In this document: in pieces, positions 1 to 46,686 of the stretch
How positions within the stretch are numbered: position 1 is the stretch's first letter
Layout of the letters: the number at the start of each line of letters is the position of its first letter
DNA from: an uncultured delta proteobacterium
Lineage (GTDB): Bacteria; Desulfobacterota; Binatia; Bin18
Length of the DNA: 46,686 nucleotides
NCBI GenBank assembly: GCA_963733195.1
Contig: CAVTCR010000061.1
Location: 1-46,686 of the forward strand
Reading direction: 5' to 3'
The notes under the pieces: generated by a model
What the model was told of the DNA's origin: nothing
Database searches by the model: none
Seen by the model: only the letters and a program-made list of their open reading frames with translations
Made by a program: the position numbers and the translations under genes

Positions 1-301
1 CGAACCACAGAACATTCGTACACTTTACCCGGTGGCCCCACGGACGTGTCATTCTGAGCCCAGAGACCCTTCGTTCCACTCAGGTCAACTCTGGTGTGCC
101 AATCTCCTGTGGTCCAATTTAGCCTTCGTGCCTCTTGTATCCTCAATCTGCCTTCTTGACAATCAGTCTTAGGGAATATATGTCCCAAGGACACTTTCTG
201 GTAGTGTCGGAGCCATATGGGAGGGGAGTGCGCGGAGCCCACCCGACCCGTGTAAATAGCAGCATGGACCAGAACTACTAATACACGTCGAGGGAATCTG
301 T

Positions 302-1844
302 ATGATCTCTATGACCACTTGCTTGTTTCGTTCTGAAGGATTTGTGGCTGTTCGTCGGAATGGGTTGCTTGTTGTTCTTTTAACTTTTGCGTTCAGCGTT
401 CTGTGGGGAGCTGCCTACGCAGAAACCGGAGCAGTGTCGGCGCGAACGTGGAAAACCGTAGCGGAACTCTCGCCCGAAGAGCGTGCCAACCATTGATTTC
501 TCTTCCACCACGCCACGCCATGCCGAGTTTCCTTATCTTCCGGCTGAACCTTTCCCGTTTGCTCCTCCGTATACTGCGGAAGAGATGGGGTTGCGGGCGA
601 TGGAGTTTGGCTATTGGCGGCGCTGGACGTCCTCTACCGTGCAAGCTTATGGGTCGGTCGATGCAAATGGCTACATGCCCACCTGGGGAAAATGCGTGAC
701 GTCCGTGTCGTATCACGTCCCCGATGGCATCGCTGGTCATCTCTACGCCAAACCTGGACAGAATGACTATAGCGCGCTGTTGCAATATCTGGCGCCGCCC
801 GAGCAGTACGGCAACCAAAGTCTCTACATTCGCTATCGCACCGATCAGACGTTCACCAAGAAGCAAGACACGTTTCGCTACTCCTCCGCATTGCGTCGCG
901 TGCGGCGGTTTCCGGCTCCACCGCGACAAGATAAATATCCTGCCTATCCGTATACCTATGACGATGATGTGGGGAGAGATGCGTGGGAGTACGACTGGAA
1001 ACTGCTCGGGACCGATGTGCTCTTATCAGACCGTGCGTTTTCCGGTGACGCGACCCACGATCACCCTGGCGAACGTCGAGGGTGGTTTCCGGAAGTTCCG
1101 ACGACCGCGATCAAACTGATGGGCGAGGCATACCCTTGGTACACACCGGAAGGTGGAGTGCGGGCGTATGTAGTGGAAGCCACCGCGAAACCTGACTGGC
1201 TGCCGAACTATTACGCCCCCCGCATCATCTACTGGTTGGATCAACAGACGTTCTTTCCGCTACGCATCGAGCAATATGGGCCGGACGGGAAATTGATCTT
1301 CGTCAGTGTGCGTCTTGGCGCGCTCATCAATCCAGCACTGGGAGAGCGCGGCTATGGCAGTGTGGCTCATGTCGATTGGAATCTCGGCGCTGATCTCCTG
1401 TCGTATCTGTTCACGGATGTCACGATGGAACAGCCGTGGACCGCAGCCGATCAAGCGCTCTTTTTTACGCCAGGATTTCTACCGCGCGAGTGGCGGCTCA
1501 CGAGCCTGAAGAGTCAGGCCGAGGTGCCCACGCCCCAAGAGTTCTTTCTCCGTCCCGCGTTGGAGGAAGAGAAATTCCCCGGGGACCGACGCATTGAACT
1601 TTCCGCAGAACTTCGTGCCCGTGTCCAAGCCCAGGAGCAGGCCGGTCGTCTGGTGTTTACAGGCGAGGAGATCGGAGGTTTACTGACTACCGCACTGAAG
1701 AAGGAAAAACATGACGATCCCACGAGGCGTGGAGAACCAGAACCCTCAACCTCTATGTGGCGAGTTGGCTCCGACCACGCGCCAACTAGTCACAGTAATG
1801 ATATTCTCAGCTCGTTAGGGAATCGGCGAAAAGCGAATAATTGA
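302..1844 (+). CDS. DUF1329-like exported protein (frameshifted near 487 and 1025-1090)
   Basis: Signal-peptide-like N-terminus in ORF 302-496 (..LWGAAYA) continues as TIDFSSTTPRHAEF in ORF 483-1844; motifs ALRRVRR, TYDDDVGRDAWEYDWKLLG and YWLDQQTF resemble the DUF1329 family. Confidence 0.65.
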
Positions 1845-1859
1845 TTGAAGGAGGCACGT

Positions 1860-3062
1860 ATGGAATTTGGTGTCTTTTATCTCCCGAGTATTGGCAATAA
1901 GCAGGAAATCTCACAGGGCATGGCGGGTCGCCGCACTGACCTGTATCAGCGTATGCTGTGGAATCTCGCCGAACAGGCGCAGTATCTCGACGCGCACGGA
2001 TACTACGGAGTCGCTTTTACTGAGCACCACTTCCATATTGAAGGTGAGGAAGTCTCCACCAATCCCATTTTGCTTGACATGTTTCTCGGCATGCAGACAA
2101 AGACGATGCGTGTCGGGCAACTAGGGCTGGTGTTGCCGTGCCAAAATCCTTTGCGCGTCGCCGAAGATGTGGCGATCCTTGATCAGGTGACCAAAGGCCG
2201 GGCGTTCGCCGGGTTCGCACGTGGCTATCAACCCCGCTGGGTCAACACCCTCGGCCAGCATTACGATACCTTGCGGGATAACGCGACCGACCCGGAACGG
2301 TATGAAGCGCTCAAGAAAGAGCTGTACGAAGAGCACTTCGAGATCATCATGAAGGCGTGGACGAAACCGACCTTCTCGCATCACGGCAAACACTGGCAGA
2401 TTCCGCCGCCTAACACCTTCTGGGCTGCACACGAAGTGACACGGCAGTACGGTCAAGGTGTTGATGACCGTGGCATGCTCACGGAGATTGGCACGGTGCC
2501 GGAAACCTACCAGAAGCCGCACCCGCCGCTGTTTCAGCCGTTCAGTTTCTCCGAGTCCTCAGTGAAATGGGCAGCACGCCACAACGTCGTGCCGATTACC
2601 ATCGTTTGTGACCCGGAGATTTGCCTCGGACAATTTCGTGCGTGTCAGGCGGGTGCTGCTGAAGTTGGCAAAACTCTGCCGTTAGGAAAAGGCATTGGTC
2701 TCGCCCGTGAAGTAGTTGTTGCTGACACTGACGAAGAAGCAATGGCGATCGGCCGTGAGAGTGGGTGTTTCATCTGGACGAAATTTTTCGAGCCTTTTGG
2801 TTTTAACTCCGCGCTGATCAAACCCGGCGAAGACTACAAGACGATTCCCAACACGTTTGAGTCGATGTGTGAACGCGGCCTCACACTTTGTGGCAGTCCT
2901 GACACGGTGGCCCGCCAGATCGAACGTATACTGAAACAACTCCCTGCCGAATATTTCTGGCTGTATGTGTACAACGAACTCGTGCCCCATAAGGCGATGA
3001 TGCGGAGTTTTGAATTGCTGACCAAGAAAGTGTTGCCGCACTTCTCGGACAAAGTCGCGTAG
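1860..3062 (+). CDS. LLM-class flavin-dependent oxidoreductase (luciferase-like monooxygenase)
   Basis: MEFGVF start after AAGGAGG; FTEHHF, NPLRVAEDVAILDQVTKGR, ARGYQ and YQKPHPP motifs. Confidence 0.92.
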   Translation: MEFGVFYLPSIGNKQEISQGMAGRRTDLYQRMLWNLAEQAQYLDAHGYYGVAFTEHHFHIEGEEVSTNPILLDMFLGMQTKTMRVGQLGLVLPCQNPLRVAEDVAILDQVTKGRAFAGFARGYQPRWVNTLGQHYDTLRDNATDPERYEALKKELYEEHFEIIMKAWTKPTFSHHGKHWQIPPPNTFWAAHEVTRQYGQGVDDRGMLTEIGTVPETYQKPHPPLFQPFSFSESSVKWAARHNVVPITIVCDPEICLGQFRACQAGAAEVGKTLPLGKGIGLAREVVVADTDEEAMAIGRESGCFIWTKFFEPFGFNSALIKPGEDYKTIPNTFESMCERGLTLCGSPDTVARQIERILKQLPAEYFWLYVYNELVPHKAMMRSFELLTKKVLPHFSDKVA

Positions 3063-3079
3063 TCCCGTTGATCAGCAAG

Positions 3080-3171
3080 CTCATGCCGGAAACGCTCTGC
3101 TTATTCCAGCCTACGTAATTAGAGTGCCACTGCTGGCCTGCCCCCTCCTTCGGGGGGCTTGTCCAGCAGTG
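3080..3171. repeat. GTAG-type REP-like palindrome plus a CACTGCTGG...CCAGCAGTG hairpin (3128-3171)
   Basis: GCCGGAAACGCT..TTCC.GCCTAC recurs near 15335-15365 and 18385-18420; inverted repeat visible directly. Confidence 0.6.
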
Positions 3172-3196
3172 CTGTCTAGCTAAAGGAGAATCGCAT

Positions 3197-4699
3197 ATGT
3201 CAGCGAATGGAAAATCAAAATCAAAGGCAATCCGTGCACACTTGAGTCATCCGGTGATCGATTCTGATGGTCATTGGCGGGAATATGAACCGCTGGCCAT
3301 GGACTACCTGAAAGAAGAGGCTGGACCGAAACTCGTCGAAAAGTGGACGTCCCGAGTTCGTGCGCTCGGGCAAGGGGCATTTGCCAAGTTGACGAAACAA
3401 GAGCGGCACGACCAGCGCGTCGGACAGCCGCCGTGGTGGGCGTTAGCGACTCCTAATACACTCGATACTGCAACATCCTTTATTCCCCGCCTGATGCATG
3501 ATCGACTCGAAGACATGGGGCTAGATTTCGCGATTTTGTATCCTTCGGCATCGCAATTGTTTGCGCCGTACGTCGGAGATGAAGAACTGCGGCTGGCCGG
3601 GTGTCGGGCTTTTAATCGTTATGCTGCGGAAACCTGGGCGGAATACACCGATCGCGTCGCTCCAATTGGCGTGATTCCTATGCACACGCCGCAGGAAGCT
3701 GTTGCTGAGTTGGAACATTGCAAATCGCTAGGGATCAAGGCTGTTGCTATGGGCAGTTTAATCCGCCGCTCGATTCCTGCCGCGGAGAAACAAGGTATGA
3801 GTCGCCGATTTGCGTATTGGGTCGACGTGTTAGGCATGGACAGTGACTATGATTATGACCCTGTGTGGCGCAAGTGTGAGGAACTGGGCTATCCAGCGAC
3901 ATTTCATTCCGCTGCCGAGAATATGGGATTACGCAATTCGCTGACTAATTTCGTCTATAACCACATTGGTCACTTCGGTGAAGCAGGCAACGCGGTGTGT
4001 AAGGCACTGTTTCTTGGCGGTGTCACTCGTCGTTTCCCGCGTATGCGGTTTGCGTTTCTCGAAGGCGGTGTCGCCTGGGGATGCAGTGTATTCGCTGATC
4101 TCATCTCCCATTGGGAGAAGCGCAACGGCAATGTGATCCAAGAACTCAACCCAGCAAATCTTGACCGTGCCAAGCTGGGCGAACTCATCAAGCAATATGG
4201 CGGAGAGAAGATGTACAGCCGCTGGCCAGAGTTCGAAGCGCAGATGATCAGTGGCATGGGCAGCGCGCTGCCTGATGAACTCGACGACTTTGCTGCCTGC
4301 AAGATTACCAAGAAAGAAGACCTCCGTGATCTGTTTGTACCGAACTTCTTCTTTGGTTGTGAGTCTGACGATCCGACACTGAACTATGCCTTTGCTTCCA
4401 AGGTTAATCCGTTCGGAGCCAAGCTTGGTGCGCTGCTGAGTTCCGATATCAGCCACTTCGACGTGCCGGATATGACGGAAGTGTTGGAGGAAGCCTGGGA
4501 ACTTGTCGAAGAGAAGGGCATGTCGGAAGAGGATTTCCACGCCTTCACCTTTGGCAATGCGGTTAAGCTATGGGCGAGTCTCAATCCGGATTTTTTCAAA
4601 GGTACGGTGGTGGAGTCACAGGTGCGCAAGCTGCAAGCGGAGATGGTGGTAAGGAGGCCCCCCCTCCTCATCGGGCGTGAAGATGAAGCGAGTAGTTGA
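3197..4699 (+). CDS. Amidohydrolase family protein (Amidohydro_2-like)
   Basis: VIDSDGH metal motif, YDPVW..C.ELG..ATFH, GGVTRRFP.MRFAFLEGGVAW, SSDISHFDV; strong RBS AAAGGAGA. Confidence 0.9.
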   Translation: MSANGKSKSKAIRAHLSHPVIDSDGHWREYEPLAMDYLKEEAGPKLVEKWTSRVRALGQGAFAKLTKQERHDQRVGQPPWWALATPNTLDTATSFIPRLMHDRLEDMGLDFAILYPSASQLFAPYVGDEELRLAGCRAFNRYAAETWAEYTDRVAPIGVIPMHTPQEAVAELEHCKSLGIKAVAMGSLIRRSIPAAEKQGMSRRFAYWVDVLGMDSDYDYDPVWRKCEELGYPATFHSAAENMGLRNSLTNFVYNHIGHFGEAGNAVCKALFLGGVTRRFPRMRFAFLEGGVAWGCSVFADLISHWEKRNGNVIQELNPANLDRAKLGELIKQYGGEKMYSRWPEFEAQMISGMGSALPDELDDFAACKITKKEDLRDLFVPNFFFGCESDDPTLNYAFASKVNPFGAKLGALLSSDISHFDVPDMTEVLEEAWELVEEKGMSEEDFHAFTFGNAVKLWASLNPDFFKGTVVESQVRKLQAEMVVRRPPLLIGREDEASS

Positions 4700-4777
4700 C
4701 AGCCTGAGCATGGAGAAGACACGCCTGCAACCACAGATCAAATGGGCTATTTCAGTAACACTATACAGGAGGACCTG

Positions 4778-5244
4778 ATGGCAAATACTGCTCACGACCA
4801 AATGCACTACGGAACTTCCGCTTCGATACCAAAGAAGTGGACTGGAAAGACTTCATCACCACCGGCTGTTACTACAAATTGCTCGATGTCAACGTGGCGG
4901 CCCGTACGGCGGATATGATCGTCAAATTCGAGCCCGGTGCTCGCTGCATGTACCATCGTCACGTCGCGCCAGCGACCAGCCTCGTTCTTGAGGGCGAGCT
5001 GCACATTATCGATCAGACAGAGGCAGGAGAAAAACTCCGGACCATCAAACCAGCTGGCACTTTTACCAGTGGGGTCGAAGACGACATGCATGTCGAAGGT
5101 GGAGGTGAGAACGGGGTGATCGTCTACTTCTCGATGCGTGGCTCCTCAGACCGCATCTATGATCTACTCGACTCGAATCTCAATCTCAAGCGCGCGATCA
5201 CCATTCACGACTTCGCCAAGGACTTAGCCTATTGGTCGCGCTAA
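4778..5244 (+). CDS. Cupin-fold protein (ChrR/cupin_7-like), 5-prime frameshift
   Basis: ATG 4778 after AGGAGG; KFEPGARCMYHRH, LVLEGELH and DDMHVEGGG cupin motifs in ORF 4837-5244. Confidence 0.7.
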
Positions 5245-5294
5245 GTGAAGTTTAGTAACCCAGTTTGCACGTAAATTGCGAAGGCGACACTGGG

Positions 5295-5492
5295 TTCCTT
5301 CTCCCTCCGGGAGAAGGTCAGGATGAGGGAAAGAAAAGATTGTCGAATGGCGAGTGCGAATTGCGGATTGAGCAGACAATGACCGAGACTGTACTCCTCC
5401 CCAAACCTGCAATTCCCGATCCCAATTGGTATCCCCTCACCCTTGCCTCCTCCGACTACGCGAAGGACAAGCTCTCCCGGAGGGAGAGGGGA
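5295..5492. repeat. Pair of CCCTCTCCC-NNN-GGGAGAGG-type REP-like elements in inverted arrangement
   Basis: TTCCTTCTCCCTCCGGGAGAAGGTCAGGATGAGGG at 5295-5329, near-identical copy at about 8013-8048, inverted related copy at about 5433-5492. Confidence 0.65.
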
Positions 5493-5557
5493 TTGGCTGC
5501 GGTATCCTATCAACGGGCACAACTTGTTCCGAACAGTATTGAACACTGGACACACTA

Positions 5558-5833
5558 ATGTCGTATAAGACCTTTCTTATTACTCGCCAGGGCAGTCGCG
5601 ACCGTGATATTCAACCGCCCCGAGAAGCTCAATCCGATAGCGAAGTGGGCTGAGTTTGTGAAGCCTGAAGGAGAGAACAACAATGGAGAACTAGCACTGA
5701 TCGCGTCGGGGTTTGCCAATCCCACTGGAGTGGTGTTCCTTGGTAACCGGCTCTTCGTCTCAGACATCAACGGCGACTTTTATGTCGGTAGCGGGAACTT
5801 CCTGATGGGTTCATCGTGGCCATCGAGGTTTAG
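5558..5833 (+). pseudogene. Chimeric remnant: enoyl-CoA hydratase N-terminus joined to the C-terminal fragment of a beta-propeller-like protein
   Basis: MSYKTFLITRQG/VATVIFNRPEKLNPI is a typical crotonase start; it is followed by LIASGFANPTGVVFLGNRLFVSDINGD...FIVAIEV-stop. Confidence 0.55.
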
Positions 5834-5985
5834 TAAATTGACGTCCATCCGATGAAAGTTTCGGCGTCCTTAGTCAAGACGCGCGCAACCTTTATCGAAG
5901 GGTGGTGGACCACCCTGGGATGGTCCACGAGATTACGCACGCCATTATCAAGCCGTTTACTATTGAGGGTTGAAAAAGAAAGGGT

Positions 5986-6574
5986 TCAGAACAGAGGCCC
6001 CATCACCTCGACCTTGACCTCGCCGTTGTTGATCGCCGGGGCCAGGATGTTCATCAGTTCCATGCGCTGATTATTGGTTAGCAGCCCAAACGCGGCGCGA
6101 AAGGTCTCCTTATCCTCATCGGTCCAGCGTTTGGCCGCAACAGCGGTAGTCACCACACTTGATGCGCTTTGATATGCCGAACGGTTCTCTGGCGTATTGA
6201 GAATTTTGGCTTCGGCTATTGCTTCTTCTTTCGCCCGCTGCGCCTCGGGACTCTCTTGCGCTACTGCGTTACGGACTTCTTCGCGGATGATTTGCGCGAG
6301 GTCTTGTCGTGAGACTTCGCTATTCGCTGGCGCGGTCACCTGCGCTGGTTCGGGACGGGTGGTTTTTGTCTGGCTGTTTTGCATAGCCTGCGTCAACGCT
6401 GTCACGGCTTGCTCGAGTTTCACTAACCGTTGGTCATTCTCAGAGGTGGCAGTGGGCTTGCTGCTCCGGCAGCGGAGGTAGTTGTGTCATCCAGGCAAAA
6501 ACTCCTGCGCCCAAGATGAGGCCAATACTTACCGTCACAATTGTCGTCACAAGTCCTTTGTTCCGTGCTGTCAT
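5986..6574 (-). CDS. Membrane-anchored GPLF protein, copy 1 (N-terminal TM helix, helical C-domain); frameshift near 6450; RBS displaced by ISL3
   Basis: MTARNKGLVTTIVTVSIGLILGAGVFAWMTQLPPLP joins ORF 5986-6423 ending INNGEVKVEVMGPLF; paralogous to 10831-11420 and 37624-38208. Confidence 0.75.
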
Positions 6575-6586
6575 AATTTGGGTTTC

Positions 6587-7958
6587 GGCTCTTCTCCAAA
6601 GTGAGTGGGTAAATTGCACATGATTTTAGATCTCCGGAAGCATGCAGGTGAGGATCTTCAGACGCAGATACTCCTCGTCACGCAACCCGTAGGCGCGGCG
6701 CTGGAGGACCCGGATCTTATTGTTCACCCCTTCGACGAATCCCAAGGCGACCTTATTGTCGGGGTGACAATACGCGGCAATCCCGTCCCAATGGCGATCA
6801 ATCAACGCGGCAAACTTCTCATACGGCCGCAGGCGTTGCCACTTCAGGGCCGCCCGCCAATTCTCAAAGAAGCGCCGCGCCCAGCCTTCCTTCTCATAGT
6901 CCCACAATTGGCCGAAGGACTCCTTGAGCAAGTAGGCGGTGTTCAGCCGCTTGTTCGCGGCCAGCAGGACCTTCAAGCTGTGCCGCGCGTCGCTCGTGAG
7001 ATTCGCCCGATGCGAGAGCAGCGTGTACTTCTGCCCCTTGATGTAGCGCCGGTCTTTGCCGCTGAGCCGCCGGTACTCGGCCTTGCGCACGGCGTCGAGG
7101 GCGTCGCCCAGATGGCACATGATGTGAAACTTGTCGAACAGGATCGCTGCCTGCGGTGCATGACGTCATGGTGACGTTGCGAAACGGCTTCCACATATCC
7201 ATTACCGCCAAGCGAATCCCTGCGGTCTTCTTCTGCCCCAGCCAGGCATAGAACTCACCCATACTCGCTTCCGATCGGTCCTGTCCGCCGAACCACAGCA
7301 CGCGCCGTCGGAGCAAGTCGCTGACCACGATCCGATAGGTATGGCCTTTGCGGATCGCAATCTCGTCGATGCCGATGACACGGGGGCCTGGCGTGCCCGC
7401 TCTCCGCAACTGCTCACGCATGTACTGCTTCTCCAGCTCTTTGACCGTCTTCCAATCCAAGTGCAGTTCCCGCGCCACATCGCGCAGCGTGGCCGTGCGA
7501 CACCGTCGCCCCACAAAGAAGGCAAAGCGGTTGGTATAGAAGGGATTGTCGGCCAGCCAGGGAATCTTCTCTTGCTTCACGGCTCCGCACCGGAGGCACC
7601 AGACGCGACGTACCTCGATCTCCAAGTACACGCGCGTATCGCCACACGACAAGTCGCGGACCTGTCTCACTTTGTGATCGTAGAAGGTCCGGGCCGCCGT
7701 GCCACACACCCCACAGCGTGTTTTTTTCCGCGCCGGACCAGACACAAAATGCGGGCTCTGGGATCACCGAAGACTCCCCGCACGGTCGCGCTCGGGCGAA
7801 ACCCAGCGAAACGATATGTATCGATCAGTCGTCGCAGTGTAGGCATTGCGCAAGCATGCCACGTTTTTCCACACTGCAACACTCCGCAAACACTGATCCA
7901 GAGCCACTTTCCTACCTCTCAGTTCGACTTTTTTACCCACTCGATTGGGAGAAGATCC
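6587..7958 (-). mobile_element. ISL3-family insertion sequence
   Basis: 27-bp imperfect terminal inverted repeats GGCTCTTCTCCAAAGTGAGTGGGTAAA / GGATCTTCTCCCAATCGAGTGGGTAAA (4 mismatches); imperfect 8-bp flanking duplication (tgggtttc / tttgtttc); ISL3 transposase inside. Confidence 0.9.
6626..7846 (-). CDS. ISL3 DDE transposase (split over three frames)
   Basis: Zinc finger CGVCG...VWCLRCG, IGIDE, AVMDMWKPF, FDKFH, VEGVNNKIRVLQRRAYGLRD; frame changes at the A7 run 7721-7727 and near 7165. Confidence 0.9.
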
Positions 7959-8201
7959 TTTGTTTCCTTTCGTGAAAATGTTAGGCACTCATTATGCCCG
8001 GACGGCTTCAGGTTCCTTCTCCCACTCGGGAGAAGGTCAGGATGAGGGGAGGAAAGAGAGGGAGGGGGCTGCACCTCGCGATGCAGCCCGGGGGAACGGA
8101 ATACTTGATGATGCAGTAGAGGCTTTCCTCTCCCTTATCGAGAGCCCATGAGGTCCTATCGCGCGACAGGCCGGGCCCCCGCTGGGGGTAGGCAGTGCCC
8201 G

Positions 8202-8744
8202 CTACGGTGCTTCACAGACCTGGACGTCAAGGTCCCCAGTGCAGCGCTTATTGAAGATGCCTTCACTGTCGTAGTAGACGCCAGTAGTATTGGCCGTTTG
8301 GGTACTTGAGTCTGCAGCTATAGCCAGCGAATGCGATACCGGTATCGATGTCATTGAAGACGGCGGAACCCCATACCCCTTCCAGGACCTGGCAGTCCTG
8401 TTTCGCATTCGCTAGCCGTTTCTCTGCTGGCGAGGGCTTTGGTGGGGGCTTTGGACCGCTGCCCCCCCCGCTGGGGACACTCCCGCCTCCACCTCCACCT
8501 CCGCCTCCACTGTCCCCACCCGGCGTACCGTTCGGCGCGCCTCCCCCCGTATGGCCGCCCCAGTTCGGCGGAGTCCAAGGGGCGTCGTACCTTCAATCTC
8601 GATCACCTCTTCCCCGATATCAATCATGGCGCTTGCGGTGGCGGGCACGAGTTGGCCCGCGAGCGCGAGCACCAGCGCACCGCCGCCGATCCACCGTGAC
8701 CACTTCCCCACATTTTCCTTACTTTTCTTCAGATTCGCTTTCAT
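8202..8744 (-). CDS. Secreted Gly/Pro-rich protein with a 4-Cys C-terminal domain (two frameshifts)
   Basis: Rebuilt: MKANLKK..signal peptide..ASA-MIDIGEEVIEIEG-PWTPPNWGGHTGGGAPNGTPGGDSGGGGGGGGGSVPSGGGSGPKPPPKP..QDC..YSC..KRC..QVCEAP; same RBS/start block as the small secreted family. Confidence 0.65.
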
Positions 8745-8903
8745 GATGTCATTCTCCTTTCGATTAAGCTGTTAGCTGTTAGCTCTTAGCTATGAGCCGT
8801 TAGTTAGTGGTTAGTCGTTCGATCTCCGATTGCCAATTTGCTGCTTCTTTCCTTTATTTCGCCTCCTTTCTCTATCGCAGTGCACTGTTTGTTCTGCTTA
8901 GAG

Positions 8904-8934
8904 AGGCGTAACAAATGATGGAACAATTGTTCAC
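8904..8934 (-). promoter_or_regulatory. Conserved 31-bp upstream element, copy 1
   Basis: AGGCGTAACAAATGATGGAACAATTGTTCAC, 160 bp upstream of ATG 8744. Confidence 0.85.
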
Positions 8935-9131
8935 TGCGGGGAGGGAGAACGAGATAGAGATGAGAGACAGAGATAGAGAAGGGAGACAGAGATAGAAAGG
9001 GGAGAGAGACAGCGAAGGAGAAGAGGTGTAGGCCGTAGGCTGAAGGGAAAAGGAGAAATGGCGAAATGGCGAAAAGGGGAAACGGCGAAAAGCGGAGTAG
9101 CGTGCGCTGTGCGAACGAGGATAACTAGTTT

Positions 9132-10289
9132 TCACACCGGTAGTTCGTGAAGAAACTCTAAGAGCGGTATGACCTCAACATCGTCTAGGCGTTGTCGACG
9201 GGGCCCCAGAAACACTACGATCAACCGCTTCACACGCTTCGTGCGCTGTGCGAAGGAGAATAACCCGCTGAGCGAGGCGCGCGACACCTGGCGTGCCGCT
9301 TTCACTTCGACTGCCCATAACTCGCGCCCAATCTCCAACACAAAATCAACTTCTGCTCCGTGTTTAGTGCGGTAATGATACACGGCAAGTTCCGGCCATA
9401 GAGTACCGATCCGTCGATGTAGCTCTTGTGCGAGCAAGTGTTCTAGCAAGAGCCCACGCTCGTCGTCTAAACAACGATCCAATGGGCGGCGCAACAGAGC
9501 GTTGCGTACACCCGAGTCAAAGAAAAAGAGCTTGGGATGAGCGATCAGACTGGCGCGGTCTGAGCCGCTCCACGCAGGCACGCGAAAGACCAGCAGCGTA
9601 TCTTCCAGGACTTCCACATACCGACGCGCGGTTTCATAACTCACCGCAGCATCACGACATAAGGCATTGAGGTTGAGAATAGTTCCAGAGGAGGCTGCCA
9701 TAACGTCGAGTAAACGTGCGTACCCGCCTAGGTCGCGAACCAGCGCTTCGGCTTGAATCTCTTCGCGTAAATACGCATCGACATATCCACGCAAGTCCTG
9801 CGCTCGGACGTCGGGATCCCGTTCAGCGTAAATGCCAGGCAACGTGCCGTGGGCGAAGGCACGGTTCACATCAAACTCTGCCCCTAACTCCTGTTCGAGC
9901 AGTGGGTGCAGATAGTGGAGATGGACACGGCCAGGCAAGAGATTGGCCTGCCCACGACGCAGCTTGCGCGCGCTGGAACCGGACAAGAGGAACCGGAACC
10001 GTTTGGGCTGTTCATCAACCAGGGTCTGCACGACATCCAACAAGGCAGGCACCCGTTGGACCTCATCGAGAGAGATGGTGCGAATGCTCTCTCCTACTGC
10101 GCGCAGTTCACTCTCCAGTCGTTCAGGATGCATCACATAATCGCGAAACGTGGTTGGGCTGGTAAAGTTGAGAACAAGGTCTGGCTTCAATGACGCAAGC
10201 AAGGTGGATTTGCCGACCTGCCGGGGCCCCAACAGCAGCAGGCTGCGGTGGCTGTCACTAATTTTGGGTAGTAGCGAACGTTTATACAT
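9132..10289 (-). CDS. AAA_14 ATPase with DUF4143 / PD-(D/E)xK-like C-terminus
   Basis: GPRQVGKST Walker A, LDEVQR Walker B, LSGSSA, HPKLFFFDSG, YRTKHGAEVDFV and AVEVK. Confidence 0.9.
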   Translation of the reverse strand: MYKRSLLPKISDSHRSLLLLGPRQVGKSTLLASLKPDLVLNFTSPTTFRDYVMHPERLESELRAVGESIRTISLDEVQRVPALLDVVQTLVDEQPKRFRFLLSGSSARKLRRGQANLLPGRVHLHYLHPLLEQELGAEFDVNRAFAHGTLPGIYAERDPDVRAQDLRGYVDAYLREEIQAEALVRDLGGYARLLDVMAASSGTILNLNALCRDAAVSYETARRYVEVLEDTLLVFRVPAWSGSDRASLIAHPKLFFFDSGVRNALLRRPLDRCLDDERGLLLEHLLAQELHRRIGTLWPELAVYHYRTKHGAEVDFVLEIGRELWAVEVKAARQVSRASLSGLFSFAQRTKRVKRLIVVFLGPRRQRLDDVEVIPLLEFLHELPV

Positions 10290-10353
10290 ATGGGTAATTT
10301 ACCCGGTATTTTACCCATATACAAGAACAAAGAAGAGGGTTCCTTGTAGAGGT

Positions 10354-10665
10354 TCATGTGGCCGTAGATGATTCGGCTGGAACAAAAGGCGGCTTATCCA
10401 GGCCCAAGCGCTTCACTCTGTCTTCTTCACGCGCACGCTCGGCTTGCAATAACTCTTGATTGTGTACGGCGTAATCGATAGCCTCACGCACAGCCTCAAC
10501 GGGAAGATCATAGTCCTGAGCGACTTCTTCCGGCGTACGAGACTCCGCACCAACAGTGCAACGATACAACACCTCGGCACGGATATGTCGTCCTTTGATC
10601 CAAAGCTGGTGGTACTGTGAGCTGGGACGACATTCAAGGTAGTGATAGTCAGCGTGTTTTGCCAT
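10354..10665 (-). CDS. DUF433-like (antitoxin-type HTH) protein
   Basis: QLWIKGRHIRAEVL...TPEEVAQDYDLPVEAVREAIDY matches the DUF433 pattern; start MAKHAD at 10665. Confidence 0.65.
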   Translation of the reverse strand: MAKHADYHYLECRPSSQYHQLWIKGRHIRAEVLYRCTVGAESRTPEEVAQDYDLPVEAVREAIDYAVHNQELLQAERAREEDRVKRLGLDKPPFVPAESSTAT

Positions 10666-10830
10666 AGGAGACCTACCGAAGGAATTACGATGTATTGCCC
10701 ACCATTGTGACATGAGGAGACAGCAGGAGCAACGGACAAACAACAAGCAGCCACTGAGCGTTTCGTAGCCTGAGGAGGGTAGTATCCCCTCCTCAACGAT
10801 TCTCTCGACGTTCGCATCGTTTCCTTAGCC

Positions 10831-11420
10831 TTAAAACAACGGTCCCATCACCTCGACCTTGACCTCGCCGTTGTTGATCGCCGGGGCCAGGATATTCATC
10901 AGTTCCATGCGTTGATTATTGGTCAGCTGCACCAAACGCGGCAGCGGAAGGTCTCCTTGTCCTCTTCGGTCCAGCGTTTGGCCGCCACGGCGGTCGTCAC
11001 CACACTCGATGCACTTTGATACGCCTCGCGATTCTCCGGCGTATTGAGTATTTGGGCTTCGGCGATTGCTTCTTCTTTCGCCCGCTGCGCCTCGGGACTC
11101 TCTTGCGCTACTGCGTTACGGACTTCTTCGCGGATGATTTGCGCGAGGTCTTGGCGTGAGATCTCAGAGTTCGCTGCTGCAGTTACGCGGGTTGGTTCAG
11201 GCCGTGCGTCATGCGTTTGCTTGACTTGCAGGGCTTGCGTCAACGCCATAACCGCTTGTTCGAGTTTTGCGAACCGTTGATCACTCTGAGCGTCAGTATG
11301 GGCTGGGGGCTCCGGCAGTGGCGGAAGTTGAGTCATCCAGGCAAAAACTCCTATACCCAGGATGAGGCCCATACTCACCGTTATAATCGTCCGCCAGATT
11401 CTTTTGTATTGCTGTGTCAT
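10831..11420 (-). CDS. Membrane-anchored GPLF protein, copy 2 (frameshift near 10935)
   Basis: ORF 10923-11420 has an N-terminal TM helix; the shifted frame ends ..EVMGPLF-TAA at 10831. Confidence 0.8.
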
Positions 11421-11521
11421 AATTTGTTCCCTTTCTTAAAAATGTGTGTGGAGTGTTTCTTTCACAACAGCAGCGGGAGCACTGTCACACCCCCGCCGCT
11501 ATGCTTTCGCCGAGTTAGTGC

Positions 11522-11903
11522 TCATTTGAGGTGGTAGATAAATTACTCAACTCGCAGGTAACCGCAGGTTGCAGTTCCCTTGGCGACAGCGAAGTGAATG
11601 AATGAGAAGTCAGTCATCGACCTGACCGCGGCTGCCCATCTCGTGTCGTTCTTATTACAGACGAAATACTTGCCAGTCTTGTCTCTTGCTGAACAGGTGA
11701 CGGCCGGATTGTGAGCGACACAGCTAATGTATTGTAGGTTGTCCGCTACTATAGCGCGCCCCTACCATGCTCCCATAGGCGAAGTCGGTTCCGACTTGAA
11801 CCTCGGGATGCTACGTGGACCCCGCCCATGCGGGGAAGCTATGTCGAACTAGGGCTACGCCAAGCATTGCTGTGATAATGAAGTTCTTCAGACTCGCTTT
11901 CAT
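11522..11903 (-). CDS. Small secreted Cys-containing protein A4 (beta subtype), frameshifted
   Basis: MKASLKNFII..PAWAG, PEVQVG, GSM.GARY, QYISC, TCSARDKTGKYFVC, MTDFSFIHF, ..YHLK-stop read across frames. Confidence 0.7.
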
Positions 11904-11990
11904 GATGTTGTTCTCCTTTTTTGAAGGGTAAAGAATGCTGTTAATGAAAACTTTCGGGATCTCCTGTAGTGACGGAATGAGCGTCGCTAC

Positions 11991-12402
11991 TTATTTGAGC
12001 TGGCTGGACCATCGTAGATCGTGATGTCGCTGCACCGTCCGGTGAAGGTCTGCCGTAATGAAAATGTACGAAGAGTCAGTCATAGCCTGGACTACTTCTT
12101 GCAATTTAGGATCTTGACACCCGCAGAAAAAAGTATTGCGTATGCTATTGTCGCGAGCAAAACACGATGACCAGACTGTCACTCGGATTAGTCGATGCGA
12201 CGATGAGCATCCGATATATTGATTGCTATCCGCACTGTAGCGTGCACTCGTCAGGCTTCCGTATGCGTAATGGTAAAATTGGTTGGAATAGATGGCGGAC
12301 CTCGGCGGTGATCGTTCGGCCGGCCCACGTCGGACCGGTCGTGGCCAACAAGGCCATGCCCAGAGCCACCAGACCGAGAATGTTCTTTAGATTTGCTTTC
12401 AT
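11991..12402 (-). CDS. Small secreted Cys-containing protein A3 (alpha subtype), frameshifted
   Basis: MKANLKNILGL..PTWAG; ARYSADSNQYIGC; CFARD; QAMTDSSYIF; ends QLK-stop. Confidence 0.7.
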
Positions 12403-12451
12403 GATGTTATTCTCCTTTCTCAACGGTTAAAGTTACTCCGTCAGTCGTTGC

Positions 12452-12850
12452 TTATCTGAGGTAGGCAGAGAAGTTCTCGAACATTCAGGTAGGTGCAAGA
12501 GCCGGGACCCGGGCCTGGGCTGAGGAGAATGGGATGTAGGAGAAGTCAGTAATTGCTTTAACCGCTGCTGCCAATCCCGGATTGGTGCTCGTGCAGACGA
12601 CTGACTTCCCAATCTTGTCCTTCGCTAAACATGTAACGAACGGACTGCTCAGTATTCGAAAAGCTACAGCCGATGTATTGTTGGTTATCGCCAGTATAGC
12701 GCGCCCCTGCCATGCTCCCGCGGGCGTCAACGTCGCTTACTTGCACCTCAGGGAGGCTCACTTCGCCTGCCCACACGGGATAGCTATTTGAGACCAGGGC
12801 CAACCCAAGACCGTCGCCATACCGATGAGTTTCCGTAGATATGTTTTCAT
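12452..12850 (-). CDS. Small secreted Cys-containing protein A2 (beta subtype), frameshifted
   Basis: MKTYLRKLIG..PVWAGEVSLPEV; GSMAGARYTGDNQQYIGC; TCLAKDKIGKSVVC; AITDFSYI; ends SAYLR-stop. Confidence 0.7.
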
Positions 12851-12937
12851 GATGTCGTTTTCCTTTCTGAGAAGATAAAGAATAGTGTTGACGGAACGTT
12901 TCGACTCTCTCGTCAGTGACAAACCCGGTGTCCTTAC

Positions 12938-13351
12938 TTATTTGAGGTAGACGGAGCAATTGTAAATCGTGATGTTGCCGCACTTTCCGGGGCGCGATCC
13001 GCAGCTCGAAGAAAATGTACGAAGAGTCAGTCATTGCCTGGACTTTCTATGTCCTTCGGGTCATGACTCCCGCATTGAAGAATAGTTGTCTGTGCTATCG
13101 ACGGCAGTACAATACACGTAAGGTAACGGACAACGGGGCCGCGAAAGTCTATCTCGCAGCCGATGGATTGCTAGCTATCCGTACTGTAGCGCGCACCCAC
13201 CATGCTTCCAGTCGCGTAAAGGAATACCGTTGCGATTACCCACGTAGACCTCAGGGGTACTCACTTCGCCCGCCCACGTCGGAATAGCGTTGGTGAACAA
13301 GCCCAGACACAGAGCCGTCAGACCGAGAATTTTCTTCAGATTTGTTTTCAT
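12938..13351 (-). CDS. Small secreted Cys-containing protein A1 (alpha subtype), frameshifted
   Basis: MKTNLKKILGL..PTWAGEVSTPEV; ARYSTDS; AMTDSSYIFF; ends SVYLK-stop. Confidence 0.7.
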
Positions 13352-13428
13352 GTTGTTATTCTCCTTTCTGAAATAGAACGTTGTTTCCTCTGCGCCTTTG
13401 CCATTCGTTGATTTATTGCGTGGATCAT
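13348..13428 (-). CDS. Putative 26-aa leader peptide translationally coupled to A1
   Basis: AAAGGAGAA RBS, then MIHAINQRMAKAQRKQRSISERRITT-TGA, with the stop overlapping the A1 ATG (ATGA); homologous 5-prime sequence near 40221-40303. Confidence 0.4.
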   Translation of the reverse strand: MIHAINQRMAKAQRKQRSISERRITT

Positions 13429-13478
13429 GTTGATGTTCTCCTTTCGCTGTCGCAATGCACATGTGTTCTGTTAAAGAG

Positions 13479-13564
13479 AGGCGTAACAAATGGTGGAACA
13501 ATTGTTCACGGTAAAAAGCGAGGCAAAAGGCGCAACCGAGCAGGAGAGGACGGAACAATTGTTC
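13479..13564 (-). promoter_or_regulatory. Conserved 31-bp element, copy 2 (13479-13509), plus distal palindrome (13553-13564)
   Basis: AGGCGTAACAAATGGTGGAACAATTGTTCAC, with a second GAACAATTGTTC 57 bp away. Confidence 0.85.
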
Positions 13565-13645
13565 ACTTAAACCGCAAAAGATTAGCACGACAAATTTGTC
13601 ACTCTGAGTGAAGTATAAAAATCTGCATTCAATCCGTCGGACGTG

Positions 13646-14451
13646 TCAGTTGTAGCCCAGATGAAATCCGGGCTCGTTGTTCCGAGCTGCTGATGTTGGG
13701 GAATAACGGAGGGCCACAACGGTACTGTCGTCTCGTCCACCCCGGGCATGGGCTAACTCCACCAACACGTCACAGGCTTGCTGTAGGTTGGTTCCTGCCT
13801 TCCACACGATGGCGTGGATCTCCTCGTCGACGAGGTCGCGATACACACCATCACTACAAATGAGAAACAGGTCCTCAGCCTGTGGAGCTTCAATCCGCAC
13901 GGCTCGGGATGAACTTCGGGTCCTACTCCGATCGCTTGGGTCAGAACGTGCCGATAACGGCTCGTCCGCCATTCTTGTGGACTCATCAGTCCGGCGCGGA
14001 CGAACTGCTGGGCGACCGTGTGATCTTCGGTCAATTGCTCCAGGACAGCCTCGCGCAAGCGATACACCCGCGTGTTGCCGACATGGCAGATCACGGCGCT
14101 TTCCTGGGATGAGTCGAAGGCCACAGCCGCAACGGTGGTCCCCATGCCCAGTAACTCTAACTGGCGATGACTCACCTCCAGCACCTGCGTATGTGCACGA
14201 TATACGGCATTAAGCAGGGGCTGACTGGGCGGCAACGGCGTAGGGCTGGGTGTCTGGACCTGCACGTCTGTGTCCAGCAGTGTGTGTCGTATCGTCTCGA
14301 CGGCGAGGGTGCTGGCGAGAGTGCCCCCCCGCTGTCCTCCCATGCCATCGGCAACGACATAGGTCTGCAGATCAGGAAAGAGGCCGAAGGCATCTTCATT
14401 ACGTGGCCGCACTTTGCCACAATCGGTACGAACTGCAGTGGTGATAGACAT
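13646..14451 (-). CDS. PP2C/PPM-family Ser/Thr phosphatase-like protein, copy 1 (frameshift near 13905)
   Basis: TDCGKVR..NEDA, VADGMGG, GMGTT, LTEDHT, LTQAIG, LICSDG and GGRDDSTVV; the usual GDSR motif reads GNTR. Confidence 0.85.
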
Positions 14452-14462
14452 AATCAGTTTCC

Positions 14463-14708
14463 TTAGGTGAGGCGATAGCGTGTAGGTGTAGCGAGTGGAT
14501 CGCTATCCCCTGTTCGCCATGGCGCCAGAGTGAGTGTTTCTGTCGTCGAAGCATCGGATAGGTTCTGACCCATCCGACGAGGCTCCTGCCGTGTGGCTGC
14601 CGCAATCGCTTCCCGTACGCCGAAGTGCCCGCTCGCGCAGAGCGCAAGAATGACGTCGGTAAGTGAGGGGTCAGTCAGCGAAACGAGTGATTCTGCCTGT
14701 GTATGCAT
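14463..14708 (-). CDS. Hypothetical 81-aa protein, copy 1
   Basis: RBS AGGAGA; conserved in the duplicate at 22055-22301; stop lies 12 bp from the PP2C start. Confidence 0.5.
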   Translation of the reverse strand: MHTQAESLVSLTDPSLTDVILALCASGHFGVREAIAAATRQEPRRMGQNLSDASTTETLTLAPWRTGDSDPLATPTRYRLT

Positions 14709-14770
14709 GGTGAGGTTTCTCCTGTGGCCGTCGAGGTCAAGACACGACGTGTGCGTGCATCCTTCCTTGC

Positions 14771-14974
14771 TTACAACACCCTATAGTTTTGCAGGGCGTG
14801 ATAACAAACGTAGGAGAGGAACGTGGCCATACCGAAGGTTACGGCGATGAAAGCCCTCTCATAGAGGGTTTCTTTGTTGACGCGATACGTCAGGCGTTCT
14901 TGCGTTGAAGACTCGATACGGGGAAACGCGTCTGCGGGTTGTACTGTTACAATGTTCGTGGTGTTCATGCTCAT
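14771..14974 (-). CDS. Small membrane protein (67 aa, C-terminal TM helix), copy 1
   Basis: RBS AAGGA; hydrophobic AFIAVTFGMATFLSYVCY; duplicated at 22364-22567. Confidence 0.6.
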   Translation of the reverse strand: MSMNTTNIVTVQPADAFPRIESSTQERLTYRVNKETLYERAFIAVTFGMATFLSYVCYHALQNYRVL

Positions 14975-15036
14975 TTTCCTTTCTTTAGGTCGTAAGTTCG
15001 GCGGGTGAGTGTTGCCTCACCCGTCTCTGCTAAGAA

Positions 15037-15116
15037 AGGCGTAACAAATGAGGGAACAATTGTTCACTGCAAGGCGAGGAAAAGGGAGCTGGAAGGAAAG
15101 GAAGGAACAGTTGTTC
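15037..15116 (-). promoter_or_regulatory. Conserved 31-bp element, copy 3 (15037-15067), plus distal GAACAGTTGTTC (15105-15116)
   Basis: AGGCGTAACAAATGAGGGAACAATTGTTCAC, 63 bp upstream of ATG 14974. Confidence 0.85.
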
Positions 15117-15503
15117 AGTGTAAGAGCTGGGTACAAGGGAAAAAAGGGAAAGGGATAAATGGATAAACAGGATGAAGGCGAAATGGAGAAAGGGCGAAAC
15201 GGCGAAGAAGGCTATAGGAAAATACAGCCAGGATAAGCCTGTCCCGGCTGCGCCAGTGCCGCCCCCTAGGAGGGGGCAGGCGGGCAGGGTGAGCCCAGTC
15301 GAAGGGGCCGTAAGCCGGTCCCGGCTGATGATTGCGCCGGAAACGCTACGCTGATTCCGGCCTACGTTCTGCAGAGGTTATCACAACGTATGTTTCAGCA
15401 GGAGCGTGAGCGAAGAAGTTCTGTAGAGAGATTCTTCGCGTTGCTCAGGAATGACACGATGTATAGCCGTAGCGTAAAGCGCTTCAATGGCTTGGGCGTG
15501 ATC

Positions 15504-17961
15504 TCAGTGTCCACTGTTACTCGTTGGCACGGTAACAGTAGCTGTCACGTCACGAGTGTTGCCAGAGGTGTCAGTCGCGCGGTACGTGATGGTATACACC
15601 CGACCGCGTGCTTTGACCACCCGTGCTCGCGCTCGGAACGTAACGAGAAGGTGCGATCATCGGTACCAAGAGCTGCACCTTCAATATCTGGCCCTTTGTC
15701 TCCATTTCCAAGAAACCCGTTGCCGGTTCATTACTGGTATCGAGACCAGTGTGACGGTCGGATGCGGATCACAATTGTCGGTCACGGTGATCGTCGCCGT
15801 CACATTTTGGAATTTATGATTTGGTGGCCACAGAGTCGTTGGCGATAACGTCACGGTGAGGGTGGGCGGAGCAACGTCAAGGACCTCCAGTGGTGCTGAA
15901 CCGGAAGCCGCCAGTTCATTGCTCACCATATCCTTGAAGGCCACCGAAGCACTCACGCTAGTAAAATCGCCCGGACAGGCGTTCAGGGGCACGGTGAAGT
16001 TGCTCGTGCGCGTCACGAGCCCGCCGACCACGACGGCATTGAGATCTTCTCACCTGCGTTACTCCGTCTGGTCGCGTATCGGTGAGGACCGCTTGCAGTG
16101 CCGGGCCACGCCCTTGATTACGGATCTGCGTGGTGTCAGGTGAACATGGTCACCAGGCTTAGCGGTCGTTGGGCCGGTTTTATCAACAACGACCCCGGGG
16201 GCGGCCATTGTCGCCATAAATTCCCGCGACCTGTCTGATGGTCTCTGGGTCAGCTTCTCTTCAACTGGAACACTCCCGGCGCTGCCGGCACTCTGCGATA
16301 GTCTACGAGGCTATAGATGCAGATTGGGCCAGTCATTAAAGCCCTAGCAGAATCTCATCACTTACTACCGTTGCCATCGCGATGTCAGCTCGGATATTGT
16401 TTATTGTTCGGAGCCGGACACGTCGCGCCTTCGAGCACGATTATCATCAATCCACTGCCGCGAGCCGAAACCAAGTTGTCCGGCGTCAATGCCAATACAT
16501 TCATCCAGGCTCGCGTTCATCCAGAAACTTTGAGGCTAAGGGAGGTAAGACAATGCGTGAGTAGTCACAGCCTCCGGGCAGGAATCCATTCGGACTCGGC
16601 GTGGATACGACATTCTTGAAACGCATAGTTCATCACACTGAGGTAGTTTGGCTTGCCATTCGGCAGGTCGCTGTCACCGCCGTGGTCGAGACCCAAGCGT
16701 ATGCCCGAGCTTCATGCATAAAAGTGCCGGCTTGCTCCGCGCGATTACCAACCGAGAAACCATTGGCATCGGTGATCCCAACAGGGAAAAGTTGGCGTAA
16801 GATCTACCCCCGAGGGTCACGATAAACTCGTTGCCAGGGATCGTAGTTCGCCTCGCCGCTGGTGCAGTCATCCGTGGCCTGCCGATAGTTCGTCTGATGA
16901 CCAAAGATCGCATAGCGGAAGAGCAAGTCTCGGCGGCTGTCGAAGAAGGCCTCCCGCAGGTCAGCAAACTTTGTCCCGTTTCCTTTTGGACTACTGAATG
17001 ATTCAATAATCTCGTTGCCAGCTTCGGCAATCTGGGTTCCCCCACCACCGAAGTTGCCGTACTGTCCCAGTGACACCGCCTGTCCCAGGAACAGAGATGA
17101 TCCCTGCTCCGAACAGCGGACCAGTATCGACATGGAGTTGAACACCCAGTGGTCCCGTCAAGATTAGCGACTGGTGCGTTGGCAAACGACTCGCACGGCG
17201 TCGGCGATGGCATCTGTTCGTGGGCAGTGAGAATGGGTCATGGCGACTAAACAATCGACCTCGACGAACACATCCTTGCGCCGCGGATTCGCCCCGAACG
17301 CCGGCAGGTTCACATCGATGGTCCCATCGCCGTCGGCATTAAAGCCGTTCTGCTCCCAGCTATCGAGCAAGCCGTCTTCATCCGCATCCCCACTCGCGGA
17401 TAACCACACTGATGTTCAAAGCAGACCCTCACGTCACGCTCATCATGCCCCTCCACACAATTTTGCGGCCAGTTGATGTCCCCACTCCAGCGCCCGGTCG
17501 TCAAATTCACGTCGAGCCCTAACGTGTAATTCCCGGCGAGAGGATTAATGTCGCCTTGGTCGTCGTCGTCATCGAGGATGTTGTCGTCGCTATCCCAGAT
17601 TTGAATCAGCACCGGGACGCTGCCATCGGAACTGGACACCTCCTGGGTCATCACCCACGCAGGATCAGGAAACAAGGGGCCAAAAGGAGTGATAAACCCC
17701 GTCCCAATCCCACCAGGAAAATTAAAGTGGTCCGCGAAGGTGTCATGCCTCGCCCCGTTGATAATGGCAACTGCATACAAGTCTCCAGGGGATGGGAAGG
17801 CGCCCCGTCCATGTCGCCCTCAAGATCCCACACTTCTGTGATAGTGACGGTGACCGGCTGGGTCTGCGCATGACTGACAGTTGGCAACAATAGCGTTACG
17901 GCAGTACACACTAACAAGCAGAGCAGATAGAACACAACTGAAAACTGTGAAATGTGAACAT
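15504..17961 (-). CDS. Large secreted multidomain metzincin-type zinc protease, copy 1 (many frameshifts)
   Basis: Signal peptide ..PTVSHA; IQIWDSDD C2-like domain; DADEDGLLDSWE Ca-binding motif; FMHELGHTLGLDHGG after indel correction near 16690-16712; DUF11-like domain; LWPPNHKF..RVYTITYRATD Ig-like tail; paralog of 18450-20888. Confidence 0.7.
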
Positions 17962-18094
17962 GATGAGTTCTCCTTTCTCTTCAGATTGTATTTTGTGAAC
18001 GGTTGATAGTGATTTGTTCTCCGATTCCCTGTTCTCATTTCGCTTTGTCTCGCCTCCTTTCTTTGCCGCAGTGCACTGTGTGTTCTGCTAAGGA

Positions 18095-18187
18095 AGGCGT
18101 AACAAATGGTGGAACAATTGTTCACTGCACGGATGCAAGCCAGCAGTGGCACCCTGCTGCGGGCAGGAAAGGAAGGAACAATTGTTC
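18095..18187 (-). promoter_or_regulatory. Conserved 31-bp element, copy 4 (18095-18125), plus distal palindrome (18176-18187)
   Basis: Exact consensus; second GAACAATTGTTC 64 bp away. Confidence 0.85.
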
Positions 18188-18384
18188 ACTACGAAAAGTG
18201 AGGAACAGGAGAAATCGATAAAGGAGAAGGGAGAAAAGGCAAAATGGAGGAGAAGGCAGGCGCACGGTCAGGAAGCAATAAGGAATGAGCAAGGCAAAAT
18301 GATGAATGGAGAAGGAAGGCTAGAGGCTGAAGGCGGTGCGGGCGGAAGTGTAGAGTGCGAAATGCGGAGTGGCGATTGAAGAGG

Positions 18385-18420
18385 CGTAGGCCGGAAACGC
18401 TACGCGTATTCCGGCCTACT
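18385..18420. repeat. GTAG-type REP palindrome
   Basis: GTAGGCCGGAAACGCTACGCGTATTCCGGCCTAC forms a hairpin; related copies near 3085 and 15335. Confidence 0.7.
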
Positions 18421-18449
18421 GTTGGGTGCCGCACTGGCGCGGGCGTGAT

Positions 18450-20888
18450 TTAGTTCCCGCTCATACTCGTCGGCACCGTGACGGTGGCTACCGCCTCTTT
18501 CGTGTTGCCCGAGCGGTCAGTGGCACGGTACGTAATGGTGTACACCCGACCGGTGTTTTGCCCACCCGTCCTACGCTCGGCACGCACCGAGAACGAGCGA
18601 TCATCCGTGCCGACCGCTGCCCCCACAATATCCGGGCTCTTTGTCTCCATGACCCAGAAACCCGTTTCCGGTTCGTTACTGGTCACCGAACCAGCGTGAC
18701 CGTTGGCTGTGGGATCACAATTGTCGCGTCACCGTGATGGTCGCCGCACATGGTCCTGGAGGTCATGACTGGGTGACCACAGGATCTGTCGGGGAGACCG
18801 TCACCGTCAGGGTCGGCGGAGCAACGTCAAGGATCTCCAGCGGTGCTGAACCGGAAGCCGTCAGTTCATTGCTCACCATATCCTTGAAGGCCACGGAGGC
18901 ACTCACACTAGTAAAATCACCTGGACAAGCGTTCAGTGGCACGGTGAAGTTGCTCGTCCGCGTCACGAGCCCGCCAACCACAACCGCATTCAGATCTTCC
19001 ACCTGCGTTCCCCCGTCCGGTCGCGTATCAGTGAAGACCACCTGCAACGCCGGGCCGCGCCCTTGGTTGCGGATCTGCGTGGTGTAGGTGAGCAGGTCGC
19101 CAGGCTTAGCGGTCGCTGGACCGGTCTTATCGACCACGACCCCGGGTGCTGCCATTGCAGCCATAAACTCCCGCGACTCTTGGATCGTCTCCGGCTCAGC
19201 CTCGTCTTCGACTGGAACACCCCCGCTGCCACCACTCGCAATAAACACGAGGCTATACGTCAGATTGGGCCAGTCATCGAAGCCAGTGAGAGGAGTCGAT
19301 GAGGATCGCTCCATCGCCATTGATGTCAGCTTGGATATTTGCGGTAAACGGAGCCGGACACGTCGCACCTTCGAGTACGTCGCCAGCATTCCACTTCCGC
19401 GGACCGAAACCGAGTTGCCCGGCATCAATGCCGATACATTCATCCAGATTGAGTTCAGCCAAACTTGCCGGAACGAAGGGAGGTAAGGCAATGCGTGAAT
19501 AGTCACATCCGCCGGGCAAAAATCCATTCGGACTCGACGGAACACTACATTCTTGGAACGCATAATTCATGACACTGAGGTAGTTTGGTTTATCGTTGAT
19601 AAGCGCTTGATCCCCACCATGAAAGAGGCCAAGTGTATGACCGAGTTCATGCAGGAACGTCCCTGCTTGCTGTTGAACATTCCCGACCGAGAAACCGTTG
19701 GAGTCAGTCTCCCAACACGGGTCACCATTCGGCTTCACGCCACCGAGCGTCACGAAAAATTCATTGCTCGGAATCGCGTTCGCCTCGCCGCTGGTACAGT
19801 CATTCGTGGCCAGCCGACGTTGGTCTGGTGACCAAAGATCGCGTACCGAAAGACAAGCTCTCGTCGGTGGTCGAAAAAGGCCTCCCGCAGGGTAGCAAAC
19901 TCGGTCCCGCTTCCTTTCGGACTATTGAAGCCTCAATAATCTCGTTGCCAGCTTCGGCAATCTGCTGCCCGCCTCCACCAAAGTCGCCAACTGTTCCTTT
20001 CACGCCGCCAGACCCTGAGACGGGAAAGATCGTCCCCGCTCCGAATAACGGACCGGTATCGACGTGCAGCTGCACGCCGGTGGTCCCATCAGGATTAGCG
20101 ACTGGGGCATTGGCGAAGGCGAGTATGGCATTGCTCATGGCGGCAGTCCCCGGGCAATGAGAATGGTTTCCGGCGACCAAACAATCCACCTCGACGAACA
20201 CATCCTTGCGCAGCGGATGGGCTCCTAACGCAGGAAGGTTGACGTCGATAGTTGTGTCAGTATCAGCATTGAAGCCGTTCAGTTCCCAGCTATCGAGCAA
20301 GCCGTCTTCATCCGCGTCGCCAGTCGCGGACAGCACACTGATGTCAAAGCAGACCCTCACCGGCCGCTCATCACTCCCCTCTACGCAACTCTGTGGCCAG
20401 TTCACATCCCCGCTCCATTTCCCCGTCGCCAAATTCACGTCGAGCACTAACGTGAAGCTGCCTGAGGTGGGGTTAATGTCGCCCTGGTCATCGTCGTCAT
20501 CAAGAATGTTATCGTCGCTATCCCAGATTTGAATCAGCACGGGGACGGTGTCGAGCGTGAACGGGACCTCCTGAGTTAGCACCCATAGAGGATTAGGATA
20601 AATGGGGCCAAAGGGAACGGGATACCCGGTCGTAGGCTCAAAAGGAAAATCAAAGTGGTCGGCGAAGGTGTCATGCTTCGTCCCATTGATAATGGCGACG
20701 GCATAGAGGTCGCCAGGGGAGATGAAGACGTCGCCGTCCATTCCGAGCTCAAGATCCCACACTTCTGTGATGGTAACGGTGACCGGTTTGGTTTGTGCAT
20801 GACTGATGGTTGGCAACAAGAGCGTTACGGCGGTAACGCTAAGAAGCAGAGCAGATAGAACACGACGAAAATTGTGCAATGTGAACAT
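18450..20888 (-). CDS. Large secreted multidomain metzincin-type zinc protease, copy 2 (frameshifted)
   Basis: ORFs 19800-20888, 19274-19753 (GTFLHELGHTLGLFHGG..SVMNY = HExxHxxGxxH plus Met-turn), 18763-19563 (DKTGPATAKPGDLLTYT, DUF11-like) and 18450-18686 form one gene. Confidence 0.8.
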
Positions 20889-21020
20889 GTGAGTTCTCCT
20901 TTCCCTTCCGAACGTATTTTGTGAGCGGTTGATGGTGATTTGTTCTCCGATTCCCTGGTCTCATTTCCTTTATCTCGCCTCCCCTTCTTTGCCGCAGTGC
21001 ACTGTATGTTCTGCTAAGGA

Positions 21021-21113
21021 AGGCGTAACAAATGGTGGAACAATTGTTCACTGCACGGATGCAAGCCAGCAGTGGCACCCTGCTGCGGGCAGGAAAGGAA
21101 GGAACAATTGTTC
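21021..21113 (-). promoter_or_regulatory. Conserved 31-bp element, copy 5 (21021-21051), plus distal palindrome (21102-21113)
   Basis: Exact consensus, 133 bp upstream of ATG 20888. Confidence 0.85.
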
Positions 21114-21276
21114 ACTACGAGGAGGGAGGAACAGGGGAAAAAACCGAAGCGGAGAAACGGAGATGGGGAGAAAGGGGAGAGAACGACGAAACGGAGGACA
21201 CTATGGCTACAACTTGTGCGACCTGTCGTAGCGAGAGGGAATTTTTCATCTTGGCGGGAATCCTGGCCCCGTATTC

Positions 21277-22046
21277 TCAGCCCTCTGAGGCGGGGGAATA
21301 ACGGAGGGCCACAACGGTACTGTCATCTCGCCCACCCCGGGCATGGGCTAACTCCACCAACACGTCACAGGCTTGCTGTAGGTTGGTTCCTGCCTTCCAC
21401 ACGATGGCGCGGATCTCCTCGTCTACGAGGTCGCGATACACACCATCACTACAAATGAGAAACAGGTCCCCAGCCTGTGGAGCTTCAATCCGCACGGTGG
21501 GATGAACTCGGGCCCTACGCCGATCGCTTGGGTCAGAACGTGCCGATAACGGCTCGTCCGCCATTCATGTGGACTCATCAGCCCGGCGCGAACGAGCTGC
21601 TGGGCGACCGTGTGATCTTCGGTCAATTGCTCCAGGACAGCCTCGCGCAAGCGATACACCCGCGTGTTGCCGACATGACAGATCACGGCGCTTTCCTGGG
21701 ATGAGTCGAAGGCCACAGCCGCTACGGTGGTGCTCATGCCCAGTAACTCCAACTGACGGTGACTCACCTCCAACACCTGTGTATGTGCACGATATACGGC
21801 ATGGAGCAGGGGCTGACTGGGCTGCAACGGCGTACGGCTGGGTGTCTGTACCTGCACGTCTGTGTCCAGCAGTGCGTGTCGTATCGTCTCGACGGCGAGG
21901 GTGCTGGCGATGGTGCCCCCCTGCTGTCCTCCCATGCCATCGGCAACGACATAGGTCTGCAGATCAGGAAAGAGGCCGAAGGCATCTTCATTCCGTGACC
22001 GCACTTTGCCACAATCGGTACGAACTGCAGTAGTGATAGACATCAT
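21277..22046 (-). CDS. PP2C/PPM-family phosphatase-like protein, copy 2 (frameshift near 21507)
   Basis: Same motifs as copy 1, including the GNTR variant; ORFs 21423-22046 plus 21277-21564. Confidence 0.85.
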
Positions 22047-22054
22047 CAGTTTCC

Positions 22055-22301
22055 TTAGGTGAGGCGGTAGCGTGTAGGTGTAGCGAGTGGATCGCTATCC
22101 CCTGTTCGCCATGGCGCCAGAGTGAGTGTTGCTGTCGTCGAAGCATCGGATAGGTTCTGACCCATGCGACGAGGCTCTTGCCGTGTGGCTGCCGCAATCG
22201 CTTCCCGTACGCCGAAGTGCCCGCTCGCGCAGAGCGCAAGAATGACGTCGGTCAGCGAGGTGTCGGTCAGCGAAACGAGTGATCCTGCTCTGTGTATGCA
22301 T
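22055..22301 (-). CDS. Hypothetical ~81-aa protein, copy 2 (one indel)
   Basis: Near-identical to 14463-14708. Confidence 0.5.
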
Positions 22302-22363
22302 GATGAGGTTTCTCCTGTGGCCGTCGAGGCCAAGACACGACGTGTACGTGCATCCTTCCTTGC

Positions 22364-22567
22364 TTACAACACCCCATAGTTTTGCAGGGCGTGATAACAA
22401 ACGTAGGAGAGGAACGTGGCCATACCGAAGGTTACGGCGATGAAAGCCCTCTCACAGAGGGTTTCGTTGTTGACGTGATACGTCAGGCGTTCCTGCGTTG
22501 AAGACTCGATACGGGGAAACGCGTCTGCGGGTAGTACTGTGACAATGTTCGTGGTGTTCATGCTCAT
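22364..22567 (-). CDS. Small membrane protein (67 aa), copy 2
   Basis: Near-identical to 14771-14974. Confidence 0.6.
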   Translation of the reverse strand: MSMNTTNIVTVLPADAFPRIESSTQERLTYHVNNETLCERAFIAVTFGMATFLSYVCYHALQNYGVL

Positions 22568-22631
22568 TTTCCTTTACTAGTTATGTTAGTAATGATTGGT
22601 TTCTCTGTTGCATTGCACTGTCTTGCTACAA

Positions 22632-22662
22632 AGGCGTAACAAATGGTGGAACAATTGTTCAC
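22632..22662 (-). promoter_or_regulatory. Conserved 31-bp element, copy 6
   Basis: Exact consensus, 65 bp upstream of ATG 22567. Confidence 0.85.
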
Positions 22663-22747
22663 TGCAAAGAGACGGAGAATTGAGGCAGAGATAGTGACAA
22701 CAAACAGGTCCCGAGAATTCCTTCCTGTACCTCATTCGCCCAAGGAC

Positions 22748-22925
22748 CTGGATTCCCGCCCTTCGACTAGCTCACCTGTGCCTGCGGCACTGGCGCAGGC
22801 AGGACAGGCTTTCGCGCGTATGACAAAATTGGATGTTTCACGTCGTGCCCGCGCAGCTTGTCCCCGGTTCTTTAGGGGACCTGTCCCCGGTCCTTCAGGG
22901 GAGCAGGCATCCAGAGGTGGGGTTT
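22748..22925. repeat. Cluster of nested REP/MITE-like palindromes
   Basis: CTGGATTCC..ATGAC frame (also at 40568-40663) enclosing CTTCGACTAGCTCACCTGTGCCTGCGGCACTGGCGCAGGCAGGACAGGC (also at 41380-41432); tandem TGTCCCCGG..AGGGGA units. Confidence 0.6.
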
Positions 22926-23084
22926 GCGATGAGCAGCAGAGACAAAGGCGAACGGACAAATGATTGTGGGAAAAAAAGAAAGGGCAAGAAAAGAAAATCT
23001 GGACTATCTGTGATAGATGAAGGCCAAGCTACATCAGATACGCTTTTTTGTTCACATCAGTCCAGATTTTCAGCAAGATCTCGC

Positions 23085-23942
23085 TTACTGCAACGCGATG
23101 AGGATAGGAATCAAACCTTGACCATCAATCAACGGACGCAGCGCTTTTCCAATAACCGCGCCTGGCGCTTTGGCTGAATCGGATGCTTTCATTGCATGCC
23201 CTGCCGTAGGTGAGGTCGTCAATAGATCACCGACTTCAACCGCACCGTACTGCGCATCGACTTTGCAGAACACTTTGCCCACCAACGCAATTGGTTGACG
23301 CGTGAGATCAGACTGCTGTTTGTCGAGCACGATCCCTGGCTTATAGTCTCCAGCACCAGAAATCACACCCGCGACACGCTTGTCGTACGGCTGCTGACTC
23401 GGGAAGAGTGCACCGTTTTCACCGACCACCATCACGGTACCAGGTTCAACGGCAATGCCCACACCAATAGTGAAATCCTCGGCACAGTCCGCGTTGGTCA
23501 GCCGAATGTCGCCTGTAACCTCGACATCGCCTTGAAAGATTGCCGCCGTCCCATGACTGAATGCCACGAGCCCTACACCAGTGTTACTAATAGCTTTGAC
23601 ACCGATACCCGCTCCCTTGTGTTCACCCCAGACACCAGCGGGACCATTTTCCAACCCACTCGTTTCACCATAGACGCCAATCCATTTCTTGCTGACGCCT
23701 ACCACACCTGTTCCTCCAGCAATGTTCTCACCATACACGCCGAAGCCGCCGGACGTACTCTCGCTGATGCCCACAACACCACACCATCCCTTACCCGTGG
23801 CGAGCACGCCATTGGCACCTCCCTCGGCTTCGACCCCATTAACGTCACCTTTTCCTGACAGACCAACAGAATTTCCTCGCATCGCCGTTTCTGTCATCCC
23901 AAGAGTGTTCTCGCCATTCATTTCACCTTTTACGGTAGTCAT
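23085..23942 (-). CDS. Fibre-like protein: GVxG beta-helix repeats plus C-terminal intramolecular-chaperone (Peptidase G2-like) domain
   Basis: Repeated GVxG/GVYG units; FQGDVEVTG, ADCAEDF, PGTVMV, IALVGKVFCKVDA, GDLLTTS..GHAMKA and VIGKAL; no signal peptide. Confidence 0.7.
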   Translation of the reverse strand: MTTVKGEMNGENTLGMTETAMRGNSVGLSGKGDVNGVEAEGGANGVLATGKGWCGVVGISESTSGGFGVYGENIAGGTGVVGVSKKWIGVYGETSGLENGPAGVWGEHKGAGIGVKAISNTGVGLVAFSHGTAAIFQGDVEVTGDIRLTNADCAEDFTIGVGIAVEPGTVMVVGENGALFPSQQPYDKRVAGVISGAGDYKPGIVLDKQQSDLTRQPIALVGKVFCKVDAQYGAVEVGDLLTTSPTAGHAMKASDSAKAPGAVIGKALRPLIDGQGLIPILIALQ

Positions 23943-23991
23943 TTGCATTTCTCCTTTCAGACATGGAGTGTAAATAATCACTACATGTTAT

Positions 23992-26137
23992 TTATCGCGG
24001 TTCCCCGGTCATGTCGTTGCGCGATTTATGAGCCCGATGTTGATTGTACAGAGACCGCATCAATTCCTTGAAGTCGTCGGTGTCGGCACTTGAGGAAGCC
24101 TGGACATCACGAGTGAGGTTTCGTGGCGGTAGTGGTGGCACCGGAATGCTCGGGATGTCCTGCCGCGGGGTTGCCCGTAGCACCATCGACAGATCGTTGG
24201 CTGCGGCCATGCGTTCACCCATGTCTGGCGGATAGGCGCTCATGAAACGTCGAGCAATGGTCTTGGCGATTGCGGTATGATCGAAGACAACATTACTCAC
24301 CGCACGTTGGTCAACCCACGGCGAGATTACGAAGGACGGCACCCGCACGCCGTAGTGGTCGATACCCGACACCGGTTTGGCCTTCTCCCGGAACAGTAGC
24401 GGATTCACATGATCGTAGAAGCCGCCGTGTTCGTCGTAAGTGATGATGAGCAAGGTTTTGTTCCACTTCGGGCCTTGCATCACCGCATTCACCACTCTTC
24501 CGATCAAGTTTTGCCCGGCACCAATATTGGCTGGTGCGCCGTCGTCATTGTCCTCTCCGTCTGGCTCATCGATGAAGTTGGGATCGATAAACGATACGGC
24601 CGGTAAGGTTCCTGCTTGTGCACTGGCAAAAAATCCCCTCGCCGGGTCATTGGCCTCAACAATAAAAGTATCATCACTGGAATACCGTGCGAACAGACGC
24701 AGAAAACAGTAACGGTGTTCGAAATAACGCCAACTCACTGCCGTGTTCGGTAAGATGATCAAAGAGATTCTTGGTGTGCACTGGCCTGAAGGCATCACCG
24801 TGAGGATTGTTGACCTCGAAGTTGCCGAGGGGATCGCGGTTTAATCGCCCCGTCAACGTGTAGAATCGATTCGGAAATGTCGGCCCAGGGTGGGCGGCAA
24901 ACCAACGTTGACACACGAGAAACTGACTGGCTAAATCGTCATATACCGGCACTCGATCCTTATTGTGGTACCCCATAATCTTGCCAGGATCTTCCCCTTC
25001 GGCTTCGTATTGCTTGGCGAAGGCAGCGACAAATCCATCCATCCTACCGCCGCCAATCTGATTCATGATCGGTTCGTGGCCATGTGGCGGACTGTGTGTG
25101 AATTCTGCATTCGGCAACAGGAAAGACGGGTAATCACGTCCGTTGTAAGGATTCTTCTCACCTCCACGGAGACCATCGATATCGGACCGTCCGCCTTCTT
25201 TGCTCAAATAGCCAAGCATGTGATCAAATGAGCGGTTCTCCATCATCAGCACGACAATGTGATCGATGTTGGCGAGGCGACCCGGGTCCAGTGGGGGTTG
25301 AGGATTTTCAGGGAACGGCTCCAGTTGGCCGGGCGGGATAATATACTGAATCGTCAGGGTTTGGTCATTTCCCTCGACCCCAACCACATGGAAATCTCCC
25401 CCCACCAGCCAGCGCGTCGCCATGCTATTCAGCTTATCGCGGTGTTTCGTCAGGGCCTCAGTAAGCTCGCTATTAAACTTCTTCTCAATCCGTGAATCGA
25501 ACACCCCGTCAGGCAACCCTGACACATCAACCGAGGTGCTGGTTTTGATCAAATTCTTATCCGTTCTCAGACTCACGAGACCAGCACTGCTGTCGTGCTC
25601 AAAAAGAAACTGCACGCGAATATTGAAGTAGGTGAAATTGACGTTGGGATGGTTATTCACAATCAGTTCGACCCCGTCGGTCTCAAAACGGATATCTACA
25701 GCCACTCCTACTGGCGAGCCAGGGACGACATTCGCCAGAAGTGCACGACTATTCACGCCAGAGAGGTAGACATCGGGGTTAATCGGGCCAGGATAATCCG
25801 CCTCAAGTTGGCCAAGATCGTGGACACCATCTAATATCGACGTGTACCCCTTCGTCGCATCATCAAATAAGACGTCGACCGTACTATGACGGTGGTCGCC
25901 ACTCCCAAGGTTATGGAGTTTCACCTGGAATATAGGCCGAGGTCGCTCATTGAAAAACTGGTTGAATTTACGCTGTAAAAAATCGAGCGAGATCACCTTC
26001 TGAAGAATACGCCCGGGCGGGAGCGCACCGACGAGCTCACGCACCGATACAGGAAACGACGCACCCTGTTGATGGGCTACTTCCTTAATACTCACGGCTT
26101 GTCCGAAAGCGCCTAACGCTTCACGCACGCTGGTCAT
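23992..26137 (-). CDS. Phosphoesterase / phospholipase C family protein with a long N-terminal extension (frameshift near 24720)
   Basis: IDHIVVLMMENRSFDHMLG, GPTFPNR, LPAVSFIDP, TLLIITYDEHGGFYDHV, GVRVP.FVISPW and FDHT. Confidence 0.88.
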
Positions 26138-26165
26138 AATCATTCTCCTTGTGTATAACTCAGAG

Positions 26166-27677
26166 TTACTGTAAGGCGATGAGGATCGGAATTAATCCTT
26201 GCCCTTTTGCCAAGGGACGTAAGGCCTTTCCAATCACCGCGCCAAATGCTTTGCTTGGCTTCGTGGCTTTCATGGCATGCCCTAACGTGGGTGAGGTGGT
26301 CAGCAGATCCCCAACCGCGATCGCGCCATACTGCGCATCGACTTTGCAGAAGACTTTGCCCACCAGCGCGATTGGCTGGCGTGTGAGATCTGACTTTTGC
26401 TTGTCCAACACAATCCCCGGCTTGTAATCACCCGCACCGGAGACTACGCCAGCGACGCCCTTGTCGTACGCCTTCTCACATGGGAAAAGTGAGCCATCTT
26501 TTCCGACCACCATGACCGTGCCGGGTTCGACAGCAGTTTCCAAACCAATAGTGAAATCTTCCGCGCAATCCGCGTTGGTCAGGCGAATGTCACCAGCAAC
26601 TTCGATATCGCCGGTCGTCAGAATGTTGCCGTTCACTTCAAGCCGCGCGCGCGGGTCCGCGGTTCCGATACCCACATTGCCGCTGGGGGCTACGGTGAGT
26701 CCTCTGTTGTAGCCTGCCCATAGTGACGTCTTAGTTCCTGTCGCACCGAGCAGCATCATCTCCCCTGCACCAAATGGCGCTCCTGCATCGGGCACGCCGA
26801 CGTAGCCTTTTGGGGCACCCTCCGGATAGAAATCCCAACCGGCGGCGAAATGACCGGAGTTGCCAGGAGTGGTCTCTAGACGAGGCGGAAGCTCATTGGC
26901 CCCAGACAGAATATGCAGTTTCGAGATCGGTTCCTCGGTCCCGATACCGACGTTGCCGTCGGTGGCTAACGTGACACTTCTATTTGCTCCTGCCCACAGT
27001 GACGTTTTGGTTCCCGGCCCGCCGAACAGCAATAGCTCCCCGGCGCCAAACCCGGCATTCGCATCGGGCACACCGACATACCCTTTCCCGGTTCCCGCCG
27101 GATTGAAGTTGACGTTGGTGTTGTTCACTTGCCACACCGTAGCTGGCATCGACTCCACAATCATTGAGACAGCGCGATCATTCCAATCCAGACTGATGGC
27201 CGGGGTGTCAGCGCGCAGCGTGACACTGACGCCCTGGAAATTGGGCTGATCAAAGAGTCTGATCATCACGCCATACGGAATGAGGGCTGAACTCAACGTC
27301 TTCCCGATGCTAATCGTGGCAGCGTCGTGCTTGCCAATGGGTAAAAGCTGAAACTTGCCGCCGTAATTCGCATGCTCAAAGATCATGACCTCCTTGATCA
27401 TCGGAGGCGGTTCCGTCGCCCCATACACGATCATGGAGCTGGCTCGATCATTCCAGGATAGTGTTATTGCTGGGGTATTCTCGCGGATCTCGATGAAGCG
27501 CCCTTGAAAATGGAAGTGCTCATACAACCTGACTACCAACCCTTTGGGGACCTGAAGCGAACTGAGCGTATCATTGCCGATGGTAATTTGCTTGAGAGCG
27601 TCATCGTATCGACCCTTGGGTAACACTTGCGAACGGCCTTGAAAATGTGCGTGTTCGAAAACTTGTACGTCTGCCAT
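26166..27677 (-). CDS. Beta/gamma-crystallin (two domains) + GNVGIGT fibre repeats + Peptidase G2-like chaperone domain
   Basis: FEHAHFQG, NDTLSSL and WNDRASS crystallin motifs; duplicated KGYVGVPDA..GAGE..TKTSLWAG..GNVGIGT unit; C-terminus nearly identical to 23085-23942. Confidence 0.8.
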   Translation of the reverse strand: MADVQVFEHAHFQGRSQVLPKGRYDDALKQITIGNDTLSSLQVPKGLVVRLYEHFHFQGRFIEIRENTPAITLSWNDRASSMIVYGATEPPPMIKEVMIFEHANYGGKFQLLPIGKHDAATISIGKTLSSALIPYGVMIRLFDQPNFQGVSVTLRADTPAISLDWNDRAVSMIVESMPATVWQVNNTNVNFNPAGTGKGYVGVPDANAGFGAGELLLFGGPGTKTSLWAGANRSVTLATDGNVGIGTEEPISKLHILSGANELPPRLETTPGNSGHFAAGWDFYPEGAPKGYVGVPDAGAPFGAGEMMLLGATGTKTSLWAGYNRGLTVAPSGNVGIGTADPRARLEVNGNILTTGDIEVAGDIRLTNADCAEDFTIGLETAVEPGTVMVVGKDGSLFPCEKAYDKGVAGVVSGAGDYKPGIVLDKQKSDLTRQPIALVGKVFCKVDAQYGAIAVGDLLTTSPTLGHAMKATKPSKAFGAVIGKALRPLAKGQGLIPILIALQ

Positions 27678-27732
27678 GATTTACCTCCTATGAGTGTTTG
27701 TTTAAAGAAGCGATTCGCTGTTCCACAAAGAA

Positions 27733-27763
27733 AGGCGTAACAAATGGTGGAACAATTGTTCAC
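27733..27763 (-). promoter_or_regulatory. Conserved 31-bp element, copy 7
   Basis: Exact consensus, 56 bp upstream of ATG 27677, directly abutting the stop codon at 27764-27766. Confidence 0.85.
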
Positions 27764-27961
27764 TTAGAAGCCCAGATAGTAGATGCGAAACGCGTGGTAG
27801 AGTTCGTAGTAGAACCAACTGGTAAGAAAAAATCCGACGGTAAGAACGGTCACATCTATTGCCGTATTTATTCGTTCACTCATGACTATTGCCCTGCCTC
27901 TTTGCGTGGAGAGGAAAAGCTTGAGCGGCTTTTCCTCATACGAGTGGGTTGATGTCAGCAA
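27764..27961 (-). CDS. Small membrane protein (C-terminal TM helix), distant relative of 14771-14974
   Basis: ..VTVLTVGFFLTSWFYYELYHAFRIY resembles ..TFGMATFLSYVCYHALQNY; follows the MddA-like gene by 8 bp; start uncertain. Confidence 0.45.
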   Translation of the reverse strand: MLTSTHSYEEKPLKLFLSTQRGRAIVMSERINTAIDVTVLTVGFFLTSWFYYELYHAFRIYYLGF

Positions 27962-27968
27962 CAGCTTC

Positions 27969-28748
27969 CTATGCAGCAGTTTTGTGCATCACTTCTTGAG
28001 CAGCCTGCTGGGGCATCGTCTTCTTGGCGAAGAACCGGGGGACAAGCATTGGTACTTGTCGACGGTACTCCGCATACGCCGCATGCGCCGCGAGCAAATC
28101 CCGTTCTTCGAGCTGAATGGCGATCAGGATGTAGGCGGTAGTCAGCAACGCAAACACCAGATGTGCCACCGTCATCGTCGGCGTCGCCCAGAAAGCGAAG
28201 AACCAGCCAACGTACAGCGGGTGCCGCACGAGTTTGTAAGGGCCAGGAGTTCCGAACTTCAGGGGCGTGTACTCTTTCCCGCGCAGATAGAGATACACCT
28301 GCCGCAAACCGAAGAGATCAAAGTGGTTAATCAGGAACGTCGAGACCAACACGAGCAGCCAACCAAAAGCAAACAACCCATACAGCAGCAGGCGCCCCGT
28401 TGAATTCTCGATATTCCAGATCGTGCCGCCCATTGGTTGCCACTGCCAGAACAGCAACAGTAAGGCGAGGCTGGAGAATAGAACATAGGTGCTACGCTCA
28501 ACCTGGGGGGGGACAAATGCGGTCCACCAGCGCTTGAAGGCTGGCCGCGCCATGATGCTATGTTGCAGCGCAAACAGGCCCAGTAACCCAACGTTGACCA
28601 GCAGGGCCTGACCAAAGGTCATCTCTGGGATTGAATCCATGGCCTTTGGGACGAGAAAATTACCAACGAAACCAATGGCATAGAGGAACGTACCGAAGAA
28701 AATCAGATAACATGTCACACCATAGATAAAAGCAATAATTCTTCGCAT
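27969..28748 (-). CDS. mddA: Methanethiol S-methyltransferase (MddA)-like / isoprenylcysteine methyltransferase family membrane protein
   Basis: MRRIIAFIYG start after AAAGGAG; LFALQHSIMARPAFKRWWT, ERSTYVL, INHFDLFGLRQV, YKLVRHPLYVG, FWATPTMT and EERDL. Confidence 0.8.
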   Translation of the reverse strand: MRRIIAFIYGVTCYLIFFGTFLYAIGFVGNFLVPKAMDSIPEMTFGQALLVNVGLLGLFALQHSIMARPAFKRWWTAFVPPQVERSTYVLFSSLALLLLFWQWQPMGGTIWNIENSTGRLLLYGLFAFGWLLVLVSTFLINHFDLFGLRQVYLYLRGKEYTPLKFGTPGPYKLVRHPLYVGWFFAFWATPTMTVAHLVFALLTTAYILIAIQLEERDLLAAHAAYAEYRRQVPMLVPRFFAKKTMPQQAAQEVMHKTAA

Positions 28749-28876
28749 GACGGATACTCCTTTTTGAATTAGTGGGGTTGTTTTTCGTCGTGTTTGTCTT
28801 TGCCTCATCAGTTCACATGCTGTGCATAACTGCGCCCTCCTCTTCCGCTTGCTTGAATGCTGTTCTCTGTGGAGAA

Positions 28877-28958
28877 AGGCGTAACAAATGGTGGAACAAT
28901 TGTTCACTGCAACAAGCGAACAAAGGGCAGGGAACAGGAAAGGACGGAACAATTGTTC
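28877..28958 (-). promoter_or_regulatory. Conserved 31-bp element, copy 8 (28877-28907), plus distal palindrome (28947-28958)
   Basis: Exact consensus; second GAACAATTGTTC 53 bp away. Confidence 0.85.
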
Positions 28959-29337
28959 ACTGGAGGAGGAAAACGGAGAAAAAAGGCGATAGGGCGTAGG
29001 CTGAAGGCTGGAGAAAATGGAAAAAGGATAAATAGGAAATTACAGGTTAAGTAAGGTAACGCTCAACGCACTGAAGCCACCGAACTCCAGAAGTGATAAA
29101 GTTCCACGGCAGCCATGCTGTTCCTCCTTGGGACTTAGCACGATGTCATTGCTGTAATTGAGACACCGAACTACCGAACAACGTAGGATGGGTTGCGCCC
29201 CACCCTACAAAACTTGATTCCTCGGCGTTGCACTTCTCTGGATGACAACCCACTATAATTGAGCGGCGCAGCTTGGCTGTGCCCGTTGCAATGATATAGT
29301 AGTCTTGCTGTTGTATTGATAATTGATGAGGATGCTC

Positions 29338-29523
29338 ATGGATGCCTTAGTTGAACGCCTAGACACAAAGCTGCGTGAATGGACGCCCGGGACCGCAGAA
29401 CAGGTAAGACAGCGGATTGTCGAGATTATTGACTTAGCCGACCACGATGCCCTAGATGTTTCACGGTCTCGAGCCGTGGAACAGGAAGTGTTGGACCTCC
29501 TCGATGAACCCGCAACCCGGTGA
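29338..29523 (+). CDS. Putative antitoxin (small acidic protein overlapping a mazF-like gene)
   Basis: MDALVERLDTKLREW..EVLDLLDEPATR overlaps the start of the MazF/PemK-like reading frame. Confidence 0.55.
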   Translation: MDALVERLDTKLREWTPGTAEQVRQRIVEIIDLADHDALDVSRSRAVEQEVLDLLDEPATR

Positions 29524-29733
29524 AGTGTGGCTTGCTGACCTGGGCTTAGGACTTTGAGACAAAACCTCTGGATGCTTTTTCCAAGTATTTACTATTTCAA
29601 GAGATTTTTTAATCTTTCCTGTAGCTGTAGGGGTTTTGTCCCGTAATCCTTAGCGGCGAAGACGCGACCGGTCGTGGTCGTGTCCCGCTCCGACCCTGAC
29701 CCGCCACAATGGAAGGTAAAAGAAGCTGCTTAA
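29504..29733 (+). pseudogene. mazF: MazF/PemK toxin remnant, interrupted by a MITE and truncated
   Basis: MNPQPGEVWLADLGL [insertion] AAKTRPVVVVSRSDPDPP, then loss of similarity and a stop. Confidence 0.75.
29549..29649. mobile_element. 101-bp MITE with 20-bp imperfect TIRs and TTA target duplication
   Basis: GGACTTTGAGACAAAACCTC ... GGGGTTTTGTCCCGTAATCC; TTA at 29546-29548 and 29650-29652; removing it restores the toxin frame. Confidence 0.8.
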
Positions 29734-30517
29734 ACTCCAAGACTGGCTGGTATTTCCTTCGTGTATGCCAACTTGCGAGTATTGTTCAGTCGGAATGAAC
29801 AATTTGTTCAGTGCTTTGTTACGCTTTATAACCGAAGGAGGCATGAGCGATGATTAGATTACGGAGGTTCTTTGGCTTAATTGCATGTGGATGGTTGAGC
29901 TGAGCAGGAACTGTTCATACTGATGCTGTAACCGATTGGAACCAACATGCAGCTACTGCCATCATTCCTGCAGCCCCATTGGTGCCGGAAAGCCTACTGC
30001 CTTGGGTCTTGTATATTGGGCCATCGTCCATACCGCCTCTACGACGCCGTCCATGCCATCGCCGGCTCCCCCTTCGAGCCTTATACGGGCCTACCGACAG
30101 TGGTTGGGCAACGCGCTTCTGCGCTCAATATGTTGGGTAGCCCAATGAAGTCTGTTTTAATTCAAGAACTTCTCGGACGGACTCTGAGTGCCCTAATCAT
30201 CACCAATAGTGCCATCCTACAGGTCACTACATTCACGTTCCGTCGCGTGAAAGAGACGGAATTGCTCTCTACCGTCTACGCAGGCACGCAGAATATAGAT
30301 GGGATGAGGCGGGGGATGAGCATGTACCAGCAGGTCGCTGCCTGCTCTCCAACCGCTAAGACTTTTGGATTGACAGAAGCAGCAGACCGGGCGTAAGGAG
30401 AAGAAAGGCACTGTATGCACCAGAGCCCTTGCGCTTGACTGAGCCTTTTCTTCCTCTGTAGGCACCTTCGCCACGACAGTGCTATCGGACAGATAGCGCG
30501 GGAAAGGAGGACTGCCG

Positions 30518-33500
30518 ATGACCTTTGAGGAGACCCTAGCGCAAGTGCGGGAGTTACTCGCGCGGGAAGGGCGGGTGGCCTATCGCCTCCTAAAGCGACG
30601 GTTCGCATTGGACGACGAGGATCTGGAAGATCTCAAGGCCGACCTGATTGATGCTAAACAGGTGGCGATCGATGAGGGAGGGAAAGTCCTGGTGTGGGTT
30701 GGCGGCGCTGCGCCATCGACCGCGCTTCAGACCCCGGACTCAGGACTTCACACTCGGGACGCTCTTCAGCCGGAAGCCGAGCGGCGGCAACTCACCGTGA
30801 TGTTCTGTGACTTAGTAGATTCCACGGCTCTCTCCGCCCAACTCGACCCCGAAGAATACCGGGAGCTTGTGCACAACTACCAGCACACGAGCGCCACCGT
30901 CATTGAACGCTTTGGGGGGTACATTGCGCAGTATCTCGGTGACGGATTGTTGGTGTACTTTGGCTATCCGGCGGCGCATGAAGATGATGCCCAACAGGCC
31001 GTGCGGACAGGATTGGAGATTCTGAAGGGCTTCCAGTCTCTCAATGCACAGCTGCCGCCCATCATGCGAGCCCGCTTATTTCACCCTCTCCAAGTCCGCA
31101 TCGGCATTCATACTGGTCTCGTAGTCGTGGGGAAGGTTGGTGGAGCAAAAGGAGAACTCCTTGCGGTGGGCCAGACACCGAACATTGCCGCACGCATTCA
31201 GGGGCACGCCGCGCCCGATACGGTGGCCATCAGCGAGGCAACACATCGCTTGGTCGAGGGCTTGTTTGAGTGTGAGGACTCCGGACGCACAGAACTCAAA
31301 GGGATATCAACTCCGCTGACGCTCTATCGTGTGGTCAAAGAAAGTGAAGCCCAGAGTCGCTTTGAGGTGGCGGTGCACAAAGGATTGACGCCGCTGGTGG
31401 GCCGAGTAGAGGAATTCGCACTGTTGCAGCGGCATTGGGAGCACGCCAAAATGGGTGCAGGCCAGGTCGTGCTAGTGAGTGGTGAGCCGGGGATTGGGAA
31501 ATCCCGGCTAGTGCAGGAGTTCAAAGGGCAGCTTGCGCGCGAGGGCGCGACCTGCATAGAGTTTCGCTGCTCCTCCTATCACCAGAACAGCGCGCTGTAT
31601 CCCATCATCGAACACTTACAACGGCTCCTTCAGTTTGCGCGGGAAGATGCTCCCGCGACAAAGCTGGAGAAACTCCAACACACGCTGAGCCACTATCGCT
31701 TCCTCCAGATCGATACCGTCCCCCTCTTAGCTGCCCTGTTGTCACTTCCCCATCCCGAAGGTTATCCACCCATTACGGACAGTCCGCAGAAGCAAAAGGA
31801 GAAGACGCAGGCCGCCTTAGTGGCGTGGCTGGTCGAGGAAGCGGAGAGGGCTGCCGTGTACTGTGGCTGGAAAGATCTCCACTGGGCCGATCCCTCGACG
31901 TTAGAGGTGCTCACGCTCTTGCTTGACCAAGTGCCCACGACGCGGCTGTTGGCGTTGCTGACCTTTCGCCCCGAGTTCACCCCACCCTGGGGGAATCGGT
32001 CGCACCTCAGCCAGATGACGCTGAGCCGCTTAGGCCGACCGCACATCGAGACCATGATCAAGAACGTGACGCATCGCAAGGCGCTGCCGGCTGAAGTCGT
32101 GCAGCACATCGTGGCCATGACGGACGGCGTGCCGTTGTTTGTCGAAGAATTGACCAAGACTGTGGTGGAGTCGGGGCTGTTACGAGAAGAGGGGGACCGG
32201 TATGTCGGGGCGCACGGCGGTGCGCCCATCCTGCTGTTGGCGATTCCCTCCACATTACAGGACTCGCTGATGGCACGCTTGGATCGCTTGGCCCCCGTCA
32301 AAGAGCTGGCGCAGCTCGGGGCCACCCTGGGGCGGGAATTCTCGTACGAATTGCTCCACGCGGTCTCCTCCTTAGACGAGGGCAGCTTACAGCAGGGACT
32401 GCGGCAATTAGTCGAGGTCGAACTGCTCTATCAGCGCGGCTTGCCGCCGCACGCGACGTATTTCTTCAAGCACGCGCTGATTCAGGACACCGCCTACCAG
32501 TCGTTGCTCAAGAGCAAACGCCAGCAGTATCACCACCAGATCGCCCGGGTGTTGGAGGAGCAGTTTCCAGAGACAAAGGAGACGCAGCCCGAGCTAGTCG
32601 CCCATCACTACACCGAAGCGGGTCTTGTCGAACAAGCCATTCCCTATTGGCAGCGGGCAGGACAGAGAGCCCTTCAGCGCTCAGCCTTTGCAGAGGCCCT
32701 TGGTCACCTAACCAAAGGCTTAGAGGTACTCACAACTCTCCCTAATACCCCGGAACGCACCCAGCAAGAGCTGATCCTGCAGACGGCCTTGGGAGCCACG
32801 CTCATGGCCCTCAAAGGCTATGCGTCCCCAGAGGTGAATAAAGCTTACACCCGAGCGCGCCAGTTGTGCCAGCAGGAAGGAGGAAGCCCTCAACTGTTCC
32901 CGGCCCTGCGGGGACTGTGGGTATTTTATTTGCTGCGGGCGGAATTGCAGACGACGCACGAACTGGGGGAGCAGCTCCTCAGCTCTGGCCCAGAGCGCGC
33001 AAGATCCCGCGCTGCTCTTGGAGGCCCATTATACGCTTGGAGACGAGCTTGTTCTTCCTCGGTGAGCCGGCCCGAGCCCGCCCCCATCTCGAGCAGTGCA
33101 TTACGCTCTATGATCTCCAACAGCACGGCTCCCATGCCTTTCTGTACGGACAAGACCCCGGGGTGTTTGCCCATATCGTTGCGGCTTTGGCCCTGTGGGT
33201 ACTTGGCTATGCAGACCAGGCTTTGGAAAGAATCCACAGCAGCTTCCCTCCTCGCCCAGGAAGTGTCTCATCAGTTCAGCTTAGCGGGCGCCTTGGTCTT
33301 TGTGGCCTGGATTCATCACTTCCGCCGAGAGGGGCACGAAACCCAAGAGCAGGCACAGGCGGCGATTACGCTCTCTGATGAGCAGGGGTTTCCGTTCTGG
33401 ATGGCGTGGGGAACTATCCTACGGGGCTGGGCGTTGGCCGAGGAAGAAGAGGGGATTGCCCAAATGCGCCAAGGACTGTCCGGCTTGCAGGCTACAGGGG

Positions 33501-33974
33501 CAGAGCTGGTACGGCCGTATATTCTTGCCAAGTTAGCCGAGGCATATGGAGCAGGAGGGCAACCAGAGGAAGGGCTAACCTTGTTAGCCGAGGCCCTACC
33601 GGTAGCGTACAAAACTGGGGAGCGTTGGAGCGAGGCAGAGGTGTACCGGCTGAGAGGGGAGCTCACGCTGCAAAAGTTTCAAGTATCAAATTCCACGGTG
33701 CAAGCGCTCGACCCCCAGCAGGTAACCCCCAGCCCCCACGCTGAGGCAGAGGCGTGTTTTCAGAAGGCCATGGACATTGCGCGACAGCAACAAGCGAAGT
33801 CGTGGGAGTTGCGCGCCTCAACAAGCCTTGCCCGTCTGTGGCAGCAGCAAGGCAAGCAGAGAGAGGCACACCAGATGTTGGCGGAGACTCTACGGCTGGT
33901 TCACCGAGGGGTTTGACACGAAAGACTTGCAAGAGGCCAAGGCGCTGCTCGACAGTCTAGCGTCCAGCATCTAG
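30518..33974 (+). CDS. Class III adenylate/guanylate cyclase - AAA ATPase - TPR (STAND-type) protein; frameshifts near 32985, 33240 and 33890
   Basis: ERRQLTVMFCDLVDST, YLGDG, RIGIHTG, NIAARIQ; GEPGIGKS; FKHALIQD; KSWELRASTSLARLW; WFTEGFDTKDL. Confidence 0.9.
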
Positions 33975-34026
33975 GGGCCACCGTCAAAGCGGGGCGGTTT
34001 CTGTCTCATCTCTCTTTTCTATATGG

Positions 34027-37000
34027 CTAACCCTGCCAGGTGATCGGCATGCGGACATCAGGGGTGTACGAACAGTACGTGCCCGTTTTGATGGTGGTGG
34101 CCAGATGCTGGCCCAAGGCCGCATGATGTTCACTGATCTTGCGCAGGGCGATCTTGATGGCGCGGGTAATGTTCACCCGTGCGCGTTCCGCTGGCGAGCC
34201 TACTCGCCGCGCCCGCCCGCCAAGCCCGACTGCACTAGCCAGTTCGTGGGTGAGAAAGTCGATCTCGCGGCCAGCCGCTCGCTCCGGCCCAGGTCATGAA
34301 ATTGCTGCGCCTCGGCCAGTTCCTCTCGCAACTCGGTCAGACGCTGCTTGTAGGCCGCTCGCGCCTGGGGATCAAGGATTTCCCCGGCATCACTGAACCC
34401 TTCGGTGTGGTCAACTGGCAGGCTAGGGTCTTCAAGGAGAGGAGCTTCACCGGAGCCTTCCCATTGAGATCCGCAGCTTACAGTGATCAGGGTGAGGACA
34501 TGGAACTTCTTGGTGCGGATGTTGCAGCAGATGGGCAATGTAGTGGAGACCGCGGGCATCTTTGAGTCGACAGGTCGCGCCGGCAAAGCTTACCGTCCAG
34601 TAGTCGCCTTCATGATGGAAGGCATTAGGGATTGGCACGTCTGGAGTCTGAGGTCCAACGTTCGATGCCGGAAGACCTGGTACGTCTAGAGTCGCGCGTC
34701 CAGGAGTGAGGGGTGAGGTGTGTGAAGAAAGGGGAGCGGGGGTCAGAGGTCGGGGCGCGGTAATTTTTGACTTTTGATCTTTGACTTCGGATCTTTGACT
34801 TTCCTTTTCCGCTTTTGCGTTGCCGCCCACCTCACGCAGCAATGCCGCCGCCTCTTGCAAATCCTTCGTGTCAAAGCCTTCGGTAAACCAACCGTAGATG
34901 TCTTCAAGCAAGGTACGAGCTTCTCTGAGCCTCCCTTGGTTCTGCCACAAACGCGCCAGACTTGTCGCCGCGCGCAGTTCCCATGACTTGGCTCCCTGCT
35001 CTCGCGCAATGGCAATGGCTTTCTGGAAGCACTCCTGTGGAAAGGAAGGAGTAATTTTTTCTTCTTCTCCCATTCGGAGCGAGAGCTCTCCTTTCAGGCG
35101 ATATAATTCCGCTTCGTAGAATCGTTCGCCGTTGCGCGCAGATACGACAAGCGCTTCGTCGATCGCTCGTAGACCTTCCTGGATTTGCCCCGTCTCCCCA
35201 TACGCACTTACCAGCAAAGCCAAGAATTGCGACTGCCATATGCCAGTGCCAGTCGCCCGAAGAGCCGCCAAGCCAGCTTGAGTTTGCGCAAGTCCTTGTT
35301 CTTTTTTTCCTTGCGCAATCAGCGCCCACCCCAGCACAGCCGGACTGTACGCCGCCCACAGGGCGAACTGTTGTTCCGTGGAAAGAACAATCGCTTCCTC
35401 CGCAGCCTTTTGCGCCGCTATTGGTTCACCCCGGAATTGATGGACCATGGCATTGCCACTCAAGGCCCAAGCGAGGGTTTGCCCATGCGATAGATCCTTG
35501 CTTAATACGAGCGCTTCCTGACTCAACTGCAAAGCTCGGTCTGGATACCCCAGCAACCAGTAGAGAAATCCCGCATGAATCCGGCAGCACGCTCCAGGGT
35601 CGTGGCCGCCGTACACAAAGGTCTGTGGATAATGCCGGTCAGGTTGGTAGAGACGCAGTCCTTGCTCTATATGGAACTGGCATGTCGCTAAATCTCCGCG
35701 AGCGACCAACGTTGTCCATAGAGCATGATGCGCCTGGAAAGAAAGATCCGAGTCTCCAATGTGTCCCGCAAACTGGAAGAGCTGACTCCCCAACTCTTCC
35801 GCGGCACTTAGATCCCCCGCCACTGCATGAGAAATCCATAATCCCCACAAGACTGCAAAAAGATCAGGCGGATCGTCGAGTTCTCGGCATAACGAACGCG
35901 CCTGTTGATAGTGGCGTCTTACCTCTGGAGCCCCATACCCTCTCAGAGCCAGCATGGGAGTACCGAGGGCCAGGCGAAGCGTCAATTCCTGGCGAGTCCG
36001 CTCCAAAGAGGCAGGGAAACGAGCAAGCAACGTCAAGGCGTGGGTGAGGTGACGAAACGCCTCGGCATTCGCCGAGCGTTGCACGGCAGTACGGCCAGCG
36101 CGTTCCGAGTAGGAAATGGCACGGTGTATCTCTCGTCCCTTTTCAAAGTGCACAGCGAGTTCTGTAGCAATCTCGCCCACCCGCTCGCCATAGGCCGCCT
36201 CTTTACGCTCGGCAATGCGACGATGTAATTGCACCCGACGCACCTCAGCCGACTGCGCATACACCACCTCGTGATACAGCGCATGCCGAAAACTGTAGCG
36301 GCCGCTGATCGTCCCATCCGGCCATTCTGCCACTCCCGCCGCCCGCAACCACTGCCCTGTGCGTGCCAGCTGCTCACACTGTGACTCGATCTCCTCACTG
36401 TCCGTTTGCAATCCTGCAGTGACTTCCGCTGCGGCAAACTCCACCCCCACCACGCCGGCAACCTCTAGCAGCCGCCGTTCTGATTCGGGTAATCGCTCCA
36501 GCTGCCGCTCGATCAACTGCCGCAAACTATCTGGTATGCCTTCGCCGACAGTTTCGACTGTGTCGGCTCGGAGTCTCCACTGTCCCTCATCTTCGACAAG
36601 CGCACCTTGCCGGACAAGATCGTCCACCGTGGTGACGATAAATAACGGATTCCCACCCGTGCGACGGTGGAGCACAGGTGTCAACTCGTGTAGAGACGTC
36701 CGGCAACTCGTCCCTCCGGCAAATCGTTCGGTCAGATACTCCCCAATCGCCTCTTCGGCTAACGGTGTGAGCCGTAGCTCTTCACATTGCTGATGCGCTA
36801 GCAGCTCTTGCACGATCCCACGCAAGGGATGAGTGCCAGCCAGTATATCTGCCGGGCGATAGGTACCCAGAATGAGCAGCTTGGCCGGCTCGCGGCGTCG
36901 CGCCATGTAGGTTACCCAATCCAACGTCGACACATCACTCCAATGCAGATCCTCCAGCACCACCACCAACCCCCGCTGCGTGGTAAACCCTTCCGCCGCC

Positions 37001-37473
37001 TCGGCCATCTCGCGTAGCATCCGCTCTCGACTTACCCCCTGCACATGTTGCTGCAGTCGATCAAATGTTTGAGGCTCTAGAAGGCCCGGCAATTGCGCCA
37101 GCCAACTCGGCGCATAGCGTTGCAGTGCCTCGATACGCCGCTCACCACCCGGGGCGCGGCAGAGGCGTGTGGTCGCTTCCAGCAGCGGCAGATAAGCTTC
37201 CCCCGGACCGTACTGCTCCACGCACTGCCCAGAGGTAATCCGGATATCGGTTCGCGCCTGCAACTGCGCCAAAAAGGCATCGACCAGCGCCGTCTTCCCA
37301 ATGCCAGGTTCGCCGGCCAAAAACACGACTTGCCGTTGGCCCTGCAACGCGGCCCCCAGTCGCTGATGGAGCGCGGCGAGTTCCACTTCGCGTCCGACCA
37401 GCGGCACGGCCAAGCGCTCACTGGCGGGCGTCGTGACCTGCTGGGGGAGGTGAAGAATCTTTCCACTCATCAC
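34027..37473 (-). CDS. STAND-type AAA ATPase - TPR protein with C-terminal putative DNA-binding domain; frameshifts near 34500 and 34265
   Basis: VGRE, GEPGIGKT, LEDLHW, TGGNPLF, FRHALY, WELRAATSLARLW; C-terminus EGDYWTVSF..RGLHYIAHLL..ERARVNITRAIK..IKTGTYCSYTP..WQG-stop. Confidence 0.85.
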
Positions 37474-37623
37474 CCGCGTTATTGCGTGGTGCCAGCAGTG
37501 TTGTCAACCGGCGAACACTCTTCTCATCGGTTGTCTGAGAAGTCGAATCGTTATGTCATTGCGAGCCCCCTTCGACCCTTCGACAGACTCAGGGCTCAGG
37601 ACAGGCTTCGACAGGATGAAGAT

Positions 37624-38208
37624 TCAGAATAACGGCCCGTTCACTTCGACCTTGACCTCGCCGTTATTGATCGCCGGGGCCAGGATATTCATCAGTTCCA
37701 TGCGTTGATTATTGGTCAGTAGCCCAAACGCAGAGCGGAAGGTTTCCTTGTCCTCTTCAGTCCAGCGTTTGGCCGCCACGGCGGCCTGCACCACGTTTGA
37801 CGCGCTTTGATACGCTGCACGATTCTCCGGTGAATTGAGAATTTGGGCTTCGGCAATGGCTTCTTCTCTCGCGCGCTGGGCCTCCGGACTCGCTTCAGCC
37901 ACGGCTTGGCGGACTTCGTCACGGATGAGCTGGGCGAGCGCCTGGCGTGAGACCTCAGGGTTCGCTGGCGTGGCCACTCGCGTGGGCTCAGGCCGTACGC
38001 CTTCCGTCTGGTTGACCTGCAGCGCTTGAGGTCAACGCCGTCACGGCTTGCTCCAGTTTCCCTAACCGTTGGTCATGCTGGGAGTCGGTGTGGGCGTGGG
38101 TGTCCGGCAGCGGCGGGGGTGGGGTGCCAGACCACCGCGCCGACGCCCACGAGGATGCCATACTAAGATAAATCGACTCCATAATCCTTTGTTCTGCGCT
38201 GTCATCAT
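37624..38208 (-). CDS. Membrane-anchored GPLF protein, copy 3 (frameshifted)
   Basis: MMTAQNKGL.. start; DQRLGKLEQAVTALT; ORF 37624-37977 ends INNGEVKVEVNGPLF. Confidence 0.75.
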
Positions 38209-38373
38209 GTGTTCCCTTAATCGCTGAAGTAGATGTGTAGGATGTCGCTTCCCTTTGCGCGTCACAAACGGGGGCGCTGTCACGGTCGTGCCGCTTTGTC
38301 CTGCGCGATCAGTCGTTGCCGAGGAGAGCTGCCACGCTCTCGCCGTTGTAAGCCTGACCGTCGTCGTTGCGTT

Positions 38374-38807
38374 GCATCTGAGGTGGCTCCGCAGGGCCCT
38401 GTGCGGTAGCTACTATTTGCTAGAGATCAGTCATCGCCACCGCGGCCAGAGGGAATGTAGATTTGCGAGCAGTCAAGTCATCGCACTTGCCTGTCTTGTC
38501 CACGCTAAATGCGCACATGCGTATACTCCCACAAGCGAAAGACTTGCCGTTTTGTCCCTCGCTGATACTATGGTAATGCTCTTAGTCCTTACTAAAAGCA
38601 CAGCCGATGTATTGTTGGTTGTCCGTACTGTAGCGCGCCCCCTGGCCACGTTGGTTGCTACTTTGGCAAACGTTGCGGTTCCTCACTTCCGAACACGCAG
38701 AGGAGACTACGCGAGCCCGCCCACAGGCCAGGGACCGGCTGCACTGCCGTGCACAAGGCCAAGTTCCATGAATACGAACCGATGAGTTTCTGTAAATACG
38801 CTTTCAT
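38374..38807 (-). CDS. Small secreted Cys-containing protein B4 (beta subtype), heavily error-ridden or degenerate
   Basis: MKAYLQKLIG start, GARYSTDNQQYIGC, ARDKT, ..HLR end; exact stop uncertain. Confidence 0.55.
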
Positions 38808-38887
38808 GATGTCGTTTTCCTTTCTGTCAGGGTAAAGAATGCCGTTGACGGTTAAAGTCACTCAAGTGACTAAACGGTTGTCCTTCC

Positions 38888-39301
38888 TTATTTGAGCAGG
38901 TCGGAGCTATTGTCAATCGTGATGTCTTTGCACTCGCCCACGTTGCCGGTGCTACCTGTAGAGAAGTAATGTACGAAGAGTCAGTCATTGCCCGGACCAT
39001 TTCTAGGAACTTCCAATCACCACTCCCACAGATAAGAGACCTGCCTGCACTGTTCGTGGCAAGACGTGGTCCACGAATACGAACTGAGAGTGAGGCTCTA
39101 CACCCGATCTGTTGCCTGGTTGTCCGCACTGTCGCGCGCGTCTACCAGGTTTCCGCTTGCCGTACTCCAAAATTGGTTGTCTCTATGATGACAGTATTGG
39201 TACTACTTACTCACTCTGCCTGCCCACGTCGGAACAGTCGTGGCCAGCAGGGTCATGCCCAGCGCCGCCAGACCGAGGATATTCTTCAGATTTGCTTTCA
39301 T
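38888..39301 (-). CDS. Small secreted Cys-containing protein B3 (alpha subtype), frameshifted
   Basis: MKANLKNILGLAALGM; ARDSADN.QQIGC; SLICGS; RAMTDSSYI; ends LLK-stop. Confidence 0.7.
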
Positions 39302-39361
39302 GATGTCATTCTCCTTTCTCAAAGGTTAACATTGTCTGCATCTACGCCGTTGCGTCGTTGC

Positions 39362-39768
39362 TTATCTGAGGGTTTTCAGAACTGTTCTCGACAGTCAGGT
39401 TGCTCTGCAGGAACGACCGTCCGGGGCCACGTTGAATTGGATGTACGAGAAGTCGGTGATCGCCTTGGCCGCTGCCGCAAACTGCGACTCGGAGCTAGAA
39501 CAGAAAAAGGATTTGCCGTTCTTGTCCGTCGCTGAACACACAACGGACGGACCGTACGTATTTGAAAAGTGACAGCCGATGTATTGTATGCTGTCCGTAC
39601 TATAGCGCGCCCCTGCCATGCTCCCCAAAGCCCAAATACGGGATGTGTTATTGAAACCTCAGGGAGGCCAAATGACCCTGCCCACGCCGGGAGGCTATGC
39701 GAGACCAGGGCCAACCCAAGAACTGCCGTACCGATTAGGTTGTGTAACTTGTGTAACTTCGCTTTCAT
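39362..39768 (-). CDS. Small secreted Cys-containing protein B2 (beta subtype), frameshifted
   Basis: MKAKLHKLHNLIG..PAWAG..PEV; GSMAGARYSTDSIQYIGC..VCSATDKNGKSFFC..KAITDFSYIQF..SC. Confidence 0.75.
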
Positions 39769-39813
39769 GATGTCGTTTTCCTTTCTGAGAGGTTAAAGTT
39801 GCTCCCGCCACGC

Positions 39814-40224
39814 TTATTTGAGGTGGTAGGAGTAATTGAAAATCCTGAGGCTGTCGCAGTTTGCGTTGGCGCGATTCCCCACGAAGGAAATGTACGAAGA
39901 GTCAGTCATTCCTTCGAGCTCTTGTACGTGCTTCGGGTCAAAACTAAGACAGAAAGCATGATTGCCCGCGCTGTCACGGGCATCACATCGGATGGACGGA
40001 GACTGAAAATCAGAATTAGCGCTTATGGAACACACGATGAATTGCGTGCTGTCCGCACTGTAGCGCGCGCCGACCATGCTTCCGCTTGCCCAACTGTAAA
40101 CCTGGTTGCCTCCTATGGCGACCTCAGGGGTACTCACACAGCCTGCCCACGTCGGAACGGTGTTGGCCAACAGCGTCATGCCCAGCGCCGCCAGACCGAG
40201 GATGTTCTTCAGATTCGCTTTCAT
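39814..40224 (-). CDS. Small secreted Cys-containing protein B1 (alpha subtype), intact 136 aa
   Basis: Signal peptide to PTWA-G; GSMVGARYSADSTQFIVC, RCDARDSAG, FC, MTDSSYISF, NC and YHLK. Confidence 0.85.
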   Translation of the reverse strand: MKANLKNILGLAALGMTLLANTVPTWAGCVSTPEVAIGGNQVYSWASGSMVGARYSADSTQFIVCSISANSDFQSPSIRCDARDSAGNHAFCLSFDPKHVQELEGMTDSSYISFVGNRANANCDSLRIFNYSYHLK

Positions 40225-40354
40225 AATGTCATTCTCCTTTCTGAAAGGTTAAAGGTTATTCCATCTACGCCTTTGCCATGTCGCCGATTTATGCGTGGAT
40301 CATGTTTTGATTCTCCTTTCGCTGTCGCGGTGCATCAGTTTGTTCTGTGTAGAA

Positions 40355-40385
40355 AGGCGTAACAAATGACGGAACAATTGTTCAC
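40355..40385 (-). promoter_or_regulatory. Conserved 31-bp element, copy 9
   Basis: AGGCGTAACAAATGACGGAACAATTGTTCAC, 131 bp upstream of ATG 40224. Confidence 0.85.
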
Positions 40386-40567
40386 TGCGAGGAGGGAGTC
40401 AGAAGATAGAGACAGAGCCGAAGATACGAATCGGAGAACCGGAGAAACGGGGAAACGGCGCAGAAGGCTATAGGCTGAAGGGAAAATGGGGAAACGGAGA
40501 AGGGATAAAGGCGAAAGGGGGAAAAGGAGAAGTAGCGTGCGTTACGTGCACGGGGATAACGAATTTC

Positions 40568-40663
40568 GTCATTCTCGCGCAGCCTGTCCCAAGTTCTACT
40601 GGGAGTGGGAATCCAGTCTTTGGCTGCTGGATTCCGGGTCTCGCGTTGCTCGCCCGGAATGAC
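40568..40663. repeat. REP/MITE-like palindromic pair (GTCATTC..GAATCCAG / CTGGATTC..GAATGAC)
   Basis: Inverted-repeat architecture visible; related ends at 22748-22825. Confidence 0.6.
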
Positions 40664-40711
40664 GGGTTGCTCGTGTTCGTCATTCCAGCGCTCTATCTTT
40701 TCTGACCGCGT

Positions 40712-43700
40712 CTACCCCTGCCAGGAGATGGGCATACGAATATCAGGTGTGTACGAGCAGTAAGCGCCGGTTTTAATGGTCGTGGCCAGATGCTGTCCCA
40801 AGGCCGGATGATGCTCACTGATCTTGCGCAGGGCGATCTTGATGGCGCGGGTGATGCTCACTCGTGCGCGTTCCGCTGGCGAGCCCACCCGCCGCGCCCG
40901 CCCGCCAAGCCCGACAGCACTAGCCAGTTCGTGGGTGAGAAAGTCGAGCTCCGCGGCCAGCTGCTCACTGCGGCCCAGGTCATGAAATTGCTGCGCCTCG
41001 GCCAGTTCCTCCTGCAGCTCGCTCACCCGCTGCTTGTAGGCCGCGCGCGCCTGGGGATCCAGCATGTCCCCGGCGTCGCCCTCGGTGTGATCGAACGGCA
41101 GGCTTGGGTCCTGTAAGGAATGCACTTCAGCGAGTCCCTCGCTCAGGTCTGCACTTGTAGTGATCAAACTGATGACATGGACCTCCTGGTGGGGCTGGTG
41201 CAAGAGCTGGGCAATGTAGTGCAGGCCGCGGGCCTCTTTGAGGCGACACGTCGTGCCTGCAAAGCTCACCGTCCAGTACTCGCCTTCCGGGCGGAAGATA
41301 TTGGAGGTTGGGGAGCTGGCGTCTAGGGTCTGGCGTCTAGGGTCTGGCGTCTGATTCTCCTGACTTTGGACCTTAGCCTCTTCGACTTGGCTCACCTGTG
41401 CCTGCGGCACTGGCGCAGGCAAGACAGGCTTTGGACTTTGGACGTGTTTTGACTCTAGACTCTGGACTCTGGACTCTGGTTTCGATTTGCTCTCTGTCCT
41501 CACGCTGCCGCCAAGAGTAACAAGCAGTGCCTCTGCCTCTCGCAAGTCCTTGGTGTCAAAGCCTTCAGTGAACCAGTGGTAGATCTCGGCCAGCATACTT
41601 GCCGTGCTTCGGTTATCTTGCCTTGGCATTGCCATAGCCGTGCTCAAGCTCATCGGCGGCGCGGAGTTCAAGGGACTTCGCTTGCTGGTTACGGGCAATT
41701 TCGATGGGCTTGGTGAAAATATGCTTCGGCGTCGCCTCGGGGATCGGGGGTCAGGGGTGGGGGTCGGTGTCTTCAGACTTGTCTTGACCGTTTAGACTTC
41801 TGGACTTGCCTGGGACTGAAGCGTTAGCGTTCCCTTGAGCCGATACAGCTCTGCGTCGTAGAATCGCTCTCCGCGTTGCTCAGCGATCTCTAACGCTTCG
41901 GCCAGCACGGTCAACCCTTCCTCAGCCTGATTTGTTATGCCATACGCCCCGGCGAGTAAACCCATAAAATACAGTAGCTCTAGCTCTAGTCCCCCTTTGC
42001 GTACGGCGTCGATCCCTTGGCGGAGCTGAGCAATGCCTTCCGCTCCATTTCCTTGCACGGTCAGCAGCCACCCGCGCATCATCCTTCCCCACAGCAAATA
42101 GTAGGGGCATCCCTGCTCCTGACTGAGGGTTACCATGCGTTCGACATGCCGCTCGACCGTGGACAACTCACCGCACTCTTGTGCGACGCCAATTGCACCC
42201 TCTAACGCAAACGCTTCACTGAGAAAGTGCGACAGCTCGCGGGCCAGGGTCAATCCTTTGTCGCAGCTCCGGCGTGCTTGCTCTGGATACCCGAGACTCC
42301 ACAAGGCCCAGCCAGCGCGGGACGAAAGAGAAGACTCCAAGATCCTGGGCGATGTTGGAGACGCGGGGATTATGCTTGTCAGGATCATAAACAGTCAACG
42401 CTTGCTCGAGATGATAGCGCGACGCAGTAAAGTCACCAAGGAAATACAAGCCGTTTCCCAAGGCCATGTGAGCTTGGAGGAGTAGCCCCGACTTCTGTGC
42501 TTTCTGAGCAAGCGTGAGCAGTTGCTCCGCCAGGGCCAGGCCCTTTTGCACTTCCCCACGCAGCTCATACACCATACACAGGCCAAAGAGGACAGAGGCG
42601 AGTTGTGGAGACTCACCACACTGTTGACACAACTCGTGTGCCCGCAGGAAGGCGCGCTCCATCTCCTGCAACGCTATGCGACCCCCGATCGCGTAGAGAG
42701 AATTGGCGAGTGCCAGTTGCAGCCGCACTTCTTGTTGCATGCGCTCGGGGCCGTCCGGCAGCAGAGTGAGGAGGTCCAGACCTCGCTTCAAATGACTCAG
42801 CGCTTCCTGATGCGCGCTACGGCGTGCAGCGGCCTCGCCAGCCTGCCGGTGATACTGGACAGCCTTGGCACCCTCCCGTCCTGCCTCAAAATGGACGGCA
42901 AGTTCAGCAGCGATTTCCCTCGCTCGCTCGCCATACGCAAGGGCTTTGCGTTTCGCGATGCGCCGATGCAGTTGAAGTCGGCGCGCCTCTGCTACCCGTG
43001 CATACACCACCTCGTGATACAGCGCATGCTGAAAACTGTAGCGCCCGCTGAGTGTCCCATCCGGCCACTCCGCTACGCCTGCCTCCCGCACCCACTGCCC
43101 CGTGCGTGCCAACCGCTCACACTGCGCTTCAACTTCTTCACTGTCTGTTAGCAGACCCGCCGCCACCTCCGCTGCGGCGAACTCCACCCCCGCCACACTA
43201 GCCACCTCTAGCAGACGCTGTTCTGGCCCAGGTAAGCGCTCCAGTTGTCGATCAATGAGTTGCCGCAAGTTGTCCGGTACGCTTTCGCAGAGGGCCTCGG
43301 CGGTATCGGCGCGAAGTGTCCACTGGCCTGCATCTTCAGTAAGCACACCTTGGCGGATGAGATCATCCACGGTGTTGACAACAAATAACGGATTCCCGCC
43401 CGTGCGGCGATGAAGCATAGGCGTGAGTTGTTGTAGGGGCACAGCGCGGCTTTTTGTGCTCCCACGTCAGCCGTGAGTCGTACTGTCAGATACTCGCCAA
43501 TCGCCTCTTCGGCGAGCGGAGTGAGCCGCAACTCTTCACATTGGCCCCGCGCTTGCAAATCTTGTACTGCCCCATGCAAGGGGTGATTGCTGGCCAGTAC
43601 GTCTGCTGGGCGATAAGTGCCGAGGATGAGCAGTTTGGCCGGCTCGCGCCGCCTTGCCATATAGCTTACCCAATCCAGCGTCGAGACATCGCTCCAGTGT

Positions 43701-44526
43701 AAGTCCTCCAGCACCAGGACTAAAGCGCGAGTGGTGGTAAACAATTCCACCGCCTCAGCCATCTCTCGTAGCATGCGCTCGCGCTTCGCTCCTTGGACAC
43801 GCTGCTGCAAGAGGGTACGGTCCTCGGGGTCGAGCAGTCCCGGCAGTTGTACAAGCCAACTTGGGGCGTGGCGCTTCAAGCCTTCAATACGGCGCTCACG
43901 GCCCGGTCCTCGACAGAGCCGCGTAGTTGCTTCCAGTAATGGCATGTAGGCTTCACCCGGACCGTATTGCTCCACGCACTGGCCGGAAGTGATACGGACA
44001 TCGTCGCGATCGCGGATCTGCGCGAGAAACGCGTCGACCAGGGTTGTCTTACCTATACCCGCCTCTCCAGTGACAAACACCATCTGCCGCTCGCCGGTCA
44101 GGGTTTTCTCGAACAGGCAGTGCAATAGGTGCCAGTTCTAGCTCTCTTCCCACCAAAACAGAGTGCTGAGGACTAAGGGCTGAGGACTGAGTTGGCGGAA
44201 GGGGGCTACTGGCTACTGAATACTGACTACTGGCTACTTCTTTATACTGCGCTGACTACTAGATGCTGGACACTCGACTCTGGACTAGGGTGATGGGATG
44301 GGAAGTGCGGAGCGATAAGCAATGACCGTAAAGCAGGTATTCGAGCCGTAGCGGATTGCTCTGCGTCGCAATTGCGACAGAACTTGAGACGTGCCGGAGT
44401 GGGCTGGCCACAGGTTGCACAGGGTACCTGCTTGGGGCTGAGTGAAGCCCCACATTCACCACAGAAGGCCACCTTGGGCGGATTCCAATGGCCACAGGCT
44501 GAAGAACCAGGGGTGATCTCTGGCAT
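40712..44526 (-). CDS. Double zinc-ribbon - AAA ATPase - TPR STAND protein with C-terminal putative DNA-binding domain (several frameshifts)
   Basis: ACGH..FCGECG..CATCG..FCRNC; GEAGIGKTT; LEDLHW; TGGNPLF; AELYRLKG; WFTEGFDTKDL; C-terminal domain closely similar to that of 34027-37473. Confidence 0.8.
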
Positions 44527-45098
44527 GAGCACCGGTCGCTGGGTTTGCGATCTACGTATAGGCAAGGCTAAAGCGTTCAAGCGTGCTCCCCCTTTTTCTT
44601 ACGATTCCAGAGCCTCTCTAATTCACTTTATTTGTCCCCACGTAGTGATACAGCAAATGTCAGGCCAGGCATCATAGCCCATAGTGAAATGCGTGTGGTT
44701 TCACAACATTAGGGCACGGAGGCGGGTGCGCTATGTAGCGGTGGGGCTGCGACACTTGTTGTCACGCGAACGGCGCAGCGCGTGTGGGTGCATGCAGTTA
44801 GCGGAAATGACAGGGATATTACGCCTGCGCCTTCTACGCGAGGTGCAACAAAAGTTGCTACCTCCAGGGAGACAGGTTGTATGTGAAAGCTGGGTTAGAG
44901 GATACCAAAGCGGAGTTGTTATCCGCAGTGTATACCGGTGCGCAATATGTGAATGGTGTACCGCGGATATTAAACGCCCAACAGCACCTTATCTCCTGAG
45001 TCCAACGAAACTGTGTGCTCGTTGCTCCGCTACACCACGTCTTATACAGTGCCCTGGACACTGTCTGCATCACAGGGAGAGGCAGCGAGGAATCCGTT

Positions 45099-46686
45099 AT
45101 GAGGTTTTCCGACATCATTGAACAGGCCAAAGCCCTACTCCAGCGGCAGGGCCGGATTACCTACCGGTCCCTGAAGCGGGAGTTCGACCTCGATGACGCC
45201 GCGCTGGAAGACCTGAAGTTCGAACTCATCGACGGTCAAGAGCTGGCGGTCGATAAAGACGGCAAAATGCTGGTGTGGATCGGCGAACAACCTGTTGCCA
45301 GTTCTCAGTCGTCAGTTGTCAGTCCCCAGCCCTTAGCCCTTAAACCCCAGCCCCCGTCTGCCTACCCCACCCATCTCGCCGAGCGCATCCGCGCCGAGCA
45401 AGCGGTGCTGGAAGCGCGCAGTGGGACAGACGGCGAGCGCAAGACGATCACGGCGCTGTTTGCCGACCTCAAAGGCTCAACCGCATTGATTGAAGGCCTC
45501 GATCCTGAGGAAGCCCGAGCCATTATCGACCCCGCGCTGCAACTCATGATGGACGCGGTGCATCGGTATGAAGGCTATGTGGCCCAGGCATTAGGGGACG
45601 GTATCTTTGCCCTCTTTGGTGCGCCGATTGCTCATGAGGATCATCCCCAGCGGGCACTATATGCCGCACTTCGCATGCAAGACGAGATGCGCCGCTATGG
45701 GGATCAGGTGCGCCTCAAACACGGCGTTCCACTGACGATGCGCGTTGGGATCAATACAGGCGAAGTGGTAGTGCGCTCGATTCGTAAAGACGATTTACAC
45801 ACGGACTATGTCCCTGTCGGTCACTCCACCAATCTGGCGGCCCGCATGGAGCAGATGGCGACGCCGGGATCGATTCTAGTGACGGCATATACGCACAAGC
45901 TCACCGACGGGTACTTTGCCTTCAAGGCGTTGGGGCAGACGCAGATCAAAGGGATGGAAGAACCGCTGGCAGTCTACGAAGTCGTGGATGTTGGTCTTTT
46001 GAAAACTCGGCTGCAAGTCGTAGCGCGGCGGGGACTGACGCGGTTTGTGGGACGGCAGAGTGAATTGGAGCAGATGCAACAAGCCCTTACACAAGCTAAA
46101 ACAGGACATGGGCAAATCGTCGGGGTGGTGGGCGAGCCGGGGTTAGGCAAGTCGCGGCTGTTCTACGAGTTTAAATTGATCTCACGTAGTAGCTGTCTGA
46201 TCCTCGAAGCTTACTCCGTCTCGCATGGCAAAGCGTCGCCGTATCTGCCGGTGATCGAACTGCTTAAGGGCTACTTCCGCATTGACTCACAGGATGACGA
46301 GCGAACACGCCGGGAGAAAGTCACCGGGAAAGTCCTGACTCTCGATCGCAGTCTCGAAGACACGCTGCCATACCTGTTCGCGTTATTGAGTATTGAAGAG
46401 CAGCCCTCTCCCCTCCAGCAGATGGACGCGAAGATTCGGCGCACCCGCACGTTTGAGGCGCTCAAGCGGTTATTCTTGCGTGAGAGTCTGAATCAACCGT
46501 TGCTCTTGATCTTCGAAGATCTGCATTGGATCGACAGTGAAACCCAAGGGTTTCTCGACACCTTAAGTCAGAGTGTCGCCTCGGCCAAGGTCTTGCTGTT
46601 GGTGAACTATCGGCCCGAATACCGCCACGAGTGGGGGCAGAAGACATACTACACGCAACTGCGGTTATCCCCGTTCGGCAAAGCCG
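45099..46686 (+). CDS. Class III cyclase - AAA ATPase STAND protein (runs off the window end)
   Basis: Read directly from the DNA (not in the ORF track because it has no stop): MRFSDIIEQAKALL.., ERKTITALFADLKGST, ALGDG, RVGINTG, NLAARMEQ, GEPGLGKS, FEDLHWID. Confidence 0.9.
   Translation, partial: MRFSDIIEQAKALLQRQGRITYRSLKREFDLDDAALEDLKFELIDGQELAVDKDGKMLVWIGEQPVASSQSSVVSPQPLALKPQPPSAYPTHLAERIRAEQAVLEARSGTDGERKTITALFADLKGSTALIEGLDPEEARAIIDPALQLMMDAVHRYEGYVAQALGDGIFALFGAPIAHEDHPQRALYAALRMQDEMRRYGDQVRLKHGVPLTMRVGINTGEVVVRSIRKDDLHTDYVPVGHSTNLAARMEQMATPGSILVTAYTHKLTDGYFAFKALGQTQIKGMEEPLAVYEVVDVGLLKTRLQVVARRGLTRFVGRQSELEQMQQALTQAKTGHGQIVGVVGEPGLGKSRLFYEFKLISRSSCLILEAYSVSHGKASPYLPVIELLKGYFRIDSQDDERTRREKVTGKVLTLDRSLEDTLPYLFALLSIEEQPSPLQQMDAKIRRTRTFEALKRLFLRESLNQPLLLIFEDLHWIDSETQGFLDTLSQSVASAKVLLLVNYRPEYRHEWGQKTYYTQLRLSPFGKA

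Follow-up and report, generated by a model that had tools for sequence, protein, structure and literature searches.

The locus and its repeated element

The window analysed here is a whole contig of 46,686 nt (C61) from an uncultured member of the Binatia, in an assembly of 6.95 Mb and 87 contigs. It carries nine copies of a 31-bp element, AGGCGTAACAAATGNNGGAACAATTGTTCAC, all written on the plus strand so that their sense strand is the minus strand, along with auxiliary palindromes and two candidate regulators. These features are given below with the genes that each copy is predicted to drive and the number of nucleotides separating the end of the element from the first start codon with an SD before it.

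8904..8934, minus strand: copy 1 (palindromic operator plus TGTTACGCCT); gene 8412-8744; 159 nt
13479..13509, minus strand: copy 2; small secreted protein 13175-13351 and downstream paralogues; 127 nt
15037..15067, minus strand: copy 3; 67-aa protein 14771-14974 and PP2C 13753-14451; 62 nt
18095..18125, minus strand: copy 4; fragmented paralogue (16674-17780) of the 362-aa secreted protein; 133 nt, counted to the short, truncated paralogue ORF after 18095
21021..21051, minus strand: copy 5; 362-aa secreted protein 19800-20888 and DUF11 protein 18763-19563; 132 nt
22632..22662, minus strand: copy 6; 67-aa protein 22364-22567 and PP2C 21423-22046; 64 nt
27733..27763, minus strand: copy 7; beta/gamma-crystallin protein 26166-27677, PLC-family phosphoesterase 23992-26143 and 23085-23981; 55 nt
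28877..28907, minus strand: copy 8; mddA (27969-28748); 128 nt
40355..40385, minus strand: copy 9, 330 bp downstream of the regulator A stop; small secreted protein 39814-40224; 130 nt
13553..13564, unstranded: auxiliary perfect palindrome, 57 bp upstream (sense) of copy 2
15105..15116, unstranded: auxiliary degenerate palindrome (sense strand GAACAACTGTTC), 51 bp upstream of copy 3
18176..18187, unstranded: auxiliary perfect palindrome, 64 bp upstream of copy 4
21102..21113, unstranded: auxiliary perfect palindrome, 64 bp upstream of copy 5
28947..28958, unstranded: auxiliary perfect palindrome, 53 bp upstream of copy 8
34030..37473, minus strand: candidate regulator B (AAA_16, TPR, same C-terminal domain as regulator A)
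40712..44580, minus strand: candidate regulator A (double zinc ribbon, AAA_16 STAND ATPase, TPR, C-terminal domain modelled as a split winged helix)

An earlier note on this DNA had described nine near-invariant copies in a single orientation, lying 56-160 bp upstream of minus-strand genes. An exact pattern search bears this out, with nine matches without mismatch, 29 of the 31 positions fixed and measured distances of 55-159 nt to the start codons. The pattern was absent from 100 dinucleotide shuffles of the sequence, and the 6.95-Mb, 87-contig assembly holds no copy beyond the nine of this contig even with up to four mismatches allowed. Both the 12-bp perfect palindrome, GAACAATTGTTC, and the 12-bp direct repeat TTGTTCC/TTGTTAC reported in that note are present in the element, the palindrome being accompanied by an invariant TGTYACGCCT. 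The perfect palindrome occurs 13 times in the assembly, always in this contig, as the nine elements and the four extra copies; on the sense strand, the extra palindromes precede the main one by 51-64 bp. Conservation is maximal at the palindrome, and a stretch of about 45 nt downstream of the element is also conserved. In the rest of the family, the element was found in 9 of 54 other genomes, representing 5 of 10 genera, against no match for a reversed-pattern control.

Some five families make up the downstream units, namely three MKANLK small secreted proteins, two units of a 67-aa protein with a PP2C, two copies of the 362-aa secreted family, the beta/gamma-crystallin and phosphoesterase operon, and MddA. 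Domain matches uphold the MddA, PP2C and phospholipase-C-family assignments, the phosphoesterase at 23992-26143 being split over two frames; no protease domain was found to bear out the proteases proposed among the driven genes, and 23085-23981, labelled ‘fibre’, matched no family. The product of mddA converts methanethiol to dimethylsulfide, and the gene is described as abundant in soils. The idea of a regulon stands in so far as unrelated genes share the element, but it is confined to one 46.7-kb contig and is not genome-wide.

Candidate regulators

The earlier note proposed no regulator, and a likely one lies within the window itself in the form of STAND genes A and B. In regulator A, the double zinc ribbon spans 44242-44580, the AAA_16 domain 43208-44125 and the C-terminal split winged-helix domain 40715-41320; the gene runs over several reading frames with at least two frame breaks. 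Regulator B has two frame breaks within its C-terminal domain, of which the last 79 aa are 92% identical to those of regulator A, and no element lies directly downstream of it. Given these frame breaks, A and B may be pseudogenes in this assembly. The regulators match AAA_16 at E 1e-22 to 1e-28, and they also match TPR_12/TPR_MalT.

In 7 genomes, with 8 sites in total, an element follows a STAND gene that carries the same C-terminal domain; the two share a strand, and the end of the gene lies 117-475 bp upstream of the element. Two genomes (G002 and G022) have elements and no regulator orthologue at 75% identity or above, and another (G010) has the orthologue and only a variant site. Anti-phage STAND models (Avs and similar; PADLOC) matched neither of two regulators, and a third showed only a weak TPR match (E 4e-4). 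A separate cyclase-STAND gene at 30518-33916 is the only one to match PycC-like cyclase models (PADLOC). The locus points to a large, undescribed family of candidate regulators, of which this genome encodes at least 13 and databases list about 1,680 homologues; one paralogue fuses a REC domain to the same C-terminal domain.

Fold of the C-terminal domain

The C-terminal domain of the regulators is about 200 aa long and carries no annotation. In structural models it takes the form of an OmpR/PhoB-type winged helix interrupted by an insertion of about 90 residues. Two AF2 models (pLDDT 73.7 and 82.1) gave the same outcome in VIA-align, and the features of the OmpR/PhoB fold were found, namely an N-terminal beta-sheet, three helices including a recognition helix, and a C-terminal beta-hairpin wing. 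Among the 50 rows listed by VIA-align, 13 were not helical-hairpin matches, and all 13 were OmpR/PhoB DNA-binding domains. The best were BaeR (Z 8.1-8.2, 96 aa), CssR (Z 7.9, 86/88 aa) and GlnR (Z 7.9, 89/95 aa), where a Z of 7-8 is middling by the tool's own calibration; further rows included CpxR, ArlR, ToxR, KdpE, VicR, VanR, AdeR and CadC.

Foldseek returned nothing at E <= 0.001, and Pfam Trans_reg_C (PF00486) did not match the domain even at E 10. The inserted residues, a disordered acidic stretch followed by helices at 89-111 and 115-135, lie between helix 2 and the recognition helix, and owing to them the domain lacks the contiguous span of about 100 aa that characterises Trans_reg_C. 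An hhalign comparison, one half at a time, with 24 Trans_reg_C domains of the same genome gave E 0.0014 for the N-terminal half (reversed control 0.13) and no better than E 0.2 for the C-terminal half at the recognition helix (control 0.69). The REC-fusion paralogue matches NCBIfam OmpR-family response regulators to about profile position 178 of 229, the match extending into the N-terminal half of the domain.

Putative operators of the paralogues

Across the genome, 21 of 181 GTYACGCCY sites have a palindrome with arms of at least 6 bp centred 16-18.5 nt upstream, as against 0-2 of 169-333 sites in each of six controls. An exact GTYACGCCY was found within about 690 bp downstream of 13 of the 40 paralogue genes in relatives, where about 0.4 would be expected. 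The paralogous promoters keep YACGCCT and alter the palindrome, whose distance from YACGCCT stays the same, with GTCAC, GGCAC or AAACA in place of GAAC. Among 60 C-terminal-domain loci, 24 regulator/operator pairs were obtained, the remaining 36 having no such promoter within 700 bp. Position 9 of the recognition helix, ERARVNVT[R/K]AIK, holds R wherever the half-site is GAACA (12/12) and K wherever it is CACA (10/10). The residue thus tracks the half-site in 22 of 22 R/K pairs, which include orthologues and near-identical repeats and amount to roughly 5-6 independent events per class.

Proposed promoter geometry and mechanism

The 31-base element is most likely the target through which a large sensor protein encoded nearby turns on the expression of secreted proteins, phosphatases and a sulfur-gas enzyme. 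More specifically, each element is probably an activator-dependent promoter with a built-in operator, bound by a STAND protein of the same cluster. Two C-terminal domains of the STAND ATPase, supplied by regulator A and possibly also by B, would sit on the palindrome GTGAACAATTGTTC(C). The invariant TGTYACGCCT, 8-9 bp downstream of the palindrome, would serve as a weak -10, its YACGCC retaining just T/C-12 and A-11. Because the element has no -35, RNA polymerase would depend on the bound regulator, placed at the position of sigma region 4. The extra upstream palindromes may allow cooperative binding by an oligomerising STAND protein.

The distance from the palindrome's centre to the A of YACGCC is 17.5 nt, and that from its edge to YACGCC 8-9 bp; if that A is -11, the box would be centred at about -28.5. 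The predicted transcription start falls on the conserved T-A-G of CTTAGCAGAACA, some 7 nt past YACGCC. At one site on another contig (C45:37509), the SD begins 11 nt after ACGCCT, and the start would therefore lie within about 10 nt of ACGCCT. The composite operator and promoter envisaged in the earlier note, co-regulating unrelated genes, is supported. Against the proposed binding, OmpR-type domains usually read direct repeats and not inverted ones.

Alternative explanations

The same protein might occupy the same site as a repressor, its palindrome overlapping the -35/spacer of a self-sufficient promoter from which a signal releases the STAND protein. The box does overlap the core promoter region, palindromic operators are typical of repressors, and the auxiliary sites 51-64 bp upstream could aid looping. 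Repression is nevertheless unlikely. Unaided promoter activity is not to be expected, since there is no recognisable -35 and the match to the -10 consensus is of two bases only. Studied STAND regulators with wHTH or HTH outputs, such as AfsR and MalT, are activators. Moreover, boxes of the OmpR/SARP type at this position activate (PMC10936776).

The earlier note also likened GAAC-N16-GTTAC to an ECF-type promoter, which would require a dedicated alternative sigma encoded elsewhere. GAAC and GTT do stand at ECF-like spacing, and about a dozen ECF-like sigma genes occur elsewhere in the genome; cognate sigmas are usually linked or autoregulated, with a non-palindromic AAC -35 and a CGT -10. This reading fares poorly and is very improbable. 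No sigma-70 region 2 or 4 (Sigma70_r2 or r4_2) is encoded on the contig, and no other copy of the element precedes any sigma gene. The supposed -35 is a perfect palindrome of which extra copies occur without the -10, it changes among paralogous promoters while YACGCCT stays, and its type covaries with a residue in the recognition helix of the winged-helix domain and with no sigma factor.

A structured RNA leader, or a mobile, REP-like or recombination repeat, is still harder to credit. The conserved stretch of about 45 nt after the element and the pyrimidine-rich CGCCTYTCT, which can pair with the SD-like GAAAGGAGG, would suit such a view. However, the conservation peak falls on the DNA palindrome, the fold z-scores of the nine copies range from -3.3 to +0.7 with only 2/9 below -2, and Rfam 15 gave no match at gathering scores over the whole window. 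The low number of copies, nine in all, with their single orientation and constant position upstream of genes, speaks against a REP-like repeat. Finally, a LexA/SOS box of the Cheo-box type (consensus GAAC-N4-GTTC), which GAACAATTGTTC matches exactly, has a negligible chance of being correct, as this genome's lexA has CTGT-N8-ACAG (TACTGTATTTATCTACAGTA) 44 bp upstream, no GAAC-N4-GTTC lies upstream of lexA1, lexA2 or recA, and its genome-wide count (123 against about 106 expected) shows no enrichment apart from the 13 AATT copies in this contig.

Wider significance

Binatia are abundant, uncultured soil bacteria, and a full-text literature search found no experimentally defined promoter or regulon for them. 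An activator-dependent promoter bound by a STAND protein would place mddA under a dedicated predicted signalling switch, alongside a phospholipase-C-family enzyme and secreted proteins. The locus offers a sequence-defined candidate promoter class, a proposed residue-to-base recognition rule and a candidate regulator family with a DNA-binding domain that has no Pfam model, all three of them testable. More tentatively, and with slightly greater doubt than belief, the elements could be viewed as the best-preserved regulon of an unrecognised large switch family. Such a family would comprise STAND, but also REC, kinase, cyclase and possibly sigma-54-AAA proteins with an OmpR-type output, a winged helix whose transactivation loop is interrupted by a helical hairpin. 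It would follow a simple palindrome code, Arg for GAACA and Lys for CACA, and act on -35-less promoters with a family-wide YACGCCT -10 through AfsR-like sigma adaptation. If so, it would add to Binatia and neighbouring groups a major tier of transcription control that has so far escaped notice.

Comparison with known systems

In MalT/LAL regulators, a STAND ATPase with a helical-repeat sensor activates dedicated promoters via several sites. Their DNA-binding domain is a C-terminal LuxR/GerE HTH, unlike that of the regulators described here, and no GerE/LuxR match was found in any regulator or C-terminal domain at E <= 10. The PhoB/OmpR response regulators are predicted to share the DNA-binding fold, and one paralogue here combines REC with the same domain; the PhoB pho-box replaces the -35 adjacent to the -10. 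The present domain differs in its insertion in the loop between helices 2 and 3 and in having a palindrome as its predicted target, most members are STAND proteins and not response regulators, and the Pfam model misses the domain. HP1043 (HsrA) of Helicobacter pylori has an OmpR-family wHTH that is proposed to bind its target head-to-head (PMC8345958). Its structure (2hqn) is a structural match to the C-terminal domain (Z 6.8, first AF2 model), although HP1043 is a small orphan response regulator without STAND/TPR and without the insertion.

A further close likeness is to AfsR and the large SARPs of Streptomyces, which likewise couple an OmpR-type winged helix to a STAND ATPase and TPR sensor. 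According to PMC10936776, these act on promoters without a usable -35 by ‘sigma adaptation’, the AfsR box being centred at -29.5 with its 3' repeat 8 bp from a suboptimal -10. The box described here would similarly overlap the -35/spacer, with its centre at about -28.5 and its edge 8-9 bp from the -10 if the predicted start is correct. Several features set the two systems apart. The domain order is inverted here, with the DNA-binding domain C-terminal, the wHTH is split by the insertion of about 90 aa, and neither BTAD nor Trans_reg_C was matched in the regulators adjoining elements. Further differences lie in the ATPase, which here is of the AAA_16 type and carries a double zinc ribbon at the N-terminus of the protein, in the operator, inverted here but built there of direct heptamers that repeat every 11 bp, in the -10-like motif, here an invariant YACGCCT, and in the phylum (Binatia). 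The AfsR/SARP principle, in which a STAND sensor sets a winged helix on the -35 region, would reach outside the Actinobacteria in a rearranged architecture.

Occurrence and conservation of the element

The earlier note had claimed a nine-copy pattern, and this is confirmed: the 31-bp element has nine zero-mismatch matches, each in its reported place and all in one orientation, where none would be expected by chance. The window makes up the whole of contig C61, in an assembly of 87 contigs totalling 6.95 Mb, and a scan of that assembly tolerating four mismatches recovered just these nine copies. Altogether 13 copies of the core palindrome GAACAATTGTTC are present in the assembly, always on this contig; beyond the nine, there are four promoter-distal palindromes, 53-64 bp farther upstream in the sense direction, and a degenerate one sits 51 bp upstream. 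Read on the sense (minus) strand, the aligned copies give the consensus GCA-GTGAACAATTGTTCC-NN-CATTTGTTACGCCT, followed 3' by about 45 nt of weaker conservation (TTCTTAGCAGAACA..GTGCACTGCGACAGCGAAAGGAGG), and start codons preceded by a SD lie 55-159 nt past the element end. Pyrimidine-rich degenerate heptamer arrays (CTCTATC, TCTGTCT, TTCCCCG) are found immediately upstream of many elements.

Heptamer arrays upstream of elements
8935-9010, window
40386-40460, window
L009, L011 and L025, related loci

With at most three mismatches, the element turns up in 8 of the 24 genomes sampled within the family, as against none of 16 genomes from other families of the class. Family-wide, at most two mismatches being allowed, it occurs in 10 of 55 genomes (this one included) and 5 of 10 genera, and a reversed-pattern control gave no match in the same scan. 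A frequent variant carries TTGTCACGCCT, and the close homologues carry the NCBI name 'Candidatus Binatia bacterium'. This retention across genomes and genera of the family argues for a selected cis element and not a private duplication. The perfect identity within the genome may partly come from recent duplication of promoter-gene modules, since three downstream gene families form paralogous pairs or triplets.

Candidate regulators beside the element

Gene maps of the window and 18 related loci were compared, and the single recurring neighbour of the element is a STAND protein of about 1,040-1,230 aa with AAA_16 and TPR, to which a double zinc ribbon is often added at the N-terminus. At eight sites in seven genomes, 117-475 bp separate its stop codon from an element farther downstream on the same strand, regulator A before the element at 40355 being one of the eight. 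All element-adjacent STAND proteins terminate in a domain of about 200 aa (the C-terminal domain), with the tail ...ERARVNITRAIKxALRKI..HHPxLGQHLATTIKTGxYCSYTPD, and a second window gene shares it. The probable regulator is encoded within the window itself.

Candidate regulators and neighbouring genes in the window
40712-44580, minus strand: candidate regulator A, a STAND protein
34030-37473, minus strand: candidate regulator B, a STAND protein
30518-33916 and 45015-46686: class III cyclase/AAA_16/TPR genes flanking the regulators
6894-7745 and 9132-10289: ISL3-family transposase and DUF4143/AAA_14 ATPase gene, between the left-end metabolic genes and the first element

Both window regulators are broken by frame shifts (34030-34635 and 40712-44580), one break falling at an A5 run. 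Other genes split in this way are 23992-26143 (PLC-family), 13753-14647 (PP2C C-termini) and 16674-17780 (a decayed paralogue); the breaks may be assembly error or decay. The product of 30518-33916 matches PADLOC models of Pycsar-type cyclases (E 2e-18), a match that probably reflects no more than likeness of the cyclase domain. With the transposase and ATPase genes to the left of its first element, the cluster is possibly a rearranged island.

An orthologue of at least 75% identity and the element occur together in six relatives, and 31 relatives have neither. In one further genome (G010) such an orthologue is accompanied by a variant site alone, and two others (G002 and G022) carry the element without a close orthologue.

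The C-terminal domain

An AlphaFold model built with 49 natural sequences (pLDDT 82) suggests that the C-terminal domain is an OmpR-type winged helix split by an insertion. The predicted order is three beta-strands, helix 31-41, a short strand and helix 49-67, then a disordered acidic stretch, a helical hairpin (89-135), the long helix 148-170 bearing ERARVNVTRAIK, a short helix and a beta-hairpin. The 50 matches listed in an exhaustive structure comparison are either two-helix hairpins, which fall on the insertion, or OmpR/PhoB DNA-binding domains (13 of the 50), for example BaeR (Z 8.1, 96 residues), CssR (Z 7.9, 86 of 88 residues) and GlnR (Z 7.9, 89 of 95 residues); Z values of 7-8 are middling on the tool's own calibration. 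The OmpR/PhoB alignments use residues 6-57 and 148 to about 194 and skip the insertion, with which the first model agrees.

Foldseek gave no PDB match at E <= 0.001, its weak rows being ferritins and a few OmpR-type domains; a single C-terminal-domain sequence had no match in the PDB, and a profile search of the PDB returned low-scoring armadillo-repeat and coiled-coil noise alone. Only unnamed clusters were obtained from the ESM Atlas, and no meaningful match from Pfam and NCBIfam models. Sequence comparison agrees with the predicted fold: the N-terminal half aligned with the Trans_reg_C domains of this genome at E 0.0014 (reversed control 0.13), and the recognition helix fell in register at a non-significant E of 0.2. 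In a paralogue consisting of REC and the C-terminal domain, OmpR-family response-regulator models extend into the first half of the domain.

The domain has about 1,680 homologues in the database, where its fusion partners include STAND proteins of cyclase, kinase and Trans_reg_C type and, in a single case, a sigma-54 AAA+ activator; such varied partners indicate that it behaves as an output domain. The last case, P0033 (670 aa), has receiver and sigma-54 AAA+ activator domains and ends in the C-terminal domain (63% identity), which occupies the expected place of a Fis-type HTH; its contig is possibly chimeric. A complex prediction for two copies of the domain scored 0.00, was run without controls and speaks neither for nor against pairing.

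Putative paralogous regulator-operator pairs

This genome has 13 loci with the C-terminal domain. At several of them, a distinct palindrome follows right after the gene and is itself followed by GTYACGCCT at an unchanged distance. One such operator, CGAGTCACACTGTGACTCG-N-GTCACGCCT, is found at three near-identical loci; others are TGAACAATTTGTTCA-N-GTTACGCCT and GAACAATTCGTTC-N-GTTACGCCT. Of the 181 GTYACGCCY sites in the genome, 21 are preceded by a palindrome (arms of at least 6 bp) centred 16-18.5 nt upstream, and six controls gave 0-2 of 169-333. Among the paralogue loci of relatives, 13 of 40 have an exact GTYACGCCY within about 690 bp past the stop codon, where the genome frequency predicts about 0.4.

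The operator plus promoter proposed in the earlier note is borne out. The palindrome varies among paralogues while YACGCCT stays constant. This pattern argues that the palindrome is the putative specificity site of the regulator and YACGCCT a shared core-promoter element.

From 60 loci examined, 24 regulator/operator pairs were obtained, which are not fully independent because orthologues and repeats are included, although each class spans several distinct operator spacings and lineages; at the other 36 loci no promoter site of the searched type was found. Position 9 of the putative recognition helix, ERARVNVT[R/K]AIK, is Arg in all 12 pairs with GAACA half-sites and Lys in all 10 with (G/T)(T/G)CACA half-sites, and of the remaining two pairs one combines Leu and AAACA, the other Met and GTGACA. 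Two sites that resemble promoters of this class (TGAAC..GTTCA plus GTTACGCCT; G000:C71:8706 and G000:C25:29477, both in this genome) have no C-terminal-domain gene and lie 0.5-1 kb from divergent genes with a canonical N-terminal Trans_reg_C (C71:9227-9397; C25:28203-28370). The genome has 41 Trans_reg_C matches, many inside STAND ORFs of about 1,000 aa, so this promoter class may also serve the Trans_reg_C genes.

Several other readings were rejected. The palindrome fits GAAC-N4-GTTC, as in a LexA Cheo-box, but lexA of this genome (11441, G000:C75) has a classical CTGT-N8-ACAG SOS box, TACTGTATTTATCTACAGTA, 44 bp upstream, which shows the type of LexA box that this member of the Binatia uses; the generic GAAC-N4-GTTC box is not enriched here. 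The ECF-sigma promoter suggested earlier did not hold, as the contig encodes no sigma-factor domain and the supposed '-35' palindrome changes among paralogous promoters. Against an RNA element or REP stand an Rfam search for ncRNA without a match in the whole window, folding of inconsistent stability among the nine leaders, and the low number of copies, nine in all, in a single orientation. By eye on the alignment, the GG-N10-GC spacing misfits a sigma-54 promoter, and no -10-like hexamer lies at a fixed distance downstream of TTGTYA for a housekeeping one.

Genes and leaders behind the proposed promoter

Genes downstream of the promoter in the window
mddA (NCBIfam equivalog, 363 bits against a cut-off of 270)
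beta/gamma-crystallin protein and phospholipase-C/acid-phosphatase-family enzyme (the enzyme below family cut-offs and split in two frames)
two membrane proteins of 67 aa, with a PP2C phosphatase after each
362-aa secreted protein and a decayed copy
three small MKANLK secreted proteins

In relatives, the products encoded behind the promoter also include DUF3455, a DUF7948/beta-propeller protein, a PASTA protein and methyltransferases, and two other genera (loci L009 and L016) keep the order regulator, element, mddA, PLC. A membrane-anchored protein without annotation (...NNQRMELMNILAPAINNGEVKVEV.GPLF) is present as three paralogues, at 5986-6423, 10923-11420 and 37624-37977, and relatives of it follow the element in L020, L021, L023 and G010. 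Logan contigs from four soil/rhizosphere RNA libraries, 90-99% alike, cover parts of 26.1-28.75 kb, and one of 941 nt spans the element at 27733; starts, strand and level are not readable from these contigs, and DNA carry-over is possible.

Some leaders have a strong SD (GAAAGGAGG or GGAAGAGGAGG) and then mini-ORFs of 2-7 codons (MIHA, MIHQ, MI, MHSM and MHNL, each with its stop), ahead of the SD and start codon of the gene proper. Orthologous promoters share the mini-ORF start, which suggests translational control. A perfect 10-bp palindrome, CAGTGCACTG, within GCAG..CTGC is kept across genera and may act either as a hairpin at the 5' end of the mRNA or as a further operator. The leader of copy 15037 has a different hairpin, with a 7-bp stem GGGTGAG..CTCACCC (fold z -3.3).

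Leader features
40250-40335, 13385-13478 and 28790-28876, sense strand, also L009, L016, L025 and L021: mini-ORF leaders
about 12-25 nt past each element, e.g. 8870-8890, 18060-18080 and 20986-21006: palindrome CAGTGCACTG

Predicted promoter geometry and relation to known systems

At C45:37509, the SD of a PP2C gene starts 11 nt past ACGCCT, which places the transcription start within about 10 nt. The T/C-A-C-G-C-C segment would then be a weak -10 retaining -12 and -11 alone, with +1 near the conserved T-A-G; the palindrome would be centred near -28.5 and would end 8-9 bp short of the -10, and a -35 hexamer is absent. That the same protein at the same site represses rather than activates is considered unlikely.

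In the openly accessible literature on Binatia promoters and on STAND NTPases with wHTH and TPR, no description of this regulator family was found. Judged from sequence, the system appears to vary the STAND transcription-activator theme; the architecture of its DNA-binding domain is undescribed, and its recognition rule can be read. Binding and activation are putative steps. The inverted repeat implies that binding would be head-to-head, as is proposed for the OmpR-family protein HP1043 (PMC8345958), and the inserted hairpin might speculatively supply a dimer or polymerase contact. The box/-10 geometry predicted for the element matches the one reported for AfsR (PMC10936776), whose box is centred at -29.5. 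There a suboptimal -10 follows 8 bp after the 3' repeat, and sigma region 4 is touched by the SARP dimer ('sigma adaptation').

Follow-up and report, generated by a model that had tools for sequence, protein, structure and literature searches.

The DNA analysed here (the window, 46,686 nt) carries two tandem arrays of small genes of two alternating types, alpha and beta, on its minus strand. The question raised by the second of these, array B, is whether it is a recently duplicated or decaying set of genes, or a conserved operon whose reading frames were damaged in the assembly.

Layout of array B and its counterparts

Array B begins with a conserved 30-nt motif, which is followed by tandem alpha, beta, alpha and beta genes of about 130-136 aa each (B1 to B4) and by a fifth gene, the GPLF gene, named after the end of its product (Table 1). 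All four units have an identical ribosome-binding site (RBS) plus ATGAAA start (at 40224, 39768, 39301 and 38807), and the signal-peptide types alternate, being ...PTWAG in the alpha units B1 and B3 and ...PAWAG-like in the beta units B2 and B4. Array A is laid out in the same way, with starts at 13351, 12850, 12402 and 11903, and a third array (C45) lies on a different contig of this genome. An earlier note on this DNA had described the order from motif to GPLF gene, with array A as its counterpart, and the starts, signal-peptide types, motif and GPLF gene all bear this out. The kinship it saw between junctions was also recovered, as A1 and B3 have the 3' end CTCAAATAAG.AAGGAC in common, and A2 begins with MKTYLRKLIG and B4 with MKAYLQKLIG; the 45 nts upstream of A2 and of B4 are 82% identical, the top off-diagonal value for B4. 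An Rfam scan of the whole window returned no family at gathering score.

Table 1. Features of array B, its surroundings and array A (positions are those of the window).
Feature	Position	Strand	Description
Array A	10800..13565	-	Two motif copies (13496, 13553), A1-A4 and GPLF-A; every frame broken
STAND gene downstream of array	34447..37473	-	AAA_16 and TPR (Pfam); C-terminal domain cut by frame change; events at 34523 and 34266
GPLF gene	37624..38205	-	N-terminal membrane anchor, helical region, conserved C-terminus ...VKVEVNGPLF; three +1-type breaks (~38160, 38123, 38029)
B4	38374..38807	-	Beta, position-4 type; most damaged unit, with 3-6 frame breaks and two in-frame stops
B3	38888..39301	-	Alpha, position-3 'SYSWTT...GSGDWKFL' type; about six frame breaks, two frames alternating
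B2	39362..39768	-	Beta, position-2 type; frame broken about three times (near 39647 or 39625, 39405, 39374)
B1	39814..40224	-	Alpha, position-1 type; 136 aa; signal peptide and 108-aa mature part with four cysteines
Leader, motif to B1	40225..40355	-	~130 nt; resembles the array A leader
Conserved promoter/operator-like motif GTGAACAATTGTTCCGTCATTTGTTACGCC	40356..40385	-	30 nt; palindrome GAACAATTGTTC at 40372-40383
STAND gene upstream of array	40712..44125	-	Split over at least three frames; events at 41620, 42295 and 43442

The order alpha1-beta2-alpha3-beta4 was also found in G002, G003 and G001 and on metagenome contigs. The arrays of these three genomes are intact with four genes, G018 has two genes, and the metagenome contigs carry partial arrays. 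All 18 family matches in four relatives are without stops, and 17 of them are full length. The GPLF gene lies directly downstream of the array in G002, G003 and operon a of G001, and was not seen after operon b of G001 or after the G018 array; the array B copy matches its G003 orthologue at 148 of 192 positions. B1 is 95% identical to P0001 and its best reference is of the position-1 type; the best reference for B2 is the position-2 protein of G003 (beta1, 84/129 identical), that for B3 is of the position-3 type (P0090, 97/133 identical) and that for B4 is the position-4 protein of G001.

Interrupted reading frames

The earlier note took the array genes to be open frames and missed that B2, B3, B4, the GPLF gene, A1-A4 and GPLF-A are interrupted by frameshifts or stops. 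Against its best reference B1 has no frame events, whilst B2 has three breaks, B3 six, B4 at least three and the GPLF gene three; the frames of C45 are likewise broken, and B1 is the one open unit of approximately 11 genome-wide. With 27-31 frame events in ~2.9 kb, the arrays reach a density of ~9-11 per kb, at least 20 times the genome average, with none in the 411 nts of B1. Also broken are a STAND gene next to the array, the two GPLF copies, a PP2C gene and the phosphoesterase gene.

None of the broken units has a large deletion, and their lengths are preserved. Of 39 conserved columns, B1 keeps 38, A1 and unit 1 of C45 keep 37 each and B3 keeps 36, compared to a mean of 37.2 for intact members, and the columns lost in B2 and A2 have beta-type residues. 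As conserved residues and lengths are both kept, indels far outnumber substitutions. B4, for which the alignment is poor, keeps 25 of the 39 columns, and may be truly degenerate or a divergent subtype. Five in-frame stops look like substitutions (one in A1, two in A4 and two in B4). Adjacent frame events are opposite in sign in 14 of 18 pairs, and the breaks sit outside long simple repeats and slippery sites. The net frame shift is zero modulo 3 in several units (B3, A2, A1 and GPLF-B), which is not significant.

The claim that the mature proteins are clearly diverged stands at the nucleotide level, where mature parts share 58-72% identity and alpha-alpha signal parts 80-92%, but an open frame is available only for B1, and dN/dS of the array units is not meaningful because the frames are this broken. 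The earlier note had allowed that the divergence could be mostly sequencing error; the divergence between paralogues is real, and it is the frame damage that is probably error, as set out below.

Origin of the frame breaks

Broken frames are not confined to the arrays. The rpoC gene of this genome (G000) falls into frames of 665, 711 and 97 aa, and is a single frame in G002, G003, G009 and G015; among 48 ABC_tran domain matches, four are cut short or contain a stop. A codon-usage frame-switch detector gave 3317 events in G000 (0.48/kb; strict 0.25/kb) compared to 23 events in 220 kb of the same-genus genome G002 (0.105/kb; strict 0.041), and as G015, a relative of different GC content, gave 0.38/kb (strict 0.10), the false-positive rate of the detector depends on codon usage. 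The events are clustered, with at least six in 47 of 3429 2-kb intervals where the Poisson expectation is ~1.6, and the event-rich intervals include other kinds of gene such as STAND paralogues, T2SS E/F and a sulfatase.

Public sequencing runs were used for comparison, none of which contained more than 14% of the words of the region, and the four soil runs compared contain relatives only, namely short contigs of other strains, 88-97% alike; parts of the region that these leave uncovered are uninformative. Where soil-run contigs are 95-100% alike to the window, they depart from it at the break sites by indels of 1-2 nts. In B2 these are a 2-nt indel at 39402 and a 1-nt indel at 39370, the latter difference being present in X4, X5 and X7, and in B3 they are at 39201, 39118 and 38968; a contig of X1 has one base fewer at 38029 in the GPLF gene. 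Two X5 records illustrate the pattern, as record 21 aligns over 47 nts with no substitutions and one gap, and record 22 over 93 nts with one substitution and a 2-nt gap. The window indels at 38029, 38968, 39118, 39370 and 39402 are absent from contigs of relatives, which are of other strains and amongst which X7 is ambiguous: contigs of this RNA library span 38968 and 39402 without the X5 indels, and have other gaps at unlisted places. A scan of metagenome contigs with B1 gave five loci, all at most 59% identical and too distant for a count of indels to substitutions.

The most probable source of the broken frames in B2, B3, B4, the GPLF gene and arrays A and C45 is consensus error in a noisy metagenome assembly, probably built from long reads, and the operon is probably intact in the living organism. 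The damage resembles that of long-read metagenome assemblies with residual indel errors, in that genes which are otherwise conserved have many breaks of 1-2 nts and these concentrate in paralogous families, but here the breaks are denser (9-11 per kb) and the region has at its centre one gene free of them. Repeat collapse was considered as the cause of error and rejected, as the identity between units (58-72%) is too low. Against error as the cause stand the concentration of breaks in all three arrays beside a clean B1, the five substitution-type stops and the loss of conserved columns in B4.

The main alternative is genuine decay, by which the three operon copies are pseudogene arrays and only B1 is under selection, the other units having accumulated small indels and the occasional nonsense mutation once the system, or its regulators, ceased to function. 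This would account for the single open unit here, where relatives have stop-free matches throughout, for a break density far over the genome background alongside a clean B1, for the five substitution-type stops and the strong degradation of B4, and for the breaks in the neighbouring STAND, GPLF, PP2C and phosphoesterase genes. However, the essential rpoC is broken in the same assembly, which means that the breaks cannot be taken at face value. Neutral decay would also not be expected to give many indels with almost no substitutions or large deletions and with residues kept in all but B4, nor does it predict the alternation of sign between adjacent events, and the near-identical contigs from other runs differ by indels only. 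On this evidence decay is less probable than error.

It is very improbable that the damage is programmed or targeted, i.e. that the broken units are silent cassettes which recombine into an expressed B1, are read by frameshifting, or are hit by a local indel mutator. The sole intact copy is indeed the first behind the promoter, with the damaged copies after it, the conserved 5' parts and the mosaic kinships of the junctions point to recombination among units, and in contigs of relatives units are joined in other orders (four joints, with short flanks of 24-75 nts). The damaged units each retain an RBS, a start codon and a signal peptide, which silent cassettes are not known to do; moreover, the four genes are all intact in relatives, similar damage occurs genome-wide including in rpoC, and the positions of the breaks, away from long simple repeats and slippery sites, do not favour such a process.

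Age of the alpha-beta pair

Phylogenetic analysis was performed on 27 intact proteins from nine loci, plus B1. Alpha and beta split first (SH-aLRT 86), and each then divides into two position-specific clades, with SH-aLRT values of 96 for position 3, 93 for position 4, 88 for position 2 and 86 for position 1. Since relatives in three other genera have the four paralogues in the same order and each position is a clade of its own, the pair duplication predates these genera; judged from the tree, it is ancient and neither recent nor local. The proposal that the alpha-beta pair was the unit of duplication fits this tree, but the event is older than these genera and did not take place in this genome. 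A recent tandem duplication of the pair inside this genome, to which the alternating alpha/beta order and the closeness of the A1-A2 junction to the B3-B4 junction might point, is contradicted by the tree and very improbable, as the four positions form separate clades across other genera and mature-part identity is just 69% between B1 and B3 and 66% between B2 and B4. The reading we favour, and consider reasonably likely, is that a conserved, lineage-restricted operon is present three times in this genome, once as array B, with breaks that are most probably consensus error.

The encoded proteins and their predicted fold

The small proteins belong to a family that appears to be undescribed; its members combine a signal peptide with four cysteines and a predicted OB fold. 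There are 178 alpha homologues (E≤0.01, B1 as query) and 67 beta homologues, none of which has a Pfam domain or an informative name. B1 itself matched no Pfam family at E≤0.01 and no NCBIfam family at E≤0.1, a search of the ESM Atlas returned only 'hypothetical protein' clusters, and no Pfam or NCBIfam family was found for the GPLF gene. Those parts of the literature available to us on Binatia/Binatota, on AB5, B-subunit and OB-fold proteins, or for the 12-mer palindrome, hold no description of the family or motif; the Binatia/Binatota literature found, as far as it was available, concerns metabolism and ecology.

The mature part is ~105 aa with four invariant cysteines, and the AF2 model of B1 (pLDDT 80.8) has OB-fold topology. 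No match to B1 was found by Foldseek in the PDB at E≤0.001, and its best fold matches are weak (Z ≤5.2). Prediction of a complex between alpha1 and beta1 of G003 scored 0.51, against 0.01 for the best control, with contacts agreeing to at least 98% across runs and partner pLDDT of at least 90; of 157 solved complexes 116 reach the mark, as do two of 215 mismatches, and passes at or below 0.60 are more often wrong than right in the absence of prior likelihood, so this lends weak support to pairwise alpha-beta binding. With a Sec-type signal peptide on each, the four small proteins would be exported, and we infer that they may assemble into a hetero-oligomer acting as a binding module and not as an enzyme, with the fifth gene encoding a membrane-anchored helical protein that ends in GPLF. 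Enzyme families were not found by Pfam and NCBIfam among the four paralogues and the GPLF gene.

The closest known parallel is with the B oligomers of AB5 toxins, especially pertussis toxin with its paralogous S2-S5 in one operon, whose subunits are likewise small, exported by way of a signal peptide and equipped with disulfide-forming cysteines, have the OB-fold barrel that is predicted here, and are encoded side by side as several paralogues. Among the fold matches were pertussis toxin S5 (1bcp_F, Z 5.0, rmsd 3.3, 80 aligned), Stx2 B (Z 4.8) and the B subunits of cholera, LT and typhoid toxins (Z 3.6-3.9), although these Z values are in the chance range for OB folds and SSB scored equally (Z 5.2). 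Unlike AB5 toxins, B1 has no Pfam match to any B-subunit family, the array operon has no A-subunit-like gene, its fifth gene instead encoding the membrane-anchored helical protein, and the host is an uncultured soil bacterium.

The motif and the flanking STAND genes

Within the 6.9-Mb genome the exact palindrome GAACAATTGTTC is confined to the window, where there are 13 copies. All 13 copies have the same orientation, ahead of nine minus-strand units. The motif was also found upstream of the arrays in G003, G001 and G018 and at the metagenome loci L038 and L039; near the G002 array there was none within two mismatches. A LexA box was considered, as the palindrome fits GAAC-N4-GTTC, but this was dropped since this genome has no such site in the 250 nts upstream of recA or of any of its three lexA-like genes, the best lexA having an upstream palindrome of the CTGT-N8-ACAG type instead. 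Searching the available literature for the 12-mer palindrome leads to mycobacterial and corynebacterial LexA and regulatory networks.

As the earlier note stated, array B lies between two STAND genes on the minus strand (Table 1). The downstream gene is TIGR03903-like (E 1e-84, below cut-off). For the upstream gene, the C-terminal 200 aa (40712-41320; AF2 pLDDT 85) were modelled as an OmpR-like winged helix with a helical-hairpin insert. VIA Z scores of 8.0, 7.4, 7.3 and 7.2 were obtained to the DNA-binding domains of BaeR, GlnR, CssR and ToxR over 84-96 residues, alignments which cover nearly the whole of these domains, whilst many helical-hairpin matches have equal Z and Foldseek E values are at least 0.8. 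Foldseek gave no match in the PDB at E≤0.001, and neither a Trans_reg_C match at E≤1 nor a BTAD match was found. Thus the description of these proteins as DNA-binding has moderate support at the level of predicted fold, where the C-terminal domain resembles OmpR-type DNA-binding domains, but none from Pfam or NCBIfam matches to a DNA-binding domain.

Both SARP/AfsR-type and MalT-type STAND regulators join an AAA_16 NTPase and TPR sensor region to an OmpR-type winged-helix-like domain, as is predicted here, and their genes adjoin putative targets. They differ in that the predicted DNA-binding-like domain is here C-terminal with a 55-residue helical hairpin insert, that Trans_reg_C and BTAD matches are lacking, and that some paralogues have an N-terminal class III cyclase domain. 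As the genome contains more than 100 paralogous pieces of this STAND family, adjacency to the array is weak evidence for a link between regulator and target.

In the proposed mechanism the 30-nt promoter/operator motif would drive the four paralogues in fixed order (alpha1, beta2, alpha3, beta4) and then the GPLF gene. A regulator reading the palindrome would switch the array on jointly with the other motif-bearing units of the contig, which include the phosphoesterase, a metalloprotease-like gene, a beta/gamma-crystallin protein and PP2C phosphatases, and we infer that these units are co-regulated. Candidate regulators are the flanking STAND proteins with their OmpR-like C-terminal domain. 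The full proposal is speculative and rather unlikely to be right in all its parts: a new exported hetero-oligomeric OB-fold assembly of four paralogues and a membrane anchor, similar to the pertussis B oligomer without an A subunit, within a secreted-hydrolase regulon switched by STAND regulators that read the 12-nt palindrome via their C-terminal OmpR-like domain.

Implications

Apparent pseudogene arrays in this genome should not be trusted, since even rpoC is frameshifted, and claims of decay, rapid divergence or dN/dS made from this window would rest on noise. Behind the noise is a real, unannotated protein family for which Pfam and NCBIfam have no model and of which soil metagenomes yield ~250 homologues. 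Its taxonomic range is narrow, its operon has a fixed set of four paralogues, and the promoter/operator motif is sharply conserved. On this contig the motif marks a small putative regulon of exported proteins. A single complex of all four subunits would be a rare hetero-oligomeric OB-fold assembly from a non-pathogen, and if this assembly and its STAND-switched regulon are both real, they would constitute a hitherto undescribed secreted system for binding or attack in uncultured Binatia-like soil bacteria.

Array layout

Array B lies on the minus strand at 37.6-40.4 kb of a contig that makes up the entire window (the assembly comprises 6.9 Mb in 87 contigs and is 93% complete), and consists of a conserved motif, a leader, four small-protein units and the GPLF gene. 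Named database homologues suggest that the host is an uncultured soil bacterium of the class Binatia. Alpha-type signal peptides (MKANLKNILGLAALGMTLLA.TVPTWAG) alternate with beta-type ones (MKAKLHKL..LIGTAVLGLAL....PAWAG). The earlier note had described an alpha-beta-alpha-beta layout common to arrays A and B, which is borne out by the unit starts, signal-peptide types, motif and GPLF gene; the 3' junction common to A1 and B3 and the starts MKTYLRKLIG (A2) and MKAYLQKLIG (B4) were also found as described. It had overlooked, however, that B1 alone is open and that B2-B4, like the remaining array units, are broken, as seen when they were translated in three frames and aligned, with frameshifts allowed, to their best intact relatives. 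A third array on contig C45 of the same genome has three units (MKTYLKKIIGG..., MKAHLKNIIGG... and MKAHVKNIIGG...) and a GPLF-like gene, with every frame broken and no palindrome motif nearby within 3 mismatches. The leaders of arrays A and B (13400-13460 and 40260-40330) have GCGACAGCGAAAGGAGAA...ATGATCCACGCA in common, an RBS-like site and short ORF (MIHA...) before the first alpha gene, the length of which differs between them by one base within an A run.

Features of the arrays and of other sites in the window; units of array B each open with AGAAAGGAxAA...ATGAAA, and array A follows the same plan
Feature	Position	Strand	Frame breaks	In-frame stops	Remarks
Conserved motif, array B	palindrome at 40372-40383	minus			30 nt, GTGAACAATTGTTCCGTCATTTGTTACGCC
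Leader, array B	between motif and first unit	minus			~130 nt
B1	39814-40224	minus			136 aa, sole open frame among array units
B2	start 39768	minus	3	0	
B3	start 39301	minus	6	0	
B4	start 38807	minus	3-6	2	
GPLF gene, array B	37624-38205	minus	3		C-terminal end ...VKVEVNGPLF
Motif copies, array A	13496, 13553				
A1	start 13351	minus	5-6	1	
A2	start 12850	minus	4	0	
A3	start 12402	minus	5	0	
A4	start 11903	minus	1	2	
GPLF gene, array A			2 or 3		
Third array	C45:57990-59405				
Third array, three units	C45, 58.0-59.4 kb		4, 7, 4		
Palindrome copies	8921, 13496, 13553, 15054, 18112, 18176, 21038, 21102, 22649, 27750, 28894, 28947, 40372				same orientation
STAND C-terminal domain	40712-41320				~200 aa
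PF04185 phosphoesterase	23992-26143				two overlapping frames
Metalloprotease-like gene	18763-19753				two overlapping frames
PP2C phosphatase	13646-14451				two overlapping frames
ISL3 transposase	6626-7745				two overlapping frames

An undescribed operon family

Homologues of B1 (178 of 186 candidates at E<=0.01) and of an intact beta protein (67 of 80 candidates at E<=0.001) are all named 'hypothetical' and carry no Pfam domain, and no family was returned by Pfam and NCBIfam for B1, beta or the GPLF protein. The family is present in 4 of 30 relatives, two of the same genus (G001 and G002) and two of the same family (G003 and G018); a sample of 250 genomes from across the phylum contained no member. 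No stop interrupts any of the 18 matches in relatives, of which 17 are full length; the alpha-beta-alpha-beta order is seen in G002, G003 and one G001 locus, and the GPLF gene follows the array in both G002 and G003 and at the second G001 locus. Array B is real, and is a member of an operon family that is undescribed and narrow in distribution.

A quick ML tree built from 27 intact proteins sets the alpha types apart from the beta types (SH-aLRT 86), and each operon position forms one clade (SH-aLRT 86, 88, 96 and 93 for positions 1 to 4). As these clades are common to several genera, the alpha-beta pair was probably duplicated before the genera of this genome and its relatives split; the pair therefore stands as the duplication unit proposed in the earlier note as an ancient event, but not as a local duplication. 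The mature parts of any two window units are 58-72% identical, and alpha signal parts within the window 80-92%. The upstream junction of A2 and B4 is 82% identical, at odds with the mature parts, in which A2 is nearest to B2 (70%), and this junction kinship cutting across mature-part kinship suggests some exchange between units. In contigs of relatives from public soil sequencing runs (window 38778-40343), the leader runs straight into the region upstream of B2 or B3, or units are reordered (four short-flanked joints). Strains may differ in array composition, or these contigs may stem from paralogous arrays.

Frame breaks: error or decay

The window units contain 27-31 breaks over ~2.9 kb, and frames are also broken elsewhere in this genome. 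Its rpoC (C71:133111-137073) is spread over at least three frames (665, 711 and 97 aa), and the sequence shows one surplus and one missing nucleotide, whereas four relatives (G002, G003, G009 and G015) have rpoC as a single uninterrupted frame of 1367-1680 aa. Among 48 ABC_tran domain matches, one has a stop and three are truncated. A purpose-written codon-usage Viterbi detector, with the same model on all genomes, counted 3317 frame switches in this genome (0.48/kb; strict 1729, 0.25/kb) compared to 23 in 220 kb of the same-genus G002 (0.105/kb; strict 0.041). It found 8 in G017 (80 kb) and 38 in G015 (100 kb), which the model fits less well because its GC content differs. Events are clustered, with at least 6 in 47 of 3429 2-kb windows (~1.6 expected); these hot windows overlap paralogous sequence in 38 cases (33 of 94 cold windows) and lie <5 kb from a contig end in 12 (10 of 94 cold). 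The hot spots inspected were a sulfatase, STAND paralogues of cyclase/AAA_16/TPR type, and E/F genes of type II secretion located where a contig ends.

The broken array frames are probably assembly error, and for three of the four array B genes the apparent decay is most likely such an artefact. With the exception of B4, broken units retain the 39 family-conserved columns no worse than intact proteins, which keep a mean of 37.2 (B3 keeps 36, and A1 and the first C45 unit 37); the 'losses' in B2 and A2 are ordinary beta-type residues. There are no large deletions in the broken units, lengths are kept, and both GPLF genes, although broken at 2-3 places, match their orthologues in other genera with 77% identity. 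Had 3-6 indels per 400 nt arisen by neutral decay, conserved residues should have been hit too, which favours error. Small indels were also found at break sites between the window and soil-run contigs with 95-100% identity to it in short segments: at 38029, 39118 and 39201 (run X1), 39370 (X4, X5 and the RNA library X7), 39402 (X5) and 38968 (X5; an X1 contig is clipped there, and its loose end appears to carry the same extra letter). One X5 record (21) has 1 gap and no substitutions over 47 nt, and another (22) a 2-nt gap and 1 substitution over 93 nt; by contrast, B1 and GPLF stretches have 13-34 substitutions per contig and 0-1 frame-relevant gaps.

Real decay of the units is rather doubtful. 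Several observations nevertheless speak against error: all three arrays are broken at least 20x as densely as the genome on average with B1 clean amid them, five stops look substitution-type, B4 is badly degraded, and two X5 indels are missing from X7. A further point against error is that in arrays A and B successive breaks of a unit tend to have opposite signs (14 of 18 adjacent pairs), returning several units to their starting frame; adjacent events genome-wide show no alternation (opposite sign in 332 of 754). For the break density, our guess is that strains are heterogeneous at a variable locus. That a programmed process lies behind the breaks is highly improbable.

Motif and flanking STAND genes

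The exact palindrome GAACAATTGTTC has 13 copies on this contig and none elsewhere in the 6.9-Mb genome. It sits inside a conserved motif of ~30 nt (GTGAACAATTGTTCC.CCATTTGTTACGCC), and all copies are single-oriented, upstream of nine minus-strand units, four of which have a second, half-related copy 53-64 nt upstream. These units include both arrays, two PP2C genes, a metalloprotease-like gene, the PF04185 phosphoesterase (with a frame break), a beta/gamma-crystallin protein and an ICMT-like membrane protein. A LexA box was checked and dropped as an identity for the palindrome. The best lexA gene (on C75) is preceded by a CTGT-N8-ACAG-type palindrome, upstream of 11441, and two other palindromes, TAGACACGCGTCTA and ATAGACACATGTCTAT, belong to a third lexA-like gene (on C5).

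The STAND genes flanking array B have AAA_16 and TPR regions (Pfam). Their C-terminal domain, also present at the C-termini of other STAND genes, has no Pfam model and belongs to a family that is very large (12,518 representative clusters at E<=0.001 in a public protein library) and lacks annotation. Its predicted fold (pLDDT 85.2) is a winged helix of OmpR-like type into which a helical hairpin is inserted. Foldseek alone gave nothing significant with this model, but it aligns with the DNA-binding domains of BaeR, GlnR, CssR and ToxR (84-96 residues, Z 8.0-7.2), so that the earlier description of these genes as putatively DNA-binding is reasonable.

Predicted fold and possible role

AF2 models B1 (pLDDT 80.8) as an OB fold, a barrel of five strands that has a helix placed between strands. 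Foldseek found no match to it at E<=0.001, and a wide structural search gave weak matches only, to SSB (Z 5.2), pertussis toxin S5 (Z 5.0) and Stx2 B (Z 4.8); the B subunits of cholera, LT and typhoid toxins scored weakly as well (Z 3.6-3.9). B1 is not classed as a toxin B subunit, because it has no sequence match to any such family and an A-subunit gene is absent. Given that B1 bears cysteines and is predicted to be exported, a secreted B-subunit-like protein would be a more natural reading of the model than SSB. The complex predicted for the cognate alpha1 and beta1 proteins of G003 scored 0.51 compared to 0.01 for the best control ('weak support'); scores that pass at up to 0.60 are wrong more often than right unless the pairing was likely from the start. 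The presence of four fixed paralogues in one operon suggests that they may form a hetero-oligomer.
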